Origin: Candidatus Altimarinota bacterium
GTDB lineage: Bacteria; Patescibacteriota; Gracilibacteria; JANQMV01
Reading direction: 5' to 3'
Length of the DNA stretch: 64,000 bases
NCBI GenBank assembly: GCA_028279865.1
Contig: JANQMV010000010.1
Coordinates: forward strand, 3,630 to 67,629
The position numbers and the translations under genes were made by a program. The notes beneath the pieces are model-generated. The model saw only the letters and a list, made by a program, of their open reading frames with translations, ran no database searches and was not told the DNA's origin. How positions within the stretch are numbered: position 1 is the stretch's first letter; every line of letters begins with the position of its first letter. Below are positions 1 through 64,000 of this stretch, in pieces.

Positions 1-942
1 AATATTAGCCAGGGTGATGGACAGACATCTACCGCAGGAGTTACAATTTCCTGCCATAACACAGCAAATGGGGGAACTTCCGGAAACGGAGGCTCTACAG
101 CTGGTACATATCAAGGTGGTGCAGGTTGAGGGCTAACAGGAAATGGTGCGAATGGAGGTTCGCATTGTGCTTTTGCTTATGGTGGTCAAAGTTTTTTGAA
201 TGGATGAGTCGGAGGGACGGGGAATTCTTGTTATACTTCTGAAAACTATGGTGGTTTCGGAGGAGGAGGAGGAGGTCAACTAGGGGGACCTGGAGCAGGT
301 GGAGGATATTCCGGATGAGGCAGTACAGGTAATTGGGCTAGCTATTCTACTTATGGTGGTGGTGGTGGATCCTATAACTCAGGGACAAATCAGTCTAACT
401 CTGCGGGTGTTAATAACGGACACGGTTATGTGAGCATCACATTACAATGAAATCCCGCATCTATAGCTTATGCTACTGCCAATCTTAATGGAAACAAGCA
501 AATTGTCTTCCTAGAGCTGCCTGCAGGGACTTCCATAACTTCAAATACGGAATACAAGGCATTTTGTGAAGCTCAAGGTTTTGCGCAAAATCAAAACTCA
601 AGCAGCAACAGTAATTACTTAAATGCTTGAATGCATAGCTCTTCAGAATATTATTGTTCAGATCATTGTTGTTATTTGGGCACAGGTAATAGTAAAGCTA
701 ATTCCTTAACTGCCTTCCAAAACCATGGCTTACCTATAAACACTAAATTTAGGGTGCGAGATCGTGGTTGTGGAAATTATGGTGGCAGTTTTAACCTTTG
801 AGAAAATACGACAGATTCCTTAGAAATAAACAGTTCGGGAGGTTTTTTTTATACACCTAACTATTATGGCTCATCTGATTTAGGCTCCTCAAGTCCTGAA
901 AGTTTTGCTTGAGACGGTCTTATTGTTTGCCAAAGTCAATAA
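1..942 (+). CDS. Glycine-rich exported protein, C-terminal part (5' end upstream of window). Needs table 25.
   Basis: Frame 1 is open from base 1 to TAA 940-942 only if TGA at 127, 205, 316, 448, 628, 799 and 910 are sense. The product has GGAG-TGA-G, NG-TGA-VGG, GAGGGYSG-TGA-GS and GGGGGSYNSG runs like the ALK/LTK-type glycine-rich domain, then a Cys-rich tail. Absent from the standard-code ORF track. Confidence 0.7.
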
Positions 943-973
943 TGAATCCTTTAAAAGCGTGGGAAACTAGTCT

Positions 974-1696
974 TTAGTGTTCCTCAATCCTATGTACCAC
1001 TTTTTCAATCAAATTTTGCAAAATGAAAAGATCCTCTTTTTCAATTTTGATTTTCAGAACTTGCTCAAGATTTGCCTTTTGTATGAAATTAATCGTTTTA
1101 ATTAAAGGAAAAGAGATTGCTTGAACGACAGCAATTTTAGATAAACAGCTTTGGCAGACAACTCCTAAATTACTAATATCAAAATAATTTTTTGATTCGG
1201 TTATTTTTTTTCTACATTTTAAACAGTGGTCGAAGCTTGGTAGGTAACCCAGAATCGTAAAAAATTTTACTTTGAAAGAAAGTAAAATCAATTCGCTATT
1301 TTGCTCTTCATTCAGAAGTCCGAAGCTAAATTTGCTAAGTTTGAGAATCTTTGGCAAGGGATATTTTTCTTCTGTGAATTTATTTAATAATTTGATGATT
1401 TCGTATCCGATTTCCATCAACTTCAAGTTTTGTATAATTTTTTTGTTCAACATGACACACTCTGCCCCATTTATTCTATAGAGATCATTTGTGCTACTTT
1501 TATAAAAATCAAAATTAATTTCATTAAAAAATTCTAAATGACCGCCTAGTTTACTTTTGATCTTACGAACTCCTTTGGCAATTGCGCTGATTTTGCCAAA
1601 TTCTTTTGTCAAGATTACAAAAATACGGTCTGCTTCAGAATAATCAGTCTTTCGGAGAATAATTCCGCTGGTTTTAAGGTTACGCTGTTGAGGCAT
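974..1696 (-). CDS. recO: DNA repair protein RecO
   Basis: 240-aa ORF. N-terminal OB-fold signature SGIILRKTDYSEADRIFVILTKEFGKISAIAKGVRK and C-terminal Cys pairs (HCLKC...CQSC). TAA stop. Confidence 0.85.
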   Translation of the reverse strand: MPQQRNLKTSGIILRKTDYSEADRIFVILTKEFGKISAIAKGVRKIKSKLGGHLEFFNEINFDFYKSSTNDLYRINGAECVMLNKKIIQNLKLMEIGYEIIKLLNKFTEEKYPLPKILKLSKFSFGLLNEEQNSELILLSFKVKFFTILGYLPSFDHCLKCRKKITESKNYFDISNLGVVCQSCLSKIAVVQAISFPLIKTINFIQKANLEQVLKIKIEKEDLFILQNLIEKVVHRIEEH

Positions 1697-1697
1697 T

Positions 1698-3182
1698 TTA
1701 CTTTCTTTTTATACCTAATAATGCAAGAATTTCCCGATCGACCACTTTAGTAAAATAAAGCATTAATCCGTAAATAACTCCTCCTGCCGGAATGAGTAGC
1801 ATGAGATTTTTGATCCCCCACGCCGCTGTTTGAAGGTTTAAATAGTAAACACAAACTCCCATTACAATTCCTGCGAAGACAATTTTAACAGCCTTTTTTA
1901 AATTAAGATTAATTTTAAGGATTTTCTTCACAACATAAAATGTTGCGATCAGGATGAAAATTTCCGACAGAACAGAGGTAGAGGCGGCACCTCTAAAACC
2001 ATAAGAAGGAATGACAATGAGATTGGAAACAAGATTAAAAATAACACAAAAAAGATTAATCCACAGCAGCTTAATCTGTTTACCCATAGCCACTAAAGTA
2101 AAACCAAAAAGAGAGTTTATAAAAGAAAAAAGCAGTGCAAAAATTAAAATAACCAGAGCTATATCAGCACCATATTCAAAAAGATTTCCACTGACAAATT
2201 CCTCCGTAGAAACCAGCTGAACGATTTTTTTAGATAAAACAAAAACACCTGCCACAATAGGCACCCCCATTGCTAAAAGAAAATCAAAAGAGTACTGGAT
2301 CAATTTAGTAATTTTTTCACTTTTTTCCTCTAGATAACGTGTCATTACAGGCAAAACAGAATTCATAAAATAAACAGGAATAATCACCAAAACATCAAGC
2401 ATCCGCATTGCAACACCATACATTCCCACCTCATCCAAATCCTTCATGAGGGAAAGCAGAATCGTATCCATACGAAAATACAAGGTACTTAAAACAAGCG
2501 CGATTCCATATGGCAGAGCTTTGACCGTGATTTTTTTCCAATAACTGAAGTCAAACCGATGGCGGATTTCTGTAAACCTTTTGGTGAATAACCACGTCAA
2601 AGCAACCAAGAGCAGATTGCCGCAAACTCCAGCTACAAGTAACTGAAAGAAGCCGGAAGCGGAGTAGTCTTTGTAAAAATAAAAAACAACCATCAGCATA
2701 TAACCTGTACTCACTAACTTGCTTATTACCAGCGCAATGACGGAATATTGCATCTTTAAATATACCTGTAAGACACTTGAAATAGTGCCGGAAAGTAGAG
2801 AGAAAAATGTCGAAACAGAAGCAATCGCTATTCCCATAGGAATAAGTGTGTCATCATACTTAGGAATCAAGAAAGAAATTCCCGCAGCAAGGGACATCAA
2901 AAAAAGAGCAAGCAGTGTCCTAATAGAAAGAACATTACCAATAATATGTGGTATTTTTGCCTTGTCTTTCGACATTTCACGAACCGCAATGGTATAAATT
3001 CCCAGATCAGCTGCAATGCCAAAAAACGCCAGAAATTCATAAATTGTCGTGTACTGTCCATAACCGGCGACTCCCAAATAATTTGTAATGATTTTTACAA
3101 TTAAAATTGAAAGTCCTGCTGTGATAACTTTTCCAATAATTTGAAAAAGTGTGTTACTGAGGATTTTACGTGCGATAGACAA
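1698..3182 (-). CDS. MOP-superfamily flippase (Wzx/MurJ-like polysaccharide or lipid-linked oligosaccharide exporter)
   Basis: 494-aa polytopic membrane ORF with a typical N-terminus (ILSNTLFQIIGKVITAGLSILIVKIITNYLG). Its TAA stop lies 1 nt from the recO start. Confidence 0.7.
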   Translation of the reverse strand: MSIARKILSNTLFQIIGKVITAGLSILIVKIITNYLGVAGYGQYTTIYEFLAFFGIAADLGIYTIAVREMSKDKAKIPHIIGNVLSIRTLLALFLMSLAAGISFLIPKYDDTLIPMGIAIASVSTFFSLLSGTISSVLQVYLKMQYSVIALVISKLVSTGYMLMVVFYFYKDYSASGFFQLLVAGVCGNLLLVALTWLFTKRFTEIRHRFDFSYWKKITVKALPYGIALVLSTLYFRMDTILLSLMKDLDEVGMYGVAMRMLDVLVIIPVYFMNSVLPVMTRYLEEKSEKITKLIQYSFDFLLAMGVPIVAGVFVLSKKIVQLVSTEEFVSGNLFEYGADIALVILIFALLFSFINSLFGFTLVAMGKQIKLLWINLFCVIFNLVSNLIVIPSYGFRGAASTSVLSEIFILIATFYVVKKILKINLNLKKAVKIVFAGIVMGVCVYYLNLQTAAWGIKNLMLLIPAGGVIYGLMLYFTKVVDREILALLGIKRK

Positions 3183-3357
3183 TTTTTTGGCTTGATTAAT
3201 GATAATTGTGTACTCAGGAAGAAGTTTAATCTAAAAAGTTTAAAGTAGAAAGTTTTTATCTTTTTTGAACTCAGTTGGCTAAAAGTCAATTCTGCTTGCG
3301 TTTTTTGACGGCTTCACTAGAATAGGCTCAGTTTTTATCTTTTTATTTGAAACAAAT

Positions 3358-3687
3358 ATGAAAAAATTAATCGTAATGTTTGGAATCACCGTATTACTTA
3401 CAGGATGTTCAGCAAATTCCAACATAAACACAAACCCTGACGAAGAAAATTTTGATGCAAATTACCAAGGTTCATCGGAACTTGACTTGGAAAATGCTGG
3501 CATGAATAAGGAAGGTAAAGACCCAGCGATGGGAGAAGAAGTCGATTCTGATGGTGAAATGACGGAAGCAACAGAAGCAGGTGTAGATGACATTGAAGAG
3601 GAATCTGAGATGCTTTCCGCTGAAGAGACGGAAAATACAGGCACAGGAGAAACTTCAATGGAGGTCGACTTAGAAGCTCAAAATTAA
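3358..3687 (+). CDS. Small acidic lipoprotein
   Basis: Signal peptide with lipobox LLTGC, followed by a D/E-rich sequence. TAA stop. Confidence 0.55.
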   Translation: MKKLIVMFGITVLLTGCSANSNINTNPDEENFDANYQGSSELDLENAGMNKEGKDPAMGEEVDSDGEMTEATEAGVDDIEEESEMLSAEETENTGTGETSMEVDLEAQN

Positions 3688-3716
3688 AGATAATTTATTA
3701 TTTATAACAAAAAAAC

Positions 3717-4451
3717 ATGAAAAAATTAATTCCACTAGCTGCTATCGTTTTTATTTTAGCCGGGTGTGATCTATCTAAAGAATCAGCAACAAATCTTAAC
3801 CTTGATAATGAGACAACCGGCACAAAGACCTCGGAAAATGTTCCGTTTGGAGAAAAAGATTCAATGGAACAGGTACAAATTGATCCCACAGAAGGAGCCT
3901 TAGAAAAAAATAATTCTTTAACTTCGGAAAAAACTATGACGATTAAACAAACAGATCTGCCACAGTCGGGAGAAAAAGTGGCAACCATGGAAACAACAAA
4001 AGGGACAATTAAGATTCGTCTTTTTGAGAAGCAAGTTCCAAAAACTGTTGAAAATTTTATCGGACTTGCTGAAAAGGGGTATTACGATGGTGTGATTTTT
4101 CACAGAGTAATTCCTGACTTTATGATTCAGGGCGGAGATCCTACAGGAAGCGGAATGGGGGGAGAAAGTCTTTGGGGAGGTAAATTTGAAGATGAATTTG
4201 TAGATGGATTAAAAAATATTTATGGTGCACTTTCGATGGCGAATGCAGGTCCCGGAACAAATGGGAGTCAGTTTTTCATTGTGCAAAATCAAGACGGAAC
4301 TCCTTGGTTAGATGGTGCTCACTCTGTATTTGGTCAAGTCTTTGAAGGAATGGATGTGGTGAATTCGATTGCAACTGTAGAGCGTGATCCGATGGATAAG
4401 CCGCTTGAAGAAATCTCCATTATTTCAATAAAAATTGAAACACAAGTATAA
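3717..4451 (+). CDS. Cyclophilin-type peptidyl-prolyl cis-trans isomerase, lipoprotein
   Basis: Lipobox ILAGC. Cyclophilin core [26 protein letters not shown]...NGSQFFI. Confidence 0.9.
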
Positions 4452-4479
4452 ATCTCAAAAATAAATTTAAACCAACTTC

Positions 4480-4509
4480 AAAAACTCCACTAATTTAAGT
4501 GGAGTTTTT
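4480..4509 (+). terminator. Rho-independent terminator after the PPIase gene
   Basis: Stem ACTCCACT / AGTGGAGT with a 6-nt loop, followed by a T run and preceded by an A run. Confidence 0.6.
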
Positions 4510-4584
4510 AAAATTCACTTTTGCATTCTCTTTCTTTTTTAATAACTTCATACTAAGATTAATTGTGCATTAATTTAGTTTATT

Positions 4585-5286
4585 ATGCAGACCAGAAACC
4601 AAGTATTACTCTTAGTTATCGGTGCCGCAGTTGGTTTACTTTTAATTAGCCAGTACCAAGCAAAACCGCTTACAATTACAACTGACAAATTTAGTGAGGC
4701 TCAGGATCAAAAAGAGATCCTTGAAATGCTAAACAAAGAACAAAATTTATTAAAAACTCAGATTTCAGGGCTACGTGAAAAATTAAACGAACTTCAATCT
4801 CAAGACATCAAAGAAGAAGACCAGGAAATTATCCAAAAACTCAAAGAGCGTATTGGACTTGTTACTGTTGCTGGTCCCGGAGTTCAAGTTATTCTAAATG
4901 ACAGTGCTGATGTAATTCGTGAAAATCTTGACGTAAATAATGATGCACTTGTGCATGCTGCTGACTTGCGAGATGTGATTAACCTACTACGTGTTTCTAA
5001 GGCGGAAGCGGTTTCCATCAATGGGCAAAGAATTCTAATTAATTCACCAATTTCTTGTGTCGGTAACTCTATTTTGGTAAATAACTCAAACTTGCTTCCA
5101 CCTTTTCAGATCGAAGCAGTAGGGGATGCCAGCGTATTGATGACTCAACTTGAAAACAATCTCTTAGGTATTCACAAAAGAACCATTGATAACAACCTTA
5201 TTTTTAAAGTTGAACGTAAAGAAGATCTCAGTATACCGATTTACAGTGGAGACTTAGGTTTTAATTTTGCGGAGGTTGTAGAATAA
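4585..5286 (+). CDS. DUF881-family membrane-anchored protein
   Basis: N-terminal TM segment, coiled coil, then GPGVQVILNDS...ALVHAADLRDVINLL, typical of DUF881. Confidence 0.7.
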   Translation: MQTRNQVLLLVIGAAVGLLLISQYQAKPLTITTDKFSEAQDQKEILEMLNKEQNLLKTQISGLREKLNELQSQDIKEEDQEIIQKLKERIGLVTVAGPGVQVILNDSADVIRENLDVNNDALVHAADLRDVINLLRVSKAEAVSINGQRILINSPISCVGNSILVNNSNLLPPFQIEAVGDASVLMTQLENNLLGIHKRTIDNNLIFKVERKEDLSIPIYSGDLGFNFAEVVE

Positions 5287-5288
5287 AA

Positions 5289-5678
5289 TTAAAAATTTAG
5301 CCAAGTAATTCTCAGCTGTAAAACTGTCGCGAAAGCAACCCATATTAAATATGGAATGTTTGCATATACAACAAATTTTGCATACGGGTAAATTGCAAAC
5401 ATTAACCAGATAATTGTAATTAATACCAAAACTATATCTATTGCTGCCAAGACATTATTTTTCAAAGCAAATTGCAGGGGGGTAAAAGCAAAGTTAAAAA
5501 TAAGATTCAAAACGAATGGCAGAAGTACAATAAAAGGTATTTTTCCTTTTATAAAAAGCCAAGCAACATACCCAAAAGTCGTTGCAATTATTATATAAAG
5601 AATCGTCCATACCGGTCCAAAGATCCATGCTGGTGGTGACCATGTTGGTTTTATTAATTGCTGATACCAATTTTGCAT
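5289..5678 (-). CDS. tspO: TspO/MBR tryptophan-rich sensory protein (appears to lack TM1, see findings)
   Basis: From the internal Met: MQNWYQQLIKPTWSPPAWIFGPVWTILY, the canonical TspO motif. The track ORF extends to a GTG at 5741, but that extension has no family resemblance. Confidence 0.7.
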   Translation of the reverse strand: MQNWYQQLIKPTWSPPAWIFGPVWTILYIIIATTFGYVAWLFIKGKIPFIVLLPFVLNLIFNFAFTPLQFALKNNVLAAIDIVLVLITIIWLMFAIYPYAKFVVYANIPYLIWVAFATVLQLRITWLNF

Positions 5679-5682
5679 AATT

Positions 5683-5823
5683 TTAATTTTTTTCGGGGAT
5701 AAAATAGACAAACCACACAAACCAGACAAGTGAAATAGCACCTAACCAGTCTCCATCCAAGGCTGCTGGAATTCCTTGTATCCCAAGTAATCCTAAAAAT
5801 CCCAAGATCCAACGCTGTTTCAT
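5683..5823 (-). CDS. 46-aa hydrophobic ORF, possibly the displaced N-terminus of tspO
   Basis: ATG 5823-5821 to TAA 5685-5683: MKQRWILGFLGLLGIQGIPAALDGDWLGAISLVWFVWFVYFIPEKN. It ends inside an A7 run 5 nt before the tspO ATG, in a different frame. Confidence 0.3.
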   Translation of the reverse strand: MKQRWILGFLGLLGIQGIPAALDGDWLGAISLVWFVWFVYFIPEKN

Positions 5824-5911
5824 AATTCTTGAATTAAGGATAAAACTGTCTGGTATTTTCCTCTTTTTAACAATTTAATGCAAATTTTATTAGCTGGAAA
5901 TAAAATCAGCC

Positions 5912-6307
5912 TTAGTTTTCCAAATCAGCAAAAATTTCATGTATGTTTCCATCCGGGTCAGCGAAAAAACCAGCACGCTGTCCCCAAGGCATATCTGCCG
6001 GTTCTTTGATAGAAACTGCTCCTTTTTCGATAATTTCCGCAAAACTTTTATCAACTTCTGCAGAAGAATTTTCCCGGAAAGCCAGCTCGAGCGTTTGTCC
6101 TTTTTTCTTTTCTTTGTAAGTATGGTGATTAGTGACTTGGCTCATGATGCTATTTGTACTGATTGCAAATCTTGTGCCGGTATTTTCGAATTCAACATAT
6201 TCGTCCATTTGAAGAATGACTTTAAATCCCAGAGTATCTCGGTAAAAACCAAGCATTTCTTCAAAATTATTGGTAATGATTCCGATCATGTCAATTTTTG
6301 ATTGCAT
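5912..6307 (-). CDS. VOC/glyoxalase-family protein
   Basis: 131-aa ORF with the glyoxalase/bleomycin-resistance fold pattern (GFYRDTLGF...PWGQRAGFFADPDGNIHEI). Confidence 0.7.
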   Translation of the reverse strand: MQSKIDMIGIITNNFEEMLGFYRDTLGFKVILQMDEYVEFENTGTRFAISTNSIMSQVTNHHTYKEKKKGQTLELAFRENSSAEVDKSFAEIIEKGAVSIKEPADMPWGQRAGFFADPDGNIHEIFADLEN

Positions 6308-6317
6308 AGGGTTTGTC

Positions 6318-7283
6318 TTAATTTTTTAAAGCAATTTTTCTCCAACGTATTAATAGTATCAAAATAATAAGACCAGCGAAAACAATTCCGACAATACCAT
6401 TTGCAAATTCATTGACAGGAGAGAATGATATCCAGAAAAAGACTGAACCAAAAATTAGGTTAACAAGATGTCTTTTCGTGACTTTCTGGTTAAGGATCTG
6501 ATAGAAAACAAACCAGAGTACTGCAAGGATAAGTATAAATTGCCAGAAAATTGTGTTATTTCCCGGTACGTTAATTTCAGCTAAAATATAAGGCATGAGG
6601 ACATTTATTCCTTGGAAGAGGAATCCGGCGAGCCAAAAAATTTTAGTTGAGAAAAGTTTAAACTTCTTTGAAACTTTATTTTTTCTGAAGAAATAAGTAA
6701 GCCAAATAAGCAATAATACTATTACGATGCTTCCACCGATGAGATCATCATTTGGTGTATAGTCCTTGTACATGGGCTCAAGTTTATATTCTATCAAAAA
6801 AACCATCCAAAAAAGCACAACACTTACTAAGCCAAGGAAACTAAAAAATAATCCTGTTTTTTTGAGTAATGGTTTGTTTTTATATTTTGGCCAACCTAAA
6901 TCGGTAATATAAATAGGGATGAGCGTACTTATGGTCGCATGAAAAAGTATAAGCATTAAAGTCCACGGTCACTGAATCTCGTCATGTAGACCGTAGCCAG
7001 AAAGTTCTCCCAGATCTCCATGGTCTAGATTAAAGCAAGATTGAATCATCGTTCCTTCTTCTAGAATCCCGTACGCAGCCGCAATAAAAAGAATACTCCA
7101 CTGAACTCTCCAGCGAACTTTTATTTCCCTAATAAGCAATGTCCCGCAGCCGTAGAGTAGAACTAGTAAAAAAAATGTAGCAGGGTGAAGAAACTCTAAT
7201 GGAGGAGTAGATCCTGAGATGACCTCTCCCAAGATAGGGGGCACCAAAAGTAACAAACCAATGATTTTTGTTCGAGTCTTCAT
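6318..7283 (-). CDS. Polytopic membrane protein, one gene with an in-frame TGA (table 25)
   Basis: Track ORF 6969-7283 ends at TGA 6971-6969. Four codons later, in the same frame, comes the ATG of ORF 6318-6956. Both halves are hydrophobic TM bundles. Confidence 0.6.
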
Positions 7284-7502
7284 GGTTGTATATGTTTAAA
7301 TGTTTTTATCTAGATAGAATAAAATTTATTCACATACCTATAACTTGCAGGCAAGTCAGAAAAAACAGCAGTAATACTAAAAAAGTTAATAAAACAAAAT
7401 AAATTATAGCATAATTACACAGTTCGCATTCGAAAAATTGCTTTTCTTTCAAAATAAAATAGAATGTACAAGGTGCTAATTACAATCTAAATTATATAAA
7501 AT

Positions 7503-7976
7503 ATGGGAAGATTTGAGTTTATCGTTCATTCAAAGTTTGCAACAGCGATTGCCTTACTTTTGATTTGGATTTTTGTGGGAACAGTGACTTTTCACTTTTT
7601 TGAAGATTGGACTTGGATAGAATCTTTTTATTTTTCAGTAGTTACATTAACAACGATTGGTTTTGGAGATCTGGTACCTACCTCAGATTTTACCAGATTT
7701 TTAGCCTCAATTTATATTTTGGCAGGTGTCTCTGCCGTGCTTGCTTCTCTCACTATAATCGGCAATACGGTGATTAAACAGTATCAAGATCGTTTGCTTA
7801 GAGAAAACCAAAAGTTGAAAAAAAAGGTTGAAGTTCTAACGATTATCGATGATGTTCCGGAAAAATATCATAAAGAAAGATTGGAGCGAGAAAATCGACA
7901 TTTAAGAAATATTATCAAATCAATTAAAACTGCGATCGAACCTAAAAAGTCTTCAAAAACTCCGGAAAAAAGTTAG
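7503..7976 (+). CDS. Two-TM potassium channel
   Basis: Selectivity filter TLTTIGFGD between two TM helices, with a charged C-terminal tail. Confidence 0.8.
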   Translation: MGRFEFIVHSKFATAIALLLIWIFVGTVTFHFFEDWTWIESFYFSVVTLTTIGFGDLVPTSDFTRFLASIYILAGVSAVLASLTIIGNTVIKQYQDRLLRENQKLKKKVEVLTIIDDVPEKYHKERLERENRHLRNIIKSIKTAIEPKKSSKTPEKS

Positions 7977-8031
7977 ATAAAGAGACTCTTTTCGACTATA
8001 ATCAAGAGGCAGTTTAACCAGAAAAAACAAA

Positions 8032-9672
8032 ATGAATATTGTTGAAATCAGAAAAAAAGTCGACCAAATTGATGCTCAAATTGTGGAGTTAATCAAGCAA
8101 CGCTTAGAGCTTCTGCCAGAAGTCGTCGCCTACAAAAAAAAACATAATCTAGCTGTTTATCAAGAAAAACGTGAAAAAGTCATTTTCTCAAATTTAAACA
8201 AAATTTCACAGAAATTAGGTGTAAATTATGATTTAGTAAAAAATGTTTGGAAACTTTTAATTGAAGAGGCACATCAAATTGAACATGCGTTGTTGGAAAC
8301 TGAAAAATCAAAAAAAGTTGAACTTAAAGTTGATTTTCAAAAACTTAAGATTCAAAGAAAAAAGTTAGACTTAAAAATCCCTTTGTTTGATATTTTTCAG
8401 TCAATTTATGCTAATTATGATCATTTTTATTTTTTAGACTCTTTGGAAGAGGACTCTGAGTTATCACGTAAATCATATGTGGGCTTTGATCCTACTCATG
8501 TCTTTAAAGCAAAAAACCATGATTTTTTCATTGATGATCAAAAAGTGGAATGTGAAAACCCTCTGGAAAAATTAAAAGAAATTTTCCCTACGGATTTATT
8601 TAAAGATTCGGGCAGCTTTGTCGGCGGATTAGTAGGATACTTGGGGTATGAAGCCTTAAGATACAAAGAAGATCTACCTTATTTTAAAGATAATGTTGAA
8701 TGGAATGATTTTGAATTCGGGCTTTACTTGGATGGATTGGTCTTTGACCATGAGACAGGGGAGCTTGATTATTTTTATCTGAATGAAGATCGCAGCGAAT
8801 TAATTCAAGAGGTATTGAAAAATACTTTTGATCTTATGCCTCTTACCGTCAGTAGGGAAGATCACACTCCTTCCGATTCGGAATTTAAAGATGGTGTTAT
8901 AAAAGTTAAAAAACACATAGGACAAGGTGACATTTTTCAAGGAGTTTTGAGTCAAAGATTCAATTATCGAATTGAAGGATCTACTCTTTCTTTTTACAAA
9001 AAACTAAGGGAAATTAATCCTTCGCCTCATATGTTTTTTGTGAAATTTGGACAAAGAGAATTAATCGGTTCTTCTCCTGAGTTAATCGCGCGTGTTGAAA
9101 AAGGGGTGATCGAAACTTTCCCGATTGCAGGAACACGCAGTCGAGGAAAAAATAAAACTGAAGATCAAAAAATAGAAAAAGACCTCCTGAAAAATTCTAA
9201 AGAAAGGGCGGAACATATGATGCTCGTCGATATGGCTAGAAACGATCTGGGCAGGATTTGCGACTACGGCAGTATAGAAGTAAAAAAATTAATGTATACA
9301 AAAAAATATTCGCATGTCCAGCACATTGTCAGTAATGTACAAGGACGTTTGAGTGATGATGTGAATATCATTGATGCCGTACTGACACAAATGCCGATGG
9401 GGACAGTTTCGGGCTCACCCCGTTTGGAAGCGGTGAAAATTTTAAATGACCTAGAGCCAACAGTACGCGGTCCCTACGGAGGGGGAGTTGGTTTTTTATC
9501 TTTTTCTAGAGAATGTGTTTTTGCACTCATGATCCGTTCTCTTTTTTTAAATGGAAAAAAGGCTTACACTCAGGCAGGTGCTGGAATTGTTGACGAATCT
9601 GTAGCTGAACATGAATTAAAAGAAGTTCATAAAAAATCTCGCGTAGTCAAAAAAGCCTTGCATTCAGATTAA
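8032..9672 (+). CDS. Fusion of an AroQ-type chorismate mutase-like domain with a chorismate-utilising enzyme (TrpE/PabB-like component I)
   Basis: The N-terminal 90 aa match the CM_2 pattern (IRKKVDQIDAQIVELIKQRLEL...EKREKVI). The C-terminus has GDIFQGVLSQRF, SPELIARV, PIAGTRSRG, AEHMMLVDMARNDLGRI and RGPYGGGVGF. Confidence 0.8.
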   Translation: MNIVEIRKKVDQIDAQIVELIKQRLELLPEVVAYKKKHNLAVYQEKREKVIFSNLNKISQKLGVNYDLVKNVWKLLIEEAHQIEHALLETEKSKKVELKVDFQKLKIQRKKLDLKIPLFDIFQSIYANYDHFYFLDSLEEDSELSRKSYVGFDPTHVFKAKNHDFFIDDQKVECENPLEKLKEIFPTDLFKDSGSFVGGLVGYLGYEALRYKEDLPYFKDNVEWNDFEFGLYLDGLVFDHETGELDYFYLNEDRSELIQEVLKNTFDLMPLTVSREDHTPSDSEFKDGVIKVKKHIGQGDIFQGVLSQRFNYRIEGSTLSFYKKLREINPSPHMFFVKFGQRELIGSSPELIARVEKGVIETFPIAGTRSRGKNKTEDQKIEKDLLKNSKERAEHMMLVDMARNDLGRICDYGSIEVKKLMYTKKYSHVQHIVSNVQGRLSDDVNIIDAVLTQMPMGTVSGSPRLEAVKILNDLEPTVRGPYGGGVGFLSFSRECVFALMIRSLFLNGKKAYTQAGAGIVDESVAEHELKEVHKKSRVVKKALHSD

Positions 9673-9802
9673 TCCCATTTTTAATTGAGCTGAGATTAGT
9701 TAAAAAAAACGTAGTAAAAAAGCATAAATAAAAATTGACCTTTGATATTTCGTTTTAGTAGAATGAAGAAAATAATACTTTTATATTTTTCATTTAAAAA
9801 CT

Positions 9803-11257
9803 TTGCTTTCATCAATTTTTAAACTAAAAAATCTACTTTATATTTTTCAACAAGAAGAGTATGAAATTAGTTTTTTTTTACAGTGGGTTAGACAAAATAA
9901 AAATTGGCATGATTTAGAAAAAAAGAAAAAGCTTAGATGGACGCTAAAAGCATATTTAATTTTCACTTTAGCTCTCTTGCTCTTTATCATTCCTTTGATT
10001 ATCTGTTTTGTGTACTTGATTTCCAGTCCAAACCTTTGGATCAGAGCTTTAGGAATTGTTGATGCGTTTTTGCTGTTTATTTTATTTTGGCTTAAGCCTT
10101 ACTACTATCTTGTTGCTGCCGCACTTCTAATCAAACCAATTGATATTTTGACAAAAGAATTTCTGATTTTACGAGCAAAGCAAAAACTAAAAAAACATCC
10201 TGAACTAAAAATTATTGGAATTACGGGTAGTTACGGAAAAACATCCGTAAAGGAGTTTTTGAATACAATTTTGGGGACAAAATATCGGGTTTTGAAAACT
10301 CCTGATAATATTAACACACCATTGGGAGTTTCTGCTTTGATCCAAAGGAGGGATCTCTCACAGTATGATGTTTTTATTGTAGAAATGGGGGCTTATCAAA
10401 AAGGCGATATTAAAAAAGTTTGTGATTTGGTTGGTCCTGAATATGGTATTTTAACCGGAATTAATGAATCTCATTTAGAAAGATTCGGTAGTGTCGCAAC
10501 AACAATTAAGACAAAATTTGAATTAATCGAGAGTTTACCTCCGTCAGGTAAAGCCTTCGTCAATGGAGATGATTTTAACGTTAAAGAAAACTATCTTAAA
10601 TTCGGCAAAGCAAAAAAAGAGCTATATTCTAAGAAATTAGCGAATAATATTCAAGGCGGAGCAAACGGAATGGAATTTGAAATGATTTTGCAGAAAGAAA
10701 AATTAAGCTTAACGACAAAGGCCCTTGGTGAGCATAATATTACCAATATCATTGCGGGTATTTTGACAGCAGAAGAACTCGGTTTGAATCTTGCTGAAAT
10801 CAAAAAAGGCGTTAGGAAAATCCAAGCTGTTAAACATCGACTTGAGCCAATTTTTAATCCAAATGGTGTGATTATCATTGACGATAGCTACAATGGAAAT
10901 CCTGCAGGTGTAAAAGCGGCTCTTGAAGTACTTAAGCTTTTCAAGGAACATCGTAAAATTTTTATTACTCCGGGTTTAGTGGAAATGGGTGGCGCCAAAA
11001 AACAAGTTCATATTACAATTGGTGAGCAATTGGCAAAAGTTTGTGATTTGGTTATTTTAATTAAAAACAGTAATTTTGATTATTTTATTGAAGGTCTCAG
11101 CAGGGGGGGATGGAATGTTGACTTAAAAAACTATCAAGAAGAAGAGAAATTAAGAGTTTTTGAAGATTCGGAAAGTGCGCATAAAGCTTTGAATAGCCTT
11201 CTAAAGAAAGGCGATGTTGTACTTTTTCAGAACGATTGGACGGACAATTATTCTTAA
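9803..11257 (+). CDS. murF: Mur ligase, MurF-like, with an N-terminal membrane extension
   Basis: TTG start. About 115 aa with TM segments, then ITGSYGKTSVKEFL (P-loop), MGAYQKGDI and DDSYNGNP Mur-ligase motifs. Confidence 0.7.
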   Translation: MLSSIFKLKNLLYIFQQEEYEISFFLQWVRQNKNWHDLEKKKKLRWTLKAYLIFTLALLLFIIPLIICFVYLISSPNLWIRALGIVDAFLLFILFWLKPYYYLVAAALLIKPIDILTKEFLILRAKQKLKKHPELKIIGITGSYGKTSVKEFLNTILGTKYRVLKTPDNINTPLGVSALIQRRDLSQYDVFIVEMGAYQKGDIKKVCDLVGPEYGILTGINESHLERFGSVATTIKTKFELIESLPPSGKAFVNGDDFNVKENYLKFGKAKKELYSKKLANNIQGGANGMEFEMILQKEKLSLTTKALGEHNITNIIAGILTAEELGLNLAEIKKGVRKIQAVKHRLEPIFNPNGVIIIDDSYNGNPAGVKAALEVLKLFKEHRKIFITPGLVEMGGAKKQVHITIGEQLAKVCDLVILIKNSNFDYFIEGLSRGGWNVDLKNYQEEEKLRVFEDSESAHKALNSLLKKGDVVLFQNDWTDNYS

Positions 11258-11671
11258 AAAGCGCTAAATTATTCCCAATTTTTTCATCTGCCTTTTTGAG
11301 AAGAGAGAAGTTTGTTTGATTTTTTGTCTGCAAGTTCAAGTTCTCAAAGATTTTCTGATGAACGAAACGAAAGAATCAGAGTTTAAAGTGAGTGGTTTTT
11401 GTTTTAAAAATTTTTTGTAAGAGATTAGTCCTCCGGTAATGAACGAGTTTCTTGATTACTATATTTTATTGAATGTAAGTATAGCCACAATTACTAAGGA
11501 TTGAATCAGGGATACTGAATTTAAGAATCTTTGATATTTGAAAACTTGAATTTTTTCCAAATTCTAAAAAGACTGCTGCGTCATTTTTATTAACCTCTTT
11601 ATATTTCTAAGAAAAACCATTGTTAACTAAATTGTTTTGCAAAATTGGGGATAATCTAGCAAAAAGCACAC

Positions 11672-11700
11672 TTGTCTTTTTGGATTTATTGTGTTATAAT
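11672..11700 (+). promoter_or_regulatory. Sigma70-like promoter for the 11738 surface-protein gene
   Basis: TTGTCT, 17-nt spacer, TATAAT, with an extended -10 TGT. It lies 38 nt upstream of the ATG. Confidence 0.5.
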
Positions 11701-11737
11701 AAGATTCGCAAATGTAATAATTGCTAATAAACAAGCC

Positions 11738-14700
11738 ATGTTAAAAACAAAAAAACAAATTAGTAAGATTGCAACTTGAGCAATTCTACTACAGTTGATT
11801 TTTACTTGATTACAGACTACTCCTACAGTAAAAGCGGAAACAGTGATTAAAACGATTGATTTCACAATTGAAGCAAATTATAAGCAAGAAAATGCTGTTA
11901 ATGGAACTGATTACAGTTGAGGAAAAGTCACTTTGCATACAGATACTGATTCTTCACAGGCACCTGGAGATCAAATCAATATTGTTGACTCAGCAGCAAG
12001 TATTAACTTAGCATCATGAATTAAGTATTCTGATGTTTTGCCTTTTGACCCAGGTTCATGTTCTCCGCAAATTTTTGTAGATGAAAATTACGTTTGGGCA
12101 GCGGGAGCTTATGCAACCTGAGGAAAAATTTTTCGGGCACCTGTTAGCGATCCCATTCATTGATGGTCACACGTTGCCACGCTACCAGCACCTATCATTT
12201 GGAGCCAGTATGCTGTTTTTGACTGATATATGTATTTCTTCGGCGCACAGCACCATTCAGATATATTAAGAACACCGACTAGTGACCTTACAAATTGGTC
12301 AAAGATTGGAAACATGCCTGCTAACATTGGAGCAGGTTACACAATTGTAACCGATAATTACATTTATGTTTCTGATGGTTTTTCCGGTAGTTCAATTTAT
12401 CGAGCATCTAGAAGCGATCCGACAAACTTCTCTTATTATACAAGTGATCCTATAGCTAGCTCTACCTTAAAAGCTTTTAAATATGGATCAGATAAATACT
12501 ATCTCGTTTCAGGTGCAAAAACTTGGGAAATACCTATGGTTAATGGTGAACCAAATTTTGCTAGCACGATTACGCATAATAATAATGTAACTCTGGAAGT
12601 AACAAATCAGGCACTTATTATTATTGGTGATACAATTTATGCTTTTGGTTCCAATATTTATTCAACTACAATTGGGAGCTGGGGAAGTTGGTCTCAATTA
12701 GGCTCATATCCTAATGGTGATACCTTTGGCTATGCTAATCTTTTCACAGTAGGCAATAAATTATATGGTCTTGGTGACTACTGGAATAGAAACACAAATT
12801 ATAACGATATTTACAGTTGGGACTTAATTAATAATATGTTAAAAACACCAAATGTCAATGGGAGTGTTTTTCCTACAGATTATCCAACTGATAAGCCTTA
12901 CTATATTACGACAACTGATAGCTCAAACATTGATTTACCAGAAGGGGTGAGTCAAATTAATTCTCTAACAGTGACTTACTCTGAACCTACAAACACTTCA
13001 ATCAAGGGATTAGCTTCTTTTGATGGTCGCAATACCTGGGAAAAATGGAATGGAAGTGAATGGTGAGATGTTGGTGTTCCACTAGCTTATACGGATAATT
13101 TAGCCCAAGGGTGAGTTGCAAGCGCAAGTTCAATTTATAGTAGTTCTCACTTAGCATGAAACGCTTTTGATAATTTGGATGGGAATATGTGGAACTCCGC
13201 TAGCTCTGATCCACCAGGTTGGCTTAAGTATGATTTTGGCTCTGGGAATGAAAAAACAATCCAGCGAATTCGCATCCAGGCAGCAATAGCAGGTAATGCT
13301 GCTTATGCTCCTAAAACATTTACAATTCAAGCCTCAAATGATGATACAAACTGGGACATACTAGAGTCTTATACATCTATAGATAATTGGTCGAGCCTTG
13401 AGTGGCGGGATTTTGATTTCGCAAACTCGACAGCTTACAGATATTACAAAATAGATGTAACAGAATGTGAGTCAAATGCTTATATTGGTTGGACAAGTAC
13501 AGAAATGATGGAGATTGCACCAGATTATACCTCAGATTTAGCTACAAACCCTAGCAACGCAATTGATAATGGACATTTCTCAAACAGAACTGCTGCTGGT
13601 GCTTTTGATAATATTCATGGAGAGTGGAATCCGAACTCATGGGACGCCCCAAGAGATGGTTCAGATCGATGGGTAGGCTATGATTTTGGAGAAAATAAAA
13701 TAATTAATAAAATTAGAATTCGAAATGGTAATGGAGGTTTGCCTCATTATTCGATTAAAGACTTTCATATTGATGGCTGGAACGGAAGTAGTTGGGAGTT
13801 GATTCAGGCTGAAACAAGCTTGCCTCCATGGTCAAATGATGAATGGAGAGAGTTTATAATTGAAGCACCGCAGAGTTTCTCTAAATACAGGGTATTTATC
13901 GACGATACACATCACTCTGCATCTGCGAAAGACTCATGTATTTCAGAAATAGAGATGATGGGGGTAATCTCTACTGATCCTCTTGATAATCTCCAAAACG
14001 GTAACACTGTCTCAGAGATTGAAGCAGGTTTGACTAATCTAACCATCACAGACGAAGCTTCAGTGGACTTTGCTTTTGATTTAGCGACCACAGATTCTTC
14101 AGTCACTCCGAGTATTGATCAAATTAGCGTTTCTTATGAAGGTATTTTCAACTATGCTCCTCTTGATCCTGTTTTAAATAATCTCAATGACGGTGGCTTT
14201 CTGGCTGACACAACACCTACCTTCAGCTTTAACTTAGTCGATACAGATCTCGGAGCAAGTGTGCGCTATCAAATCCAAGTTGATAATAATGCAGATTTTA
14301 GTTCTCCCGAAATTGATTTTACAGAATTAACTCTCGTCGCAACTCCACGCCTAGGAGCAACCTACACACCAACCACAGGTTTACCTAATGATACCTTTTA
14401 CTGGAGGGTGAAAGCGATCGATAATGAAGGATTGGAAAGTAATTGGACGGAAGCAACACTTGGTTTCAGTCTTGATACCAATCTGCCTGTTTCTTCTATT
14501 CTGTACCCTCAAGACTGAGCTGATTTAAAGAAAGTTGAAAGCATTATCGGTAAATCTACCGACACAGGCGGAGTTGATTTTACGCGGATCAGTATTCTGG
14601 ATACCCTTTCTTATAAGTATTATAACGGTACAAGTTTTAGTGAAGATATTGAAACATGGATTCAGACTAATTCTGCAGGAGCAGGTAGTAGCAAGACAAG

Positions 14701-15733
14701 ATGGAGCTACCCTGCGCCTGTTTGGACTGAAGGACACACCTATACAATTCGTTCCAGAGCTACTGATTTAGCTGGTAATGAAGAGCGTACAGATGCGATT
14801 ACCTTTAAGTATGACACTATCAATGGACTTGAAGGCTCCATCTATCTTTCTAATCCGGGAATAAGCAATAATAGTGACTATAAGATTTATTATCCTAATA
14901 CGGCTGCCTTGCCGACTAATGCTTACATTGAAATAGATTTTGAAAATAGTTTTAAGTTTTCTCCTTGGCTTGAGCAAGCAGATGTGAATTTAACTGACAA
15001 CGGAGGTAATTTGACGGCTGTGGTTAGTAATTTTGACAGAACAAATAAAGTGATTACTTCTATGATTACAGGAGGAAGTGTAGCGGCACTTGATTTAATT
15101 GAACTGGAGATTAATAATCTGAGAATTCATAACCCTGCTTTAACAGGCAGTTACACTTTACCTATTCGTATTTATGACGAATTTGATGCTCTTCTCGAAT
15201 CGGGAGAAGGCACAATTTTTCTGGTTGATCCTTATCAACAAGTGGAGCTTAACATTGATGTCCAACAGTCTCTCCAGCTCAGTGTTGATTCTGGCAGTGT
15301 CCTTCTGGAGGTTGATCCGGATGTACAGCTGGGGCAGAACTGGTCGGGGACAGGAGGGGCGGTTAGTGAGCAAACTGAGGTCACGGTCAAGACTAATGCC
15401 CGGAGTGGTTACAAGTTGATGTTAAGTCTGGCGGGTTATACCAATTCCGGTAGTGCGGTCTTGGATGGGACGACTAATACGGGTAACACGATTACTTCTC
15501 TGACGGGGGACAGGGTCAGTACGGAGAACAACTTTTCTTTTGCTCGGGGGACAGGGACTTTAGCGACCGGTATGGCTTTCAGTAGTACGGCGACTGAGTT
15601 GATTGGAGCGGGAAGTAGTGGACCGACCAATGCTTTTTTGGACAGGATCTTCTATTATCTCAACATTGACTACACTACTCCGAGTGATACCTACAAAGGT
15701 ACCGTTACCTACACTGCCGTAGGTCAATTCTAA
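11738..15733 (+). CDS. Giant secreted surface protein (1331 codons) with two discoidin/F5-8 type C-like modules. Needs table 25.
   Basis: A single frame is open from ATG 11738 to TAA 15731-15733, with 11 in-frame TGA (11777, 11807, 11918, 12017, 12119, 12161, 12224, 13064, 13112, 13157, 14516). It joins track ORFs 12230-13066, 13175-14518 and 14909-15733, which share that frame. N-terminal signal peptide. NAFDN..W and GAFDNIHGEWNPNSW...IRIRNGNG motifs. FYWRVKAIDNEGLESNW. Confidence 0.75.
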
Positions 15734-15789
15734 AATAACGGTAGGTCTGTCCGCCTCAGGCGGATTACTTATACCGCAGTAGGGGAATT

Positions 15790-16551
15790 TTAGAAAATTT
15801 CAATTCCTACAGGACAGTGATCTGATCCCGTGATCTCTTTTAGGATAAATGCGTCTTTGAGTTTTTTTCTGAGAGATTTATCAATGAAGAAATAATCTAT
15901 TCTCCAGCCGACATTTCTTTCTCTGGCTCTAGTTTTCATATCCCACCAGCTGTATAGTTCTGCTTCCGTATGAAACTCTCGTAATGTATCTAAATATCCA
16001 TGCTCTACGACTTTATCAATCCATGCACGTTCTTCTGGTAAGAAGCCTGAAGTTTTACTGTTGTTTTTTGGATGAGTAAGATCTATTTCAGTATGGGCTG
16101 TGTTTACGTCTCCACAAAAAATGACCTTTTTACCTTTATCTTTAAATGATTCTATCAGGTTTAAAAAAGTCTCGTAAAAATCCAGCTTGTATTTGAGTCT
16201 GATTTTATCTTTTTTCCCATTGGGAAAATAAACGTTACAAAGAATAAATTGTTGGAATTCCGTAATCAAAATTCTACCCTCTTGATCAAAATCCGGAATT
16301 CCGATTTCGGTAATTACGTCCAGAGGTTCTTCTTTTGTATATGTCGCAACACCGCTATAGCCTTTTTTTGTTGCTGAGTGCCAGTATGAGTGATAGCCTT
16401 CCAGGTTCAAAATAGCATCGCTTATTTGTTCCGGCTGTGCTTTGGTTTCTTGGAAACAGATGATTTCCGGAGCATATTTTTTGACCCATTCGAAAATACC
16501 TTTACGTTCACCAGCACGAATTCCATTGATATTCCATGAGATGATTTTCAT
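15790..16551 (-). CDS. xth: Exodeoxyribonuclease III
   Basis: MKIISWNINGIRA...FQETK...SDHCPV signature of the ExoIII/AP-endonuclease family. Confidence 0.9.
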   Translation of the reverse strand: MKIISWNINGIRAGERKGIFEWVKKYAPEIICFQETKAQPEQISDAILNLEGYHSYWHSATKKGYSGVATYTKEEPLDVITEIGIPDFDQEGRILITEFQQFILCNVYFPNGKKDKIRLKYKLDFYETFLNLIESFKDKGKKVIFCGDVNTAHTEIDLTHPKNNSKTSGFLPEERAWIDKVVEHGYLDTLREFHTEAELYSWWDMKTRARERNVGWRIDYFFIDKSLRKKLKDAFILKEITGSDHCPVGIEIF

Positions 16552-16776
16552 TTTACTTTTTGATTAAAGCAAGTTTGATTGTAATTTTTTTTTGACAAAA
16601 TGTGAATTGATTCTTAATATAGGTGACCTATAGTGTTTTGCTCTTTTAAAAATAGGACTTTGTCGAGTTCCTGAGGTATGTATTTTTTATATTTTAAATT
16701 TATCTTCGAAGATGGTTTAGAAATGTAAAATGCATTTCTCAGCCGTCTCGACAAAATTTCTAGGGAGGAGAATCTT

Positions 16777-17004
16777 ATGGGAACAAAAATTGTGAGTTGC
16801 TTAATTTCTATTATAGGAATTGTATGCTTTGTAATTGTCCTTTCGGAAAATATTTCTCAATTATGGGCTATTCCTAGTGGTTCTATGATCCTGATGCCTG
16901 TTATCGGCTCAGGCTTGACGCATTGTAAAAAATGCGGAAGGTGGTTCGCAGTTTTTCCGCCATTTAAAGCCCCTTGCCAGTGCGGAGAGGTTCCGCAATG
17001 GTAA
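16777..17004 (+). CDS. Small membrane protein with a C-terminal Cys4 (zinc-ribbon-like) tail
   Basis: Strong SD GGGAGGAG 6 nt upstream of the ATG. One or two TM helices, then CKKCGRW...CQCG. Confidence 0.45.
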   Translation: MGTKIVSCLISIIGIVCFVIVLSENISQLWAIPSGSMILMPVIGSGLTHCKKCGRWFAVFPPFKAPCQCGEVPQW

Positions 17005-17025
17005 GAATTAGAAGAGACGGCTTTT

Positions 17026-17063
17026 AAAAAAGCAGGTCAATCAAAACGATTGACCTGCTTTTT
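17026..17063. terminator. Bidirectional terminator between convergent genes
   Basis: 12-bp perfect stem AGCAGGTCAATC / GATTGACCTGCT with loop AAAAC, flanked by an A run and a T run. Confidence 0.65.
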
Positions 17064-17083
17064 CCTTTTTTTCTAATCTTCGT

Positions 17084-18172
17084 TTAATTTTTTAACTCCA
17101 TTATTTTTTTCAGAGGTCTTTTTCTGCATTCACTTTCATTCTCAGCAGTGCTACCGGTAGATGTTTCTTCATTGTCATCATCATCTTCGTTTTCATCGTC
17201 ATCTTCTTCACAATAAGGTCTTTCTTCGCAAGAATCAGAGTCTACTCTATAGACTAAGTCTTGATCTCTACACTCTTTGAATTTTACCTTGAGAGCATCT
17301 TTTTCTTCGCGAAAATCTTCACGAATTTCTTTCATTCTTTCAGCAAAATCTTCTCGATTTTCCTTCTGCGCTTCTCTGATGTCTTCCCATAATTCAGCTC
17401 GCGCCGCTCGAATTTCTTCTTCGCTTGAGCCATCTTCTTTCATTGCCTTTAAGTCAGCTTTTGCAGCTTCAATTTCTGCCCTAACCGCCTCACGTTCCGC
17501 CTTAAAATCTGTTTTGACTTCATCGACTTGAGCCTTGATTTCGTCATTAAAAGCACTCTTATTTAATTTACGTACCATGATGGAGCGGTAGATGTTTTCA
17601 GAAACATTTCCGCGTGTCATTCCTTCTGCGGGCACGTAGTTACCATTTTCATCTTCTTCAAGAAGCCCTTTTGCTTTGGCAACACAAAGAAATTTCGCAT
17701 ACCAAGCACCTTGATCAGTATCTTCGTAAAGATCTTCTTTACACTCTTGCATTTCTTCAGCGAACCCCTGAGAGTTAATTACCATTTTTATTGCTTCAAC
17801 TTTATTAACGGTTTTTTCCGGTTTAAAAGTCCCATCTGCATAACCCGAGACCCACTCCATTTCTTTTGCATAACAGACATAAGGAGCAAACCATTCTTCC
17901 GTCACATCAGGAAAACAGTTATTATATTGATCTTCATCGGGGGTTATTCCTTGCGCTTCAACTAAAATTTTTGAAAGTTCGGCACGATTTACAGTGTTGC
18001 CCGGCTTAAAAGTCCCATCTTCGTATCCGCCGATAACCTCAGCCTCTTTCAGGAATTCAATCGCTTGAGCATTTTTATGCCCGAGCGCAAGGTCTTTGAA
18101 ACCGGCATTGGCTAAGGAGGATAGGGAAAACAAACTTACGCCAATGAGCATGCTTGAAAAAATTTTTTTCAT
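17084..18172 (-). CDS. SLH-domain cell-surface protein with an acidic coiled-coil tail
   Basis: Signal peptide. Two or three SLH repeats (GYEDGTFKPGNTVNRAELSKILVEA, GYADGTFKPEKTVNKVEAIKMVI). C-terminal E/D/K-rich region. Confidence 0.8.
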   Translation of the reverse strand: MKKIFSSMLIGVSLFSLSSLANAGFKDLALGHKNAQAIEFLKEAEVIGGYEDGTFKPGNTVNRAELSKILVEAQGITPDEDQYNNCFPDVTEEWFAPYVCYAKEMEWVSGYADGTFKPEKTVNKVEAIKMVINSQGFAEEMQECKEDLYEDTDQGAWYAKFLCVAKAKGLLEEDENGNYVPAEGMTRGNVSENIYRSIMVRKLNKSAFNDEIKAQVDEVKTDFKAEREAVRAEIEAAKADLKAMKEDGSSEEEIRAARAELWEDIREAQKENREDFAERMKEIREDFREEKDALKVKFKECRDQDLVYRVDSDSCEERPYCEEDDDENEDDDDNEETSTGSTAENESECRKRPLKKIMELKN

Positions 18173-18396
18173 AAGATAAAAAAATTAAAGAATATAATTA
18201 TTTCTATAAGTAAGTACGCAACTTGTAGTATTTTTCTTTCACTACTTGGTCAACTTACAATATTAATTTAGGAAAAACAAAAAAGACAGATTGCAAAAAA
18301 ATGAGATTCTGTCATTTTCATCTAAAATGAGAAGATTTTTTTCTTGTTTTTATAAAGTCTAATATAGAGATTGCTGAGGTGTCCATTTAGCTCTGC

Positions 18397-20502
18397 TTAT
18401 ACTAAAATTCTTGCATCAATAGCAAGAACATCTTTACCTTTTTCGCGGACGATCAATGGGTTAAGGTCAAGCTCCTGAATTTCCGGGAAATCAGAAACCA
18501 TTTGTGAAACATGGCAAATCACGCTAGCAAGTTTTTTAAAATCAATGGATTTTTCTCCACGAATTCCTTTGAGTAATTTTATTGCCTTAATTTCACTGAC
18601 CATTTTTTCCGCTTCTTCAAAGGAAATTGGCGCAACGCGGAAAGTTACATCTCTCAGAACTTCTACATAGATTCCACCCAGCCCAAACATCAGCAGGGGA
18701 CCAAACTGTGGGTCGCGTTTCATACCAATAATAACTTCACGTCCAATTGTCGTCATATCTTGAACGAACATTCCACCGAAGTGAGCATGCGGATTATATT
18801 TTTTCACTTTCTGCAAAATTTCTTTGTAAGCGGTTTTGACTTCTTCGGCACTTTTTAAATTAACCCTCACTCCACCGGCATCGGTTTTATGTATTATTTC
18901 TTTAGAACAGATTTTCAGGACAACGGGATAACCCACTTTATCCGCAATTTGTAAAGCTTCGTTTTGTGTTTGTGCGATTCCGGAAGTCGGAGTGTGAATA
19001 TCATAAAGCCTTAGTAAATCAAGGAGTAACGGCATTTCAACTTGTCCTTTGCTACGCTTAAGTTTGCGGTGAATAGTTTCTTTATTTGTTTTTTTATGCC
19101 TTAATTTACAATTGTTTGGCTTATAAATTTTTTCTTTTTGCCATTCAGTATAATTTACCATTTGTTTGAGCGTTTTGATTGCTCTGTCAGGGAAATTGAA
19201 ATTTGGAATCTTTTTTGAACTCAAAAGATTTTTTGCTTCAGCAACATTTTTTCCTCCCATAAAACAAGTCAAAATGGTTTTTTTGGGATACTTTTTACTA
19301 AATTTTACAATTACTTCTGCTGTTTTTTCCTCTTCTGTGATGATTTGTGGTGTCAATAAGACAACAGCTGTGTCCACATTTTTATCCTTGAGAACTGCTT
19401 TGAGAGCTATTTGATAGCGATCAGCTAAGGCATCACCAAGAATATCCACAGGATTACCTACAGCTGCTGCTTGTGGTAAATTTTTCTTGAGTTGATTGTT
19501 TGTTTTTTGGCTAAAACAAGCTAGTTGTAAATTATATTTTTCCAGACTATCCGTTGCCATAATGGCAGGTCCTCCGGCATTGCTAATGATGGCAACCTTA
19601 CCTCCTTTTGGTGTTTTTTGATAGCTGAAACCACGTGCATAATCAAATAAGTCTTCTACAGTTTTTGCACGTATGATACCACTTTGTTTAAATACAGTTT
19701 TAATTGCTTCATCAGAGCCTGCCAGCGAGCCTGTGTGCGAAGAGATTGCTTTTACTCCTTGATCGGAAGTTCCTGACTTAATGATGATGATAGGTTTCTT
19801 TTTCGTAATTTTTTGTGCAATGCGCATAAATTCTTGACCGTTTTCGATACTTTCGAGATACATTAAAATTACCCTTGTACTTCTGTCTTTTGCCAAATAC
19901 TCCAGTAAATCAATTTCATTGACTCCGGCTTTGTTACCCAAGCTGATAATTTTGCTGAAACCTAAATTATGCGTATAAGCCCAGTCACTGATTGCGACAG
20001 CCATTGCTCCTGACTGTGAAATTAAACTTACATTTCCCGAAGCAGGCATCCCTTCTGCAAAAGAAGCATTTAGTTTTATCTTTGTATTTAAAATACCGAG
20101 GCAATTTGGTCCGATTAGGTTTAAATCATATTTTTTGATTAATTTTTGAAGAGCTTTTTCACGCTTTATACCTTCATTGCCAATTTCCTTAAAACCTGAG
20201 CTGATAATAACAATGTTTTTGATTTCTTTTTTACCACATTCATTCACAATCTTGGCTACAAATTCAGCAGGTACAATAATAACAGCTAGATCAATTTTAT
20301 CCTTGATTAAACTAACTTTTTTATAAATAGGATGTCCCAAAAGTTCTCCGCCCTTTGGATTAACCGGGAAAAGCTTGCCTTTGTAACCAAGTATTGCAAG
20401 GTTCTGAAAAACATCATAACCAAGCTTGTTTTTCTGAGTTGATGCTCCGATTACAGCAATTGATCTTGGTTCAAAAAGATTTTGAAGTTTCTTTTGAGGC
20501 AT
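18397..20502 (-). CDS. ADP-forming acetyl-CoA synthetase (fused alpha/beta, NDP-forming acyl-CoA synthetase family)
   Basis: 701 aa. CoA-binding N-terminus (RSIAVIGAS...GYDVF), a succinyl-CoA-synthetase-like flavodoxin domain (ISQSGA..., SHTGSLAG) and a C-terminal ATP-grasp domain. Confidence 0.85.
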   Translation of the reverse strand: MPQKKLQNLFEPRSIAVIGASTQKNKLGYDVFQNLAILGYKGKLFPVNPKGGELLGHPIYKKVSLIKDKIDLAVIIVPAEFVAKIVNECGKKEIKNIVIISSGFKEIGNEGIKREKALQKLIKKYDLNLIGPNCLGILNTKIKLNASFAEGMPASGNVSLISQSGAMAVAISDWAYTHNLGFSKIISLGNKAGVNEIDLLEYLAKDRSTRVILMYLESIENGQEFMRIAQKITKKKPIIIIKSGTSDQGVKAISSHTGSLAGSDEAIKTVFKQSGIIRAKTVEDLFDYARGFSYQKTPKGGKVAIISNAGGPAIMATDSLEKYNLQLACFSQKTNNQLKKNLPQAAAVGNPVDILGDALADRYQIALKAVLKDKNVDTAVVLLTPQIITEEEKTAEVIVKFSKKYPKKTILTCFMGGKNVAEAKNLLSSKKIPNFNFPDRAIKTLKQMVNYTEWQKEKIYKPNNCKLRHKKTNKETIHRKLKRSKGQVEMPLLLDLLRLYDIHTPTSGIAQTQNEALQIADKVGYPVVLKICSKEIIHKTDAGGVRVNLKSAEEVKTAYKEILQKVKKYNPHAHFGGMFVQDMTTIGREVIIGMKRDPQFGPLLMFGLGGIYVEVLRDVTFRVAPISFEEAEKMVSEIKAIKLLKGIRGEKSIDFKKLASVICHVSQMVSDFPEIQELDLNPLIVREKGKDVLAIDARILV

Positions 20503-20543
20503 TTTAAATTTGGTTTAAAAAGCTTAGCTTTGGCAATGTTATC

Positions 20544-21287
20544 TTAATTTTTTACAATAACCGAAGCATTTTGATCAAATGGATTCATGCGTAGCGCAAG
20601 TGAAAAAAGGTATGGATAGTCTTTTTTCATGTATTGCATGTAGACAACCCATTCATAAACAAGCAGCTTGTAAGCTCTTTCAATATCTCCTCTAAGATGC
20701 TCCAAATCACTTTCCGGTAGGTTGTCAAAATTCTCCCGATGCTCCAGTTCTTCTACGAGATGAAGCACCGCTAGCAGTAAGTCTGTAAAAGTCTCATGTT
20801 CAAGCAAGTTTGGATTTTCGATAATATTCATTAAAAAATGCCTCTTTTTATGTAAAAAACTTTTTAATTCAGCAAGGTTTAAATTTTTAGTATTGATTTG
20901 GTAATCATGGCTGTTTAGTTGTTTTTTTAGCTGACTAAAATCTTTTTTACTCCAGTTATTGTTTAAAAGAAGCTTTTGCTTTATTTTTTCCAAGTTCTCG
21001 TCAAGATCAGAAAATTCTGCTACAAGTGCTGTTCCCATCTCACCAAAGAAAACTCCGATTAGCATATTGAGTTTTTCCATAATATGTTTTTTTTCGTGAT
21101 TGCTAAGCAGCTGATGAATGATAAGCGTTACCAGTAAAACTTCAATAGGGATAAAAGCAATATCACTCAATAAGAAGATGAAAATATGATGAGAATCTTG
21201 GAAAACTACGTAATGTAAAAAATAAAAAAGGATTGAAAGAAAGATTAAAAATATTCCCAAGAGAATTTGCCAGCGCAGTTTTTGCAT
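20544..21287 (-). CDS. Hypothetical membrane protein
   Basis: 247-aa ORF with two or three N-terminal TM helices and a helical soluble domain. No family recognised. Confidence 0.5.
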   Translation of the reverse strand: MQKLRWQILLGIFLIFLSILFYFLHYVVFQDSHHIFIFLLSDIAFIPIEVLLVTLIIHQLLSNHEKKHIMEKLNMLIGVFFGEMGTALVAEFSDLDENLEKIKQKLLLNNNWSKKDFSQLKKQLNSHDYQINTKNLNLAELKSFLHKKRHFLMNIIENPNLLEHETFTDLLLAVLHLVEELEHRENFDNLPESDLEHLRGDIERAYKLLVYEWVVYMQYMKKDYPYLFSLALRMNPFDQNASVIVKN

Positions 21288-21403
21288 AATTATTTAAAAT
21301 AAAATTTAACTGGGAATAGTTTAGCATATTTTAGGGTTATGTCATTTAGATGCTTGGTTTTTTATCATTTATTTCCGTTTTTTCTTGATACTAAGTTTTT
21401 TTA

Positions 21404-21440
21404 CAAAAAAAAGACGCTTTTAGTTAAACGTCTTTTTTTA
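21404..21440 (-). terminator. Terminator downstream of rplK
   Basis: AAGACG / CGTCTT stem flanked by A8 and T7 runs, 16 nt after the rplK stop. Confidence 0.55.
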
Positions 21441-21455
21441 AAATTTGAGTTCTGT

Positions 21456-21881
21456 TTAATCTTCTACAACGATGCCCATACTACGACATGTTCCTGCGAT
21501 AATTTTGACTGCTCCATCAATGTCTACAGCATTAATATCGGGCATTTTTACTTTTGCAATTTCTTCTAACTGAGCGCGTGTGATTGTACCAACTTTATCA
21601 AGGTGAGGTTTTCCGCTGCCTGATTTTAAATTGATTGCTTTTTTAATCAAAACTGCAGCAGGTGGTGTTTTGGTAATAAACGTAAAACTTCTGTCTTCGT
21701 AAACTGTAATTTCTACAGGTACGATTGTATCTCCCATTTCCTTGGTTTTATCGTTGAACTGAGTACAGAAATCTTGGATTGGAATACCTACTTGTCCAAG
21801 AGCCGGACCTACCGGAGGTGCCGGATTAGCTTTTCCCGCCGGTATTTGTAGTTTTACTACTTGCATTACTGCTTTTGCCAT
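21456..21881 (-). CDS. rplK: 50S ribosomal protein L11
   Basis: [32 protein letters not shown]... is the canonical L11 sequence. Confidence 0.95.
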
Positions 21882-21893
21882 TTTGTAAGTTTA

Positions 21894-22469
21894 TTAAATT
21901 GTATTACTAGTTGTCAAAATCGATAGAAGCGGTTCGATTGACTCTTTATTGATTGCTTTAGAATATTCGATTCCGAAGACGGAAGTTGAGGTGAGAATAA
22001 TAATCCTTGCCATAGATTCTTCTTGAGTATTGTTTACATAAAAAGAATTTGCTCCGTAGTTATTTACCTCATTAATTGTAATATGTGGCTGGCTTTTGCT
22101 TAAATTATTGAACATTTCCTTTATTTTCAGGTAATTAACTTGGTTTTGTGAAGACTCAAATTCAAAAGTGTATAATTTAAAATAATTAACATTATTTTTG
22201 GTAAACAGAAGTTCTTCTCCTTTATTGATTCCTTGAATTTTTTCCAAATTCACTTTGCTAAAAATATCTTTTGTCTCCTTTTGTTCAGCCAGCTCAATAT
22301 CTTGGTCAGTTTTTTTGAGCAGTTTGGTATACGTGTTGTTTAATTTGGAAAGATTCTCAACACTGGCTGTCAAATTGATTTTGTCTCCGTAACCATTCAC
22401 AAAAAAATCAAGGGCACCAAGTCCTAGAGAAATAAGAAGAATGACGATAAAAATTGTTATTTTATTCAT
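21894..22469 (-). CDS. Hypothetical membrane-anchored protein inserted between nusG and rplK
   Basis: 191-aa ORF with an N-terminal TM helix. Its ATG directly abuts the nusG TAG stop (22470-22472). Confidence 0.55.
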   Translation of the reverse strand: MNKITIFIVILLISLGLGALDFFVNGYGDKINLTASVENLSKLNNTYTKLLKKTDQDIELAEQKETKDIFSKVNLEKIQGINKGEELLFTKNNVNYFKLYTFEFESSQNQVNYLKIKEMFNNLSKSQPHITINEVNNYGANSFYVNNTQEESMARIIILTSTSVFGIEYSKAINKESIEPLLSILTTSNTI

Positions 22470-23102
22470 CTATTTCTTTTTTATTTGATTAAAATCCAGC
22501 TCAATTGGCGTTTCCCGATCAAAAACACTAATGAGAACTCGAACTTTCCCTTTATTACTGTCTACTTTATCAATAACGCCTTCGTAACTCGAAAAAGGTC
22601 CACCAATAATCTTAACCATATCTCCTTTGAGGAATTCTGATTTGAATTTCGCTTGTTCTGATTCCATTCTCTTTTCAATAATTCCCCATTCTTCAGGTGA
22701 AACTGGTACCGGGATATTTCCCGAACCAACGAAGCCCGTGATATTCGGTGTGTTACGTACCACGTACCAAGACTCATCAGTTACAATCATGTTCACAAGC
22801 ACGTAACCTGGGAAAATTCTCTTTTTTTCTTGGACAGGTTCTCCTTTTTTCAAAACAATTTCCGGTTCTTTGGGAACCACCACGTCAAAGATTGTTTCCT
22901 GCATGTTCAAAGACTCAATCCTCTGTCTTAAAGCTTTTTCAACAGCATCTTCGTAGCCGGAATAAGTATGTACTACGTACCAGTTACGTCCTTGGGAAGG
23001 GTCTTGACGACCTTTTTTTAGTTCCGATTGAACTCCGGTTGTAGTTTGGCTTTCCGGCTGATTTTCTTGCTCGACTTTTTCATTTTCTTTTTGATCGGAC
23101 AT
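22470..23102 (-). CDS. nusG: Transcription termination/antitermination factor NusG
   Basis: NWYVVHTYSGYEDAVEKAL (NGN domain) and a C-terminal KOW motif (GDMVKIIGGPFSSYEGVI). Confidence 0.9.
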   Translation of the reverse strand: MSDQKENEKVEQENQPESQTTTGVQSELKKGRQDPSQGRNWYVVHTYSGYEDAVEKALRQRIESLNMQETIFDVVVPKEPEIVLKKGEPVQEKKRIFPGYVLVNMIVTDESWYVVRNTPNITGFVGSGNIPVPVSPEEWGIIEKRMESEQAKFKSEFLKGDMVKIIGGPFSSYEGVIDKVDSNKGKVRVLISVFDRETPIELDFNQIKKK

Positions 23103-23148
23103 TATGCGTAAATTTAAGTTTTAATTGATCTTATTTGTCAGGATGGTT

Positions 23149-23343
23149 TTAATTTGAAGCAATGCTCAAAATAGATTTAAAAAACTGCGTAAACCCAAAG
23201 TCCACGAAGCCAAGAATAATTGCAAAAACTACAATAAAACCAATGACAATGATTGAGATTCGGATCGTTTGTGCTTTGGTTGGCCAAGTGACATGATTTA
23301 ATTCCTGTATCGCATTTTGAATATAATTTTTGATTGCTTGCAT
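23149..23343 (-). CDS. secE: Preprotein translocase subunit SecE
   Basis: 64 aa. ELNHVTWPTKAQT followed by a single TM helix. Lies immediately upstream of nusG. Confidence 0.8.
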   Translation of the reverse strand: MQAIKNYIQNAIQELNHVTWPTKAQTIRISIIVIGFIVVFAIILGFVDFGFTQFFKSILSIASN

Positions 23344-23791
23344 TTTAATTGAATTACAAATTGAAAATTATTTTGATCATTTTACAAAAACACAAATACC
23401 CCTAAAAAACCCCTCCATCGGCGGTTATTTTATACTAAATAAAATAATATGCAAGTACAAAAAAACTCCACAAATGCCGTATCTCCTCGTAACACACTTA
23501 ATCCTGATATGTACAGGTGGGAAGAGCCGGCAGGATCAGAGCCCCACGTAAAAACTCCTATTCCCTTAAGTGTTAAGAGCGAAATTGTATTACAAAAAGA
23601 CACGAACACCATAGAGCATCAAAATATTACCAATCAAAAAACTGTATTTCAATTTTTATCAATAGACAAAGAAAGGGAAAAATTGTTTGTTGTATTAATA
23701 TTTTGAACAAAGAACACTAAAACAACCTTAAAATAAGGCGAAAGTATGATAATGAAAAAATTAAATTACAAACTCCGGTTTTGCCTAAAAA

Positions 23792-24418
23792 TTATGTAAT
23801 TAACTGGATCGCAGAAAAGACAATATCAACAAGAGGCATCATGATTCTTCCCAAAATATTTACACCAAAAGATTGCAAAAGAATCAAGCCGATCAAGATA
23901 AATGGTCCCATACGCAAATATTCTTGATATTGGTTGTAATATTGGTCTGAAATGAAGGCTCCGATTATTTTCGAGCCGTCTAGGGGAGCAATTGGTAAAA
24001 CATTAAAAACCATGAGACCCACATTTAAATAAACGGTAATAAAAATGATGTTTTGTAAAAAATTACCAACATCAGTGCCCATTACGGCAAAAGGAAAGTG
24101 CTGTAAAATAATGCTAAAAACCAATGCGGTTATAAAATTCGCTGCTGGTCCGGCAATGGCAATAAACGCAGAATCTCTTTTGGGGTTTTTGAGATGATAA
24201 GGATTGTAAGGAACGGGCTTACCCCAGCCGAAATTTGCGAAAAAAATCATTAATGTTCCTACCGGGTCAAGGTGCGCCAGAGGGTTTAATGTTACTCTGC
24301 CTTCATATTTCGCAGTGTGGTCTCCCAATTTATAAGCCATCCAAGCGTGAGCTGCTTCATGGACAGTGATTGCGATTAGAAGCGCAAAAGCATAATAAAG
24401 GATATTTTCTAGAGTCAT
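23792..24418 (-). CDS. Site-2 protease family (M50) membrane metalloprotease
   Basis: HEAAHAWMA zinc motif in TM1, and LDGSKI (NPDG-like) later in the sequence. Confidence 0.8.
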
Positions 24419-24493
24419 GATTTAAATTTGACATTAATAGATAAGAGTGATAAATTTTCTCCGCTTATTTTTTGTTTTTATTATAAATTGAAT

Positions 24494-24700
24494 ATGGCGA
24501 AAGTATGTGAAATATGTGGTAAAGGTCCTGCAACAGGTAACAATGTAAGTCATTCTGTGCGTCGTACAAAGAGGCGTTTTTTACCGAACTTAGTGAAGAA
24601 AAAAATTCTTGATCCGGTTAAAAATGTTTTCGTAAGAAAGAAAATCTGTACGAGTTGTCTAAGAACAATGAATAAGAAGATGTCAGTGGCGAGTGCTTAA
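24494..24700 (+). CDS. rpmB: 50S ribosomal protein L28
   Basis: [33 protein letters not shown]. The track ORF starts further upstream, but the family match begins at this Met. Confidence 0.85.
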
Positions 24701-24781
24701 CAAATATTAGATGAGTTCTTTGGTAATGGCAAATGAATCTTTAGCATTATCCTTTAGAGTTACTTTTTTGGAAACTTGTTT

Positions 24782-24840
24782 GCGGGTATAGTACAGTGGC
24801 TAGTACGTGTCCCGTATTGCGGGACAACGCTGAGATTGAG
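24782..24840 (+). pseudogene. Truncated, rearranged copy of tRNA-Gly
   Basis: Bases 24782-24809 are identical to the first 28 nt of the intact tRNA at 25109. A hairpin, GTCCCGTATTGCGGGAC, replaces the anticodon region. CAACGCTGAGATTGAGTT then resembles CAACGCTAAGACACGAGTT of the tRNA. No T-arm or 3' acceptor strand follows. Confidence 0.5.
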
Positions 24841-24860
24841 TTTTACTAAATAGGGGATTC

Positions 24861-25118
24861 ATGGAAAAATTCACTGTTTACATTCTTAAAAGTCAGTTAC
24901 GTGGTAAGCATTATATCGGTTATACTGTTGATATAAAGAAAAGATTAAAAGAGCATAACGAAGGTTTGAATAGATCGACAAAATATGGTGTTCCTTGGGG
25001 TATCGTTTACACAGAGGATGGTTTTAGAACTAGGTCGGATGCAATCAAGAGAGAGCGAGAGATTAAAAGTTGGAAAGGAGGAATAAAGTTTAAGTTATTG
25101 TTTAACCAGCGGGTATAG
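24861..25118 (+). CDS. Small GIY-YIG nuclease-family protein (YhbQ/URI-domain type)
   Basis: 85 aa. FTVYILKS...HYIGYT...RLKEHNEG...REREIKSWKG. Its last 10 nt, including the TAG stop, overlap the tRNA-Gly acceptor stem. Confidence 0.85.
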   Translation: MEKFTVYILKSQLRGKHYIGYTVDIKKRLKEHNEGLNRSTKYGVPWGIVYTEDGFRTRSDAIKREREIKSWKGGIKFKLLFNQRV

Positions 25119-25183
25119 TACAGTGGCTAGTACGTGGCGTTGCCAACGCTAAGACACGAGTTCGATTCTCGTTACCCGCTCCA
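25109..25183 (+). tRNA. tRNA-Gly (anticodon GCC), CCA encoded
   Basis: Hand-folded cloverleaf. Acceptor GCGGGTA/TACCCGC, D-arm GTAC-AGTGGCTA-GTAC, anticodon arm TGGCG-TTGCCAA-CGCTA with GCC at 25142-25144, T-arm ACGAG-TTCGATT-CTCGT, then discriminator T and CCA. Confidence 0.9.
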
Positions 25184-25256
25184 AGCTCTTGAACAAGGAG
25201 TTTTTCGACGTGGTGAAAGGCTTGGACGGCAACCCCGCTAAGCGGAACAAAATGTG

Positions 25257-25269
25257 GTTACCCGCTCCA
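25257..25269 (+). repeat. Exact 13-nt copy of the tRNA-Gly 3' end (GTTACCCGCTCCA)
   Basis: Identical to 25171-25183, lying 73 nt downstream of the tRNA. Confidence 0.7.
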
Positions 25270-25459
25270 TGTAAGAGAAACTGCTTCTGAAGGCATTTTT
25301 TTGTTTAAGCTTAGTATTTATTGTCGCGTAGTTGTGAAGAAAATCTGCTTTTCGAAATGACATAATATTGATTAAGTTGCTTTTGTTTAGGGAAGAAATA
25401 TGTAAAAAAGACAAGAGGGCTAAATAATCAGGTTTGTAAGATGTTTTATCGCAAAGATA

Positions 25460-28400
25460 CTAATATACAATGAGTTTACAGAAGCGTAGGTATTGGAGAA
25501 AGAGAGACACACACATTTGTTTGTCATCTAAAAGTTCATACGATTTCATGATATTCACAAAGCCTCCATGTCCACTATTAGTATAAAGGTATTTTAATGT
25601 TTCTTGTCTGGTGTTACTGTTTTTTAGTGCTTCTGCCAAGGCTATATGTAAATACCTTGAATTATTACTAAACCAATCTGTGTGGGGGAAGTTATTTTTC
25701 ATTAAAAAATTAATAAAGTGTTCAATACTATTATTAATTTCAAATGTCTTTTGAATAAGTATTTCCCATGACTTTTTGTTTTTTAGTACAATCCCATTTT
25801 TGTAGTTTTTAAGTCTCCTGTATTTTCCACTAAGCTGTATCGAATTAGTACATTGTTTTACTTCCTCAATAAATTTCTTTTCAGGGTAATGTTTTTCATC
25901 TTTAATATAATTATTCTCATTTTCAATTTCTTTTTTTAAATTGAATTCCCTTTGGTACTTTCTGCATAATTTTTCGTATATTTTACGTTCTTTTTCAAAA
26001 TGTACTTTTGGGAAATAATAATCAATTTTTCGTTTTTTTATTTCTTCAACTTGATCGTATGCCTTATTGAATGCATCTTTTTTTTCCTCTTCGGTATAGA
26101 AATCAGACTCAGCAATTTTTAAGTAAACAGTAATCTTTTGTTCAAAATGGTCTGATTGATTATATTGACTGTCGCCTCTGTACTCGTTCATTTGTTTCTC
26201 AATCTCTTTTACGCTAAAGCCCCTCTCTATTTTGCTGTTAATAATATGTGTTATTACTATATTGTTAAAATTGCTATAACCACGATCATCAATTAACTTT
26301 TCTTTAAATTCTTCTGCCAAATCAAGATTATAATCTGCAACCAACTTAACAACGTTATATGGACCTTGCCATGTGCTTCTGCCATCAGTTATTTTACTCA
26401 CACGCATTGCTAGCTTAAAAATAGTTCTGCTATATTCTTCTAATTTTTCGCTAGTTTCCCAGTTGTTTCTCCATAATATCTCAAGTGCATCAACGAGTAA
26501 GAAACTTACAATGTGGTCTTTTCTCCATCCATGTCTTAACATGCCTTCTATTACACCTCTTTCAAAATATAGAATAGATTTTTGATTATCTAGTTTCAAA
26601 AAGAACAAGCTAAGAGAGAAACACTGATCAACATAAGAAGGATAGTCGTCATCCCAATTTTTTAATTCATTCTCGAGTGGTTCTAAATCACTTTTATTCA
26701 CTATTTTAGAGAACCTATCAGGAATAAGGCGATTCAATTTTAAGAAGAAACTAAATGGAACAAGATTATTATCTTTTTTAATTAAGATCTCTTTTAGTCT
26801 TCTTAAAAGTTGATTGTTTTCATTTATTGCAAAAATCTGAGCCCATAAAAAAGAGATAGAAACATCTAAATATTTCCCATAAGAACCTTCATAATAGAAA
26901 TTAATATATCTTGTAAAATCTCTCACAATAGCCTCTATTTTCTTTTCTTGTTTTAATAATAAAATGTAATCTTTGAAGATAGCTGAATATAAACCTGATT
27001 CGTTGTAGTAACGGAAAGGATGACCTTCTTGTTTTTTTAAAAAATGTTCAAAAGAGTTAATATTTAAAATATACGATATTAATGCGATATCAATATGAGT
27101 ATCATACATGTGCCAATCTATTCTTCTTTTTTCTCCATGTTCTGAAAGGAGGGTGCTTAGAAGTTCTTTTTCATCATTTGAAATTTGTAAATCGAAAAAC
27201 TTTTTATAGAAAATGATATAATAATTATCTTTATCAATATTCTTAAGCGGATATTCATTTACAAAATGTTCAATGTTTGTGAATATTGTTTTTGATTTAG
27301 CCAGTATTGGTAAATATTCAATGCTTTTAAGAATATCCAAAAGTGCTAAAAATTCAAAATTATCAAAATCTTCAACTAATTCATTCAATTCACTAGTTTT
27401 TTCTTTTAGACATACCTTTAGGAATGATTTTATCAATATTTCTCTTTTAGATTCTTTGTCTCCAGGATTTTTTTTATCAGAGTAATAATCATATCTTTTT
27501 CTTATGTGATTATTCAAAAGATCTTTAATGTTGTTATTTTTTATTACCACTAAGTAATAGAGCCAATTTTCAAGTTTTTTCCAAAAAGGATCCTTTAAAA
27601 AATCTCTTTCATCCTTTCGGATATTTTCTTTGTATTTATATTTTTTAAACAGATCTAGGACACTTTGGAGTTGTTCTCTTAAGTAATTCGCATAATCTAT
27701 TTTTCCAGACTTCCATAAGATAACGCTGTTTTCGATAAGGGAAGCAACTCCATGTTCCCAGATAGTTTTTAGATAATCATTTGAATAATAGGGGGCTTCT
27801 CTATTTTTTTTCCATTCTTCGAATTGCCTTTTTAATTCATTAATATCAATAGATATTTTAATTTTTAGATCAAGGTTGTCATTTTCAATAATCTCGTTAA
27901 ACATTTCATCATTTTGGGCTACTAGTGCTGGAATAAATTTTGATGAATTCATATAGTATGCACCATCAACAACAAAACCTTTATGGTTTCCTAAATATAT
28001 ATCTATCAGGTTTAATTCAATTAAGCCTGGTAAGTTAGATTGTTTTTCGTATCGTGTTCTTAAGTATGGTAGGAATAATTTTTCAAAATATTCATGATTA
28101 GATAGTATTTTTAATTCTCTTATAATATTAGGATTTCTTCCATATTTAGTTACTAGCTTTTGAGTTAAGAAATATTCTTGATATCTTCTGTGTTGGTAAA
28201 TATATGAATTTGTGTCTTGGGTGTTTTCACTATTTTTGTAAGAATTATCAAAAAAGAGATCTGCAATATATGCCAAAATGTGATTTACAGATTTATAATC
28301 TAGGCGACTAAATGTATTTAGTATAAGATTTTGTAGATCTTTTTGCGGGAAACGAAATTGAAACTTTTCTTGAAATTTAAATGCAATTTCTTGGTTTATT

Positions 28401-29716
28401 TTAAGAATTCCTTCTTTTTTGCAGTTAAGTAGGTTTAAATTATCAATATTTTTCTTATGCTCAGGAATATTTAGAAGTAAATAAATTTTCCTATCAAAAA
28501 GGTCAAGAATTGTACTAGATTGATCAAGTTTTTCTATAGTTTCTAAAAATAACCTTATAAGTAAAATGTCTTTTACCTCTTTTATAAGGGTTTTGTTATT
28601 CTTTTTTAGTTTTTTAAAAAGGCTTGTCTTTTGTGCACAATTTTTTGAAGATATATATTTTTCTATGTAACTTTCATCTAGATCTGCTATGCGGTATTCA
28701 TTAATATCGCTAAAGTGACTTTTCGTTTTTAATTTATTTAGATTTCCAGACCTACATGAGATAATAATTTTTTTTGTCTCAGTTCTTTGACTTAATTCCT
28801 TTATTTGATTCAATGTAGCTTCTGCATTTTCTTCGTTTAATTCATCAAGACCATCAAAAAGGTAAATAAAACCTAGTGTTTGTCCATTAACTTTACCATC
28901 ATTTTTTCTACCCCTAACAATGCTTTCTAAACTGTCAGATACGCAGTTTTTTAAATTGATTAGTATGGGGATGGCATTGTTGGTTGTAATGACCTTAATC
29001 ATCTCTCCCTCATTGCTTTTGCCTAATCCTCCAAAAGAATCTAATAATTTGTGCATTAAGAAACTTTTACCTGAGCCAGGATGACCAAGCAATAATGAAA
29101 GTTTTTGTTTTTCTGAAAAAATCCTGGTTGTAATGCTTGTGACTTTATTGTTTTTTTGATCAAGAATAGGCAAATCAATGTATTCAGATGAACTAATGAA
29201 AGTTTGAGTATCTGGATTAACACTATTTTTTATAAACGAAAACTCATAACCAATGCCAAAGTAGAGTTGCAATAAACTTAGATTTGCAGGCAAATTTAAA
29301 GTCTGTTCAAAATTACTGGGGACAAACCACTCAATTGCTACTTTTAAATTTTTTGCTGTTTTTTCAATTTCTTCTTTTAATTCTGCATCTTTTTTTTCTT
29401 TTTTAGAACTCTCTGACAATTCTTTGTTAATGTAAAAAACAATTTTGTTTATTTTAGGATTTTTTGATTTTGCTTTTTCAATCGAGCTGACGAGATTGTT
29501 TTTGTTAATTTCTGAATCAAAATACTTCGCTTGAAAGCCAATCCACTTACGATTTACTAGTATCGGCTCAGTCTCAATGCCAGTTTGGTTCTTGTATCTA
29601 AAAATACCAGTATCTCTTTTGAATCTTCTACAAAATAAAAAATAGGCAAGATCCTCGAATGAATCTCTGTAATTCTTGTTTTTAATCTCAAATTCTTTCC
29701 AGTTAATATTGTACAT
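25460..29716 (-). CDS. NACHT/STAND NTPase with an Mrr-like N-terminal domain and a long helical C-terminal region (Avs / bacterial NACHT-like candidate defence protein)
   Basis: Walker A LLLGHPGSGKSF. NACHT Walker B IYLFDGLDELNEEN. N-terminus FEDLAYFLF...QTGIETEP...WIGFQAKYF, resembling the Mrr-type D/E..QxK nuclease core. About 900 aa of helical repeats follow. The likely start is ATG 29716 (the track's GTG 29746 is also possible). The gene is much more AT-rich than its neighbours. Confidence 0.75.
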   Translation of the reverse strand: MYNINWKEFEIKNKNYRDSFEDLAYFLFCRRFKRDTGIFRYKNQTGIETEPILVNRKWIGFQAKYFDSEINKNNLVSSIEKAKSKNPKINKIVFYINKELSESSKKEKKDAELKEEIEKTAKNLKVAIEWFVPSNFEQTLNLPANLSLLQLYFGIGYEFSFIKNSVNPDTQTFISSSEYIDLPILDQKNNKVTSITTRIFSEKQKLSLLLGHPGSGKSFLMHKLLDSFGGLGKSNEGEMIKVITTNNAIPILINLKNCVSDSLESIVRGRKNDGKVNGQTLGFIYLFDGLDELNEENAEATLNQIKELSQRTETKKIIISCRSGNLNKLKTKSHFSDINEYRIADLDESYIEKYISSKNCAQKTSLFKKLKKNNKTLIKEVKDILLIRLFLETIEKLDQSSTILDLFDRKIYLLLNIPEHKKNIDNLNLLNCKKEGILKINQEIAFKFQEKFQFRFPQKDLQNLILNTFSRLDYKSVNHILAYIADLFFDNSYKNSENTQDTNSYIYQHRRYQEYFLTQKLVTKYGRNPNIIRELKILSNHEYFEKLFLPYLRTRYEKQSNLPGLIELNLIDIYLGNHKGFVVDGAYYMNSSKFIPALVAQNDEMFNEIIENDNLDLKIKISIDINELKRQFEEWKKNREAPYYSNDYLKTIWEHGVASLIENSVILWKSGKIDYANYLREQLQSVLDLFKKYKYKENIRKDERDFLKDPFWKKLENWLYYLVVIKNNNIKDLLNNHIRKRYDYYSDKKNPGDKESKREILIKSFLKVCLKEKTSELNELVEDFDNFEFLALLDILKSIEYLPILAKSKTIFTNIEHFVNEYPLKNIDKDNYYIIFYKKFFDLQISNDEKELLSTLLSEHGEKRRIDWHMYDTHIDIALISYILNINSFEHFLKKQEGHPFRYYNESGLYSAIFKDYILLLKQEKKIEAIVRDFTRYINFYYEGSYGKYLDVSISFLWAQIFAINENNQLLRRLKEILIKKDNNLVPFSFFLKLNRLIPDRFSKIVNKSDLEPLENELKNWDDDYPSYVDQCFSLSLFFLKLDNQKSILYFERGVIEGMLRHGWRKDHIVSFLLVDALEILWRNNWETSEKLEEYSRTIFKLAMRVSKITDGRSTWQGPYNVVKLVADYNLDLAEEFKEKLIDDRGYSNFNNIVITHIINSKIERGFSVKEIEKQMNEYRGDSQYNQSDHFEQKITVYLKIAESDFYTEEEKKDAFNKAYDQVEEIKKRKIDYYFPKVHFEKERKIYEKLCRKYQREFNLKKEIENENNYIKDEKHYPEKKFIEEVKQCTNSIQLSGKYRRLKNYKNGIVLKNKKSWEILIQKTFEINNSIEHFINFLMKNNFPHTDWFSNNSRYLHIALAEALKNSNTRQETLKYLYTNSGHGGFVNIMKSYELLDDKQMCVSLFLQYLRFCKLIVY

Positions 29717-29959
29717 TGTCGATATTGCAAAAATTTTCCACTTCACAAAAAGTATATACTATAAACCTAATCAGATGAAAGAATCTATAAATACTTATGT
29801 TAGAATTTTTTTATGATTTTCTTTAATATAAACTCTCACAAGGTGCTCCAAAACTTAGCAGCTCAAAAGCTGTTTTTTTGCTATCTTAAAATAAGATATA
29901 AAGTTTTTTATTTTTACAATTCTATGCTGTAACATATTATCGAATTAATATAAGTATCT

Positions 29960-31102
29960 ATGAAGAAAACAGTTGTTTGGACAGTCATTTTGCTTGTCGT
30001 GCTAACCTTCTCAATTGTATGGACTTACAACTGGTATTTGGGAAGATTTGCACCAAGTTTGCCTGATATAAGCTCAACGAAAAATGGTAGCGCTGTAGCT
30101 TATGTTGCAGGTGGATGTTTTTGGTGCACGGAAAGTGATTTTGAAAAATTGTATGGAGTAAGTGAGGTAGTTTCCGGATATATGGGAGGAGAGGTTGAAA
30201 ATCCAACTTATAAGCAGGTCACAGAAGGAAGCACCGGTCATAGGGAAATGGTCAAAATAACCTACGATCCGAATAAAATTAGCTATCGTCAATTAGTACT
30301 TGAGTTGATGCGAGAGACAGATCCTACCGATGCTGACGGTTCTTTTCATGACCGAGGTCACCAGTATACTTCAGCGGTTTATTACCAGAGTGAGTCAGAA
30401 AAAAATATTGCTGAGGATGTTATTAAAGAACTTGAAGCAAGAAATGTCTTTGATAAACCTATTGCAACAAGAGTAGAACCTGCCAGTACTTTTTGGATAG
30501 CTGAAAAGTATCATCAAGATTTTTATAAAAAAAGCAGTATCAGGTATAAATCTTATCGCAAGGGGTCAGGCAGAGATGCGTTTATAGAATCAGTTTGGGG
30601 TGGGGGAGAGTATGATGATTTATTTGAAAAAAAAGTAAATAACAGTGCTAGCAAATGGGAAAATTACCAAAAGCCAGATGATAAAACTTTGAGGGAAATT
30701 CTTACGCCGATTCAATATAAAGTCACCCAAGAAGACGGCACAGAGAAACCGTTTGATAATGAGTACTGGGACAATCATGAGGAAGGAATTTACGTAGATA
30801 TAGTTTCAGGAGAGCCACTATTTTCATCTACGGAAAAATTTGATTCCGGTACAGGATGGCCAAGTTTTCTCAGACCGCTTGATTTAGATTTTGTAACTGA
30901 AAGAGACGATTATAAATTACTTGTACGTCGTACGGAGATAAGAAGTAAGTATGCAGATTCACATTTAGGGCATATTATCTTAGACGGACCAATTTCAAAT
31001 AACAAAATCAGGTATTGCATGAATTCAGCGGCACTTCGATTCGTACCAAAAGATGAATTGGAAGAAGAGGGGCTTGGTGAATATCTTCCCTTATTTGATT
31101 AG
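29960..31102 (+). CDS. msrAB: Bifunctional methionine sulfoxide reductase MsrA/MsrB, membrane-anchored or secreted
   Basis: N-terminal TM segment. MsrA GGCFWCTE motif. Msr[12 protein letters not shown] with its upstream Cys motifs. Confidence 0.9.
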
Positions 31103-31130
31103 GATTATTTTGCGAGCAGTTTGTGAACAA

Positions 31131-31904
31131 CTACTCTCCAAAATTAAAGCGATGATCTTGACCTGCTGGAATTTCTAAGTGTCCCAGTTTTTTCCAGCTT
31201 TCAGCTTCGTGAATAATTCTATCCATAACTTGAACAACTTTTTCAGGATATTTACCAATTGCGGTTTCTTCAGAAAGCATCACGGCATGACTACCTTCTA
31301 GGACGGCATTTGCCACATCAGATACTTCTGCCCGTGTAGGCGCTTGATTGTAAACCATCGACAAGAGCATCTCTGTAGCAACGATTACTTTTTTCTTTTT
31401 CTCTTCACAAGCAAGTAGAATTTCTTTTTGGACAAACGGAACTTTTTCAATGGGAATTGATTCTCCTAAGTCACCACGTGCCACCATGATTGCGTCAGCT
31501 TCATCCAGAATTTCTTCAAAGTTATCCAGCGCTTGAGTTGTTTCTATTTTTCCTACGAGAGTGGTCGCAAGTTTTGCTTCAGCGAGAATTTGTTGAAGTT
31601 CCTTAACTTCGTCAGCTTCCTTGATGTAGGAAAGAGCAACGTATGCAGGCTTTTGTTCAAACACTAAGTTGATATTTTCTTGTGATGATAATCCGGGTAG
31701 GTCTATCAAAATCTCTATAGGTTTTTCTAGCTCTTGAGCTATTCCTCGAATTCTATCAATGACCAGACTGTGCTGTGGAGGTGTGTCATGTTTTAAATTA
31801 AAACGAAAAATATTCGCACCTGCTAAGATAAGTTCTCTTATAATAGAGGCTTCTTTTGAGGTCGGACCGATAGTTGAAACGATTTTTGTTTTTCTATTTT
31901 GCAT
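31131..31904 (-). CDS. pyk: Pyruvate kinase-like protein consisting of the A (TIM-barrel) domain only
   Basis: KTKIVSTIGPTS, FRFNLKH, GKIET, MVARGDLG, ATEMLLSM, PTRAEVSDVANAV and MLSEETAIGKYP are all present. The B-domain insert after DLPG and the whole C domain are missing. Genuine TAG stop. Confidence 0.7.
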   Translation of the reverse strand: MQNRKTKIVSTIGPTSKEASIIRELILAGANIFRFNLKHDTPPQHSLVIDRIRGIAQELEKPIEILIDLPGLSSQENINLVFEQKPAYVALSYIKEADEVKELQQILAEAKLATTLVGKIETTQALDNFEEILDEADAIMVARGDLGESIPIEKVPFVQKEILLACEEKKKKVIVATEMLLSMVYNQAPTRAEVSDVANAVLEGSHAVMLSEETAIGKYPEKVVQVMDRIIHEAESWKKLGHLEIPAGQDHRFNFGE

Positions 31905-32144
31905 TTTATTTTTTATAAATCTAGGTAGATTATAGCCTTGATCAATCTTTTTAAAAAGCTTTTTCTTTACACACTATTTTATAAAAATTTGAGTGTTTTC
32001 TTTTTTTATAAGAAAGAATTGGTAAGTATTTAGATTTATAGGCTTAAGCCAGCCCAAATGAAAAAAAAGCTTAACCAAACAAAACTATAATATTGGGTTT
32101 TGTTATTTTGAGGTATAATCCAAGAAGTTATAATCAAAAAAAAA

Positions 32145-33317
32145 ATGAAAGAGCAGAATTATCAGTCATTCCTCCGTAATTACTATTTAAGTCTTTTTTT
32201 CTACGACTTCGTCTTCGCATATGCGATTTACAACGTCCTTTTTAGCATAAAAGGACTATCTGTTTCTGAAATATCAATCCTCTTGGCTTGCTGGTCGCTG
32301 ACCAGTATTTTGTTTGAAATTCCTTCGGGAGCTCTTGCTGATTATTGGAGCAGGAGAAAAATTCTCATACTGGCCCCACTCATAAAATCATTCTGTTTCA
32401 TTACTTGGTTCTTTGCAAATGGTGATTTTTATCTTTATGCACTGGGTTTTTTCTTTTGGAGTATCGGCTACTCCCTTGTTTCAGGTACAAGAGAAGCATT
32501 ACTATATGATGAATTAACTTTTTTTAATAAAACAAAAGTTTACGAAAAAGCATTAAGTAAGAAAAACTTTTATTTCTACCTTTCCATTGGTATATCAAGT
32601 GTTTTGGGAGGAATGATCGCGCACTATGATCTTGATTATGTTCTTATTCTTTCCGTAATACCTCTTTTGTTTTCAAGCTTTTTTGCATTTTGCATGCCGG
32701 AATCAAAAAAAGTAAAATCAACAGAGGAAATTCATTACTTAAAATTTATCAAGCTTGCGTATAAAGAAGTCAAAAGCAACAAACTGCTATTTTATTTCTT
32801 CATCTACTCTCTGGGAATTTCAATCTTATCCAATTTGGAAGAATTTGATCAATTGTATTTTGAACTAGCGAAATTACCGATTTTTTATTTTGGAATAGCA
32901 GGTTTGATTTGGGCAATTTTTAATGCAACAGGCTCTTACTTTGCTCACAAATTGAAGCGTTTTACTTTTATCTACTTTTTAATTCCGTTTTTATGCTTTG
33001 TGCTTTTGCTATTTGCCGGACTTTTTCCCAGTATTCCAATGATCGGATTGCTGCTTTTAACACATTTGCTAGCTTCTCCATTATACACTTTAATTGAGAG
33101 TAAAATTCAGCATAGTATTAAGTCAAAAAGCCGGGCAACAGTCACCTCGGTAAATTCTTTAATTATAAATTTTTTTAGTATCGGAATTGTTTTAATTTTC
33201 GGGCAAATCAGCGAAATCTGGAATCTGCAATCCATTTATTTGGCATCCGGATTTTTCTTGCTTGTCTTTACTTTTTGGGTAATTTCTAAAAGAAAAATTT
33301 TCAATACCGGTCGATAG
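32145..33317 (+). CDS. MFS transporter
   Basis: 390 aa with about 12 TM helices. GALADYWSRRK loop motif between TM2 and TM3. Confidence 0.75.
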   Translation: MKEQNYQSFLRNYYLSLFFYDFVFAYAIYNVLFSIKGLSVSEISILLACWSLTSILFEIPSGALADYWSRRKILILAPLIKSFCFITWFFANGDFYLYALGFFFWSIGYSLVSGTREALLYDELTFFNKTKVYEKALSKKNFYFYLSIGISSVLGGMIAHYDLDYVLILSVIPLLFSSFFAFCMPESKKVKSTEEIHYLKFIKLAYKEVKSNKLLFYFFIYSLGISILSNLEEFDQLYFELAKLPIFYFGIAGLIWAIFNATGSYFAHKLKRFTFIYFLIPFLCFVLLLFAGLFPSIPMIGLLLLTHLLASPLYTLIESKIQHSIKSKSRATVTSVNSLIINFFSIGIVLIFGQISEIWNLQSIYLASGFFLLVFTFWVISKRKIFNTGR

Positions 33318-33469
33318 AATCATTTTTCAAGAAAATAAAGTCCTAATAAACTTCAATCCTCACCGTACAATAATCCGATTTCATAATATTTTTATCAAGT
33401 TATTTTTTAAACTCACTTTTATCTTTAAAAAGCAAAGAAGCTATTAAGCTGTGCCAAATTGATTAAGTT

Positions 33470-33721
33470 TTATGATGATCTTGGTTTCCAATCCATTTTC
33501 ATATATTTATTGCCATTTCTTAATTCTTCAAGCATTTCTTCTAAGCGCTTCAGTTTTGTGTCTTTTCGTTTTGCAAGATTAATCCAACCAAGGTAGTCAT
33601 TTTGCTGGTAAGGTGGACGGTTTTGATAAGCATCTAAAAGTTTGTTTTCCTTGAGTGCTTTTTTTACAAAAGATGGCATTGGTTCGATTGCTCTTTTTAA
33701 ATGAGATAAATTTTGCTTCAT
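33470..33721 (-). CDS. YdeI/OmpD-associated family protein
   Basis: 83 aa. PSFVKKALKEN...AYQNRPPYQQNDYLGWINLAKRKDTKLKRLEEMLEEL, typical of the family. Confidence 0.6.
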   Translation of the reverse strand: MKQNLSHLKRAIEPMPSFVKKALKENKLLDAYQNRPPYQQNDYLGWINLAKRKDTKLKRLEEMLEELRNGNKYMKMDWKPRSS

Positions 33722-33922
33722 AATAAAGCGAGCTAATAAATAATTTGTAAAAGTAGTATAGCTTGTTTTTAGATTTTCTTCATTATTTTCCTAAGAACTT
33801 CAAACTCTTGAAAAAAGATTTTTTCCGCAGAATTCTCAAAATCACCCTAACTGTAATTCTGTAGTTAGTTTTTTTATTCAACTATCTTTGAAATTATTCT
33901 GAAAGAACTTAAGAAATAAGAC

Positions 33923-35242
33923 TTAAGCTGCAACTTTTTTAAGTTTTTCTCTAGGTAAGAAATATTGTCCTGTTTGCATGAGTTCTTTAAGTTTGTGTAA
34001 ATTTGCCTTCATTTTACTTGTATCAATCCCTTTGCCGCTTTGTATTTCCTGAGGAAAAATTATTGTGATACAAACCCCCGTTTCCTTGGGAATTTTTCCA
34101 AAAACGTTGTCTATCATGACGGCTCCATTACGCATTTCAAGATGTTCATACATTGTATTTAAACCTATTCCTGTCCCACCTGTTCCTGTGGTGAATCCAT
34201 CTAAAAATAAAGTTGTGACAGGGTCGATTTGATTTAAAGAGGCCTGGCGTGACCCTTTTTTAATAGCATCAACGATAACTTGCACCCTAGGATGCAATTT
34301 TTCCGCTTGATAATCTTCAAGTTCTAACATTTTTTGCTGAATTTTCGTAAGGTCAAGTAGTCTTCCGGAATTAAAAACTTCAATAGCTACATATTTTTTA
34401 CCTCGGTAAGTTATTTCAAAAACATTATTTTCAATCACAAGATCCTCTGGATTTGCCCCATTCTTAAGTTCTTGAGCAGTTATTTTGCCTGCATTGGAGT
34501 TTGGGTTATAAAGTTTTTCTATTAAGTCATGAAGGTCAACAGGAACCTCAATGTCTGGATCCTGCGCACTAATGCTGACCTGAATTGCATTTTGATCCGG
34601 AGCAGGTTCTTCGTTTACGAATTGAAGTTTCGGGTTGAAGAGGATTCTTGATTTTAGAGAAACTCTCATTGCTTCAATAACCTTACAGGAAGCAGGGATG
34701 GACTCTTTTGAGCCAATTTTTTCTTGAATAATAGACTTAATGCTTTGAAGGTGGGCAATCGTTTGCTCAAGCAAAGCTCCAATATTGTTGAAGCACCTTA
34801 AAATTTTTTTATTTGAGAAATCATCGTCACCTCCAGGTAAATCTCCAACAAAAAAATCTCCAACTGCATCTGAAAAAGACTGATATGCAATGTTTCCTAT
34901 ATTATGACTTAGGTATTCCTCATTTTTCCATGGAGTTATTTCTAAGATAGAATTGTATTTGTAAAATTCGTTCTTGACTGAGGAAAATGTTTGGTCATGA
35001 CTTATTAAATCCAATAAATGTGAGTATCTCTCAAACTTTTCATCTTCGCTGAATTTTAATATCTCTGCTAGAGTCTTTGCATTAAGCAGCTCCGGACTTT
35101 GGCTGAAAATTTTTTCTATACGAATTTTAAGCTTTTCTAAAGCTTTAATTTGTTTCTGAAGATATGCGATACATTCTAGGGCTAAATCTTTATCAATTGG
35201 TTCTTTGGCTACCTCTGCTGATTGTGGAGCTTTTTCTGTCAT
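33923..35242 (-). CDS. Orphan GHKL (histidine-kinase-like) ATPase domain protein
   Basis: C-terminal N-box-like LIEKLYNPNSNAGK, G1-like EVFNSGRLLD and G2 GTGGTGIGLN. No recognisable DHp/H-box, sensor TM helices or adjacent response regulator. Confidence 0.5.
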   Translation of the reverse strand: MTEKAPQSAEVAKEPIDKDLALECIAYLQKQIKALEKLKIRIEKIFSQSPELLNAKTLAEILKFSEDEKFERYSHLLDLISHDQTFSSVKNEFYKYNSILEITPWKNEEYLSHNIGNIAYQSFSDAVGDFFVGDLPGGDDDFSNKKILRCFNNIGALLEQTIAHLQSIKSIIQEKIGSKESIPASCKVIEAMRVSLKSRILFNPKLQFVNEEPAPDQNAIQVSISAQDPDIEVPVDLHDLIEKLYNPNSNAGKITAQELKNGANPEDLVIENNVFEITYRGKKYVAIEVFNSGRLLDLTKIQQKMLELEDYQAEKLHPRVQVIVDAIKKGSRQASLNQIDPVTTLFLDGFTTGTGGTGIGLNTMYEHLEMRNGAVMIDNVFGKIPKETGVCITIIFPQEIQSGKGIDTSKMKANLHKLKELMQTGQYFLPREKLKKVAA

Positions 35243-35410
35243 AAAAAAGTCTAAAAGTTGTGCATTTTAACAATGTAGTAGTTTTTTGTCAAATAAAAAA
35301 AGGATAGTCGCCTTATTTAAGGCAAAAAAACCTTTTGTTTTGAAGTAAAAATATGATAGTATTTTGCTGAAGGAAACCTTCAGATTTTTACCCTTAATTT
35401 AAATAAAAAA

Positions 35411-38152
35411 GTGGAAAACGAAAATAACTTCGAAGAAAGTCTTTTTGCTGATAGCGTAAAACCACGTGAATTAGTTTCGGAAATGCAGGATTGCTACCTT
35501 GATTACGCGATGTCTGTGATTGTTTCACGCGCTCTTCCCGACGTACGTGACGGACTTAAACCCGTGCATCGCCGTATCTTGTACGCAATGCACGAGATTG
35601 GTCTTCGTAGTAGTGCTAAATTCCGTAAGTCCGCTTTGGTAGTCGGTGATGTGTTGGGTAAATATCATCCGCATGGAGATAGTGCCGTATATGATTCAAT
35701 GGTACGCATGGCTCAGGAGTTCAGTTTGCGTTATCCGTTGGTTAACGGACAAGGTAACTTTGGTTCGATTGACGGAGATAGTCCGGCGGCGATGAGGTAT
35801 ACCGAGGCGAAAATGCAAAAAATGTCGGATGAAGTTTTAGCTGATATCGAAAAAGAAACCGTTGACTTTAGAGATAATTATGATGGCTCGCGCAAGGAAC
35901 CGGTGGTACTTCCTTCTAGGGTACCCAATTTGCTCTTGAACGGAACCATGGGGATTGCGGTTGGTATGGCGACGAATATCCCGCCGCATAATCTGGGGGA
36001 ATTGATTGATGGGGTGAACTTCCTGGCTGACAATCCGGAGAGTACTGTAGATGATTTAATGGAATTCATCAAAGCGCCTGACTTTCCGACAGGAGGTCTG
36101 GTTTATGACCTTGAAGCAATTCGTACGGCTTATAACACAGGTCGCGGCTCTGTGATTATGCGCGGTCGTGCTGAAATTAAAGAGGTAAAAAATAAATCCA
36201 GAATTGTGATTACGGAAATTCCATATCAAGTTAACAAAGCTGCTTTAGTGACAAAAATTGCAGACCTTGTACGTGATAAGAAAATTATCGGAATTTCTGA
36301 TTTACGTGACGAATCAAGTCGTGACGGTATTCGCATTGTAGTTGAACTCAAAAAAGATGCCTTCCCCAAAAAAATCCTGAATCAGATTTATAAATTCACA
36401 AATCTACAAACATCGTTTGGTTTCAATATGATTGCTTTGGAAGACGGAATTCAACCAAAGCTTTTTGATCTGAAAGGAATTCTAAGTGAATTCATCAAGC
36501 ATCGTAAAATTGTGATTACCAATCGTGTTAAGTATGAGTTAAGGATTGCCGAAGCCAGAGCACATATCCTAGAAGGACTCAAAAGTGCACTTGACCACAT
36601 TGATGAAGTGATTGACACCATTCGTAATGCACCGACCAAAGAAGAGGCTAAGGTCGATTTGATTGCCAAGTTTGAGTTCAGCGAACTCCAAGCTGACGCG
36701 ATTTTACAAATGCGTTTACAAACACTTGCCGGACTGGAGCGTCAAAAAATTGAAGACGAACTCAAAGAAAAACTGGATTTTATCGCCGAATGTAAGGCGA
36801 TTTTAGGTGATCCGCAGAGAGTGCTTGATATTATGAAAGAAGAGCTTGGAGAAATTCGTAATCGTTACGCCGACGAACGTCGTACGGAAATCGTGCCGCA
36901 CGGACTTGGCAAATTCAGCGCCAAAGACACTATTCCGAACGAACCGATGATTATCACTCTAACCAAAGAGAATTACATCAAACGTATTTCTCCGACAACT
37001 TACCGCGCCCAAAACCGCGGTGGAAAAGGTATTATCGGCGCAAAAATGAAAGAAGAAGATTCGGTTAAACACATGCTGCATACATCGAATCACAACAATA
37101 TTCTTTATTTCACCAATAAAGGACGTGTTTTCAAATTACCCGCGTATGAAGTTCCTCAAGCATCCAGAACAGCCAAAGGACAAGCAATTGTAAACTTCCT
37201 GAACCTGGAAAAAGATGAAACAGTCACTGCCTTACTCGACTACACACGACGCAGAGGAAAATACATGTTTATGGCAACTAAAAAAGGAACAGTGAAGAAG
37301 ACAAATCTTGATGATTTTGCGAATGTAAGAAAATCAGGTTTGATTGCTATCAAATTGCGCGATGACGACTTATTACAATGGGTCAGATTTACCGATGATG
37401 ACAATGAAGTAGTACTTGTCACACGCGAAGGAAAATGTATTCGTTTCAATGAAGGAGATGTGCGCTCCATGGGACGCGCCAGTATGGGAGTGCGTGGAAT
37501 TCGCCTCAAACCAAAAGATTATGTTGTGGAAATGGATGTTGTTCATACCGATCCGGAAAAAGCACGCTTGCTTGTCGTTATGGAAAACGGACTTGGCAAA
37601 AACACAAAAATCACAGCATATCGCTTCCAAAATCGCGGCGGCTCAGGAGTAAAGACAGCAAATTTAACAACAAAAACCGGTAAGGTCGTCGGAGCCAAGG
37701 TTTTGTTTGAAGATGATAAGGGTGATTTGATCATGATCTCAAAACAAGGACAAATGATCAGAATGAGTATTGATGATATCCCCACACGCGGTCGTGCCAC
37801 TCAAGGTGTCATTATGATGCGCATGAAAAAAGGTGACAAAGTATCATCTATTTCTTTAATCAGGATAGAAGAAAATGTAAGTGAAAAACCTGCACAACCG
37901 AAAAAAGAAGCCCCTAAAGCCAAGGAAATTAAAGCAGATAACTTACAGTTAGACCTTGGGGCAGAAGAGGAAAATCCAAACGGACAAGTCAAAAAGGCTA
38001 GTCCGAGTTCTGCTAAAAAGGAAAAAACCGAAAGCAAAAAGACTGTTTTTAAAGAAGCTGCTGAAAAAAAATCCATCAAAACAGATGAAGGTGTTATGCC
38101 GCTTGATTTTGAAGAGGAGAAACCGGATGTGTTTATTGATCCAGATGTTTAG
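35411..38152 (+). CDS. gyrA: DNA gyrase subunit A
   Basis: GTG start. [45 protein letters not shown], and a beta-pinwheel C-terminal domain. Ends in a K/E-rich tail of about 100 aa. Confidence 0.95.
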
Positions 38153-38210
38153 ATTTTTAAATAAAAAACTCTCATACATTTAAGAGATTTATCCAATAAC
38201 ACCTAAAGCC

Positions 38211-39581
38211 ATGCAAAAAACAAAATTAAAAATGGGGATTATTATTTGTTTTGCTCTTGCAATTTTTACTGGTGCGCAAGCAGCTGATTTTCCGAACGAC
38301 TTAGTTTTAAATCCGAGCAGTGTTTATTTCTCAAAAGAGATTCCCATTGTTGATTCAAATCTTAGAATTTATGCGAGTGTGACAAATAATTCTGCGCAGG
38401 ATCTTTCGGGTACTGTTAAATTTTATGACGAAAAAATGCAAATGCAAATTGGTGTTGATCAGCCTATTTCCGTGTTGGCGGGAAGTACGGATGATGTTTT
38501 TGTTGATTTTCAAATTAAAGGTTACGGAGATCATCCTATTGCAGTGCGTGTGATTCCTTGGTCTGTAGATGGTGATAATCCGGATAATAACAAAGTAATA
38601 AAAAATGTTTTTGTTGATTATGATACCGATGGAGACGGAATTCCAAACAGTCAGGATATTGACGATGACAATGACGGTTGTAATGATGTTGATGATGATT
38701 TACCTTATGATAAGTCTGATTGTAAAGACACCGATGGTGACAAAATCGGTGATAAAATTGATCCGGATGATGACAATGATGAACTTTTGGACATTGAAGA
38801 ACTTGAAAAAGGCACTGATCCTCTTTTATACGATACCGATGGAGACGGCATTAATGATAAAGATGATCTTTATCCACTGGATAAAACAAAAAGCGCCGAT
38901 ACCGACGGAGATGGCATTGCAGACGAGGAGGATAGTGATGATGATAATGATGGATGTCCCGATTCGGAAGACCATTTTCCCTTGAATGCCGCGGAATGCT
39001 TAGATACTGATGGAGACGGAATCGGCAACAATCAAGACGATGATGATGATAACGATGGACTAAAAGACTTTGAAGAAGAGAGCATAACTTCTACCGATCC
39101 GCTTTTGTATGACACGGATGGAGATGGTGTTAATGATAAAGATGATGCTTTTCCATTGGATCCAAATGAGTCAGTCGATAGTGACCAAGACGGGCTTGGA
39201 GATAATGCTGATCCAAATGATGAAAATGCTGGTCCGATTGCTGTTCTTTATACAACTACTTTAATCACTAAAGCAGGTAAAGCCGTTGAATTCGATGCGA
39301 CTGCTTCGATTGATTCAGACGGTACAATTGTAGATTTTGAATGGGATTTTGGAGATTCATCTCCAAAAAAGAAAGGTCAAACCATTAGTCATATTTACGA
39401 AGAACCGGGGAACTATCTCGTGAGTTTGAAGGTGACAGATGATAAAGAAGAAAGCCGAATCAAAACAGTTGAAATGATCGTAAAAAGGGATTTAATGAAA
39501 GTCTATGTCTTAATTTCTTTTGGATTAGTGCTTCTTTTCATTGCAGGCTTGAAGAAAATTGTTGATGGTGTGGAGGATTAG
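38211..39581 (+). CDS. Secreted protein with thrombospondin type-3 calcium-binding repeats, a PKD domain and a C-terminal TM anchor
   Basis: Signal peptide. Repeated DTDGDGIxNxxDxDDDNDG units. PKD signature FDATASIDSDG...WDFGD...HIYEEPGNYLVSLKVTD. Terminal hydrophobic helix. Confidence 0.8.
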   Translation: MQKTKLKMGIIICFALAIFTGAQAADFPNDLVLNPSSVYFSKEIPIVDSNLRIYASVTNNSAQDLSGTVKFYDEKMQMQIGVDQPISVLAGSTDDVFVDFQIKGYGDHPIAVRVIPWSVDGDNPDNNKVIKNVFVDYDTDGDGIPNSQDIDDDNDGCNDVDDDLPYDKSDCKDTDGDKIGDKIDPDDDNDELLDIEELEKGTDPLLYDTDGDGINDKDDLYPLDKTKSADTDGDGIADEEDSDDDNDGCPDSEDHFPLNAAECLDTDGDGIGNNQDDDDDNDGLKDFEEESITSTDPLLYDTDGDGVNDKDDAFPLDPNESVDSDQDGLGDNADPNDENAGPIAVLYTTTLITKAGKAVEFDATASIDSDGTIVDFEWDFGDSSPKKKGQTISHIYEEPGNYLVSLKVTDDKEESRIKTVEMIVKRDLMKVYVLISFGLVLLFIAGLKKIVDGVED

Positions 39582-39648
39582 GTTAGATGTGGGGTGTTTG
39601 ATGATGGATGTTTTTTAGGTTCAGGTTTTGTGACTTGAGCCTTTTTTA

Positions 39649-40962
39649 TTATTCATAGAGATCTCTTTCCATTTCAACCGTGAGATCAAATATATTTCGA
39701 GTAGCTTCCTTTATTAGTTCCAGAATTGTTTCTTCCTTGATGTTCATTTCTTTTGCTTTTTCAATAGCTACATTTACAACGGTTTGTCTTTTTTCAGGTT
39801 CTTTATCTAGTAATAAATCTAATTTTTTCCAGATATAATTTGACATCGCGTGAGGATTTAGGAAATCTATTTCAACACTTGAAACTGCAAGAAAAACGAA
39901 GTTTTCAATTTCATTAACAATTACTTTTATAATTGCATCTGCTTCAATTCTACTACAAAATTCTGAGATGGAATTTTTAGCTGCTGTTAGTCTATTATTT
40001 TTTTCTTGTTTATCTATTTTGTAAGCTGGTTCATTGGTTTTTATTAGTCGATTTATTCTTCCCATTTGAATTCTGCTGGTTCTTATGCCTTTGTGGTTGT
40101 TTTTGTTTCCTTGGCATACCACAGAAAATTGTGCTCCTCCATAATAATCCTGATGCTTCATTTCTATAGGTCGAACAATATTTAAATCTTTTGGTAAAAT
40201 TATGTCTTCTTCTGGAATATCTGTTGTTAAAAGAACTACAAAATCATTTCTTAATGTCTGAATAGTATGTGCAAAAAATTCTAGATTGATATTTTTCGGA
40301 GAAGGGTGAATTAGTAATGCGGCATCAAATTGACCAAGTTGTTTTGCGGCATTTTCGCAGCGACAGGGAATATATTGAAATGTAGTATTGCCATCTTGAA
40401 ATCTAGCTTGAGAGTCAAATATATCTATTCCCGTAATACTAACTCTTGTTTTGTCTGAGATATCTAAAAAAGTTCTTATATCTTTAATAAGTCCACGTTC
40501 TAAATATAAGTCTTTTGGATTATTTCCACATCCTATATCGATGATTTTTATTTCTGCAGGATCTTGTTTTTCAGAACTATAAATATTTTTTGCTTTTGTA
40601 ATAATATCTCTAAAAAACTCATCATTAATTTTAAAAGCAATTGGCAGAGTTTCACCGTTTAGTCTAATGCCGTATTTAAAGTTCAATTGACCAATAACGT
40701 AATCAAATAAATCTTGTACTGTTAATTGATTTAATTCGTATATTAATTGATCTAATTTAAAATAATTATATGCGCGTATTTTTTTAACCTCCCCGTTATT
40801 ATCTATTGTTAAACAGGCTTCATTAATTAAATTTTCTATTCTTTCTTCAATAAGCGCTAAAACAAGGTCTGCCTCTTGAGTAGACCTCTTTAATAATTCT
40901 ATTTGAGCAGAAATACCTTTTATTTTTGTGTGGTAACTTTCGTGTGTTCTCACATTATTCAA
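39649..40962 (-). CDS. Hypothetical protein with a possible Rossmann/SAM-methyltransferase-like core
   Basis: 437 aa, TTG start. IIDIGCGNNP (motif I-like) and ITGIDIFD (motif II-like). The rest is unrecognised. AT-rich. Confidence 0.4.
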   Translation of the reverse strand: MNNVRTHESYHTKIKGISAQIELLKRSTQEADLVLALIEERIENLINEACLTIDNNGEVKKIRAYNYFKLDQLIYELNQLTVQDLFDYVIGQLNFKYGIRLNGETLPIAFKINDEFFRDIITKAKNIYSSEKQDPAEIKIIDIGCGNNPKDLYLERGLIKDIRTFLDISDKTRVSITGIDIFDSQARFQDGNTTFQYIPCRCENAAKQLGQFDAALLIHPSPKNINLEFFAHTIQTLRNDFVVLLTTDIPEEDIILPKDLNIVRPIEMKHQDYYGGAQFSVVCQGNKNNHKGIRTSRIQMGRINRLIKTNEPAYKIDKQEKNNRLTAAKNSISEFCSRIEADAIIKVIVNEIENFVFLAVSSVEIDFLNPHAMSNYIWKKLDLLLDKEPEKRQTVVNVAIEKAKEMNIKEETILELIKEATRNIFDLTVEMERDLYE

Positions 40963-41016
40963 TAAAGGCTTCTATTCTATTAAATATTGATTTTTTGGTC
41001 AATGTAAATCTCATTT

Positions 41017-41538
41017 TTATGCACTCCATTCGTGGCTATGTATATATGCTTTTGCACCAACCAATCCACCATAAGCAACAATTTCAATACCTGCTTCGCG
41101 CATGATTTGCAGGACGTTTTAGAGTTCTTCTTTCCATTTATCATCGGTGCGCTCAACCATTTGTTTGTGGATGACTAAGTGTTGTTTAATTCCGGAAGTA
41201 ATAATTGCATTTGCACATTGGATAAAAGGCAGCCAAGGCATGACCATAGTCAATCCGTCTGTTTTAATTCCTTTCCGAGCAGCTTTATAAAGTAAATTTC
41301 TCTCTGCATGATTTAAGTAAAAATGTTTTTCTTTGCCTTGAAAACGTTCTTTTTTTTCTGTAACTCCCGGAGGTAAAATATTAACTCCACCTAAAATAAC
41401 TGTGTTACTTGTTGATTAACAAAGCTGCATTGTGAGTAGAAGGATGATGGCTTTTTTTGGAAAATTCATAACATTACTTGAACCATTTCTTGTATTATCA
41501 TCCTTTGAAGATTTGATGTTGAGTGCTTCTGTATCCAT
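41017..41538 (-). pseudogene. Decayed dCMP/cytidine deaminase (ComEB-like) gene
   Basis: The minus-strand frame reads ...VILGGVNILPPG...HAERNLLYKAARKGIKTDGLTMVMPWLPFIQCANAIITSGIKQHLV...MREAGIEIV. In-frame TAA at 41418-41416 and 41121-41119. The PCxxC zinc motif has degraded to PFIQC. No usable start codon. Confidence 0.55.
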
Positions 41539-41540
41539 AA

Positions 41541-42164
41541 CTACCTTAAACTTGCAACGGCTTTTTTCCGATCTTCTGCTCCAAAAATATATGAACCTGC
41601 GACAAGCCAGTTTGCACCCGCCTCCTTGGCAATTTTTGCTGTCTCTCCATTGATTCCTCCGTCAATTTGAATGTCAATGTCGGGTCTGGCTTCACGAATC
41701 TTTCTGATTTTTCCAACAACTTCAGGAATAAATTTCTGACCACCGAATCCGGGAAAAACAGACATGATCAAAACATAATCAAGTTCATTCAAAATATTTT
41801 CAATAGCTTCGAATTCAGTATCCGGATTAAGTGCAATGCCGGCTTTCATGCCGTTGTCTTTAATTTTTTGAATAATTTCCAATGGATTATCAGTAACTTC
41901 TATATGAAAAGAAAGCATCACTGCTCCGGCTTTGGCAAAGTCTTCGATTAAGTCCTCAGGATTGGTTACCATCAGATGAGCATCAACGGGTAATTTGGTT
42001 TTCAGGCATTTTAACACCGGAGCACCAACTGTAAGGTTTGGCACAAAGTGTCCGTCCATTACATCGAAATGAATCCCATCAATATGTTCCTCCACTGATA
42101 CAATATCCTCATCCAGTTTCCCAAAATCAGCAGCGAGGATGGATGGTTGAATCTTAATTTTCAT
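41541..42164 (-). CDS. rpe: Ribulose-phosphate 3-epimerase
   Basis: KIQPSILAADF...HFDVMDGHFVPNLT...DGGIN, the canonical Rpe sequence. Confidence 0.9.
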   Translation of the reverse strand: MKIKIQPSILAADFGKLDEDIVSVEEHIDGIHFDVMDGHFVPNLTVGAPVLKCLKTKLPVDAHLMVTNPEDLIEDFAKAGAVMLSFHIEVTDNPLEIIQKIKDNGMKAGIALNPDTEFEAIENILNELDYVLIMSVFPGFGGQKFIPEVVGKIRKIREARPDIDIQIDGGINGETAKIAKEAGANWLVAGSYIFGAEDRKKAVASLR

Positions 42165-42196
42165 AGTTTTTAAGCTTTAAAAGAAAAAGGGCATGT

Positions 42197-42231
42197 TATT
42201 CTGAACGTAGTCTACGAAGTGAAGAATCTCT
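42197..42231 (-). repeat. Short hairpin repeat, subfamily GAGATTCTTCACT...TTCAGAAT
   Basis: The reverse complement reads GAGATTCTTCACT-TCGTAGACTACG-TTCAGAATAAC. Its termini match the copy at 49184-49227. Confidence 0.55.
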
Positions 42232-42286
42232 GGCAGTCCGTGTTGGAAATCCTTCTTCGTCGTACCTCCAAATTTTCATTGTTTAT

Positions 42287-42733
42287 CTAGCATTCACTTC
42301 CCGATCCGTTAATTACACAAATTCTGCGTTCATGCCTTTCTGCATTTGAAAACGGTGTAGAAACGAAAGCATCTGTAATTGATTTAGCTAACTCTGCTCC
42401 AATAATTCTTCCACCCATGACAAGTACATTTGCATCATTATGTTCTCTGGTAAGTTTTGCTTCGATTTCCGTATGACAGAGACCTGCTCTGATTCCTTTG
42501 ATTTTGTTGGCCATCATCGACATTCCAATTCCTGTTCCACAGATCAAAATTCCTAAATTTTCTTTAGCTTCAAGTGTGGCTTTACAAACGTCTTGAGCAA
42601 TTTGAGGGTAATCTACAGAATCTTTTGAATAACAACCTTTGTCCTCCACGGTTAAACCTTTGTCTTCCAAATATTTTTTCAAGCTTTCCTTAAGCTCAAA
42701 TCCGCCGTGATCAGCACCGATGATAATCCGCAT
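42287..42733 (-). CDS. rpiB: Ribose-5-phosphate isomerase B
   Basis: MRIIIGADHGGFELKE...ICGTGIGMSMMANK. Confidence 0.9.
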   Translation of the reverse strand: MRIIIGADHGGFELKESLKKYLEDKGLTVEDKGCYSKDSVDYPQIAQDVCKATLEAKENLGILICGTGIGMSMMANKIKGIRAGLCHTEIEAKLTREHNDANVLVMGGRIIGAELAKSITDAFVSTPFSNAERHERRICVINGSGSEC

Positions 42734-42765
42734 GGTAATTTATAATTTAAAATCTATTTTATATT

Positions 42766-42838
42766 CCTCACCTTTAGAAGTGAGTTAGGTGGAATGTGCC
42801 TAAATTAAAGATCTTCACCCCAACCTATCCTTGCTAAG
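42766..42838. repeat. Palindromic intergenic element (hairpin+TTAGGTGG ... CACCCCAACCT+hairpin)
   Basis: CTCACctttagaaGTGAG-TTAGGTGG, then CACCCCAACCT in inverted orientation. Same architecture as 56270-56348. Confidence 0.45.
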
Positions 42839-42849
42839 AGTAATTAATA

Positions 42850-44355
<1,506 letters not shown>

Positions 44356-44565
44356 TTATGAAAATCAATAAATATAGTTTTTGTCATGTTATCAAAGAAT
44401 TAAGTTAAAGACAAATTATTTTTTTGCAAATAATCTGTTTGATTTGTAATTAGTTTTTGTTAAACTCTTTTCCTAAGTTTTTATTTTAGTTCGCGAACTT
44501 GCTGAGCTAGAGTTAGCTTAGTAGGTTCCTTAACAGTATGATTTTTAAATTAGAGGAGGTATTGA

Positions 44566-44895
44566 ATGAAATTTAAGAAACTTGATCCTGGAAACTATGG
44601 ATCACAAATGCTTGACCCAAATGTTCCGGCACTTTTATTTATCAGAAATTCTACATGTAATGGAGTAAAGGCTATGTTGAATTTCTTAACGTCAACTTTT
44701 GTGAGTGAAGAATTTGGATCTATTTTATTGTTTGAAGTTGATGCTGATGACAAGGCTTATCTTGAATTTTTGAAAGATCAAAAAATTACTCATGTACCAA
44801 CAATTATTCTTTATAACGAAAGTTCTGAGATAGAAAGAATTGTTGGAGTTGTAACGATTGAAAGAATTAAGAAGTTTTTGAGACAAGTTTTTTAA
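44566..44895 (+). CDS. Thioredoxin-fold protein lacking a CxxC active site
   Basis: SD GGAGG. The C-terminal HVPTIILYNESSEIERIVG pattern is Trx-like. The active-site position reads STCNGV. Confidence 0.5.
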   Translation: MKFKKLDPGNYGSQMLDPNVPALLFIRNSTCNGVKAMLNFLTSTFVSEEFGSILLFEVDADDKAYLEFLKDQKITHVPTIILYNESSEIERIVGVVTIERIKKFLRQVF

Positions 44896-45011
44896 GATAA
44901 GTCCATTATACCAGCTTTTGTAGATTCTAAAAGCTTTTTAGCGCCTGACAAAAAACTATTGCTGATTATCCCAAAAGATTAAAAAATCTTACTTAAGTTA
45001 TGGATTTTTCT

Positions 45012-45046
45012 GGGGCAGGTCTGTATGACTGCCCCTCGTTTTTTGT
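45012..45046 (+). terminator. Rho-independent terminator
   Basis: GGGGCAG / CTGCCCC stem followed by TCGTTTTTTG. Confidence 0.6.
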
Positions 45047-45063
45047 TGTGCTTAATACTTGAT

Positions 45064-45435
45064 TTACAAAAGACCGAGTTTTTTCATTTCTTCATTAGGA
45101 TCCCAGACTTTTCCAGTGTCTTCATCTCGAAGCAAAGGTGCAAGTATTTTATTTTCTGGTATAATTTTTTTCATATAAGCAATTTCGTCAATGGAAGGAT
45201 TTCTTTGAAAAGTATCTCTAAAGCTAGACTCTAAGTCCTTTTGGCTTGGATAAAGAGTCTTTTCATAGCGAGTCACACAATCTCGGTTCCATTCTCCTGC
45301 TCTTTGACGAACTACTTTATCCACAACTTGCGCATATCCTTCATGCTGCAAGGGCATTTTGTCTATTTCAATTAATGTTGGTTCAATATCGTTTGTCATA
45401 CAGAAAGAATTGTAATAGTTTTTAAATTCTCGCAT
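45064..45435 (-). CDS. Hypothetical protein
   Basis: 123-aa ORF with non-repetitive composition and a TAA stop. No family recognised. Confidence 0.4.
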   Translation of the reverse strand: MREFKNYYNSFCMTNDIEPTLIEIDKMPLQHEGYAQVVDKVVRQRAGEWNRDCVTRYEKTLYPSQKDLESSFRDTFQRNPSIDEIAYMKKIIPENKILAPLLRDEDTGKVWDPNEEMKKLGLL

Positions 45436-45577
45436 TTATATTGTAAAATAGAAAGTAAAATTTTTCTAAAACTACAACAAAATTAATTATTGAACAAGTA
45501 AAAAGTATGACAATTTTGTTTTCTTGCTGATAAAACTAATCAGCTGTAAACTTTTCTCAGACTAAAAAAATACGAAA

Positions 45578-47026
45578 ATGAAAATTCATTTTATTGGAAT
45601 CGGGGGAATTGGGATTTCTGCTTTGGCGCGGATTTTTCGGGAAAGGGGGGATGAGGTGAGTGGTTCTGATGCGTCTAAATCTGCTTTGACGGATGATTTG
45701 GAAAAAATCGGAATAAAAGTTTTTGAAGGACATGCCGCAGAAAATGTACCTGATGATGTAGATAAAGTTATCTATACCGAAGCTATTCCAAAAAACAATC
45801 CTGAATACCAAAAATCGGAAAAGCTAGGTGTTCCTTTTTTGACTTATTTTCAGGCTTTAGGAGAATTTAGCAATGAATATCGTGTAATTGCAATTGCAGG
45901 AACACATGGAAAAACAACAACAACCGCAATGACTGCACTTGCTTTAATTGAAGGAGAAATTGATCCAAACGTAATTATCGGAACCAAAGTCGCCGAGTTT
46001 GAAAATCGAAATGTGAGAATCGGAAAAAGTGATTATTTAGTCGTAGAATCTTGTGAGTACCGAGAATCTTTTTTGAATTTAACACCACAAATTTTAGTGA
46101 TCACAAATATCGAAGCTGAGCATTTGGATTATTACAAAACCGAAGAAAATTATTTAAATGCGTTTAAAAAACTTTGTCAGAAAGTACCGAGAAGCGGATA
46201 TATAGTGACAATTGATGGGGATGAAAATGTGGATAAAGTTGTGGCGGGAGTGGAGGCGAATGTGCTTAAAGTACAAATTAAAAATGAAAAATTAAAAATT
46301 ATAAATGAACAAAAAATGCTGACTCAAGCAAACTTGGCGGAAGATTTCTCCACTGCACCCCGTACTAATTTAAATTCTGAGGATCGGGATTTCGGTCGAA
46401 ATGACGCAACTAAAAATATATTGAATCAGCATTCCAAACAACCAACTACTAACTACCAACTACCAACTCTTCAGGTTCCGGGAGAGCATTATAAGATTGA
46501 TGCAGCTTTGGCGATGGCTGTGGTAACTTTGAGTGGGGTGGAGGAGGAAGTTTTGAAGAAAGCGTTGGCGAGTTTTAAAGGAACGTGGAGACGCTTTGAA
46601 CGAAAAGGGGAGAAATATGGAGTACTTGTGATTGATGATTATGCGCATCATCCGACCGAAATTCAGGCGACTTTGCGTGGGGCACGTGAGATGTTTGATG
46701 AAAAGAAAATTATCTGTGTTTTTCAACCTCATCAATACTCTCGTACACGCTTGTTGTTCAATAATTTTGTTCATTCTTTTGTTGATTGTGATGAGGTAAT
46801 CATCCCAAACATCTATAAAGTTCGTGATACAGAAGAGGATGTAAAAGCAGTTAACGCTGCAATGCTCGTCAACGCTATTGACGACTATAGTGGAAATGCC
46901 ACTTTTGGAGACGGATTTGAAAATACCGTTAAATTGCTGGAAGAAAAACTCCAAGCCGGAGATGTGTTGATTACAATGGGAGCCGGGCCGGTGAATGAAG
47001 TGGGGGAAATGTATTTGGAAAGCTAG
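45578..47026 (+). CDS. murC: UDP-N-acetylmuramate--L-alanine ligase carrying an in-frame repeat insertion
   Basis: MKIHFIGIGGIGISALA, GTHGKTTTT, ESCEY, VPGEHYKIDAALA and DDYAHHPTE. About 65 extra codons (46271-46468) are made of repeat modules. Confidence 0.9.
   Translation: MKIHFIGIGGIGISALARIFRERGDEVSGSDASKSALTDDLEKIGIKVFEGHAAENVPDDVDKVIYTEAIPKNNPEYQKSEKLGVPFLTYFQALGEFSNEYRVIAIAGTHGKTTTTAMTALALIEGEIDPNVIIGTKVAEFENRNVRIGKSDYLVVESCEYRESFLNLTPQILVITNIEAEHLDYYKTEENYLNAFKKLCQKVPRSGYIVTIDGDENVDKVVAGVEANVLKVQIKNEKLKIINEQKMLTQANLAEDFSTAPRTNLNSEDRDFGRNDATKNILNQHSKQPTTNYQLPTLQVPGEHYKIDAALAMAVVTLSGVEEEVLKKALASFKGTWRRFERKGEKYGVLVIDDYAHHPTEIQATLRGAREMFDEKKIICVFQPHQYSRTRLLFNNFVHSFVDCDEVIIPNIYKVRDTEEDVKAVNAAMLVNAIDDYSGNATFGDGFENTVKLLEEKLQAGDVLITMGAGPVNEVGEMYLES
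46275..46407 (+). repeat. Repeat modules inside murC
   Basis: 46275-46299 (AAATTAAAAATGAAAAATTAAAAAT) is identical to 52203-52227. 46340-46407 has termini AAGATTTCTCCACT ... CGGTCGAAATGACGC, shared with 49231-49291 and 51680-51744. Confidence 0.8.
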
Positions 47027-47226
47027 TTTATAGCTTTCATCGCGGCTTTTCTGGAATCTGTCTTTGGATTAATTTGGGCATGACGTTTATTTCACAAGAG
47101 GTATAAAAAGATTACGCATCAAGTGTGGAATGACAGAAACACATTGCATCTAAAAGAGAAAAACGTTACTTTTTTCAAATTTTAGCGTAATCTAATTTAG
47201 TAATAATTTTCTAATCTATTTTTAAA

Positions 47227-47613
47227 ATGAAAAAAACAAACTTTTTTTTATCGCTTGCTCTGATGCTGATTTTTTTAAGTGCTTGTAATGATCCTGTTAA
47301 TCTTGAAAATAAAATTACTACTTTTCAGGAGTGTGTTCAGCAAGGTGGAAATATCGCAGAAAGTTATCCTCGACAATGTATTTTAAACGGAGAAACATAC
47401 GTAGAAGAAATTTCAGAAAATTATCAGACACTTTGCGAAAATTTAGATGGAACTTGGTTAGAAGAATCTCAAGAATGTGAAAATATTTCTCAAGAAGAAT
47501 GTGAAAATATTGTTGGGACTTTTGATGGGTGTGCTTCAGCATGTAGAAATGATCCGAACGCAATGATGTGTATTCAGGTTTGCGTTCCAGTCTGTAGTTT
47601 TAAAACAGAATAA
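47227..47613 (+). CDS. Small Cys-rich lipoprotein
   Basis: Lipobox FLSAC. 12 further Cys in 108 aa. Confidence 0.55.
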   Translation: MKKTNFFLSLALMLIFLSACNDPVNLENKITTFQECVQQGGNIAESYPRQCILNGETYVEEISENYQTLCENLDGTWLEESQECENISQEECENIVGTFDGCASACRNDPNAMMCIQVCVPVCSFKTE

Positions 47614-47694
47614 ATCAATTAATCTAATATACAAAAAGATATAATATTGTTTTAAACAGGGAAAAATGTTAGATTACTGCCCCAAATTATTTAA

Positions 47695-49053
<1,359 letters not shown>

Positions 49054-49112
49054 TCACCCGTGGGCGGGTAACTTGCACTAAAAAATAATAAATTATAAAT
49101 TACCAAAAGGAT

Positions 49113-49291
49113 TGTCATTCTGAGGAATTATCCTTTAAAAAATATAAAAGAGAATGACAAAGAATCTCTTTTGGATAGAGACAGAGATTCTTCACTGCTC
49201 CCGCAAACGGGATTCCTTCAGGATGACAAGAAAGATTTCTCCACTATATCATTCTTCGTTATACTACGAATGCTTCCGGTCGAAATGACGC
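49113..49291. repeat. Cluster of three short hairpin repeats in the obg-pth spacer
   Basis: 49113-49168 is in reverse orientation (GAGATTCTT...TCAGAATGAC). 49184-49227 reads GAGATTCTTCACT...TTCAGGATGAC. 49231-49291 reads AAGATTTCTCCACT...CGGTCGAAATGACGC. Confidence 0.75.
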
Positions 49292-49334
49292 TGTTCGACT
49301 AGGAACTAACGTCTAGTGGCTAATAGCTTCTCTT

Positions 49335-49865
49335 ATGAAATTAATTTTCGGTTTAGGAAATCTGGGGACAAAGTATGAAATTACACGCCATAATGTGGGG
49401 TTTTTGTTTTTGAATTATTTTGCGCAGAAATTTGATTTTCCAACTTCCAAGACAGAGTCAAAATTTAAGGCGGAAATTTCGGAGGGGAATTTGAATGGTG
49501 AGAAGGTTTTATTAATCAAGCCTTTGACGTATATGAATTTATCCGGAGAGTCTGTTCAGAAAATTCAGAGTTTTTATAAAGTGGCGAAAGAGGACATGAT
49601 TTTTGTTTATGATGATAAGGATATGGAGTTTGGAAAAATTCGTTTTCGGGAAGAGGGGAGTAGTGGCGGTCACAATGGGGTGAAGTCTTTGATTTCAGTT
49701 TTGGGAAAAGAATTTAAGAGAATTAAAATTGGTGTGGCAAATGATGATTTGCCAAAATACAGAGATACGGCAGATTTCGTTTTGGCGAAGTTTAAGAAGG
49801 AGGAATTGGATGAATTGCCGTTTGTTTTTGAAGATGCTTTGGAAATTATAAATGAGAAATTATAA
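49335..49865 (+). CDS. pth: Peptidyl-tRNA hydrolase
   Basis: LIFGLGNLGTKYEITRHNVGF...GGHNGVKS. Confidence 0.9.
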   Translation: MKLIFGLGNLGTKYEITRHNVGFLFLNYFAQKFDFPTSKTESKFKAEISEGNLNGEKVLLIKPLTYMNLSGESVQKIQSFYKVAKEDMIFVYDDKDMEFGKIRFREEGSSGGHNGVKSLISVLGKEFKRIKIGVANDDLPKYRDTADFVLAKFKKEELDELPFVFEDALEIINEKL

Positions 49866-49876
49866 ATTATTTTGAG

Positions 49877-50491
49877 ATGGCAAAGTCTTTAATTGTTTCG
49901 GTTGATGAATGTAAAAAGTATTTTCCGAAATATAACCCAAAGCATGCGGAAAAATATCATAAAGATTCTGCGAAATTGGCAGATAAGTGGTTTGAATACG
50001 CTGTAAAATTTATTCCTACTAAAGTTGTTTTATTAGCAGGAGGTTCTGCGTCTGGTAAAACTGAATATTTATCTCAACTTGTGCAGAAAATTAAAGAAGG
50101 GGGAATTTTTTACGATGGAACTTTGCCAAGTTACAAAGGAGCAGAAATAAAAATTAAAAATACCTTAAAATTTAACAGAAACCTTGAAATTCATTTTGTT
50201 CTTCCTGATGATATTAGGCGGGCTTATGTCGGTTTTTTGGAGAGAGAAAGGCAGTTTGATATTTCTCATTTTTATAGGACACATATTGATTCTCGCAAAA
50301 CAATTCTGGAAATTTGTAAAAGTGATTTTGAGGTAACTGTTAGGATTTTTGAAAACAAATTTTCAAAAACGGGAAAAACTATGTTTTTTGAAGAAATTGA
50401 GTTTTTTTCAAAAAAATCTAAAATTGATTATTTGGAGTCAATTCAATATAATGAAAGCACTTTAAAGGATATTATTTTATTTAATGATTAA
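49877..50491 (+). CDS. P-loop kinase/NTPase, zeta-toxin-like (tentative)
   Basis: Walker A VLLAGGSASGKTEYL about 55 aa from the N-terminus. Size and layout resemble zeta/AAA_33-type small kinases. Confidence 0.45.
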   Translation: MAKSLIVSVDECKKYFPKYNPKHAEKYHKDSAKLADKWFEYAVKFIPTKVVLLAGGSASGKTEYLSQLVQKIKEGGIFYDGTLPSYKGAEIKIKNTLKFNRNLEIHFVLPDDIRRAYVGFLERERQFDISHFYRTHIDSRKTILEICKSDFEVTVRIFENKFSKTGKTMFFEEIEFFSKKSKIDYLESIQYNESTLKDIILFND

Positions 50492-50759
50492 GAGGATTAG
50501 ATTAAAAGCATCAGTAAAAAACAACAAGCAGGTTGCTGCCTATAGCAAGGCTGTGCGTTCAGGTGCAAAAATTCAACATGTTGTTCCAAAAGATAAAAGT
50601 TGGGTGGTGAAAAGCACTAGCTCAATAAAAGCAACCAGAATATTTAATACTCAAAAGGAGGCTATTGATTATGGTAAAAAGGTGGCGAAAAATAACAAAA
50701 CGGATGTTATTGTTTATGGAAGAAATGGAAAAATCAGAGAAAGGACATCTTATAAATAA
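50484..50759 (+). CDS. DUF2188-family protein
   Basis: HVVPKDKSWVVKSTSSIKATRIFNTQKEAIDYGKKVAKNNKTDVIVYGRNGKIRE matches the DUF2188 pattern. Its start overlaps the upstream stop (ATGATTAA). Confidence 0.6.
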   Translation: MIKRIRLKASVKNNKQVAAYSKAVRSGAKIQHVVPKDKSWVVKSTSSIKATRIFNTQKEAIDYGKKVAKNNKTDVIVYGRNGKIRERTSYK

Positions 50760-50761
50760 AA

Positions 50762-52402
50762 TTGTTTCCCCAAGGATTTCTAGATAAATACCAGGCGCAA
50801 CTTTCGAAGGCTGATTTTGATCAGTTTCTTGAGTTTTGCCAAAAACCTTTGCGTAAAAGTATTCGAGTTAATACTTTGAAAATTTCAGTGGAAGATTTTC
50901 AAAAAATTGCTGAGGAAAAAGGTTGGGAATTAGAGCCGATTCCTTGGTGCGAAGAAGGCTTTTGGATTGAGCGTGAGAATCGGGATGAGCCACTGGGAAA
51001 TTCAATTGAGCATTTTTTGGGACTGTTTTATATCCAGGAAGCTTCTTCGATGATTCCACCGGAAATTCTAAATCCTCAGCTTGGAGAAAGAGTCTTGGAC
51101 ATGGCAGCTGCTCCGGGAAGTAAGACAACCCAACTTGCTGCCAAAATGCAGAATGAAGGAGTGTTGGCTTCAAATGAGCCGGTGGTGAAAAGGATAAAAG
51201 GCATGGTTTCAAACCTTGAAAGGTTAGGTGCAAGTTGCGTTGTGGTAAGTCGCAAAGATGGTCAGTTTTTCGGAGAAAATACACCTAATTTTTTTGATAA
51301 AATTTTACTTGATGCTCCATGTACTGGGGAGGGGACTGTGCGTAAAGATCCGAAGGCTCTTGAAAACTGGAGTCAGGAAAATATTGAGGGAATGGCACGT
51401 TTGCAGAAACAATTAATCAAGTCCGCTTTTGAAGCCTTGAAACCGGGAGGAGTGATGGTTTATTCGACGTGTACTTTGGCGAGAGAAGAGAATGAAGAGG
51501 TGGTGGAGTATTTGTTGGAAGAGTTTGAGGGGAATGCGGAATTGGTGCCTTTTTCTTTAAAGCCCCCTTTGAGGGGGGTGGGGGGTGTTGAGGATGGCGA
51601 AGTTCAAAGTGAAGAAAATTTCGTCATTCTGGCTTCTAGCGCAGCAAGAAAAAGTCCAGAATCTAAATCTCAAGTTGAGGAAGATTTCTCCACTACTCCC
51701 GCACAAGATAATTTAAAAGGAGCGGGATTCGGTCGAAATGACGCAGTATGTGGAATGATGACTATTTGGCCGCAGCTTTTTGATAGTGAGGGTTTTTTTG
51801 TGGCAAAAATTCGTAAGAACGAAAAAACAGAATTTAAAAAATTGAAAAAGAAAAAACATTTTACTTCTAAGTATCGGGTGCTGCGGAATAATGAGGTGGA
51901 GTTGATTCAGGAATATTTGGAGGAGCGTTTTGCTTATACTAGGAAATTGGTGAATCTCTTTAAACTTTATCAAAAGGAAAATCAGGTTTACTTTTGTCCG
52001 AAAGAAATTCGGGAAATTGATAAAAGAATTTATTTGGAAAGACGTGGTTTTCATGTTGGTGAATTTTTACACAAAAGAAGTGGGATCACAGAGTTTAAAA
52101 TCCATCATTTGGGGATAACGATTTTGGGAGATAAATTTACAAAAAATATTTTAAAATTAAGAGAAGGCGAGGTTAAAAAGTATCTTAAGGGGGAAAGTAT
52201 TGAAATTAAAAATGAAAAATTAAAAATGAAAAATGGGAGAACCCCCTTGAGGGGGCAGGGGGGTGTTGTTGATGATGAAGTTCAAAGTGATAATTTGAGT
52301 AATGGTGTTGTTGTTTTGAAATACAGAGGTGTTGTTTTGGGGAAAGGTTTGTTGAAGGGGGAGAATGTTAAGAATCAAATTCCGCGTTATTTGATTTGGT
52401 AG
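50762..52402 (+). CDS. rsmF: NOL1/NOP2/Sun-family rRNA m5C methyltransferase (RsmF/YebU-like) carrying two in-frame repeat insertions
   Basis: TTG start. FYIQEASSMIP, DMAAAPGSKTTQLA, LLDAPCTGEGTVRKDP, YSTCT and EGFFVAKIRK. Extra segments at about 51551-51750 and 52203-52290. Confidence 0.8.
   Translation: MFPQGFLDKYQAQLSKADFDQFLEFCQKPLRKSIRVNTLKISVEDFQKIAEEKGWELEPIPWCEEGFWIERENRDEPLGNSIEHFLGLFYIQEASSMIPPEILNPQLGERVLDMAAAPGSKTTQLAAKMQNEGVLASNEPVVKRIKGMVSNLERLGASCVVVSRKDGQFFGENTPNFFDKILLDAPCTGEGTVRKDPKALENWSQENIEGMARLQKQLIKSAFEALKPGGVMVYSTCTLAREENEEVVEYLLEEFEGNAELVPFSLKPPLRGVGGVEDGEVQSEENFVILASSAARKSPESKSQVEEDFSTTPAQDNLKGAGFGRNDAVCGMMTIWPQLFDSEGFFVAKIRKNEKTEFKKLKKKKHFTSKYRVLRNNEVELIQEYLEERFAYTRKLVNLFKLYQKENQVYFCPKEIREIDKRIYLERRGFHVGEFLHKRSGITEFKIHHLGITILGDKFTKNILKLREGEVKKYLKGESIEIKNEKLKMKNGRTPLRGQGGVVDDEVQSDNLSNGVVVLKYRGVVLGKGLLKGENVKNQIPRYLIW
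51563..51744 (+). repeat. Three repeat modules inside the rsmF-like gene
   Basis: 51563-51612 (CCCCCTTTGAGGGGGGTGGGGGGTGTTG...GAAGTTCAAAGTGA) is about 85% identical to 52242-52290. 51623-51663 is GTCATTCTGG...CCAGAATC. 51680-51744 is AAGATTTCTCCACT...CGGTCGAAATGACGC. Confidence 0.8.
52203..52290 (+). repeat. Second repeat insertion inside the rsmF-like gene
   Basis: A 25-nt exact match to murC 46275-46299, followed by a second copy of the CCCCCTTGAGGGGG-CAGGGGGGTGTTG module. Confidence 0.8.
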
Positions 52403-52532
52403 CTTCGGCTTCGCTCAGCTACCAATACCAAATTCGGCTTTGTCCAGCTGTCAAATTTTGTTCTCTGCAAGAAGTCGAAGTGAGCGGAAAGTGAGATCTC
52501 ATAGTTTTTTGCTTTTTTGAAAAAAAACTTAT

Positions 52533-52560
52533 TTGCTTTTCGTGTAAAAAAAGATATGAT
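52533..52560 (+). promoter_or_regulatory. Possible promoter of the Gly/Cys peptide gene
   Basis: TTGCTT, 16-nt spacer, TATGAT. It lies about 35 nt upstream of ATG 52596. Confidence 0.3.
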
Positions 52561-52595
52561 TATACACACACTTTTAAATCTTAACTTTAGATACT

Positions 52596-52709
52596 ATGAC
52601 TAAATTAACACAAGGTGACGGATGCTGTAACTTATTAGGTGGAGATGGATGCGGAGGATGCTCTGGTTGCGGATTTGTAGAAGGTGGATGTGGAGGCGGT
52701 TGCAGCTAA
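52596..52709 (+). CDS. 37-aa Gly/Cys-rich peptide (MTKLTQGDGCCNLLGGDGCGGCSGCGFVEGGCGGGCS)
   Basis: ATG 52596 to TAA 52707-52709, below the ORF-track size cut-off. 8 Cys and 15 Gly in 37 residues. A strong terminator follows directly. Confidence 0.5.
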   Translation: MTKLTQGDGCCNLLGGDGCGGCSGCGFVEGGCGGGCS

Positions 52710-52724
52710 CTGCAAAACAATTTG

Positions 52725-52755
52725 AAAAAAGACTCTCGTTAGAGGGTCTTTTTTT
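52725..52755. terminator. Bidirectional terminator
   Basis: A6, then GACTCTC gtta GAGGGTC, then T7. It lies between the peptide gene and the convergent 52762-54360 gene. Confidence 0.65.
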
Positions 52756-52761
52756 ATGATT

Positions 52762-54360
52762 TTAATCATTGTCCGGATTGATTCTTTCCTCAAGCAAAAA
52801 CTCGCTAGGTATACTGTCATTAATACAGCAAAGGATATGCTCTAGAAGGTTTCCTAGGGTTAAATAGTTTGGCGTTTCTGATTTTTGGTTTGCACGTTTA
52901 GTTGTTATTTTCTGTGCATTTACTTTACTTTCCTTTTGCTGATTGCGTTTTCCTATTTTTACTAAACTATTGATGAATTTGTCTTTTTCTCCTGGTATGT
53001 CTTCTTGAAATAGAGTTGAAAGTAATCTTGCCTCTAAAGGAATCTTTTGAATTTCTCTCCTAGCTTGATTTATGTACACACTAAAACGTTTTTCAACAAA
53101 TTCTTTGATTTTTTGGGGAAATTTTTCTTTTTCTAAAAAATATCTAAAGTCGTTTTTTAAATCTCTTTCTTTGTTTTTAGTCGTTTTTGGGCAAGGTTTG
53201 TGATTTTTTTGGTGTATTGAGTATTGCTCTAGGATTTGTGCAAAAGTTTTTTGGTTCACGACTTCAGCTCCACATAGTTTTTTGATTTGAAACCAAAGAA
53301 AAGAAACCGTATTCATCTTTTTAAGATAATTAGAGTAAGATTTTTCTGAAAAAGATTCAGCGTTTAAAGGAGAATTTGGATGTTTTGCGATTTCTGGATA
53401 TTCTTGCACTAAATTTTTTATTTCTCTATGCAAGAGTTCTAAGCAGTTAGGTATCCTTATTTCAATTATTTTGATTAATTCTTTAAAATCACTACTCTTG
53501 ATAATTATTCCCCATTTTTTTTCTATTGAAATTATTTTATCTTCAATTTCTTCAAATTTTCTTTTTTGACAAAGTTCTTTTAGCTCCTTTTGGTTGCTTT
53601 CGTGTATTTTTATCTTTTTATCAGCATCCTTTTTTAATTTATCTACAAATAACTTTAATTTTTCAATCTTTTGTAGAAGGTTATTTAATTGGTTGATAAA
53701 GTGTATTTCTATAATGAAAGATCCGAGATTTCCATCTTTGTTGTTGAGATGTAGTGATTCTATCTTATTTTTAACTCCCAACAAACTAGTTTCTTTTTCA
53801 CTAAGTATACTTTTTATTTCTTCAAAGTCAGTTATTTTTTGTAAATTAATTGTTCTTAGAGCTTCTTGGGCTATTTTTGTTGGAGAGGCAATTTTCTCTA
53901 TCAATTTATCTAAGGCGTTCTCGTCGGGAAATTGGACTTTTTTTAAGAAGTAATCCAGCAATTCTGCATTATGCAGAATTGCTTGCATTTCTGGTTCTAT
54001 TACCTTCGAAACTTTTTCTTGGGTTTTGCTATCTGCAGCTGGTAAAACGCATACATCTGACAAGATTATCTGTAGCGCTTTTAAGGTTTTCCCTATGTTT
54101 AGTTTTTCTTTTTGAAAAAAAGCAACATCCTCAAAGCACTCTTTGGCTTTTTTTATACTGTCTCCAAGTCTTAAGAGGCTAAGTTCTGCCTTAAATTCTT
54201 TTTTTGAACTTAGGCATAAGGCAGATAAAATTTTTAGATTTATTTCAATCTGTATCTCTTTTAAAGTTTTTAAAAGAGGTACTACCTCTTCCTTCTTTTC
54301 TTTTAAAGTCTCTGAGTAGCCTCTTAATTGTTTTGTCAATTTTACTTTTTCTGCTGACAC
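52762..54360 (-). CDS. Hypothetical K/E-rich coiled-coil protein
   Basis: 532-aa ORF (GTG start), AT-rich. No motif recognised. Confidence 0.45.
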   Translation of the reverse strand: MSAEKVKLTKQLRGYSETLKEKKEEVVPLLKTLKEIQIEINLKILSALCLSSKKEFKAELSLLRLGDSIKKAKECFEDVAFFQKEKLNIGKTLKALQIILSDVCVLPAADSKTQEKVSKVIEPEMQAILHNAELLDYFLKKVQFPDENALDKLIEKIASPTKIAQEALRTINLQKITDFEEIKSILSEKETSLLGVKNKIESLHLNNKDGNLGSFIIEIHFINQLNNLLQKIEKLKLFVDKLKKDADKKIKIHESNQKELKELCQKRKFEEIEDKIISIEKKWGIIIKSSDFKELIKIIEIRIPNCLELLHREIKNLVQEYPEIAKHPNSPLNAESFSEKSYSNYLKKMNTVSFLWFQIKKLCGAEVVNQKTFAQILEQYSIHQKNHKPCPKTTKNKERDLKNDFRYFLEKEKFPQKIKEFVEKRFSVYINQARREIQKIPLEARLLSTLFQEDIPGEKDKFINSLVKIGKRNQQKESKVNAQKITTKRANQKSETPNYLTLGNLLEHILCCINDSIPSEFLLEERINPDND

Positions 54361-54491
54361 AGTAAGAAATATTTTAAATGATAATCTAATTTAAGGTAAA
54401 ATAACAGGTGAAACATTTTAGTGTTTTACCTAAAAAAATCAATCTTTTTTTGATTATTTAATGATTACTTAATTTTTTACAAGATTTGGAC

Positions 54492-54830
54492 TTACTTTCT
54501 ATATGTCACAAACGATGTGGGTGTTTCCCAAACCTTAATTTCATAAAGCGGCAGTTTTTTTTCAAGTTGTTCCCAGCTCCAAATTGCGATATTCTCCGCA
54601 GAAGGAGTCGCAATCACTTCGTTTAACAATTTATGGTCAAGCTTGCTGATGACTCTTTCTTTTACAATTTTTTTAAGCTCGACAAAATCTAAAACCATTC
54701 CATCAGGCTGAACTTCTCCTTCCACAGTTACATGCATTTTGTAAGTATGACCGTGCATGGATTCACACTTTCCATGATAATCGGGGAGATAATGCGCTGA
54801 GTCAAAAGTAAATTCTTTGGTAACAAACAC
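54492..54830 (-). CDS. queD: 6-carboxy-5,6,7,8-tetrahydropterin synthase
   Basis: FTFDSAHYLPDYHGKCESMHGHTYKMHVTVEG...ENIAIW. Confidence 0.85.
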   Translation of the reverse strand: MFVTKEFTFDSAHYLPDYHGKCESMHGHTYKMHVTVEGEVQPDGMVLDFVELKKIVKERVISKLDHKLLNEVIATPSAENIAIWSWEQLEKKLPLYEIKVWETPTSFVTYRK

Positions 54831-54863
54831 TTTTTTTGAAATTAAAAATCTAAAGCTATTTTA

Positions 54864-56213
54864 CTAATCCGGTGTATGTTGTCTGTCAATATCAATGAAG
54901 CGCATTTTCTCTTTCTCAAATTTTAACTCTACCCTTCCGACAGGTCCGTTACGGTGTTTGCGAATGAAGACATCCGTACTACCGGGACGATCGGAATTTT
55001 CATCATAATAATCTTCTCTATACATCATCATTACTACATCGGCATCTTGCTCAATCGAACCTGATTCACGTAAATCTGACAGCTGAGGGCAGTTTCCGGG
55101 ACGACTTTCGACAGCACGGCTGAGCTGTGATAAGGCGAGAATAGGGACGTGGAGTTCACGTGCCAGACCTTTGAGGGAACGTGAAATTTCCGAAATTTCT
55201 TGTACTCGATTCATCGGATTATTTCCTTGCATTAATTGCAAATAATCAATAATGATCAAATCAAGACCATGTTCCATTTGCAGACGACGAGCTTTGGCTC
55301 GTAATTCCACAATATTTGCTCCGGCAGAATCATCAATAAAAATCGGAGCACGGCTAAGCTCATCCATAGCGGGTCCCATTCTTGAAAAATCTTCATCATT
55401 TAATTTTCCTTTTTGCAATTTCCATGAATCCACTCCTAAAATTGAGCAAAACATTCTATCAACCAGTTGTTCTTTTGACATTTCCAAGCTAAAGATGCCA
55501 ACAGATTTTTTATTTTTAAAAGCGGAGTTTTGGGCGATTGTAAGTGCAAGAGCTGTTTTTCCCATACTTGGGCGCGCTGCCAAGATAATCAGATCAGCAG
55601 GTTGTAAACCGGAAAGTTTGTGATCCAGAGAGCCTAAGCCTGTCGGGACACCGCGAACGGCTTCTTTGTCTTCGCTCATATGTAGGTCAGCAAAAACATC
55701 AAAACGCTTACTCAAAATTTCCTTAATATGCACAAATTTATTTTTAATAAACGTTTGTGTTACTGTAAAAAGCGATTTTTCAGCTTTTTCCAAAAGTTCA
55801 TCAATCGCCTCATTCTCTTCATAACCCAGAGCGGTCACTTCTTGCCCGCAACGCAACAGTTTACGCAACGTCGATTTATTTTTGACAATAAAAGCATATT
55901 CGATAATATGGCTTGAAGTTGGTACAATATTTGTTATCTCTGCCAAATAAGGACCTCCTCCCACATCTTCTAAAATTCCCTGATCTTCGAGTAAGTTTGA
56001 TAAAGTAATCAAATCGATTGGTTGTCTTTTTTGCGAAAGCTCAAGCATTGCCCGAAAAATTTCTCCATGTTTTTCAAAATAGAAATCGTCGGGTTTTAAG
56101 ACATCCGAGACTTTGATAATTGCATCTTTGTCCAGCAGGATTGATCCAATCACTGATTGTTCTGCTTCTTCTGAATGCGGCGGTATTTTTGCCAGTTCTT
56201 TATTGGTTGCCAT
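54864..56213 (-). CDS. dnaB: Replicative DNA helicase
   Basis: PPHSEEAEQSVIGSILLD, ARPSMGKTALAL, IIDYLQLM and ALSQLSR. Confidence 0.95.
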   Translation of the reverse strand: MATNKELAKIPPHSEEAEQSVIGSILLDKDAIIKVSDVLKPDDFYFEKHGEIFRAMLELSQKRQPIDLITLSNLLEDQGILEDVGGGPYLAEITNIVPTSSHIIEYAFIVKNKSTLRKLLRCGQEVTALGYEENEAIDELLEKAEKSLFTVTQTFIKNKFVHIKEILSKRFDVFADLHMSEDKEAVRGVPTGLGSLDHKLSGLQPADLIILAARPSMGKTALALTIAQNSAFKNKKSVGIFSLEMSKEQLVDRMFCSILGVDSWKLQKGKLNDEDFSRMGPAMDELSRAPIFIDDSAGANIVELRAKARRLQMEHGLDLIIIDYLQLMQGNNPMNRVQEISEISRSLKGLARELHVPILALSQLSRAVESRPGNCPQLSDLRESGSIEQDADVVMMMYREDYYDENSDRPGSTDVFIRKHRNGPVGRVELKFEKEKMRFIDIDRQHTPD

Positions 56214-56269
56214 TGCTTAAATAGACTTTAGATTATTAGACTTTAGGCTTTTGGAAAGAGACTATTTTT

Positions 56270-56348
56270 CCCCTTTATAAGGGGAGTTAGGTGGGGTAGT
56301 GTGCTTGAGTCACAGACCTCACCTAGCCCCTCCTTGGTAAGGCGGGGG
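56270..56348. repeat. Palindromic intergenic element (hairpin+AGTTAGGTGGGG ... CCTCACCTAGC+hairpin)
   Basis: CCCCTTTATAAGGGG-AGTTAGGTGGGGT, then a spacer, then CCTCACCTAGC-CCCTCCTTGGTAAGGCGGGGG. Lies between dnaE and dnaB. Confidence 0.6.
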
Positions 56349-56358
56349 ACTTTAAATG

Positions 56359-59300
56359 CTATCCCAAAATTACTTTAATTTTCTCTTGTAGTTCCGGAGT
56401 TTTTGTGACTTTTAGATTTGTTTTGCGTACTCGCCCGTCAATTTCCAAGCTAACTGTTTCTAAGCCTTTATTTTCAGATAAAAGTTGGCTTAGTTGAACA
56501 AAAGTATTTTTATCCTGATTTTTGATTTTTATCACAAAGCCTTCCTCTCTATCTTCGTTTTTTGCTTTAACAAGGGGGGCTACACTATCATTTTCCGGCA
56601 TATCAGACAAGTTTTCCGCGGCTTCAGTTTTTCGCTCAAAGTCTCCTTCCATTTTGGCAGCTTTAACTTTTGTTAAAGTTGCGTCTAAGTTGACTTCTTC
56701 AAGTTTGTTCGCAATGAGTTGTAGCTCTTCATTACGGGTATTAACATTCCCCGTAAAAGCAAACGCTTTGTCTTCCTCAATCTGTTCTCCGTAATTTTGG
56801 TATGTTTTAGGAAAAATTGTTACCTCAATTTCTCCGGAAGGATCTTCAACTGTTAAAATCAACATGGTGTCTCCTTTCTTTGTCGTAATTTTTCTTAGTT
56901 TATTGATAATTCCGGCAATTTTTACAGAGTCACCGTCTTTTAAATTTGTAATCAAAGCATAGTGTTTTTGCCAATATTTTCCCAAACCTTCCAGAGGATG
57001 TTCGCTTACATAAAAGCCAAGTAAATCTTTTTCCCAACTAAGCCTTTGTGTTTTTTTTGCCGGATCAACTTGCTTTAATTCCAAGGCGAAACCCTGCTGT
57101 GCAGCTCCTCCAAAAAGATCCATCTGATTTTCCGCAGCTTTTTCTTGGCAATTTTTTGCATGCTCCAAAATTAATTCATGTCCATTAAGAACCTTATTTC
57201 TTTCTTCCAGAGAATCAAATGCTCCGGCTTTAGCTAAAGCTTCAATTACTTTTTTATTCAAAGACTTGTATTTCACTCTTTTACAAAAATCTTCAATTGA
57301 GGAAAATTTTATCTCATCTTTACCTCGTGCATCTTTAATTGCCTGAATCGCAGCTTCTCCTACTCCTTTTACTGCAGATAAACCGAAACGAATATTTTTA
57401 CTCTTTACTACCGTGAAGTTGGCAAGAGATTCATTAATATCAGGTGGCAGAACATCAATTCCCATTTGTTTGCATTCAGCTATTTCCAAGGCGATCCTGT
57501 CACTATTCCCATGATCAGCCGTCAATAAAGCCGCCATAAATTCGGTAGGATAGTGAGCCTTCAAATAAGCTGTCTGATAGGCAATCAGTGCGTAGCAGGC
57601 AGCGTGACTTTTATTGAATCCGTAACCGGCAAAAGGCTCAATTACTTTATCAAAAATTTGCACAGCGTTATCTCTAGAATGACCAAGCCCTTCGGCTCCT
57701 TCAATAAATTTTGCTCTCTGGGATTTTAATTCACTGATGATTTTTTTACCGATGGCACGTCTGAGAATATCAGCTGAACCGAGAGAAAAACCTGCAAAAA
57801 CTTGAGCAATTTGTAGAATTTGTTCCTGATAAATGGCAATACCGTAGGTTTTATCCAAAATCGGTTTTAGAGATTCGTGTAAATAATTAACTTTTTTCTT
57901 ACCATGCTTACCTTTGATGTAGTCAGGAATCCACTCCATAGGTCCCGGACGGTAGAGCGAAACCATCGCAATGATGTCCTCAAATTCTGTCGGTTTTAAT
58001 TCTTTTAAATATCTTCTCATTCCGGGAGATTCCAGCTGAAAAACTCCGGTTGTTTGAGCTTTTTGTAAAAGCTCAAAAGTTTTTTTGTCCTCCATTTTGA
58101 TCTCGTCAAGATCAACAGTTTTCCCGCTAACTCTCTTAATTATGTTAATTGCCGTTTGTAAAATTGTGAGGTTTTTCAAACCGAGGAAGTCCATTTTCAA
58201 AAGACCAAGGCTTTCCAAAGGCTTGGCGGAATATTGGGAAATAATGGTTTGATCATCTTTAGGCGGGTGTTGAAGTGCCGTATATTTTGTCAGCTTATCA
58301 TCAGAAATCACTACTGCACAAGCATGTACGGAAATATGACGGACAACCCCCTCCAAGAGCAGGGCTGTATCAAAAACTTTTTTGTATTCAGCTGAAGAAT
58401 TATAGGCTTCTTTAAGTTCATTTTCTGTTTCCAGAGCTTCTTGAAGCTTTGTCCCAGGTCTATCCGGTATCATTTTGGAAAGTGCATTCATTTCATCAAA
58501 AGGAATTCCCAAAGCTCGTCCGGTGTCTTTTACTGCCGCTTTGGCTGCCAGCGTTCCAAAAGTTGAAATCTGAGCGACGTGGTCTGAACCGTATTTTTCG
58601 CGTACATAATTAATCACTTGATCGCGCTTGTCATCAGCAAAGTCAATATCGAAATCCGGCATGGAAATACGTTCCGGATTTAAAAATCTTTCGAAAAGCA
58701 GGTCATATTCAAGCGGATCAAGATCTGTAATACTTAAAGCATAAGCGATGATCGATCCGGCACCACTACCACGCCCCGGTCCGACCATGATGCCTTGCTC
58801 TCTAGCCCATTTCACATAATCCCAGACTATCAAAAAATAAGATTCAAATTCCATTTTTTCAATGATCGAAAGCTCGTAATCAAGACGTTCTTTTATTTCT
58901 TTTTCTTGAGATCTTACCCCATATCTCATTTCCAAACCTTCTTGACATTTTTCACGTAAATATTCACGAGGTGAAAGCTTTTTCTTTTCTTCGGGTACTT
59001 TGAACACCGGGATCAAGTTTTTCCCGAATTCAAAATTTACATTACAACGATTGGCAATTTCAACGGTATTACTAATTGCCTCAGGGTGTTCGGTAAATTG
59101 TGCCGCCATATTTTCGGGACTTCGTAACGAGTAATTTCCATCCATCATGCTCATTCGATTTGATTCTTGCACAGTTTTGTTTGTTTGAATGCAAACCAAA
59201 ACATCTTGAGAAAATTTATCTTCTTCATTGACATAGTGGCAGTCGTTTGTGGCAATAAGCGGAATTTTGAGGTCTTTGCTCAACTCAAATAATTTTCGAT

Positions 59301-59865
59301 TAACAATGTTTTGTCCTTCAAGATTGGGGTGATGCTGAACTTCTAAAAAGAAATTTTCTTTCCCGTAGGTTTTTTGAAAACGTTTAATTAATTCTCTTGC
59401 CTTATTTTCATCATCATCAAGGAGCGCTTGAGGGATTTCACCTGCGATACAGGCTGTTGTAGCTATCAAACCTTTACTATGTTGTTGCATCAAATCCCAA
59501 TCAATTCTTGGTTTGTAATAAAGTCCGTCAAGGTAAGCTCTAGTGCTTAATTCGAGCAAGTTTTGATAACCTTCTTGGTTTTCAGCAAGTAAAATAAGAT
59601 GATAGCGTTTCTTATCAAGTTGAGCGTTTTTTTCGGTATGCTTACTTTTTGCAACGTAAAACTCACAACCAATAATCGGTTTGAGATCTTCTTTTTTGGC
59701 TTCTTTATAAAATTCGATCGCACCATACATGTTTCCATGATCTGTGATCGCAAGTGCAGGAGAGCCATGCTCTTTGGCTTTTTGAATATAGCTTTTGGGC
59801 TTGCCAAGTCCATCCAGAAGCGAGTAATGAGTATGGACATGCAAGTGTACAAATTGATTTGACAT
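56359..59865 (-). CDS. dnaE: DNA polymerase III alpha subunit
   Basis: MSNQFVHLHVHTHYSLLDG (PHP domain), the polymerase core, and an OB fold near the C-terminus. The start is placed at the Met that begins the family match; the track ORF extends 14 codons upstream. Confidence 0.95.
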   Translation of the reverse strand: MSNQFVHLHVHTHYSLLDGLGKPKSYIQKAKEHGSPALAITDHGNMYGAIEFYKEAKKEDLKPIIGCEFYVAKSKHTEKNAQLDKKRYHLILLAENQEGYQNLLELSTRAYLDGLYYKPRIDWDLMQQHSKGLIATTACIAGEIPQALLDDDENKARELIKRFQKTYGKENFFLEVQHHPNLEGQNIVNRKLFELSKDLKIPLIATNDCHYVNEEDKFSQDVLVCIQTNKTVQESNRMSMMDGNYSLRSPENMAAQFTEHPEAISNTVEIANRCNVNFEFGKNLIPVFKVPEEKKKLSPREYLREKCQEGLEMRYGVRSQEKEIKERLDYELSIIEKMEFESYFLIVWDYVKWAREQGIMVGPGRGSGAGSIIAYALSITDLDPLEYDLLFERFLNPERISMPDFDIDFADDKRDQVINYVREKYGSDHVAQISTFGTLAAKAAVKDTGRALGIPFDEMNALSKMIPDRPGTKLQEALETENELKEAYNSSAEYKKVFDTALLLEGVVRHISVHACAVVISDDKLTKYTALQHPPKDDQTIISQYSAKPLESLGLLKMDFLGLKNLTILQTAINIIKRVSGKTVDLDEIKMEDKKTFELLQKAQTTGVFQLESPGMRRYLKELKPTEFEDIIAMVSLYRPGPMEWIPDYIKGKHGKKKVNYLHESLKPILDKTYGIAIYQEQILQIAQVFAGFSLGSADILRRAIGKKIISELKSQRAKFIEGAEGLGHSRDNAVQIFDKVIEPFAGYGFNKSHAACYALIAYQTAYLKAHYPTEFMAALLTADHGNSDRIALEIAECKQMGIDVLPPDINESLANFTVVKSKNIRFGLSAVKGVGEAAIQAIKDARGKDEIKFSSIEDFCKRVKYKSLNKKVIEALAKAGAFDSLEERNKVLNGHELILEHAKNCQEKAAENQMDLFGGAAQQGFALELKQVDPAKKTQRLSWEKDLLGFYVSEHPLEGLGKYWQKHYALITNLKDGDSVKIAGIINKLRKITTKKGDTMLILTVEDPSGEIEVTIFPKTYQNYGEQIEEDKAFAFTGNVNTRNEELQLIANKLEEVNLDATLTKVKAAKMEGDFERKTEAAENLSDMPENDSVAPLVKAKNEDREEGFVIKIKNQDKNTFVQLSQLLSENKGLETVSLEIDGRVRKTNLKVTKTPELQEKIKVILG

Positions 59866-60052
59866 GGCGTTACAGAGGAGTTTATAGATGACTAAAAACA
59901 CAATCAAGCCAACCTTCGTAAGATAGGCAGTCTGTGTTTGTTTTTATTTTTTTCTCTACCCGTCCAGTCTAGCAAAAAAATTTGAAAAAGATAGCTTTTA
60001 TTTTTTGATAATTATAATTTAATCGTATTTTTTTTGATAAATTAATAAAAAA

Positions 60053-60081
60053 TTGACACTGGGATTGTTATGTGTTAAAAT
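60053..60081 (+). promoter_or_regulatory. Sigma70-like promoter for the TPR lipoprotein gene
   Basis: TTGACA, 17-nt spacer, TAAAAT, with an extended -10 TGT. It lies 53 nt upstream of ATG 60134. Confidence 0.5.
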
Positions 60082-60133
60082 TAAGCAATAGAATTAGAAA
60101 AATTTATCTTATCCTTTTTCATTTTATATTGTT

Positions 60134-61618
60134 ATGAAAAACAAAAAACATTTTATTTTTGTGATGCTTTTAAGTTTTAGCTTGTCTTGATGCTTCTTTC
60201 AACCAGAGTCAACACAAAAATTACCTTCTGGTACAGAGGAAGATCTTGTCACGCTTGAGAATGAAAAGATTTGAGACAAAACACAAGTTTGAATGTCTGG
60301 TTCGCACCTTCTTGAGGATGATCAAAGTGAAGTTGAGCAAACAGATTTAACAAAATTGGATTGACTGATTGACTCCAGAAACCTAGAAGGGTGTGCAGAG
60401 TTAACAGAAGAGTGATTGCAAGAATTTTGTCTTGAAAATATAAAAAACCTGATTGCTTTTGATGAGGTTAAATGCAATGAAATAGAAGAAGATATAGATT
60501 TAAAAAAAGATTGCTTAAAATATAAAGAAGAAATAACAGCCTATGAAAAAGAGTTAGCAGAGTATGAGAAACAAAGCAAAGGGATAACTAAGGCTGAAAT
60601 AAATTGTCAAGATGAGGAAAAAACACCTTTTACTGCAGCTTTTTGTGAAGCAGATAGCACCGAAAAACAAAATATTTTATACGATTTTAACCAGTTTGAT
60701 GATCTTCTTGCGTATTATGAAGATTTGTACGAAGGGAAAAAACAAGATGTGCAATTTTTGAATTCCTATGCTTTGACTTTGGTTCAAAAAGGTAGCCTTG
60801 AAATGCAAGAAAAAGTTTATGGACAAAAAGCCTTGGCTTTGGCGGATGAAGTACTTGCAATGGAATCAAAAAATGCAGAAGCTCTCTATATAAGAGGGTA
60901 TGCAAATGAGATTCAGGAAAATTATGCAGAAGCTTTAAGTGCCTATGATCAGGCTCTTGAAATTAATTCTGAAAATGCTTTGGTAATTAGCCAAAAAGGA
61001 CACGCGTATCGTCTCATGGGAGAATACGAAAAGGCAAAAGAATATTTCCAACAAGCTTTAGCGATAGATCCTGATTTACCCCATGCTCTTCTCAATTTAG
61101 GCAATGTTTTCTTGAGCGAATGAGACAAGGACAAAGCGATTGAGCTTTATGAAAAAACCTTGAATTTAACCAGTAATATACGTTTTCAGGCAGAGGCGAG
61201 CTATGCTCTTGGCTCGATTTATACTTTTGAAGAGGATTACTTAAAGTCAAAAAATTACTTCCAACAAACCATTAGTGTCGACCCCAAATTTGAAGCGGGT
61301 TATATCGGCTTAGCTAGAGTGCAGTTCTTAATGGCGTTTGATGAAGAGAAGACTGTCGATGAATCAACTAATTTAATTGCTGATTCATTTAACAATTTGA
61401 TTTATGCCATTGATTTGAATCCAGAGAAAACGCTGGTTTATTATCAACTGGGTACACAATATAAAATTATGGAGATTGAAGGGAATGCCGAAAAGGCAAA
61501 ATTGATGTTTGAAAAAGCTCTGGAAGTTGTGAAGAATGACATAACTTTATCTGTTCACGAAAAAGACGAAATGCGTGAAATGATCAACCTGGAAATGGCT
61601 GAGCTTATTTCTAATTAA
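60134..61618 (+). CDS. TPR-repeat lipoprotein. Needs table 25.
   Basis: One frame is open from ATG 60134 to TAA, with 6 in-frame TGA (60188, 60272, 60290, 60362, 60413, 61121). It joins track ORFs 60416-61123 and 61160-61618. The signal peptide ends LSFSLS-TGA-C. Multiple TPR units follow. Confidence 0.75.
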
Positions 61619-61648
61619 ATTAATAAAATTATTTTTAAATTTCACACC

Positions 61649-63715
61649 ATGCAAAATATAAAAAGAACAACCCTTACTTGTGCTTTATTAATAAGTTTAT
61701 TTGGTTTTTGAGAAATTGTCTATGGATTTTCACAGGTTATTACTGTCGGAGGAGAGCAAGTTAGGGTAACAGGAGCAAGTCAGCAACAGTTAAATGATTG
61801 GGTCAACCACGCTAGATCTACATGAAGCTTCTCGCAAGCGCGAAGTGATTTGCTAAGATGAGCAGATCATGCTGGAGGAGGGGTCGCGTATAATTCAGCA
61901 ACAAGAGTTACTTGTGTGAATTGAGCCGGTTTAGAGTTAATACCCTCACAACCGCCACCACCACCAACTAGATATACGCATTATACGACATGATCATGGT
62001 GAAGTTGTTCCGGTTCTTGGTCGAGTTGGAGAATTAGTGGCAGTCAGAAATGTCGTACACTTTCGGGTACACAAAGTCGCTCGGTAACTTCTTATACCAG
62101 TTATAATGGACCGAATCAAAGTCGACCTTCTAGCTCGAGACCTTGTAATGATTCTCAATGTGTTTCAGTTCCAACTTATACACGTTATTCTACATGACCA
62201 TGGTGAAGTTGTTCCGGTTCTTGGTCGAGTTGGAGAATTAACGGCAGTCAGAAATGTCGCACACTTTCTGGTACGCAAAGCCGTTTGGTAAGTTCTTATT
62301 CAAGCTATAGCGGACCAAGCCAAAGTCGACCTTCTAGCTCAAGATCTTGTAGTGATTCTCAATGTGTCCCACGTCCGAGGTATACGCATTATACGACATG
62401 ATCATGGTGAAGCTGTTCCGGTTCTTGGTCGAGTTGGAACTCAAGCAATCATTGTAGAACTTATTCAGGTACTCGCAGTCGTTCGGTGACTTCTTACACA
62501 AACTACACCCCTCCGAATGAAAGCCGACCTTCTAGCTCGACATCTTGCACTCGTTTGGAATGCGATAATACCTCTCCAACCTGTCAAATTGCCTTAAGCA
62601 CAACTCAATGGTCTAATTCCAACATTACCGCGACTGCGAGTTGTCATGAAACAGGTTCTCCTGTGTCAGGTTGTACGCAATCAACTCAAAATCAAACACT
62701 GACATCCAATGGTCAAGTTGCGAATTTTACAGTTTCAGATAAGGCAGGTAATCAAGTTAGCTGCCAAAGTAATGCGGCAAAAATTGACAAACTCGCGCCA
62801 AGCTGTGCCGTTGCCTTAGAACCAAGTGGTTGGGTGGACGAGAGTGAAGAGGCTAAAGTGGTTGCGACATGTACTGATCAGAATGCATCCAGTTCTTCAG
62901 GTAATTCAGGTTGTCTACAAAACACCAAAACAGAAGAGATAGCAGAAGCGAGAGAAGTTACCTTGACTGTCGCAGACCAGGCTGGAAATACCACAACTTG
63001 CGAATCTGTTTATCCAAAGATTCATTATGTTGAAATCCGAGGTTTACAAAATACAGAACCTAGTCCTGCTCTTAAGCAAGAATTAACGAATATAATTCGA
63101 CAAAATGTTGCAGATTTAACTCGAAACCAATTTCCAAATCCGAATAACAATATTTTAAATTATAATCTGAATAATAGTAGTATTGCTTATTATGAAGGAG
63201 ACGTCAGTTTGGATGCTTTTACCGTTTCCGGCAAAAAGACAATAATTGTTAAGGGCGGTAATTTATACTTAAAATGAAATGTAACTTATACCGATGCTAG
63301 TAGCATTTTAGGAATTATAATTTTACAAGATACTGATGGAAATGAAGGTGATGTTTACATAGACAATCAAGCGACAGATGTTCATGCAATTTTATTTTCC
63401 GAAGGTACAATGTTTAGTGTGAGTGGTAACACGAATACGATTATTGCAGATCGAGACAATACACTGATTAATCAGCTTTATTGGAAAGGCAGTGTGATTA
63501 CAAGTAATACGATTTGAGGTTTTAAAGACGGCACGGGCACACGAGAAAATGATTTGAAATATTTCAGGAGCTATCATCCGACGACAGGCGGACAAAAGTC
63601 TGGTGATCCTCAAGGTAGTGAAGCACCGATGATTATAGAGTATGATTCTGGTCTTCAAGGAAATGTTCCATATGGATTTGAACAACCTTCAGGATTTAGC
63701 TTTCAAGGAATTTAA
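61649..63715 (+). CDS. Secreted Cys/Trp/Ser-rich repeat protein. Needs table 25.
   Basis: One frame is open from ATG 61649 to TAA 63713-63715, with 12 in-frame TGA. It contains track ORF 62486-63277. Signal/TM segment TLTCALLISLFGF. Three 68-aa repeats, each with a GSWSSW...C...R.R motif. Confidence 0.7.
61973..62570 (+). repeat. Three tandem 204-nt coding repeats
   Basis: Units start at 61973, 62177 and 62381, each with TATAC(G/A)C(A/G)TTAT.C.ACATGA.CATGGTGAAG.TGTTCCGGTTCTTGGTCGAGTTGGA. The third unit diverges in its second half. Confidence 0.85.
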
Positions 63716-63879
63716 GATTTTTATCAACATCCATTAAAGTCAATGCCATGTTTTATCAAACAAGAAATACAAAACAAACTAAGTCTCCCTTCAAGGGGTG
63801 AAATGGTGCTTTTCTCAACTTGAGGAGTTTTACTCTACTACGTCTTTTTTCGTGATCACTACAAAAGACTTCACTAGAA

Positions 63880-64000
63880 ATGATGCGATTTGTCAAGGGG
63901 GGGCTAAGAGGGGCGTTCTGTCGCTGTTTAGCAACAATTCTTCTCTTTCAACTTATTCTTCCTGCAAACTTTATTTCTCAAGCCCAAGCCCTCACGACTA
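63880..64000 (+). CDS. N-terminus of a secreted protein (continues beyond the window)
   Basis: MMRFVKGGLRGAFCRCLATILLFQLILPANFISQAQA-LTT is a classical signal peptide with an AQA cleavage site. Confidence 0.4.
   Translation, partial: MMRFVKGGLRGAFCRCLATILLFQLILPANFISQAQALTT

Follow-up and report, generated by a model that had tools for sequence, protein, structure and literature searches.

The window analysed here, a 64 kb stretch of DNA, is best explained as part of a Patescibacteria (candidate phyla radiation) chromosome in which TGA has changed from a stop codon to a glycine codon, as in translation table 25, and in which the new codon is rare and probably costly, perhaps owing to a recent or inefficient reassignment. 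We give this reading a probability of roughly 0.78. Under it, a tRNA-Gly whose anticodon is UCA would decode UGA, and the genome would have lost release factor 2. In a lineage where the change is recent or inefficient, translation might stall or abort at each TGA; selection would then purge the codon from most genes and tolerate it best near the 5′ end, where an aborted product costs least. The patchy distribution of TGA and its 5′ bias, described below, look like the marks of such a young or costly reassignment.

TGA is not a stop codon in the window

None of the 52 credible genes in the whole 64 kb window ends in TGA (the stop is TAA in 37 and TAG in 15), an outcome with a chance of 6e-7 if the 24% share of TGA among the stops of relatives is taken as the expected rate. 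With TAA and TAG as the sole stops, five long frames appear, which contain 37 in-frame TGA codons over ~9.5 kb: 1-942 (forward strand, 7 TGA), 6318-7295 (reverse strand, 1 TGA), 11660/11738-15733 (forward, 11 TGA), 60098/60134-61618 (forward, 6 TGA) and 61619/61649-63715 (forward, 12 TGA). Frames of this kind, comprising 313 to 1331 codons free of TAA and TAG, have a chance of 6e-8 to 3e-31 at the base composition of the window, which is 36% GC. The table-11 ORFs with TGA ends at 6969, 13066, 14518, 61123 and 63277 all run on in frame, for 145 to 888 further codons before the next TAA or TAG. The TGA trinucleotide itself is not depleted, since the TGA-free genes contain it 317 and 793 times in their other two frames. 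The original prediction had claimed that TGA is not a stop here, that five genes need it as a sense codon, that these genes hold 37 of them and that five TGA-ended ORFs continue in frame; each of these statements is borne out, the count being reproduced exactly. Its further claim that read-through gives coherent proteins also stands, since Pfam domains span or follow the TGA codons, homology continues past them, and TGA falls on conserved residues.

The window carries chromosomal marker genes (rplK, nusG, gyrA, dnaE, dnaB, murC and guaB). Several other origins for the in-frame TGA codons were considered and rejected. A phage origin of the window was discarded; cellular chromosome genes are present and phage genes are not. 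Frameshifting and assembly error were dismissed as well, the TGA-bearing sequence being identical across independent assemblies. Selenocysteine recoding was likewise rejected, with up to 15 TGA per gene, located at Gly columns and in signal peptides; the MsrA/B gene of the window contains no TGA. A candidate sixth gene at 63748-64000 is not a further case, because its likely start, at 63880, comes after both of its in-frame TGA codons. Logan matches to RecO, DnaE and the fragment 62486-63274 were short contigs only, identical to the window, and a Logan contig found via the N-terminal fragment of gene 2 (L171) matches window positions 1-11293 at 100% and adds 3 kb beyond the left edge.

The five TGA-bearing genes

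Gene 1 encodes a secreted protein with an ALK/LTK-like glycine-rich domain. Its 3′ part (1..942, forward strand, 313 codons) ends in TAA and has TGA codons whose first bases are at 127, 205, 316, 448, 628, 799 and 910. The gene is cut by the left edge of the window; the full-length version from the L171 assembly comprises 625 aa with 15 TGA, two of them in the signal peptide. Gene 2 (6318..7283, reverse strand), which ends in TAA, encodes a multi-pass membrane protein of 321 aa with a weak AF_0692-like match. It contains a single in-frame TGA at 6969-6971, corresponding to codon 105, which is identical in two independent assemblies (L171 and L172), and homologues align across it over residues 1-319 (E = 7e-80).

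Gene 3 (11738..15733, forward strand) encodes a secreted protein of 1331 aa, with Kelch-like repeats, two F5/8 type C domains and an Ig-like region. Ten of its 11 TGA codons (11777, 11807, 11918, 12017, 12119, 12161, 12224, 13064, 13112, 13157 and 14516) are within the first 474 codons, two of them in the signal peptide, and the TGA at aa 474 lies inside the Pfam match to F5_F8_type_C (aa 461-581, E = 1.6e-16). Gene 4 (60134..61618, forward strand) encodes a TPR lipoprotein of 494 aa with six TGA (60188, 60272, 60290, 60362, 60413 and 61121), the first five of which precede the TPR repeats detected with Pfam. Gene 5 (61649..63715, forward strand) encodes a secreted protein of 688 aa with 12 TGA (61709, 61823, 61859, 61922, 61991, 62000, 62195, 62204, 62399, 62408, 63275 and 63515). 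It includes a 204-bp tandem unit present in 2.3 copies at 61973-62438, in which the motif TT[TGA]SW[TGA]SCS occurs three times, the partial repeat copy included; these repeats gave no Pfam match in either their Gly or their Trp version. Homologue searches for genes 3 and 5 yielded hardly anything apart from generic domains. For gene 5, the same samples contain a TGA-free homologue (P0001, 45% identity), carried on a contig whose codon usage is the same, and a distant homologue occurs in the table-25 contig L090.

The identity of the residue encoded by TGA

Judged from aligned sequences, the evidence points to TGA being a sense codon for glycine, that is, to translation table 25 in kind, a code already known. 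At the TGA columns of gene 1, Gly is near-invariant at aa182 (77 of 78 homologues), aa418 (113 of 118) and aa579 (5 of 5) and is the majority residue at aa355 (84 of 117). The first TGA of gene 4 occupies the -1 residue of the lipobox (LSLS[TGA]C), a position that is G or A in the other lipoproteins of the window (LLTGC, ILAGC and FLSAC), and the TPR repeat of the same gene that contains the TGA at 61121 scores 29.8 bits against TPR_1 in its Gly version versus 19.5 in its Trp version (+10.3). The Pfam F5/8 profile on gene 3 also prefers Gly, with 60.9 versus 57.0 bits (+3.9), and aa459 of this gene is G in the homologue P0005. In the conserved C-terminal domain of gene 5, the two TGA correspond to G/G in P0001 and S/G in P0002. 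Informative sites favour Gly, with the exceptions of codon 105 of gene 2 and, on the evidence of one homologue, aa474 of gene 3. The original prediction had left the choice between tables 4 and 25 open; the evidence now leans to glycine and a table 25-like code, with one strongly Trp-aligned exception.

Regarding the decoding machinery, no tRNA-UCA was detected in the window (ARAGORN and Rfam) or in 16 fetched loci (ARAGORN), the sole tRNA of the window being Gly-GCC at 25109-25183. Neither tRNA-UCA nor prfB is present in the 3 kb left extension provided by L171, and prfB is absent from the 64 kb window, a result that is uninformative for a whole genome.

Two readings in which TGA would specify tryptophan, wholly or in part, have to be weighed against these data. 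The exclusive use of TGA for Trp, as in translation table 4, would explain why codon 105 of gene 2 aligns with W in 122 of 144 homologues (in the conserved motif GVQWPWT) and with G in none, and why aa474 of gene 3 aligns with W in P0005, its sole informative homologue. The change from TGG to TGA is one transition, favoured in an AT-rich genome, and there are recent reports of table 4 from other Patescibacteriota (gTranslate preprint 10.64898/2026.05.24.727570; PMC13092985). This reading is nevertheless extremely unlikely: Trp appears once among ~470 aligned homologue residues at the TGA columns of gene 1, position -1 of the lipobox does not accept it, the Pfam profiles score its versions lower, and the 47 TGA-free genes contain 112 TGG and 0 TGA, which is unexpected for synonymous codons at 36% GC. 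Alternatively, decoding may be ambiguous, with TGA read mostly as Gly by tRNA(UCA) and a useful fraction read as Trp by a near-cognate tRNA-Trp(CCA), so that a TGG-to-TGA change at a conserved Trp could survive. Intact genes do contain both Gly-aligned and Trp-aligned TGA, the TGA at the Trp site is fixed in two independent assemblies, and a few UGA-as-Trp peptides have been found beside many UGA-as-Gly peptides in a BD1-5 bacterium (PMC4032931). We still judge ambiguity very unlikely here, as there is only one strong Trp-aligned site, for which an ordinary W-to-G missense change is an equally good account, 15% of the gene 2 homologues having no W at that position.

TGA is restricted to few genes and biased towards their 5′ ends

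In the five genes, 37 TGA stand beside 250 GGN codons, so that TGA represents 13% of Gly codons, versus 0 beside 887 in the other 47 genes (p = 3.6e-24). The carriers are four secreted/lipoprotein genes and one membrane-protein gene, and all housekeeping genes of the window are without in-frame TGA. A representative TGA-free block extends over 21456..59865, where stops are TAA or TAG only, and includes rplK, nusG, secE, an Avs4-like gene, msrAB, gyrA, guaB, murC, obg, pth, rsmF, dnaB and dnaE together with several orphans. Because five other secreted/lipoprotein genes and several orphans of the window also contain no TGA, the location of the codon is not predicted by secretion or weak constraint alone.

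Within the carrier genes, TGA is concentrated in the first ~100 codons and in the signal peptides. The first 100 codons contain 16 TGA and 26 GGN, versus 28 and 246 later on (38% vs 10%; p = 1.8e-5), and the bias is also significant by a Mann-Whitney test (p = 5e-7). In each of the four complete secreted genes, at least one TGA lies among the first 40 codons (chance 0.037). The nucleotide context of the 37 TGA revealed no motif. TGA is also found at highly conserved Gly sites, an observation that runs counter to the view of a costly codon.

The TGA genes do not look foreign, because their synonymous codon usage matches that of the rest of the window (p = 0.31). Outside Gly, the codon-usage distance is 0.40 between the TGA genes and the window (null 0.37 +/- 0.07) and 0.75 between the TGA genes and L090; a search for recent horizontal transfer by codon usage gave no signal. 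L090, the one contig that serves as typical table-25 control, has TGA in 18 of 20 genes, where it accounts for 23% of Gly codons, and shows no 5′ bias. No second control of this type was found among loci L091-L170.

Relatives of the window

In a single-protein neighbour-joining tree of GyrA, which contains no labelled JAEDAM01 sequence, the window groups with MAGs that carry the label Peregrinibacteria or Peribacteria, in a clade supported by 100% bootstrap. The window and L004 lie in separate subclades, each with 87% bootstrap, and both subclades include genomes with genuine TGA stops. L001, the closest sampled relative, uses TGA stops, and in the TGA-stop relatives as a whole TGA makes up about 24% of stops. 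In a CtpB-like protease of L004, one TGA stands at the invariant glycine within SSFEGIGA. A metagenome scan with DnaE gave no close relative, the best match being 52% identical. Given the placement of GyrA among relatives that include users of TGA stops, the recoding known from class JAEDAM01 may be recent in the lineage of the window. The TGA-stop usage of the nearest sampled relatives, the 47 TGA-free genes and the occurrence of TGA at 5′ ends and in signal peptides are observations that go beyond the original prediction.

Discussion

The distribution of TGA allows other histories to be considered. The least probable is that the code is standard, TGA stops being avoided, and that the five genes are dead, for example as recent table-25 imports truncated at their first TGA. 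Such a scenario fits the 47 of 52 genes without in-frame TGA, the TGA stops of L001 and the existence of table-25 organisms with a distant gene 5 homologue (L090), but it is at odds with the lack of TGA stops and the length of the frames, up to 1331 codons with neither TAA/TAG nor frameshift, at the probabilities given above. It is equally hard to reconcile with the native codon usage of the TGA genes, with the specific occurrence of TGA at Gly columns, where random nonsense mutations would have hit a mixture of residues, and with the full-length conservation of gene 2 past its TGA. Unlikely, to a much lesser degree, is a historical origin of the patchiness under table 25, in which TGA-rich genes were imported from heavy users of TGA for Gly by a host whose core is free of TGA because it had gained decoding only recently. 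The 13% share of TGA in the five genes approaches the 23% of L090, the carriers encode accessory surface proteins for which close homologues are few or lacking, the TGA-free homologue P0001 comes from the same samples on a contig of the same codon usage, and 0 of 887 versus 37 of 287 is impossible under uniform neutral mutation. Codon usage outside Gly, however, places the five genes with the window and far from L090, no integrase, transposase or island boundary flanks them, and the 5′ bias is left unexplained, the donor-type contig L090 having none.

A regulatory role, in which TGA is a rare codon comparable to TTA under bldA and surface-protein genes are translated when the TGA-reading tRNA is available, seems distinctly unlikely. 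It would agree with the absence of TGA from housekeeping genes, its confinement to secreted/lipoprotein and membrane-protein genes and its early clustering, which extends to all four complete secreted genes; yet the five other secreted/lipoprotein genes are TGA-free, and a nonsense-cost model gives the same 5′ bias without any regulation. More tentatively, the preferred reading of a recent or inefficient change from stop to Gly could be extended to an early and independent capture of UGA outside the canonical table-25 class, with the codon being either still costly or a gate, barred from the core genome and placed at the 5′ ends and in the signal peptides of a few surface-protein genes, whose synthesis would depend on the UGA-reading tRNA, and with L004 representing a second event. 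We regard this extension as rather unlikely.

With table 11, annotation fragments or misses ~9.5 kb of the 64 kb, which encodes surface proteins throughout; with table 4, it would put Trp where glycine is conserved. A stage is predicted by models of codon reassignment (codon capture, unassigned codon and ambiguous intermediate) at which the old stop is gone and the new sense codon is just appearing, and natural examples of this intermediate stage are scarce. In the window TGA is never a stop, is missing from nine genes in ten and is 5′-biased, and close relatives with TGA stops are adjacent in the tree. Should the pattern hold across the whole genome, one could test directly in this lineage which genes are the first to accept a new codon, and for what reason.

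Comparison with known systems

Stop-codon recoding is reportedly confined to late genes in some phages. The window resembles these phages in having in-frame recoded stops in a subset of genes, the remaining genes being compatible with the standard code, and differs in being a cellular chromosome, where the TGA genes are scattered, with neither a late-gene module nor phage genes. In Streptomyces, the TTA codon read by the single dedicated tRNA bldA is absent from essential genes and occurs in a small accessory set, often at the 5′ end; its rarity follows from extreme GC bias. TGA in the window is likewise absent from housekeeping genes and early in few genes, which is a resemblance of pattern only, whereas mutational bias in the window should favour TGA. 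Table 4, with UGA as Trp, is used by Mycoplasmatales, insect endosymbionts, Eggerthellaceae genera and the Minisyncoccia family JAKLIH01. Common to both are a TGA stop turned to sense in AT-rich reduced genomes and, in the window, one TGA at a conserved Trp; unlike table 4, informative TGA in the window favour Gly outside the two sites in genes 2 and 3, and TGG is kept in the other 47 genes.

gTranslate flagged table 25 outside JAEDAM01 in five GlobDB genomes (order GCA-2401425) and in GCA_034717395.1 (order JAYELJ01), cases that its authors attribute to taxonomic misplacement and whose codon distribution is not described (10.64898/2026.05.24.727570). As in those genomes, evidence for UGA reassignment is found here in a lineage that taxonomy assigns to table 11. 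Table 25 proper, with UGA as Gly, is known from Absconditabacteria (SR1) and Gracilibacteria (BD1-5), which constitute the GTDB class JAEDAM01 (Campbell 2013; Rinke 2013; Hanke 2014, PMC4032931). The window agrees with it in lacking TGA stops, in placing TGA on conserved glycine and in belonging to a low-GC (36%) Patescibacteria genome. Unlike the typical contig L090, with TGA in 18 of 20 genes and evenly spread along them, it has TGA in 5 of 52 genes, with a strong 5′ bias and none in housekeeping genes, and its GyrA groups with Peribacteria-like genomes that use TGA stops, not with a clade that is recoded throughout. This extreme patchiness with 5′ bias, together with the position of GyrA among relatives with TGA stops, is out of the ordinary for table 25.

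Sense reading of TGA

When frames were called with only TAA and TAG counted as stops, five open frames of the window were found to contain TGA in phase: 1–942 (gene 1, plus strand, 7 TGA), 6318–7295 (gene 2, minus strand, 1 TGA), 11660–15733 (gene 3, plus strand, 11 TGA), 60098–61618 (gene 4, plus strand, 6 TGA) and 61619–63715 (gene 5, plus strand, 12 TGA). A recount gave exactly the 37 in-frame TGA across five genes of the original prediction, and the five table-11 ORFs that it described as running on beyond a terminal TGA are followed, in the same frame, by 145 to 888 further open codons. The chance of such open frames without selection ranges from 6e-8 to 3e-31. The 52 genes end in 37 TAA, 15 TAG and 0 TGA; given the pooled share of TGA stops (24%) in relatives that terminate at this codon, such an outcome has a chance of 6e-7. 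The trinucleotide itself is not avoided, since the TGA-free genes often contain it in their other two frames (317 and 793 times). The TGA-bearing sequence recurs unchanged in independent Logan assemblies of three runs, which excludes an assembly artefact as the source of the in-frame TGA.

The products extend coherently across these codons. In gene 3 (1331 aa), an F5/8 type C domain spans one TGA and is located downstream of ten; in the gene 4 lipoprotein, the TPR repeats follow five TGA; and the homologue alignment of the gene 2 membrane protein covers residues 1–319, across its TGA. Gene 1, truncated at the left edge of the window, is supplied complete by a single Logan contig (L171) reaching 3 kb beyond that edge, and has 15 TGA in a frame of 625 aa, whose product begins with a signal peptide and includes a glycine-rich domain of the ALK/LTK type. 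TGA is a sense codon here, and never a stop.

Gene content of the window

The window, of 36% GC, contains ordinary bacterial chromosomal genes: recO, gyrA, guaB, murC, obg, msrAB, pth, rsmF, dnaB, dnaE, rplK and nusG, together with those for a polysaccharide flippase, a cyclophilin, a chorismate-binding enzyme, Mur ligases and an ADP-forming acetyl-CoA synthetase. The chorismate-binding enzyme (8032–9672, plus strand) is a 546-aa fusion of a type II chorismate mutase domain and an anthranilate/isochorismate-synthase-like part, a biosynthetic gene unexpected in a reduced genome. The only tRNA gene in the window, tRNA-Gly(GCC) (25109–25183, plus strand), is overlapped at its 5′ end by about 10 bases of a small GIY-YIG nuclease-family ORF (24861–25118, plus strand). 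A sub-threshold, full-model-length Rfam match to 6S RNA (23461–23620, minus strand; 36 bits against a gathering score of 46.4, E = 0.001) lies between secE and the gene for an M50 peptidase. No Shine-Dalgarno-like motif was found in the 30 bases upstream of 13 inspected start codons, where the leaders are simply A/T-rich.

The gene with the lowest GC content of the window (28%) is found at 25460–29716 on the minus strand. The first ~227 residues of its 1418-aa product match Avs4, an anti-phage protein, in its N-terminal nuclease domain (NCBIfam 195.6 bits, PADLOC 176 bits, both far under the full-length cut-off), with no match to Avs4 beyond them. This could be a defence gene of a divergent Avs/STAND type, carried by a candidate-phyla-radiation genome.

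Amino acid assigned to TGA

The columns of homologue alignments were read with TGA masked as X. In gene 1, glycine occupies the TGA columns at aa182 (77/78), aa418 (113/118), aa355 (84/117) and aa579 (5/5), aa179 (37 G, 26 S) and aa381 (50 G, 40 L) being mixed; tryptophan appears once in ~470 aligned residues. In gene 5 the conserved C-terminal domain has two TGA, which correspond to G and G in the homologue P0001 and to S and G in the homologue P0002; aa459 of gene 3 corresponds to G in its aligned homologue. The lipobox of gene 4, LSLS[TGA]C, has TGA at the −1 residue, which is G or A in the other lipoproteins of the window. Profile scores are higher when glycine rather than tryptophan is substituted (TPR_1, 29.8 vs 19.5 bits; TPR_7, 30 vs 22 bits; F5_F8_type_C, 60.9 vs 57.0). 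Columns, lipobox and profile scores together argue that TGA means glycine, mostly or entirely, as in table 25.

The public P0002 protein (L090 10001–12778, JGI 3300025130) is a table-4 translation with Trp at TGA. The genome it comes from plainly follows table 25 in its use of TGA, and the gene carries 21 of these codons in frame. The stored sequence, which the locus does not yield on translation, has an abnormally high Trp content.

An exception to the glycine assignment is codon 105 of gene 2 (6969–6971, minus strand), the only TGA of that gene, found in two independent assemblies. Of 144 representative homologues, 122 have Trp at this position (“GVQWPWT”) and none has Gly. A weaker case is aa474 of gene 3, which is W in its one informative homologue. 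Every other informative TGA site is Gly or falls in a variable column. The simplest reading of codon 105, a site that varies in 15% of homologues, is a fixed TGG-to-TGA missense change (W to G). A partial decoding of TGA as tryptophan, of which this codon may be a hint, is less likely; a few UGA-as-Trp peptides have been observed in a BD1-5 proteome (PMC4032931).

Phylogenetic position

In the current literature UGA-as-Gly is confined to GTDB class JAEDAM01 (Absconditabacteria and BD1-5), and class Gracilibacteria (Peribacterales and allies) is treated as table 11 (10.64898/2026.05.24.727570; PMC13092985); the few genomes of table-25 type noted in orders GCA-2401425 and JAYELJ01 were put down by the authors to misplacement (10.64898/2026.05.24.727570). 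The best relatives of the window's GyrA (63–70% identity) are Patescibacteria MAGs labelled Peregrinibacteria, Peribacteria, Altimarinota or Gracilibacteria. A bootstrapped neighbour-joining tree of GyrA only, containing no labelled JAEDAM01 sequence, places the window in a clade of 100% support with the relatives' loci L001–L010 and L024. This clade splits into two subclades of 87% support each. The first contains the window, L001, L005 and L024, and in these three relatives proteins end naturally at TGA, with multiple stops after it. The second includes L006 and L008, whose orthologous genes share one TGA as their terminal codon, and also L004, where TGA in the gene for a CtpB-like protease stands at the invariant Gly of “SSFEGIGA” (B. 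subtilis CtpB). On this single-gene evidence, the clade would have seen at least two changes in the status of TGA.

No gene ending in TGA and no convincing sense TGA turned up among the 4 to 23 long ORFs of L002, L009, L010 and L028, the last being the complete 721 kb genome of Patescibacteria bacterium UBA2163 (CP174359.1). These may be further genomes with TGA unassigned or very rare.

Uneven and 5′-biased use of TGA

The five genes contain 37 TGA and 250 GGN (13% of Gly codons) and the other 47 genes 0 and 887 (Fisher p = 3.6e-24). The TGA-free set includes long housekeeping genes such as dnaE (1168 aa) and gyrA (889 aa), the 28%-GC Avs4-like gene (1418 aa), five genes for secreted proteins or lipoproteins, and five orphans without a Pfam match, so expression level, secretion or weak constraint alone do not predict TGA. 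In the four complete secreted genes, the first 100 codons hold 16 TGA and 26 GGN and the later ones 28 and 246 (p = 1.8e-5), and the median TGA lies at relative position 0.19, the median GGN at 0.56 (Mann-Whitney p = 5e-7). Each of the four has TGA within its first 40 codons, in the signal peptide or adjoining it (chance 0.037). No sequence motif was found around the TGA codons.

Gene 5 contains 2.3 tandem copies of a 204-bp unit (61973–62438, 85% matches). When the partial copy is counted, the motif “YT(T/S)-TGA-(S/P)W-TGA-SCSGSWSSW” is found there three times, and position 62002, at the beginning of the array, is where independent assemblies break. P0001, 45% identical to gene 5 and with zero TGA, is encoded at 3717–5915 of L086 (Logan SRR20820732_21371), a contig of 10.4 kb that shares its source samples with the window. 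The eight genes of this contig have neither TGA stops nor in-frame TGA, and its codon usage is the same as the window's (distance 0.38). P0001 could belong to the genome of the window, as a paralogue devoid of TGA.

Proposed origin of the pattern

By analogy with what is established for table-25 organisms, TGA would be read by a tRNA-Gly(UCA) and RF2 would be absent. The pattern of TGA use suggests that this decoding is recent or inefficient. Selection against in-frame TGA would then scale with the cost of the aborted product, clearing the codon from most genes and leaving the remainder near 5′ ends. Such a 5′ gradient is predicted by the nonsense-error cost argument.

The patchiness might alternatively be due to TGA-rich accessory genes having been acquired from donors that use table 25. 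Against a recent import stand the 5′ bias itself and the native codon usage of the TGA-bearing genes: their non-Gly synonymous usage equals that of the TGA-free genes (distance 0.40, null 0.37 ± 0.07, p = 0.31), and both sets are far from L090, the typical table-25 contig (0.75). A bldA-like regulatory use of TGA as a rare codon would be another alternative.

The evidence covers one 64 kb window with a 3 kb extension, one typical control contig and a single-gene tree. The code itself is already known; the variant lies in the way the codon is used and, probably, also in the lineage position of the genome. On L090, the control contig, found via a distant homologue of gene 5, TGA is present in 18 of 20 genes, including hisS, gatA, grpE and rsmB, and makes up 23% of Gly codons with no positional bias, whereas in the window it is found in 5 of 52 genes and is biased toward their 5′ ends.

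What the first reader, a model, noticed from the sequence alone, without database searches (positions are those of the whole stretch)
46271..46468. Essential gene murC carries an in-frame insertion of about 65 codons built from dispersed repeat modules
Between the conserved blocks ...VEANVLKV and LQVPGEHYKIDAALA, MurC contains IKNEKLKI and AEDFSTAPRTNLNSEDRDFGRNDA. IKNEKLKI is encoded by a 25-nt string (46275-46299) identical to 52203-52227 in the rsmF-like gene. The second stretch (46340-46407) has termini AAGATTTCTCCACT and CGGTCGAAATGACGC, which also flank an internal hairpin in the intergenic copy 49231-49291 and in the rsmF-like gene at 51680-51744. The insert keeps the reading frame and has no stop. 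This resembles Rickettsia palindromic elements, which colonise coding sequences.
Basis: seen in the sequence. Interest (0 to 1): 0.7.

Follow-up and report, generated by a model that had tools for sequence, protein, structure and literature searches.

The report
Palindromic repeat inserted in-frame in murC
A short selfish palindromic DNA repeat, of the same kind as the Rickettsia palindromic elements, sits in-frame in a floppy surface loop of the cell-wall enzyme MurC (and in two neighbouring housekeeping genes) of a candidate-phyla-radiation bacterium; this is a known phenomenon seen in a new lineage.

Summary
Both termini (AAGATTTCTCCACT, CGGTCGAAATGACGC) occur three times, always paired and on the + strand. 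MurC does carry a lineage-specific, stop-free insert.

The anatomy needs correcting:
- The insert is about 47 codons (residues 245-291, nt 46310-46450), not 65.
- Only 46340-46407 is a recognisable repeat.
- IKNEKLKI is a native beta-hairpin. Its 25-nt match to rsmF is a shared period-7 (AAAAATK)n array.

The repeat is a REP-type palindromic element with a CGTC/ATGAC tag. This is the superfamily that Di Nocera et al. assign Rickettsia RPE-4 and RPE-6 to. The same termini turned up in at least 120 genomic stretches from many phyla, including inside dnaX, alaS and other real genes.

Two syntenic relatives show recent turnover. One has no insert. The other, 99-100% identical in nearby genes, carries a different module at the same murC site. 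The shared rsmF copy diverges at about the third-codon-position (near-neutral) rate.

Best reading: a tolerated, translated passenger in a permissive loop. It is a new member of a known kind. How it moves is unknown.

The parts
45578..47026 (+). murC CDS (482 aa), intact UDP-N-acetylmuramate--L-alanine ligase
   Evidence: Three Mur ligase Pfam domains. All invariant residues are present. AlphaFold2 mean pLDDT 92. Foldseek TM-score 0.86-0.87 (normalised by target length) to H. influenzae MurC 1p31/1p3d.
46275..46306 (+). Period-7 A-rich tandem array (AAAAATK)n encoding IKNEKLKI. This is a native beta-hairpin of MurC, not part of the insert. It contains the 25-nt match to 52203-52227.
   Evidence: Tandem Repeats Finder: period 7, 4.6 copies. 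It aligns with homologous residues in P0003-P0006. Strands 228-235 and 238-243 have pLDDT of about 95 or more.
46310..46450 (+). Lineage-specific in-frame insert (residues 245-291, 47 codons), predicted to be a disordered excursion from a beta-hairpin
   Evidence: Absent from P0003/L002. P0002/L001 has different content here. pLDDT is 43-69. The surrounding segment is hypervariable, 9-93 aa across 120 homologues.
46340..46407 (+). REP-type palindromic element ('module B', 68 nt), read as EDFSTAPRTNLNSEDRDFGRNDA
   Evidence: Exact termini shared with 49231-49291 and 51680-51744. The same termini occur in at least 120 genomic stretches from many phyla.
46437..46468 (+). Period-7 tandem array (AACTACC)n encoding PTTNYQLPT. 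It overlaps the 3' end of the insert and runs into the strand that follows; shared with L001.
   Evidence: Tandem Repeats Finder: period 7, 4.6 copies. A stretch of murC covering this array (window 46424-46470) is 97.9% identical in L001.
48711..48738 (+). Short REP inside obg (AGAGTCCTGCGACAGCCTCAGGATGACA), read as ..ESCDSLRMT..
   Evidence: Present in the window and L001, absent in L002.
49113..49228 (.). Composite palindrome in the obg-pth spacer, made of two REP units head to head: 49113-49167 on the - strand and 49185-49228 on the + strand
   Evidence: The enclosing stretch 49108-49232 folds at -22.3 kcal/mol, z = -4.65, with 0 of 200 shuffles folding as well. L001 carries a different element here. 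Coordinates.
49231..49291 (+). Intergenic copy of module B, with an unrelated centre
   Evidence: Exact termini. Absent from L001 and L002.
50762..52402 (+). rsmF-like CDS (546 aa) with two insertion sites
   Evidence: Pfam RsmB/F, RsmF_N and PUA domains. L002 (466 aa) has no insert; L001 (515 aa) has partial inserts.
51564..51612 (+). 'Module A', copy 1 (CCCC..GGGG hairpin followed by GGGGGGTGTTG..CAAAGTGA), read as PLRGVGGVEDGEVQSE
   Evidence: 86% identical to 52242-52290 (family D9). Truncated in L001.
51621..51664 (-). REP unit in antisense orientation inside rsmF
   Evidence: AGATTCTGG..CCAGAATGACGA. The enclosing stretch 51612-51675 (- strand) folds with z = -2.55. A 28-nt core is absent from L001. 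Coordinates.
51680..51744 (+). Module B copy inside rsmF, in the same reading frame as in murC (EDFST...FGRNDA)
   Evidence: Shared with L001 at 61 of 66 nt.
52203..52235 (+). Period-7/14 array (AAAAATK)n inside the rsmF site-2 insert
   Evidence: Tandem Repeats Finder: period 14, 2.3 copies, 100% matches.
52241..52294 (+). Module A, copy 2: a clean 54-nt (18-codon) indel present only in the window
   Evidence: Pairwise synteny alignment with L001.
42194..42229 (-). Intergenic REP unit (AGATTCTTCACT..TTCAGAATAACA) between rpiB and rpe
   Evidence: Gene positions from L131.

Best explanation
**What it is.** The murC insert is the footprint of non-autonomous REP-type palindromic elements (CGTC/ATGAC-tagged, the class that includes Rickettsia RPE-4 and RPE-6). 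They landed in the turn of a peripheral beta-hairpin of MurC, a stretch whose length varies freely among homologues.

**Why it is open.** The element is open in five of its six reading frames. Selection on an essential single-function enzyme removes any insertion that shifts the frame, adds a stop or hits a structured part. What survives is an in-frame, stop-free piece. It is most likely transcribed and translated as a disordered surface loop with no function of its own.

**The wider pattern.** The same process has decorated obg and rsmF a few kb away and filled the obg-pth spacer. Elements come and go quickly at these permissive sites. Period-7 slippage arrays flank them.

**Shown:** repeat identity, membership of a very widespread family, presence/absence between close relatives, in-frame status, location in a low-confidence loop, near-neutral divergence.

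**Inferred:** translation, lack of function, and the insertion mechanism. That mechanism is unknown. It is probably hairpin-dependent and supplied in trans, or works by recombination or template copying between existing copies.
For: - **Exact paired termini** at three loci on one strand.
- **Family breadth.** The same 22 specified bases flank a variable centre in at least 120 genomic stretches from Clostridia, Bacteroidota, Planctomycetota, Chloroflexota, several candidate-phyla-radiation lineages and others. 37% of centres hold a perfect stem of 5 bp or more, against 6% of shuffles.
- **Copies inside real genes elsewhere:** dnaX, alaS, an MBOAT gene and a prepilin peptidase gene.
- **Comparison with relatives.**
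  - L002 has no insert in murC, obg or rsmF.
  - L001 is 98.9-100% identical in pth, orf204 and DUF2188. It still has a different module at the murC site, a different element at rsmF site 2 and a different spacer element.
  - Two indels are clean: 54 nt and 60 nt.
- **Structure.** pLDDT is 43-69 for residues 245-291 and above 90 for 424 of 482 residues overall. This segment ranges from 9 to 93 aa in 120 homologues. P0021, a MurC from a different lineage, has an independent REP-like palindrome in the same segment.
- **Rate.** The shared rsmF copy differs at 5 of 66 nt (7.6%), against 9.0% third-codon-position divergence in the rest of rsmF. At the amino-acid level it differs at 4 of 24 residues, against 12 of 442.
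- **Literature.**
  - CGTC REPs include RPE-4 and RPE-6 and occur inside ORFs (PMC3733652).
  - In Rickettsia, orthologues hold different RPE groups at one site, and the encoded pieces are solvent-exposed (PMC3767692).
Against: - Only about half of the insert is a recognisable repeat. The flanks (NEQKMLTQANLA, TKNILNQHSK) have no other copy in the sequence examined.
- The murC copy itself folds no better than shuffled sequence (z = +1.2), so its palindromic character has decayed.
- No transposase or any other recurrent neighbouring gene was found in 127 loci that carry the element. No target-site duplication is visible.
- Translation was not observed.
- The genome-wide copy number in this organism is unknown, because only 64 kb was available.
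- Module A and the AATTTAAA-centred form of module B gave no hit in the metagenome collection.
Confidence: 0.8

Rival explanations
1. Exapted loop: the repeat-derived peptide has acquired a function, for example a docking surface for divisome or Mur-complex partners. It is kept by selection rather than merely tolerated.
For: - The insert is kept open in an essential gene.
- Both intragenic module B copies use the same frame, EDFST..FGRNDA.
- The termini are perfectly conserved inside coding sequence.
Against: - The closest relative, L001, has different content at the same site, and L002 has none.
- The shared rsmF copy evolves at about the third-codon-position rate, and its peptide changes about six times faster than the rest of the protein.
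- pLDDT is below 50 for most of residues 261-286, the centre of the insert.
Confidence: 0.07
2. Local loop expansion by replication slippage and low-complexity drift, with no mobile element. The shared strings would be convergent.
For: - Two period-7 tandem arrays bracket the insert, at 46275-46306 and 46437-46468.
- The segment is hypervariable in length across MurC homologues.
- The 25-nt match to rsmF is itself a heptamer array.
Against: - Slippage cannot produce two different exact 14-15-nt termini, paired and in the same order, at three loci.
- It also cannot produce termini identical to those of at least 120 stretches in other phyla.
- Module A indels are discrete 54-nt and 60-nt units.
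Confidence: 0.08
3. The segment is an intervening sequence, removed from the RNA (intron or ribozyme) or from the protein (intein), or bypassed by the ribosome.
For: - The element has conserved ends and a potential hairpin.
- The murC copy happens to contain CTGAGGA...GAAA, which recalls a hammerhead core.
Against: - No Rfam family matches even at E <= 10.
- The hammerhead-like string is absent from the other two copies.
- 141 nt is too short for a group I or group II intron, and 47 aa is too short for an intein. No intein splice motifs are present.
- The frame is kept and stop-free, which removal would not require.
Confidence: 0.03
4. Assembly or binning artefact: a chimeric join through a repeat.
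For: Repeats can mislead assemblers. The source is a metagenome-derived contig.
Against: - A separate Logan assembly has identical sequence over 16.6 kb. It may derive from the same sample.
- An independent JGI metagenome contig (L001) carries module B in rsmF and an insert at the same murC site.
- The ORF is continuous and the protein folds as MurC on both sides of the insert.
Confidence: 0.02

Closest known systems
CGTC-tagged REPs (Di Nocera, De Gregorio & Rocco 2013, PMC3733652)
   Same: - An unpaired CGTC (or TGTC) tag at one end, followed by a stem whose first two pairs are A-T.
- Units often sit head to head, forming larger palindromes.
- Mostly intergenic, with a minority inside ORFs, including replication, repair and tRNA-synthetase genes.
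- No dedicated transposase is known.
- Short relatives here fit closely (L001 rsmF site 2: AGTC + ATTCTGG / CTTGT / CCGGAAT).
   Different: - Module B has a 35-42-nt AT-rich centre in place of a 4-5-nt loop.
- Its stem is only 5 bp before an internal mismatch.
- The tail is CT(T), not CCA.
- The host is a candidate-phyla-radiation (Peregrinibacteria-like) bacterium, outside the five phyla listed in the paper.
- Copy number in this genome is unknown.
[quoted passage not shown] 2013, PMC3767692; the original Ogata et al. RPE papers are cited from my own knowledge and were not read here)
   Same: - In-frame insertion into housekeeping genes without breaking them.
- The ATGAC motif.
- Orthologues carry different element groups, or none, at the same site.
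- The encoded pieces lie in solvent-exposed regions.
- 'Extended' insert sequence surrounds the recognisable element.
   Different: - Direct sequence similarity to RPE consensus sequences was not tested, because no RPE sequence was available to me.
- The elements here are shorter (28-68 nt, against 68-192 nt for the listed RPE lengths).
- The host is unrelated and free of the Rickettsia lifestyle.
- Turnover is visible between near-identical strains, whereas the RPE positions are conserved among spotted-fever-group Rickettsia (PMC3767692).
GTAG REPs / REPINs mobilised by RAYT transposases (from my own knowledge; also summarised in PMC3733652)
   Same: Short hairpin repeats with a conserved unpaired tetranucleotide. 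They are non-autonomous and often paired in inverted orientation.
   Different: The tag is CGTC/ATGAC, not GTAG. No RAYT-like gene, and no recurrent neighbouring gene of any kind, was found.
Bacterial MITEs such as Correia/NEMIS, which can be read through in-frame (review PMC10969869 listed but not read; otherwise my own knowledge)
   Same: Small, non-autonomous and dispersed, sometimes fused to coding sequence.
   Different: No clear terminal inverted repeats of IS type, no target-site duplication and no parent IS were seen.

Membership tests
CGTC-tagged REP superfamily (PMC3733652) | Unpaired terminal CGTC motif (TGTC or CCTC allowed) at one end | tested here: met
   The reverse complement of the 3' end of all three module B copies is GCGTCAT. 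The antisense rsmF unit gives TCGTCAT. The unit at 49185-49228 gives TGTCAT.
CGTC-tagged REP superfamily (PMC3733652) | Stem of 8-9 bp whose first two pairs are A-T | tested here: inconclusive
   The stem starts AT (ATTTC/GAAAT, or ATTCT/AGAAT in sister units). It is 5 bp, then a mismatch, then CC/GG. The short L001 unit has a 7-bp stem.
CGTC-tagged REP superfamily (PMC3733652) | Loop of 4-5 nt | tested here: not met
   Module B has a 35-42-nt centre with its own weak hairpin. Minimal 26-nt forms seen in other phyla, and the L001 unit, do have 4-5-nt loops.
CGTC-tagged REP superfamily (PMC3733652) | Many dispersed copies per genome | not testable with these tools
   Only 64 kb of this genome was available. 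It holds 3 module B copies plus about 5 sister units, all between 42 and 52 kb.
Rickettsia palindromic elements (RPE-4/6/7) | Sequence similarity to the RPE consensus families | not tested
   No RPE consensus sequence was available. Only the ATGAC signature (PMC3767692) and the published assignment of RPE-4 and RPE-6 to CGTC REPs link them.
Rickettsia palindromic elements (RPE-4/6/7) | In-frame insertion in ORFs that leaves the host protein intact | tested here: met
   murC, obg and rsmF all stay open with their domains intact.
Rickettsia palindromic elements (RPE-4/6/7) | The encoded piece lies on the protein surface | tested here: met
   A low-pLDDT excursion between two strands of a peripheral hairpin, within a hypervariable segment. 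This rests on a prediction, not a solved structure.
Rickettsia palindromic elements (RPE-4/6/7) | Insert is transcribed and translated | not testable with these tools
   No expression data are available.
MITE | Terminal inverted repeats, a target-site duplication and a related autonomous IS | tested here: not met
   The termini are only partly complementary (ATTTC/GAAAT). No duplication is seen at the clean indels. No recurrent neighbouring ORF was found.
RAYT-mobilised REP/REPIN | GTAG tag and an associated RAYT gene | tested here: not met
   The tag is CGTC/ATGAC. No recurrent ORF family was found in 127 loci. The window was not screened ORF by ORF against Pfam.
Known structured RNA families (Rfam 15) | Match to a covariance model | tested here: not met
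   Only tRNA-Gly reaches gathering score in the window. Nothing relevant appears at E <= 10 in 46200-52420.

The most novel reading that the evidence does not exclude
The element in murC is one instance of a single REP sequence type. Its termini, and in minimal copies the whole 37-mer, are identical or nearly so across at least a dozen bacterial phyla, including several candidate-phyla-radiation lineages. It still turns over between strains that are 99-100% identical in adjacent genes, and it repeatedly enters essential genes in-frame. If so, there is an unrecognised, very widespread machinery or constraint acting on one short DNA or RNA hairpin: a trans-acting mobilising enzyme or a conserved host factor. 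In small candidate-phyla-radiation genomes such elements would then be a significant source of new surface loops in core proteins.
Probability: 0.25. Interest if true: 0.7.

Novelty: new member of a known kind. Interest (0 to 1): 0.4.

Why it matters
- It extends the 'protein-coding palindrome' phenomenon from Rickettsia and a few other bacteria to a candidate-phyla-radiation bacterium.
- It is an unusually clean natural experiment. Three syntenic genomes show empty, differently filled and multiply filled states of the same sites in murC, obg and rsmF.
- It cautions annotators. Odd peptides such as FGRNDA, SLRMT or GGVxDxEVQSE inside core proteins of metagenome-assembled genomes can be repeat footprints rather than domains.
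- The very wide distribution of identical termini raises an open question: what mobilises or preserves these elements?

Tried and rejected
- **Rfam.** Scans at gathering score and at E <= 10 found nothing relevant.
- **Hammerhead-like reading** of CTGAGGA..GAAA in the murC copy. Rejected because the other copies lack it.
- **Metagenome scans.** The AATTTAAA-centred form of module B and the 3' half of module A each gave 0 hits. Even L001's own metagenome seems not to be in that collection, so this says little.
- **Protein-level searches for the repeat-encoded peptide.**
  - A first call was rejected because max_evalue was out of range.
  - The 62-aa composite returned no candidates.
- **Literature searches** for the element strings found only chance primer matches. 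Nothing on REPs in Patescibacteria was found.
- **Search for a mobilising gene.**
  - All-against-all clustering of ORFs in 127 REP-bearing loci found no family present in more than 6 loci, and none was transposase-like.
  - A small GIY-YIG ORF lies just upstream of a REP in L041 and L087, and about 220 nt upstream of a REP-like remnant in the window. A third locus, L072, also has a GIY-YIG ORF, but not next to its REP. This is too few cases to count as an association.
- **Di Nocera supplements** contain no matching strings.
- **IKNEKLKI as a mobile module** was considered and rejected. It is native in MurC, and the match is a heptamer array.
Full report
**1. Observation**

The ORF 45578-47026 (+) encodes a 482-aa MurC with all three Mur-ligase domains. 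Its closest named homologues are from Candidatus Peregrinibacteria and other Patescibacteria, and the window is 35.6% G+C.

- 46275-46299 equals 52203-52227.
- AAGATTTCTCCACT and CGGTCGAAATGACGC each occur exactly three times: 46341/46393, 49232/49277 and 51681/51730.
- They are always paired, always on the + strand, and occur nowhere else in the 64 kb.
- Shuffles give 0.62 matches for the 15-mer at up to 3 mismatches, against 4 found, 3 of them exact.

A separate Logan assembly is identical to the window over 16,654 nt, including the whole of murC.

**2. What is inserted and what is not**

I aligned MurC with its 14 (A1) and 119 (A2) best homologues.
- The closest insert-free orthologue, P0003, is 68% identical and 435 aa long. 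The window protein is 47 aa longer, and the extra residues lie at this one place.
- P0003-P0006 have LDTKEGKFT, LKVEGDRFWIH, LQIKGDRFW and CIKKDELEI where the window has QIKNEKLKI.
- AlphaFold2 (mean pLDDT 92, pTM 0.90) predicts two confident strands there, 228-235 and 238-243. A low-confidence stretch follows at 245-291 (pLDDT 43-69), and the chain returns to strand at 292-294.
- The model superposes on H. influenzae MurC with a TM-score of 0.86-0.87, normalised by target length.

So IKNEKLKI is native. The insert proper is nt 46310-46450.

Tandem Repeats Finder shows that 46275-46306 and 52203-52235 are both period-7 arrays of AAAAATK. A third period-7 array (AACTACC) lies at 46437-46468, overlapping the 3' end of the insert. 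The 25-nt identity is therefore a match between two heptamer arrays, not a REP-type module.

It is still non-random. The pattern occurs only at these two loci, against 0.19 expected. In both L001 murC and the window's rsmF, the array lies 12-14 nt upstream of a 'module A' unit. This suggests, by inference only, that the array and module A were copied together from murC to rsmF and that module A was later lost from the window's murC.

**3. The repeat**

Module B (46340-46407) has the form AGATTTCTCCACT, a variable centre, then TTCGGTCGAAATGACGC.
- ATTTC pairs with GAAAT.
- Read on the other strand it begins GCGTC-ATTTC.
- Sister units in the window and in L001 use covarying stems (ATTCT/AGAAT, RTCCT/AGGAT) and the same ATGAC end. 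They lie at 42194-42229 (-), 48711-48738 (in obg), 49113-49167 (-), 49185-49228 and 51621-51664 (-, in rsmF).
- The two spacer units form a strong composite palindrome (z = -4.65).
- Module B alone does not fold better than shuffled sequence. Its centre is AT-rich (34-44% G+C) with stems of 4-6 bp.

**4. Relatives elsewhere**

- The hosts span many groups:
  - Firmicutes and Actinobacteria: Clostridia, Coriobacteriia.
  - Bacteroidota: Pedobacter, Flavobacterium, Bacteroidales.
  - Candidate-phyla-radiation lineages: Saccharibacteria, Uhrbacteria, Berkelbacteria, Peregrinibacteria, Peribacteria.
  - Others: Planctomycetota, Chloroflexota, Ignavibacteria, Verrucomicrobiota, Acidobacteriota, Nitrospirota, Alphaproteobacteria, Thermodesulfobacteriota, Treponema and more.
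- The 135 matches share further conserved positions (RCTNCG ... YTYC). Their centres are G+C-rich and variable. 37% hold a perfect stem of 5 bp or more, against 6% of shuffles.
- Some minimal 37-mers are identical between phyla, for example L040 (Competibacteraceae) and L088 (Saccharimonadales).
- Seven IMG/VR viral contigs also carry the pattern.
- About 5% of matches lie inside long ORFs. Pfam confirmed four as real genes: dnaX (L103), alaS (L116), an MBOAT gene (L104) and a prepilin peptidase gene (L072), often with several units side by side.

**5. Comparative evidence for turnover**

Two syntenic contigs were recovered: L001 (MurC 83% identical) and L002 (MurC 68% identical).

| Site | Window | L001 | L002 |
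|---|---|---|---|
| murC hairpin turn | module B | a 60-nt module A; no intact module B | empty |
| obg | short REP | short REP | none |
| obg-pth spacer | three units | a different GTCATCCTGAG...CTCAGCATGAC palindrome | a diverged form of the window's composite palindrome |
| rsmF site 1 | module A + antisense REP + module B | truncated module A + module B | empty |
| rsmF site 2 | heptamer array + 54-nt module A | short REP (AGATTCCGGACAAGCCAGAATGAC) | empty |

Meanwhile pth, orf204 and DUF2188 are 98.9-100% identical between the window and L001. Element content therefore changes faster than point substitutions accumulate.

The rsmF module B copy shared with L001 differs at 5 of 66 nt (7.6%), close to the 9.0% third-position divergence of the rest of rsmF. 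Its peptide differs at 4 of 24 residues, against 12 of 442 elsewhere. That is what relaxed constraint looks like.

**6. Why this site**

The segment between E226 and G302 ranges from 9 to 93 aa in 120 MurC homologues, with a median of 21. P0021, a MurC from a different lineage, carries an independent perfect palindrome, CCTGCCTGCCGGCAGGCAGG, followed by a decayed REP-like end, in the same segment. The site is permissive, and it has been hit repeatedly.

**7. Mechanism**

Shown: everything in sections 1 to 6.

Inferred:
- The element is non-autonomous.
- Only frame-preserving, stop-free insertions in permissive loops survive in essential genes.
- Of the three sense frames, one contains TGA (GG TCG AAA TGA C). 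The coding copies use the other two: GRND in murC and rsmF, and xRMT in obg and at L001 rsmF site 2.
- The insert is translated as a disordered loop.

How the elements move is unknown. No transposase-like or otherwise recurrent neighbour was found in 127 loci, which agrees with the published statement that CGTC REPs lack a dedicated transposase. The co-occurrence of native murC sequence with module A in rsmF hints at copying by recombination or template switching rather than cut-and-paste.

**8. Comparison with what is known**

- Di Nocera et al. (PMC3733652) define CGTC-tagged REPs by a CGTC/TGTC tag, AT-initiated stems of 8-9 bp and loops of 4-5 nt. They found them in five phyla, sometimes inside ORFs, and they equate R. 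conorii RPE-4 and RPE-6 with CGTC families.
- Matsutani et al. [quoted passage not shown]
- The window's elements share the tag, the AT start, the ATGAC motif, the intragenic habit, the site-sharing pattern and the surface location.
- Module B departs from the definition in its long centre and short stem.
- Direct similarity to RPE consensus sequences was not tested.

I therefore file it as a REP of the CGTC/ATGAC kind that works like an RPE. I do not file it as a member of any named RPE family.

**9. Verdict**

The finding is real and correctly interpreted in essence, with corrected anatomy. It is a new member of a known kind, and of moderate interest. The most interesting loose end is the extreme cross-phylum conservation of the termini and the unknown agent behind it.

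Noticed in passing
window 24782-25270: tRNA-Gly(GCC) lies at 25109-25183. Its first 28 nt are duplicated exactly at 24782-24809, and its 3' end, GTTACCCGCTCCA, recurs near 25258-25270. An 85-aa GIY-YIG-like ORF (24861-25118) lies between the 5' duplicate and the tRNA. This looks like a small mobile cassette inserted at the tRNA gene, with partial target duplication.
   Followed up: partly
loci L003-L122 (for example L040 and L088): The REP termini AGATTTCTCY...GGTCGAAATGAC occur in at least 120 genomic stretches from a very wide range of bacterial phyla. Some 37-nt units are identical between phyla. No paper in the library prints these strings.
   Followed up: partly
L103, L116, L104, L072: The same REP type lies in-frame inside dnaX (Saccharibacteria), alaS (Berkelbacteria), an MBOAT gene (Bacteroidia) and a prepilin peptidase gene (Saccharibacteria). 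Several units often sit in one linker.
   Followed up: partly
window 42850-52402 against L001 7801-16545: Identity to the JGI relative is mosaic: DUF2188 100%, orf204 99.8%, pth 98.9%, obg 96.4%, murC 88.8%, IMPDH 78%. This points to recombination between related strains.
   Followed up: no
window 46275-46306, 46437-46468, 49083-49102, 49843-49870, 52203-52235: Period-7 tandem arrays lie inside or next to coding sequence, and two of them bracket the murC insert. In L001 the equivalent murC array has the unit GAATKAC, which resembles the REP end GAATGAC.
   Followed up: partly
L041, L087, and window 24861-25362: A small GIY-YIG ORF lies immediately upstream of a REP unit in L041 and L087, and about 220 nt upstream of a REP-like remnant in the window (25340-25362). 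A further GIY-YIG ORF in L072 is not next to its REP. This is a weak lead to a possible mobilising enzyme.
   Followed up: partly
window 61961-62562: Three tandem copies of a roughly 204-nt unit, 81-91% identical over the best-conserved 70 nt (families D1-D3).
   Followed up: no
window 38494-39232: Diverged 77-140-nt repeats rich in GAT/GAC codons. By eye they encode DTDGDGIPN-like, calcium-binding-type repeats in a large ORF.
   Followed up: no
L114 2051-2148; L015, L036, L078, L081, L084, L099, L117: In some genomes the minimal REP occurs as a head-to-tail array (35-nt period in L114). In others a second, isolated GGTCGAAATGACA end follows about 10 nt after the unit.
   Followed up: no
protein P0105 (MurC homologue, 501 aa): Its called N-terminus begins MGRNDA... 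This is probably an upstream REP read into an over-extended ORF call.
   Followed up: no

What the first reader, a model, noticed from the sequence alone, without database searches (positions are those of the whole stretch)
51551..51750. The rsmF-like methyltransferase has a three-module repeat insertion in frame
The conserved C-terminal motif here is MMTIWPQLFDSEGFFVAKIRK (compare E. coli RsmF FPQIYDCEGFFVARLRK). Just upstream of it the ORF reads PPLRGVGGVEDGEVQSE / ENFVILASSAARKSPES / EEDFSTTPAQDNLKGAGFGRNDA. These three stretches are encoded by a C5-TTTGA-G6 hairpin module (51563-51612), a GTCATTCTGG...CCAGAATC module (51623-51663), and the same AAGATTTCTCCACT...CGGTCGAAATGACGC element found in murC and in the obg-pth spacer. 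Several different repeat families have therefore stacked at one site in a coding region without breaking the frame.
Basis: seen in the sequence. Interest (0 to 1): 0.65.

Follow-up and report, generated by a model that had tools for sequence, protein, structure and literature searches.

The report
Stacked hairpin repeats inside rsmF gene
Three short, selfish hairpin-forming DNA repeats sit one after another, in frame, in a floppy surface loop of an otherwise intact rRNA methyltransferase of an uncultured coral-associated bacterium. This is a clear new example of something already known from Rickettsia and other bacteria.

Summary
ORF 50762-52402 is an intact RsmF-type 16S rRNA m5C methyltransferase. 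One loop has 67 residues, against a median of 15 in 69 homologues.

The extra ~190 nt (51560-51750) consists of three repeat modules:
- M1 is a C5/G6 hairpin followed by a G6TGTTG…CAAAGTGA tail. A second copy lies at 52242-52290.
- M2 is a CGTC-tagged REP-type hairpin with an enlarged loop. At least 3 further copies occur in the same metagenome.
- M3 is a CGTC-tagged bipartite element on the opposite strand. It has three exact-terminus copies in the window, where 0 are expected by chance.

The gene is under purifying selection: 38 synonymous against 14 non-synonymous codon changes versus a strain with a 96% identical core. AlphaFold folds the core confidently and leaves both inserts at low confidence.

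One orthologue has both sites empty. Other orthologues carry different elements, in both orientations, at the same two loops. A strain 95-96% identical across this region differs at all four element sites.

This is the known REP / Rickettsia-palindromic-element / Ssn-related-motif phenomenon, seen here in a candidate-phyla-radiation lineage and in mosaic form.

Two things go beyond the finding. M1- and M3-type elements are conserved almost to the nucleotide across many phyla. The window also encodes an 85-aa GIY-YIG nuclease embedded in a tRNA gene.

The parts
50762..52402 (+). rsmF-like gene: 16S rRNA (cytosine-C5) methyltransferase, 546 aa, stop TAG
   Evidence: Pfam finds RsmF_N (3.3e-27), RsmB-F (1e-48) and a PUA-like domain. 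E. coli YebU 2FRX matches at E 3.4e-96. Both catalytic Cys motifs (DAPC187, TC237) are invariant in 70 homologues. Against strain L001 there are 38 synonymous and 14 non-synonymous codon changes.
51560..51750 (+). Site-1 mosaic insert (M1 + M2 + M3), in the loop between strands ELVPF and MTIW of the methyltransferase domain
   Evidence: The loop has 67 residues against a median of 15 (range 8-54) in 69 homologues. Orthologue L002 is empty at this site. pLDDT is below 50 for residues 273-278 and 285-326.
51563..51612 (+). M1: C5-TTTGA-G6 hairpin followed by the tail G6TGTTG..GAAGTTCAAAGTGA
   Evidence: The copy at 52242-52290 is 86% identical. M1-type copies occur in L001 murC, L001 rsmF and L003 rsmF. 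DNA fold is -7.7 kcal/mol, z -1.9.
51620..51671 (+). M2: CGTC-tagged REP-type hairpin. Tag 51622-51625, 7-bp stem ATTCTGG/CCAGAAT, 23-nt loop, tail CTAAATCT
   Evidence: Fold is -6.4 kcal/mol, z -2.0. At least 3 more copies lie on other contigs of the same metagenomes. A short-loop sister, GTCATTCTGGCTTGTCCGGAATCTAAATCT, sits at site 2 of L001.
51682..51744 (-). M3: bipartite CGTC-tagged element. On the minus strand it reads GCGTC-ATTTC-GACCGAA-[TCCCGC..GCGGGA]-GTAGTGGA-GAAAT-CT
   Evidence: Three exact-terminus copies in the window against 0 expected. The same termini occur in at least 120 genome loci from many phyla. The inner hairpin is in the conserved register T-N-C[hairpin]T-Y-C.
52203..52235 (+). 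Site 2, part 1: period-7 A-rich string (AAAAATG/AAAAATT), read as IKNEKLKMKN
   Evidence: Copies lie at 46275-46307 and 49843-49875. Summed contig depth is 163-283 at a place where single contigs run at 10-15x, and a 37-nt contig has depth about 230-250.
52242..52290 (+). Site 2, part 2: second M1 copy, read in the same frame (PLRGQGGVVDDEVQS), in a loop of the PUA-like domain
   Evidence: The loop has 35 residues against a median of 10. pLDDT is about 53.
46342..46407 (-). M3 copy in frame in murC, in the same frame as in rsmF (EDFST...GRNDA)
   Evidence: MurC of L004 has 437 aa, against 482 aa in the window.
49233..49291 (-). M3 copy in the obg-pth spacer; 56 nt between the conserved termini, so not a multiple of 3
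48712..48738 (-). Short TGTC-tagged REP in frame in obg, read as SCDSLRMT

Best explanation
The insert is a mosaic of three non-autonomous hairpin repeat elements lodged in a permissive surface loop of a working RsmF methyltransferase.

The modules:
- M2 and M3 belong to the CGTC-tagged REP class. That class is the same as the Neisseria NTS/dRS3 repeats, Rickettsia RPE-4/-6 and the Ssn-related motifs.
- M1 belongs to a second widespread family: a C-run/G-run hairpin followed by GGGGGGTGTTG.

How it most likely works:
- Shown: such elements spread through the genome, are replaced and decay.
- Inferred: they do so through a single-stranded-DNA hairpin intermediate.
- Inferred: copies that fall inside genes persist only where the total added length keeps the frame, the element carries no stop, and the site is a solvent-exposed loop. 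Under table 25 (TGA = Gly) M1 is open in all six frames.
- Shown: the extra 50-odd residues are predicted without confident structure, and the enzyme core stays under purifying selection.
- Shown: the same two loops of RsmF have been occupied independently, by different elements and in both orientations, in several orthologues. Content differs between strains only about 4-5% apart.
- Inferred: these loops are recurrent landing or retention sites with fast turnover.
- Not established: the mobilising enzyme. An Ssn-type GIY-YIG single-strand nuclease is the leading candidate.
For: - Gene identity and integrity.
- Modules are repeats.
- Empty and differently filled orthologous sites: L002 is empty at both sites. 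L003 has an inverted M1 pair at site 1 and a canonical TGTC-ATTCCTGC-GAAG-GCAGGAAT-CTA REP at site 2. L004 has a REP in the forward orientation at site 2. L253 has an M1-type element at site 2.
- Fast turnover: strain L001 is 95-96% identical from the 3' part of murC to rsmF, yet differs at all four element sites. An L001-like allele is present in an independent coral metagenome.
- Disordered loops: mean pLDDT is 87.3 and pTM 0.87. Values below 50 occur only in 273-278 and 285-326, and values are about 53 at site 2.
- Class assignment: the CGTC tag and a stem starting with AT match PMC3733652. That paper lists CGTC REPs in frame in R. conorii genes, including clusters coding 43-82 aa.
- Partner enzyme in the literature: Ssn nucleases cut ssDNA beside CGTC-tagged hairpins (PMC11893778).
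- Same element in frame elsewhere: M3-type copies lie in frame in polA, queA, ribD, an rfbB-like gene, dnaX and comEC of other phyla.
- No recurrent neighbouring gene at 120 M3 loci.
Against: - No expression or proteomic data exist; no RNA run holds the stretch. Translation through the insert is therefore inferred.
- Folding energies of the single modules are modest (z about -2 for M1 and M2). They are not significant for the local M3 copies, whose inner hairpins are AT-eroded.
- M2 and M3 fail the strict definitions: REP stems of 8-9 bp with loops of 4-5 nt, and the published SRM search pattern.
- The extra M2 copies are on contigs of similar depth in the same metagenome. They are not proven to belong to the same genome.
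Confidence: 0.82

Rival explanations
1. The modules reach these loops by templated copying rather than by a transposition-like insertion. That copying would be gene conversion, or template switching at hairpins during replication or repair, from nearby copies. The neighbourhood 42-56 kb is a local pile-up that exchanges modules.
For: All copies found in the window lie between 42 and 56 kb. In strain L001 the same sites hold different modules while the flanks are 95-96% identical. Nucleotide identity between the two strains jumps from 77% to 89-96% around murC, which suggests recombination in this region. No target duplication is visible at the M3 copies.
Against: M2 copies lie on other contigs. 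M1- and M3-type elements occur genome-wide in many phyla, including single isolated copies. This rival concerns only the mobilisation step and is compatible with the main explanation.
Confidence: 0.3
2. The insert is an adaptive, lineage-specific protein extension, for example a binding surface for the ribosome or a partner. It is kept for its peptide and only secondarily resembles repeats.
For: It has been kept in frame in two strains. M1 and M3 are each read in the same frame in their two coding copies.
Against: The same DNA occurs in a non-coding spacer and in an unrelated enzyme. Content differs between 95-96% identical strains, and the closest empty orthologue lacks it altogether. It is predicted without confident structure. 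In other phyla the element is read in several frames and both orientations.
Confidence: 0.07
3. The insert is an assembly artefact: repeats mis-joined by the assembler.
For: Independent Logan assemblies break at the heptad string at 52203-52235, so the join at site 2 rests on 26 shared bases and on the original assembler.
Against: A Logan contig spans 50800-52231, covering all of site 1, with 0 differences. Both sides of site 2 continue the RsmF PUA domain in frame. A related allele with the same architecture comes from a separate JGI metagenome (L001) and another study (X4).
Confidence: 0.03
4. The insert is removed before the mature protein is made, as an intron, an intein or by translational bypass. 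Alternatively, the gene is a decaying pseudogene.
For: None direct. CPR bacteria are known for insertions in rRNA genes (my own knowledge, not tested here).
Against: No intein or intron family was detected (Pfam; Rfam). The frame is open with no stop. 38 of 52 differing codons are synonymous, and the catalytic residues are intact.
Confidence: 0.03

Closest known systems
CGTC-tagged REPs (Di Nocera, De Gregorio & Rocco 2013, BMC Genomics 14:522, PMC3733652). The class includes Neisseria dRS3 and Rickettsia conorii RPE-4/RPE-6.
   Same: Unpaired CGTC/TGTC tag, stem beginning with AT, and a short tail. Dispersed multi-copy elements with no adjacent transposase. They often occur as inverted pairs and are found in frame inside housekeeping genes, where clusters code up to 82 aa. 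Canonical members sit at the same rsmF loop in orthologues L003 and L004 and in the L001 spacer.
   Different: M2 has a 7-bp stem and a 23-nt loop, against 8-9 bp and 4-5 nt. M3 has only a 5-bp outer stem, an internal loop and a private inner hairpin of free sequence and length. The host is a candidate-phyla-radiation bacterium, a group not among the five phyla listed in that paper.
Ssn-related motifs (SRM/NTS) and the Ssn GIY-YIG single-strand nucleases (Chenal et al. 2025, Nat Commun 16:2388, PMC11893778)
   Same: The same tag-plus-hairpin design. The elements are directional. The paper reports a small (94-aa) single-domain GIY-YIG partner enzyme. The window encodes an 85-aa single-domain GIY-YIG protein with an adjacent TCCCG..CGGGA hairpin.
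   Different: M2 and M3 do not match the published SRM search pattern. The local GIY-YIG gene is not flanked by SRMs but is embedded in a tRNA-Gly gene. I could not test whether it belongs to cd10448. NTS are reported as rarely intragenic in Neisseria (2%).
Rickettsia palindromic elements (RPE). The citation 'Ogata et al. 2000' is from my own knowledge; PMC3733652 cites this work as refs 13 and 14.
   Same: Selfish palindromic DNA inserted in frame into functional genes and read through as extra surface peptide.
   Different: RPE-1 is a single, longer element. Here three short modules of at least two families are stacked, in a free-living or episymbiotic CPR lineage rather than an obligate intracellular alphaproteobacterium.
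Bacterial interspersed mosaic elements (BIMEs) of enterobacteria (my own knowledge; also mentioned in PMC11893778)
   Same: Mosaic arrays that combine REP hairpins with other short motifs.
   Different: BIMEs are extragenic, whereas this mosaic is translated.

Membership tests
RsmF / YebU 16S rRNA m5C methyltransferase | RsmF N-terminal domain, RsmB/F methyltransferase domain and PUA-like C-terminal domain, with both catalytic cysteines (PC and TC motifs) | tested here: met
   Pfam. 2FRX matches at E 3.4e-96. C187 and C237 are invariant in 70 homologues. Target specificity (C1407) was not tested.
CGTC-tagged REPs (PMC3733652) | Unpaired CGTC (or TGTC/CCTC) tetranucleotide at one end | tested here: met
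   M2 has CGTC at 51622-51625. M3 has GCGTC on the minus strand at 51740-51744.
CGTC-tagged REPs (PMC3733652) | Stem of 8-9 bp starting with A-T, T-A pairs, and a loop of 4-5 nt | tested here: not met
   M2 has a 7-bp stem ATTCTGG and a 23-nt loop. M3 has a 5-bp ATTTC/GAAAT stem, then an internal loop and a second hairpin. The feature is met by sister copies in L001 site 2, L003 site 2 and L001 6931-6958.
CGTC-tagged REPs (PMC3733652) | Dispersed multi-copy family with no dedicated adjacent transposase | tested here: met
   Searches show the copies. No gene family recurs in more than 4 of 120 M3 loci.
Ssn-related motifs (PMC11893778) | Match to HGTCWYN(0-2)YYVSBRHN(0-5)WNVSBRGN(0-2)RNCYNB | tested here: not met
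   Neither M2 nor M3 matches. There is one unrelated match in the window. Two matches form an inverted pair in the L001 murC-obg spacer.
Ssn-related motifs (PMC11893778) | Genome encodes a cd10448 single-domain GIY-YIG (Ssn), typically flanked by the motif | tested here: inconclusive
   An 85-aa GIY-YIG protein lies at 24861-25118 (PF01541, E 2.7e-13). Its closest solved relatives are UPF0213 proteins at E 1e-4. It is not SRM-flanked.
Rickettsia palindromic elements | Palindromic repeat inserted in frame in a gene that stays functional | tested here: met
   In frame, under purifying selection, core fold intact. Function itself was not assayed.
Intein or self-splicing intron | Splicing domains, or a structured intron RNA | tested here: not met
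   No such Pfam hit. No Rfam hit at E<=5 beyond two snoRNA chance matches.

The most novel reading that the evidence does not exclude
The M3-type long form consists of a CGTC tag, a 5-bp AT stem, a fixed asymmetric internal loop and a hairpin of free sequence. The M1-type hairpin may be of the same kind. Both could be substrates of a very widespread, still unassigned single-strand-DNA enzyme that writes and erases these modules at particular sites, including a small set of protein loops.

In this genome the driver could be the 85-aa GIY-YIG protein at 24861-25118. It travels as a minimal cassette inside tRNA genes, next to a TCCCG..CGGGA hairpin like the inner hairpins of the local M3 copies.

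Facts that leave this open:
- The M3 termini are identical in at least 120 loci from about 14 phylum-level groups.
- 64 of 107 distinct interiors form a hairpin in exactly the same register, against about 2 in shuffles.
- There is no hit in 2.9 million viral contigs.
- There is no linked gene.
Probability: 0.15. Interest if true: 0.8.

Novelty: new member of a known kind. Interest (0 to 1): 0.4.

Why it matters
For annotation, proteins of candidate-phyla-radiation bacteria carry repeat-derived loops that should not be read as new domains or as frameshift errors.

For evolution, one gene gives a dated series. It runs from an empty site, to an M1 hairpin shared by three orthologues, to M3 shared by two strains, to M2 intact in only one. 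It also shows the same two loops being re-used in distant orthologues. This makes the gene a convenient natural system for measuring insertion, replacement and decay rates of hairpin repeats.

For mechanism, CGTC-type repeats had no known mobilising enzyme until Ssn nucleases were described in 2025. A genome with active turnover and a small GIY-YIG gene is a reasonable place to test that link.

Tried and rejected
I used metagenome contigs laid on the stretch instead.
- Rfam: nothing relevant.
- Literature search for the terminus sequences themselves: only primer coincidences.
- A linked transposase or other gene at 120 M3 loci: none. The best cluster covers 4 loci, and a four-helix-bundle (23S IVS-type) protein appears in only 3.
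- A crude GIY-YIG motif scan of loci L005-L244: nothing credible.
- The exact M1-plus-full-tail pattern in metagenome contigs: 0 hits, although L001 contains it, so that collection does not hold L001.
- M3 in viral contigs: 0 hits.
- RNA runs: none.
- A perfect-stem scan for GTCAT hairpins in the window: no better than shuffles (3 against 4.3), so too strict to be useful.
- P0058 'DFSTT' at site 2 looked like M3 at the protein level, but the DNA (GACTTTTCTACAACT) does not match, so I dropped it.
- Period-7 A-rich strings among M3 loci: only one other case (L044), so no general link.
Full report
**The gene.** ORF 50762-52402 (+, 546 aa, stop TAG) carries three Pfam domains: the RsmF N-terminal domain (E 3.3e-27), the RsmB/F methyltransferase domain (E 1e-48) and the PUA-like C-terminal domain. 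It matches E. coli YebU/RsmF (PDB 2FRX) at E 3.4e-96. In an alignment of 70 homologues the SAM-binding and both catalytic cysteine motifs (DAPC187, TC237) are invariant.

**The insert is real and large.** Between the strand ELVPF and the strand MTIW the protein has 67 residues. In 69 homologues the median is 15 and the range 8-54. The next two longest loops belong to its own closest relatives. This loop corresponds to YebU residues about 275-287. A second loop, in the PUA-like domain, has 35 residues against a median of 10. AlphaFold2 with the 70-sequence alignment gives mean pLDDT 87.3 and pTM 0.87. The only segments below 50 are residues 273-278 and 285-326 (site 1). The three 10-residue blocks covering about 481-510 (site 2) average 68, 53 and 54.

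**Each module is a repeat.**
- M3: AGATTTCTCCACT-N30-45-GGTCGAAATGACGC occurs three times in the window: murC 46342-46407, the obg-pth spacer 49233-49291 and rsmF 51682-51744. It occurs 0.00 times in 100 shuffles.
- M1: there is a second copy in the same gene (52242-52290, 86% identical). The tail pattern occurs twice against 0.00 expected.
- M2: there is no second copy in the window. When the Logan contigs of three coral-metagenome runs that hold the window were laid on the insert, three other contigs of similar depth (10-15x) carried M2, with 2-11 mismatches over 44-66 nt.
- The 33-nt period-7 string at 52203-52235 reaches a summed depth of 163-283 where single contigs run at 10-15x. Several contigs end in it, so it is a high-copy repeat.

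**What the modules are.**
- M2 reads CGTC-ATTCTGG-[23 nt]-CCAGAAT-CTAAATCT.
- On the minus strand, M3 reads GCGTC-ATTTC-GACCGAA-[TCCCGC...GCGGGA]-GTAGTGGA-GAAAT-CT.
- Both therefore carry the unpaired CGTC tag and the AT-initiated stem that define the CGTC-tagged REPs of Di Nocera et al. 2013 (PMC3733652). That class includes Neisseria dRS3 and R. conorii RPE-4/-6. It is reported inside genes, where clusters code 43-82 aa.
- The supplement of that paper lists peptides such as VIPAKAGI, SFPRKRES and DSRFRGND. It also lists tag-outward dimers, for example in MurB. The M2 (+) and M3 (-) pair here has the same layout.
- Canonical short members of the class sit in close relatives. L001 site 2 has GTCATTCTGGCTTGTCCGGAATCTAAATCT, with the same stem and tail as M2. 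L003 site 2 has TGTCATTCCTGCGAAGGCAGGAATCTA. L004 site 2 has a forward copy. The L001 murC-obg spacer has an inverted pair.
- The same class was renamed NTS / Ssn-related motif in 2025, when the 94-aa GIY-YIG nuclease SsnA was shown to cut single-stranded DNA beside it (PMC11893778).
- M2 and M3 themselves fail the strict stem and loop sizes and the published SRM search pattern. I therefore file them as divergent relatives, not canonical members.
- M1 is a different family (C5-loop-G5/6, 1-3 nt, G6TGTTG). The hits have G+C from 0.27 to 0.70, are often inverted pairs, and often lie beside GTCATT-type hairpins.

**History at the site.** Five orthologues give a series.
- L002 (about 63% identical by BLASTP) is empty at both sites.
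- L004 has a short unrelated loop at site 1 and a forward REP at site 2.
- L003 (about 69%) has an inverted M1 pair at site 1, and a reverse REP plus a G7TGTT remnant at site 2.
- L001 has the M1 hairpin, a decayed or absent M2, and M3 at site 1, plus a reverse REP at site 2.
- More distant RsmF proteins also carry repeat-like peptides in these two loops. The M1-type element at site 2 of L253 was confirmed at the DNA level.
- A look-alike in P0058 was rejected at the DNA level.

**Turnover.** L001 is syntenic with the window and is 95-96% identical from the 3' part of murC to the end of rsmF. The two nevertheless differ at every element site:
- murC: the window has the heptad string plus M3, while L001 has a heptad-like string plus an M1-type hairpin with tail.
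- obg-pth spacer: about 240 nt against 121 nt.
- rsmF site 1.
- rsmF site 2.

An L001-like allele is present in a fourth coral metagenome from another study.

**Selection.** Outside the inserts, rsmF differs from L001 at 56 of 1347 positions. 38 codons change synonymously and 14 non-synonymously, so the gene is under purifying selection.

**Assembly.** A Logan contig covers 50800-52231 with no difference. Site 1 is therefore not an assembly artefact. The join at site 2 lies in the high-copy string, but it is supported by the in-frame continuation of the PUA domain.

**Frame tolerance.** Under table 11 the modules are open in 3 of 6 frames (M1), 4 of 6 (M2) and 2 of 6 (M3). All stops in M1 are TGA, so under table 25 it is open in all six frames. 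The local M3 lengths between the conserved termini fit a multiple-of-3 rule: 63 and 60 nt in CDS, 56 nt in the spacer. In-frame M3-type copies elsewhere measure 46-58 nt and use several frames and both orientations. The constraint therefore acts on the whole insert.

**Beyond the finding.**
The 120 loci come from Clostridia, Bacteroidota, Planctomycetota, several Patescibacteria groups, Actinomycetota, Chloroflexota, Acidobacteriota, Alpha-, Gamma- and Deltaproteobacteria, Bdellovibrionota, Spirochaetota, Rhodothermota-like taxa, Marinimicrobia and Altimarinota. My estimate is that about one hit would be expected by chance.
- Of 107 distinct interiors, 64 form a hairpin of at least 5 bp placed 2-3 nt inside each terminus, against 2.1 in shuffles. 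There are 82 different stem 6-mers.
- No gene family recurs beside the element, and no hit was found in 2.9 million viral contigs.
- Copies lie in frame in real polA, queA, ribD, rfbB-like, dnaX and comEC genes of other phyla.
- Earlier notes of this scan describe the same class in other CPR genomes and pointed me to the Ssn paper.

**A candidate enzyme.** Prompted by those notes, I scanned the window and found an 85-aa single-domain GIY-YIG protein at 24861-25118 (PF01541, E 2.7e-13).
- It lies directly upstream of tRNA-Gly(GCC) at 25109-25183.
- It is preceded by a broken copy of that tRNA in which the hairpin TCCCGTATTGCGGGA replaces the 5' anticodon stem and loop.
- Homologues in a Peregrinibacteria genome and in Bacteroidales have the same layout with tRNA-Gly or tRNA-Asp. 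In the latter the anticodon-loop TGTCA followed by a hairpin makes a CGTC-like tag plus hairpin.
- I could not test whether this protein is an Ssn (cd10448) or whether it acts on M2 and M3.

**Verdict.** This is a well-resolved new instance, in a CPR lineage and in mosaic form, of the known in-frame REP/RPE phenomenon. The mobilisation mechanism remains inferred.

Noticed in passing
window 24782-25271: An 85-aa single-domain GIY-YIG gene (24861-25118) is embedded at tRNA-Gly(GCC) (25109-25183). Upstream lies a broken tRNA copy whose anticodon arm is replaced by the hairpin TCCCGTATTGCGGGA. The tRNA 3' end is repeated at 25258-25271. Homologues in Peregrinibacteria (L245) and Bacteroidales (L246, L251) show the same cassette at tRNA-Gly or tRNA-Asp, sometimes in tandem. 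It looks like a minimal tRNA-gene-invading element.
   Followed up: partly
window 46275-46307, 49843-49875, 52203-52235: A period-7 A-rich string (AAAAATG/AAAAATT) is a high-copy repeat in the metagenome (summed depth 163-283 where single contigs run at 10-15x). It breaks the Logan assemblies. It is translated as IKNEKLK in murC and rsmF, and it supplies the last residues and the stop codon of pth. A similar string heads an ORF in a Pirellulales contig (L044 4254-4281).
   Followed up: partly
window 41542-52401 against L001 1541-11547: Nucleotide identity between the two strains is 77% over rpe-rpiB-guaB, 89% in the 5' part of murC, and 95-96% from the murC insert onward. This suggests a recombination boundary at or near the repeat insert.
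   Followed up: no
L125-L244 (metagenome contigs): The M1-type element (A)ATTC-CCCCCTTGAGGGGGG-NNN-GGGGGGTGTTG is widespread in contigs with G+C from 0.27 to 0.70. It often occurs as an inverted pair 20-60 nt apart. In low-GC contigs it often lies directly beside GTCATT/AATGAC hairpins. I found no description of this family.
   Followed up: partly
L055, L061, L088, L054, L036, L098: M3-type elements lie in frame in an rfbB-like dehydratase, polA, queA, ribD, dnaX and comEC of Bacteroidales, Saccharibacteria, Collierbacteria and Altimarinota genomes.
   Followed up: yes
window 48712-48738: obg carries a short TGTC-tagged REP in frame (SCDSLRMT). The same element is present in L001 obg (8073-8096).
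   Followed up: partly
window 46445-46470: murC also holds an ACTACTAACTACCAACTACCAACT string (TTNYQLPT), conserved in L001. It may be yet another module of the mosaic.
   Followed up: no
window 56270-56348 and 42766-42838: Inverted pairs of M1-like hairpins (CCCCTTTATAAGGGG-AGTTAGGTGGGG ... CCTCACCTAGC-CCCTCC..GGCGGGG) lie between dnaE and dnaB and between guaB and rpiB. They have the same design as the inverted M1 pair inside rsmF of L003.
   Followed up: partly
L060 (Peptoniphilus sp. KCTC 25270), L121 (Acidobacteriaceae): Some genomes carry local arrays of M3-type elements with extended, family-specific flanks: 5 copies in about 4 kb in L060, and 3 copies at 119-nt spacing in L121.
   Followed up: no

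What the first reader, a model, noticed from the sequence alone, without database searches (positions are those of the whole stretch)
60134..61160. Sequence context identifies the TGA-encoded residue as glycine (table 25), not tryptophan (table 4)
(1) The signal peptide of the 60134 gene ends L-S-TGA-C at 60182-60193. Gly gives a perfect lipobox (LSGC), like the other lipoproteins here (LTGC, LAGC, LSAC); Trp does not. (2) TGA 61121 falls at TPR position 8 (NLGNVFLSE-TGA-DKDKAIELYEKTL), aligned with the Gly of the preceding repeat (GHAYRLMGEYEKAKEYFQQAL). (3) In gene 1-942 the TGA codons sit inside glycine runs (GGAG-TGA-G, GGGYSG-TGA-GS). (4) TGG is used freely for Trp throughout. UGA=Gly is the code reported for Gracilibacteria (BD1-5) and Absconditabacteria (SR1).
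Basis: partly seen in the sequence, partly recalled or inferred. Interest (0 to 1): 0.75.

Follow-up and report, generated by a model that had tools for sequence, protein, structure and literature searches.

The report
Sparse TGA sense codons, probably glycine
In this uncultured candidate-phyla-radiation (CPR) bacterium TGA never ends a gene and is read as an amino acid in only five cell-envelope genes; most tests point to glycine, but one codon sits on a nearly invariant tryptophan.

Summary
L-S-TGA-C lies at 60182-60193, and TGA 61121 lies in the loop of a TPR repeat (position 15, not 8). The TGAs in gene 1-942 sit in glycine runs.

TGA is absent from 42 other genes (14,391 codons) and from all 46-47 gene ends. 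All 37 in-frame TGAs lie in five envelope-protein genes.

Close relatives (72-84% DnaE identity) also lack TGA in the roughly 18 genes seen. Relatives at 52-56%, named Peregrinibacteria, Peribacteraceae or Gracilibacteria, use TGA as a stop.

Glycine is favoured by several soft tests: TPR profile scores, an F5/8 swap test calibrated on true Trp and Gly, Kelch and ALK glycine-rich-domain alignments, the lipobox, and a GGA deficit.

The only TGA in a deeply sampled family (6969-6971) aligns with Trp in 124 of 150 homologues and with Gly in none. This codon may be polymorphic in the population.

Verdict: TGA is a sense codon. Glycine is probable (about 0.7) but not proven, and usage is atypical for code 25. 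No tRNA-UCA or RF2 gene is in the window, so neither could be checked.

The parts
60134..61618 (+). Gene for an envelope protein: N-terminal signal or lipoprotein-like peptide, acidic coiled region and TPR repeats. It has 6 in-frame TGAs (60188, 60272, 60290, 60362, 60413, 61121) and no TGG.
   Evidence: Public gene calls split it at TGA into 235- and 152-residue pieces.
60182..60193 (+). L-S-TGA-C at residues 17-20 of the signal peptide. It is a lipobox if TGA is Gly, Ala or Ser.
   Evidence: Three other lipoproteins in the window carry LTGC, LAGC and LSAC at residues 14-17 or 17-20.
61121..61123 (+). TGA at TPR position 15, the inter-helix loop.
   Evidence: TPR_1 bit scores by residue placed here: G 29.7, K 28.4, N 28.0, R 26.5, S 26.2, C 25.6, A 23.8, W 19.4.
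61649..63715 (+). Gene for a secreted protein with three thrombospondin-like repeats (T-T-x-S-W-x-S-C-S-G-S-W-S-S-W), Ig-like modules and a C-terminal beta-rich domain. It has 12 in-frame TGAs and 13 TGG.
   Evidence: No homologues were found.
11738..15733 (+). Gene for a 1,331-residue surface protein: signal peptide, Kelch-like propeller, two F5/8 type C domains and Ig-like modules. It has 11 in-frame TGAs and 32 TGG (33 in the whole open frame from 11660).
1..942 (+). 3' part of a gene for a glycine-rich protein homologous to the ALK/LTK glycine-rich domain, followed by a Cys-rich C-terminal domain. It has 7 in-frame TGAs (127, 205, 316, 448, 628, 799, 910) and 1 TGG.
6318..7283 (-). Gene for a polytopic membrane protein, labelled PF27245 AF_0692 (a weak hit) in the collection's precomputed table. 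It has a single in-frame TGA at 6969-6971, aligned with a nearly invariant Trp.

Best explanation
The window comes from a CPR bacterium of the Gracilibacteria/Peregrinibacteria radiation.

In this organism UGA no longer terminates translation; it is read as an amino acid. This much is shown.

The inferred mechanism is a tRNA with anticodon UCA and loss of release factor 2. Neither gene is in the window.

In the four TGA-rich genes the inserted residue is most likely glycine, as in genetic code 25.

Unlike known code-25 bacteria, this lineage keeps UGA out of all housekeeping genes and uses it only in a few fast-evolving, strain-variable envelope and adhesin-type genes.

The most likely reason (inferred) is a young or weak reassignment. 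UGA was first purged as a stop, and it now survives only in genes that are weakly constrained or were exchanged with UGA-rich code-25 neighbours.

The lone TGA in the membrane-protein gene is best read as a recent, possibly still polymorphic TGG-to-TGA change at a Trp codon.
For: Sense codon:
- Long open frames carry 6-12 TGAs and no TAA or TAG.
- Pfam domains are continuous across TGAs.
- The membrane protein is as conserved after its TGA as its homologues are among themselves: 31-41% against 20-37%.

Not a stop:
- 0 of 46 gene ends in the window are TGA, and 0 of about 18 in relatives L164-L166.
- In more distant relatives about 20% of stops are TGA (my count from the ORF tables).
- On that rate, the chance of 0 in 64 is about 6e-7.

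Glycine:
- TPR_1 scores 29.7 with G against 19.4 with W; TPR_7 29.9 against 21.9; TPR_8 25.0 against 16.9. G is the best of the eight residues tried.
- F5/8 swap test. Changing true Trp to Gly shifts the score by -7.3, -5.7, -7.3, -0.6 and -0.4 bits. Changing true Gly to Trp costs 1.5-3.9 bits. At the TGA column, G beats W by 3.8 bits.
- In the alignment to the designed Kelch protein 8pjw (E = 1.9e-4), TGA 12224 falls on the hairpin Gly. TGA 12161 falls on Glu, next to the canonical Trp, which is encoded by TGG.
- In the alignment to the ALK glycine-rich domain (score 119 against 55 +/- 9.5 for shuffles), TGA 316 falls on Gly of GGGYIGG and TGA 205 on Ala.
- A Big_7 match appears only with G at TGA 14516.
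- The L-S-x-C motif fits a lipobox.
- GGA makes up 34.8% of GGN codons in the five genes against 45.9% elsewhere (p = 0.0019). It is 43.2% if TGA is counted with GGA.

Restricted use:
- 37 TGAs in 3,147 codons against 0 in 14,391. Counted against GGN codons, Fisher p = 9e-24.

Lineage:
- Named DnaE relatives at 50-57% identity are Ca. Peregrinibacteria, Peribacteraceae, Gracilibacteria and Patescibacteria.
Against: - The only TGA in a deeply sampled protein family is opposite Trp in 124 of 150 homologues and opposite Gly in none.
- The TPR gene has no TGG, so under Gly it would lack Trp altogether.
- One F5/8 homologue has Trp opposite TGA 13157.
- A true Trp in the Kelch alignment also falls on a Gly of 8pjw, so pairwise columns are soft evidence.
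- The GGA deficit is also seen in one TGA-free secreted protein.
- No tRNA-UCA was found in the window or the fetched relatives. The absence of RF2 could not be tested.
- Efficient decoding of 12 TGAs in one gene sits awkwardly with total avoidance elsewhere.
- Synonymous codon usage of the five genes is not foreign-looking.
Confidence: 0.55

Rival explanations
1. TGA encodes tryptophan (table 4), as in Mycoplasmatales and in the recently reported Minisyncoccia lineages of the same phylum. TGG-to-TGA changes have drifted to fixation only in weakly constrained envelope genes.
For: - The membrane-protein TGA lies on a Trp conserved in 124 of 150 homologues, within the motif QWPWT.
- The TPR gene has 6 TGA and 0 TGG, which gives a normal 1.2% Trp under this reading.
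- The F5/8 homologue P0002 has A-W-K-A-F-D where the window has A-x-N-A-F-D.
- Table 4 is reported in Patescibacteriota.
- TGG to TGA is a single transition favoured by AT pressure (general knowledge).
Against: - Trp is the worst of eight residues tried at the TPR site, 6-10 bits below polar residues in TPR_1.
- In the F5/8 domain the conserved-Trp columns are all TGG, and the TGA column penalises Trp like a Gly column.
- Kelch, ALK-domain, Big_7 and lipobox positions favour small or turn residues.
- Trp content would be 2.6-3.7% in four of the five proteins against 0.73% elsewhere.
- The TGA share of Trp codons would range from 8% to 100% between the five genes and be 0 of 105 elsewhere.
Confidence: 0.2
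2. UGA is decoded conditionally or ambiguously. A suppressor-type tRNA-UCA, native or acquired with the envelope genes, is limiting or regulated. UGA then acts as a translational gate on a small regulon of surface proteins, much as the rare TTA codon and the bldA tRNA do in Streptomyces. Core genes are kept UGA-free by selection.
For: - The distribution is strictly bimodal: 37 against 0 TGAs.
- All five TGA genes encode envelope proteins, while cytoplasmic genes have none.
- In-frame TGA is strongly avoided in core genes although TGA is common out of frame.
- The Gly and Trp signals conflict between genes.
Against: - Other envelope proteins (SLH, PKD, three lipoproteins, transporters) have no TGA.
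- No tRNA or regulator was seen.
- Twelve gated codons in one gene would need near-complete decoding to give product.
- The bldA analogy comes from general knowledge and was not tested here.
Confidence: 0.12
3. The four TGA-rich genes are recent imports from a code-25 donor and are not properly expressed in a host where UGA is unassigned or still a rarely used stop. The membrane-protein TGA is an ordinary TGG-to-TGA nonsense mutation.
For: - This reconciles Gly-like contexts in four genes with a Trp-aligned TGA in the fifth.
- The tpr-tsp pair is absent from the same position next to dnaE in relatives L165 and L166.
- Logan contigs of three samples break at or inside these genes, which suggests strain variability.
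Against: - 0 of 64 gene ends use TGA in this clade, against about 20% in relatives.
- About 8.5 kb of intact, stop-free dead genes in a small genome is unlikely.
- Their synonymous codon usage lies within the host range.
- The membrane protein shows no decay after its TGA.
Confidence: 0.08

Closest known systems
Genetic code 25 (UGA = Gly) of Absconditabacterales/SR1 and BD1-5, GTDB class JAEDAM01
   Same: Same phylum (Patescibacteriota) and similarly low GC. UGA is not used as a stop and occurs in frame. Most testable UGA positions fit Gly.
   Different: - Known code-25 genomes use UGA heavily as a glycine codon (PMC10746230). Here it is absent from 42 of about 47 genes, including all housekeeping genes.
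- The nearest named relatives are table-11 lineages that use TGA as a stop.
- One UGA aligns with a conserved Trp.
- tRNA-Gly(UCA) and loss of RF2 were not observed.
- CGA and CGG are used normally, unlike the Arg-to-Trp change reported in Absconditabacteria (PMC8629427).
Genetic code 4 (UGA = Trp) in Mycoplasmatales, insect endosymbionts, and the Minisyncoccia family JAKLIH01 and genus GCA-2747955
   Same: UGA is sense and absent from gene ends. The phylum is known to hold table-4 lineages. One UGA lies on an invariant Trp.
   Different: In table-4 genomes UGA columns are dominated by Trp across conserved proteins. Here the conserved-Trp columns of the TGA-rich genes are TGG, and their TGA columns disfavour Trp.
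Stop-codon recoding confined to a subset of genes in phages (late or structural genes, with a phage suppressor tRNA)
   Same: Recoded codons are concentrated in a minority of genes while the rest are compatible with the standard code (PMC10746230).
   Different: This is a cellular chromosome (dnaE, dnaB, gyrA, obg, guaB, murC). No phage genes or suppressor tRNA were seen. The host itself avoids TGA stops.
Codon-capture intermediate (Osawa-Jukes model); the rare-codon regulon bldA/TTA in Streptomyces
   Same: The codon has vanished from most genes and persists or reappears in a few. This is the state predicted between loss of the old meaning and spread of the new one (model summarised in PMC8629427).
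   Different: No such intermediate has been documented for UGA in CPR bacteria. The resemblance is an inference, not a tested membership.

Membership tests
Genetic code 25 organism (UGA = Gly) | In-frame UGA inside genuine protein-coding genes | tested here: met
   37 in-frame TGAs in five genes, with Pfam domains and family homology continuous across them.
Genetic code 25 organism (UGA = Gly) | UGA not used to end genes | tested here: met
   0 of 46 stops in the window and 0 of about 18 in relatives L164-L166.
Genetic code 25 organism (UGA = Gly) | UGA columns aligned with Gly in conserved proteins | tested here: inconclusive
   Gly or small/turn residues are favoured at about eight positions in repeat or domain profiles and in alignments to a few homologues. 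The single deep family column is Trp in 124 of 150 homologues and Gly in none.
Genetic code 25 organism (UGA = Gly) | tRNA-UCA with glycine identity elements (G1:C72, C2:G71, G3:C70, U73) | not testable with these tools
   The only tRNA in the window is Gly-GCC at 25109-25183. No tRNA-UCA was found in the six fetched loci that were scanned. The rest of the genome cannot be reached.
Genetic code 25 organism (UGA = Gly) | Loss of release factor 2 (prfB) | not testable with these tools
   No prfB was seen among the annotated window genes, but a 64-kb window cannot show absence.
Genetic code 25 organism (UGA = Gly) | Frequent UGA use across the proteome, housekeeping genes included | tested here: not met
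   0 TGA in 14,391 codons of 42 genes, including dnaE, gyrA, dnaB, obg, guaB, murC, nusG and rplK.
Genetic code 25 organism (UGA = Gly) | Phylogenetic position in class JAEDAM01 (Absconditabacterales + BD1-5) | tested here: inconclusive
   The best named DnaE hits are table-11 groups at 50-57% identity, and four loci of such relatives use TGA stops. However, code-25 DnaE would be fragmented in most gene calls and could have been missed, and no marker-gene tree was made.
Genetic code 4 organism (UGA = Trp) | UGA columns aligned with Trp in conserved proteins | tested here: inconclusive
   Met at one column. Not met at the TPR, F5/8, Kelch, Big_7 and ALK-domain positions.
Genetic code 4 organism (UGA = Trp) | tRNA-Trp(UCA) or an altered tRNA-Trp(CCA), and loss of RF2 | not testable with these tools
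   No tRNA-Trp gene lies in the window.

The most novel reading that the evidence does not exclude
A clade inside the otherwise standard-code Gracilibacteria/Peregrinibacteria radiation has purged UGA from every core gene, both as a stop and as a sense codon. It reads UGA as an amino acid only in a few hypervariable envelope genes.

That would be either a living intermediate of codon capture (a reassignment caught early, possibly independent of the known SR1/BD1-5 event) or a UGA-gated surface-protein regulon.

Public gene calls treat the contig as standard code and split these genes, so coding-density screens would miss this state.
Probability: 0.35. Interest if true: 0.85.

Novelty: new variant of a known kind. 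Interest (0 to 1): 0.62.

Why it matters
UGA reassignment in Patescibacteria is known. What is documented are genomes in which the new meaning is already used throughout.

A lineage in which UGA has lost its stop function and is used in only about 10% of genes would be different, especially with standard-code relatives close by. It would let the order of events in codon reassignment be studied directly: stop purging, RF2 loss, tRNA gain, spread of the codon.

It also matters in practice. Coding-density heuristics would call such genomes table 11 and break exactly the large surface proteins that probably mediate host attachment. The public gene calls for this contig do split them.

Finally, it shows that context arguments for Gly against Trp can be contradicted by a single well-sampled family column.

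Tried and rejected
- Word-index homologue searches with the 1,331-residue protein gave only three weak F5/8 hits. A chimeric query of all five proteins gave nothing. As a result, no codon-level comparison with orthologues could be made.
- The exhaustive search and the structure prediction refuse sequences with X or a substituted residue. Only a stop-free segment could be searched, and no model across a TGA could be built.
- A naive-Bayes classifier of +/-5 residue context, trained on 1,385 ORFs, did not separate Trp from Gly. Mean scores were W 0.84, G 0.40 and TGA 0.62. Uninformative.
- The three DNA repeats of gene 61649 are nearly identical over the TGA codons, so TGA/TGG/GGN interchange could not be assessed.
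- tblastn and pattern scans of viral contigs, phages and plasmids gave no useful homologue.
- PDB searches for the thrombospondin-like repeats and the Ig-like module gave only chance hits.
- Foreign origin judged by synonymous codon usage: the five genes lie within the spread of the others.
- Selenocysteine, frameshifting and pseudogene decay were rejected. There are 6-12 TGAs per gene, the frame is unchanged, and there is no TAA or TAG.
- An Absconditabacteria-type CGA/CGG reassignment was rejected. Both codons are used normally.
- ORFs 5894-6367(+), 23449-23736(+), 40202-40582(+) and 54095-54319(+), which contain TGA, were judged spurious. They overlap or lie antisense to TGA-free genes.

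Full report
**What is in the window**

The 64-kb window is a cellular chromosome segment of about 35% GC. It carries dnaE (56359-59865, -), dnaB, gyrA, obg, guaB, murC, rsmF, nusG-rplK, an ADP-forming acetyl-CoA synthetase, an SLH protein and a PKD protein. The only tRNA or Rfam hit is tRNA-Gly(GCC) at 25109-25183.

**The observation**

- The gene starts at ATG 60134, and L-S-TGA-C lies at 60182-60193.
- TGA 61121 is in frame in NLGNVFLSE-x-DKDKAIELYEKTL. Counting from the TPR Gly8, this is position 15, the loop between the two helices. It is not position 8, but it does align with the Gly of the previous repeat.
- The other lipoboxes (LTGC, LAGC, LSAC) exist.
- The glycine-run contexts in gene 1-942 exist.
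- The gene continues to 61618. It has six TGAs and no TGG.

With TGA read as sense there are about 47 credible genes.
- All 37 in-frame TGAs lie in five genes: 1-942 (7), 6318-7283 (1), 11738-15733 (11), 60134-61618 (6) and 61649-63715 (12).
- The other 42 genes (14,391 codons) have none, although TGA is common in their other two frames.
- No gene ends in TGA: 32 end in TAA and 14 in TAG.
- Counted against GGN codons, 37 of 287 against 0 of 859 gives Fisher p = 9e-24.
- All five genes encode envelope proteins: four have signal peptides and one is a polytopic membrane protein. Other envelope proteins have no TGA.

**TGA is a sense codon**

- Frames of 1,358, 699 and 507 codons contain TGAs but no TAA or TAG.
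- Pfam F5/8 type C and TPR matches run across TGAs.
- The membrane protein is as similar to its homologues after the TGA (31-41%) as they are to each other (20-37%).

**Lineage**

- DnaE has unnamed relatives at 84, 82 and 72% identity. Named relatives at 50-57% are Ca. Peregrinibacteria, Peribacteraceae, Gracilibacteria and Patescibacteria.
- The three close relatives (L164-L166, about 30 kb and about 18 genes) also have no TGA stop and no in-frame TGA.
- Relatives at 52-56% (L004, L084, L169, L171 and L174, the last named Ca. Gracilibacteria by NCBI) do end genes in TGA. This is roughly one stop in five by my count from the ORF tables.
- At that rate, 0 of 64 has a probability of about 6e-7.
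- According to a 2026 preprint, table 25 belongs to GTDB class JAEDAM01, while class Gracilibacteria in the GTDB sense uses table 11. Some Minisyncoccia use table 4. The residue therefore cannot be assumed from taxonomy.
- The tpr-tsp gene pair is not next to dnaE in L165 or L166.

**Evidence for glycine**

1. TPR site. TPR_1 scores with different residues at the TGA are G 29.7, K 28.4, N 28.0, R 26.5, S 26.2, C 25.6, A 23.8 and W 19.4. TPR_7 gives 29.9 with G against 21.9 with W.
2. F5/8 domain, with an internal calibration. Changing true Trp to Gly shifts the score by -7.3, -5.7, -7.3, -0.6 and -0.4 bits. Changing true Gly to Trp costs 1.5-3.9 bits. At TGA 13157, G beats W by 3.8 bits. The column therefore behaves like a Gly column and unlike any true Trp column of the same domain.
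3. Kelch-like propeller, aligned to the designed Kelch protein 8pjw (E = 1.9e-4). TGA 12224 falls on the hairpin Gly of QGRIYVLGG. The protein's other blades have N, D, D and N there. TGA 12161 falls on Glu, beside the canonical Trp, which is TGG.
4. Glycine-rich protein. It is homologous to the ALK/LTK glycine-rich domain (score 119 against 55 +/- 9.5 for shuffles). TGA 316 falls on Gly of GGGYIGG and TGA 205 on Ala.
5. A Big_7 match appears only with G at TGA 14516.
6. Two of three F5/8 homologues have Gly opposite TGA 13112.
7. L-S-x-C is a lipobox only with Gly, Ala or Ser.
8. GGA is 34.8% of GGN in the five genes against 45.9% elsewhere (p = 0.0019). It is 43.2% if TGA is added to GGA.

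**Evidence for tryptophan**

- An exhaustive HMMER search with residues 1-104 of the membrane protein found 1,156 relatives.
- In an alignment of the best 150, the TGA column (6969-6971) is Trp in 124, then Phe 6, Thr 4, Ile 3 and Leu 3. Gly never occurs. The nearest subfamily reads GVQWPWT where this protein reads EIQxPWT.
- The TPR gene would have a normal Trp content only under table 4.
- One F5/8 homologue has Trp opposite TGA 13157.

Mitigating points:
- The loop just before this codon is remodelled in our protein. The family's conserved Gly three residues upstream is Glu here.
- The Logan contig of SRR20820732 begins at 6970, one base from the third position of this codon. That is the signature of an assembly-graph branch at that base. 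The TGA may therefore be a segregating TGG-to-TGA variant.

**Weighing**

- Adding rough log-odds, the Gly-favouring sites outweigh the one Trp column. But they are repeat or domain profiles and alignments to a few homologues, and a true Trp also falls on a Gly of 8pjw.
- My estimates are about 0.7 for Gly in the TGA-rich genes, about 0.2 for Trp, and the remainder for conditional or ambiguous decoding or non-expressed imports.
- No single amino acid fits every site.

**Mechanism**

- Shown: UGA is not a stop, is sense in five genes, and is excluded from the rest.
- Inferred: a tRNA-UCA (Gly) and loss of RF2.
- The restriction is best explained by a recent or weak reassignment combined with turnover or exchange of envelope genes.
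  - The five genes are not compositionally foreign.
  - They coincide with places where independent assemblies of three samples break: 15736, 62002, 362/197 and 6970.
- Their code-11 fragments are singletons in the 15-billion-protein collection and come from NCBI and Logan gene calls. The public gene calls held in that collection therefore split them.

**Verdict**

- It is a new variant of a known kind. It is interesting mainly for the gene-restricted use of UGA in a lineage whose relatives use the standard code.

Noticed in passing
window 6969-6971; L173 (starts at window 6970), L172 (starts at 6993): The Logan contig from SRR20820732 stops exactly one base short of the third position of the membrane-protein TGA. 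This suggests a TGA/TGG (or other) polymorphism at 6969 in the population.
   Followed up: partly
window 15716-15736, 62002, 362 and 197 (ends of L176-L178, L001-L002, L167, L168): Independent assemblies of three samples break at the 3' end of gene 11738-15733, inside the repeats of gene 61649 and inside gene 1-942. The TGA-rich genes seem to be strain-variable or repetitive regions.
   Followed up: partly
window 1-942: The glycine-rich protein is homologous to the ligand-binding glycine-rich (polyglycine-II) domain of the animal receptor kinases ALK and LTK. This is unusual to see in a CPR bacterium.
   Followed up: partly
window 61970-62580: There are three tandem repeats of about 68 residues with a thrombospondin-type-1-like core (W-x-S-C-S-G-S-W-S-S-W ... 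C). Each has two TGAs at fixed positions. The DNA of the first 20 codons is nearly identical between repeats.
   Followed up: partly
window 25460-29716 (-): A 1,418-residue NACHT-like NTPase gene has the lowest GC in the window (28%). It lies next to tRNA-Gly(GCC) at 25109-25183 and may be an acquired island.
   Followed up: no
window 9776-11257, 50756-52402, 52762-54390, 39649-40971: Several open frames extend far upstream of their first ATG. In the Mur ligase and RsmF frames, Pfam domains begin upstream of that ATG. This implies non-ATG start codons or mis-set starts.
   Followed up: no
window 63748-64000 (+): An open frame with two more in-frame TGAs starts just after gene 61649 and runs off the window. 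The sequence is not convincingly protein-like, so it may or may not be a sixth TGA-bearing gene.
   Followed up: partly
L165 1-2500; L166 1-1900 (upstream of dnaE in relatives): In the 84% and 72% relatives the position of the tpr-tsp pair is occupied by unrelated genes (BcrAD/HgdD-like genes in one, a response regulator with an HD domain in the other). The dnaE-dnaB-queD-like gene order downstream is conserved in the 82% and 72% relatives (L164, L166); the L165 contig ends in the gene after dnaE.
   Followed up: partly
proteins P0274-P0277: Public gene calls (NCBI and Logan sources) for this contig split the recoded genes at TGA. Each fragment is a singleton cluster among 15 billion proteins.
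   Followed up: yes
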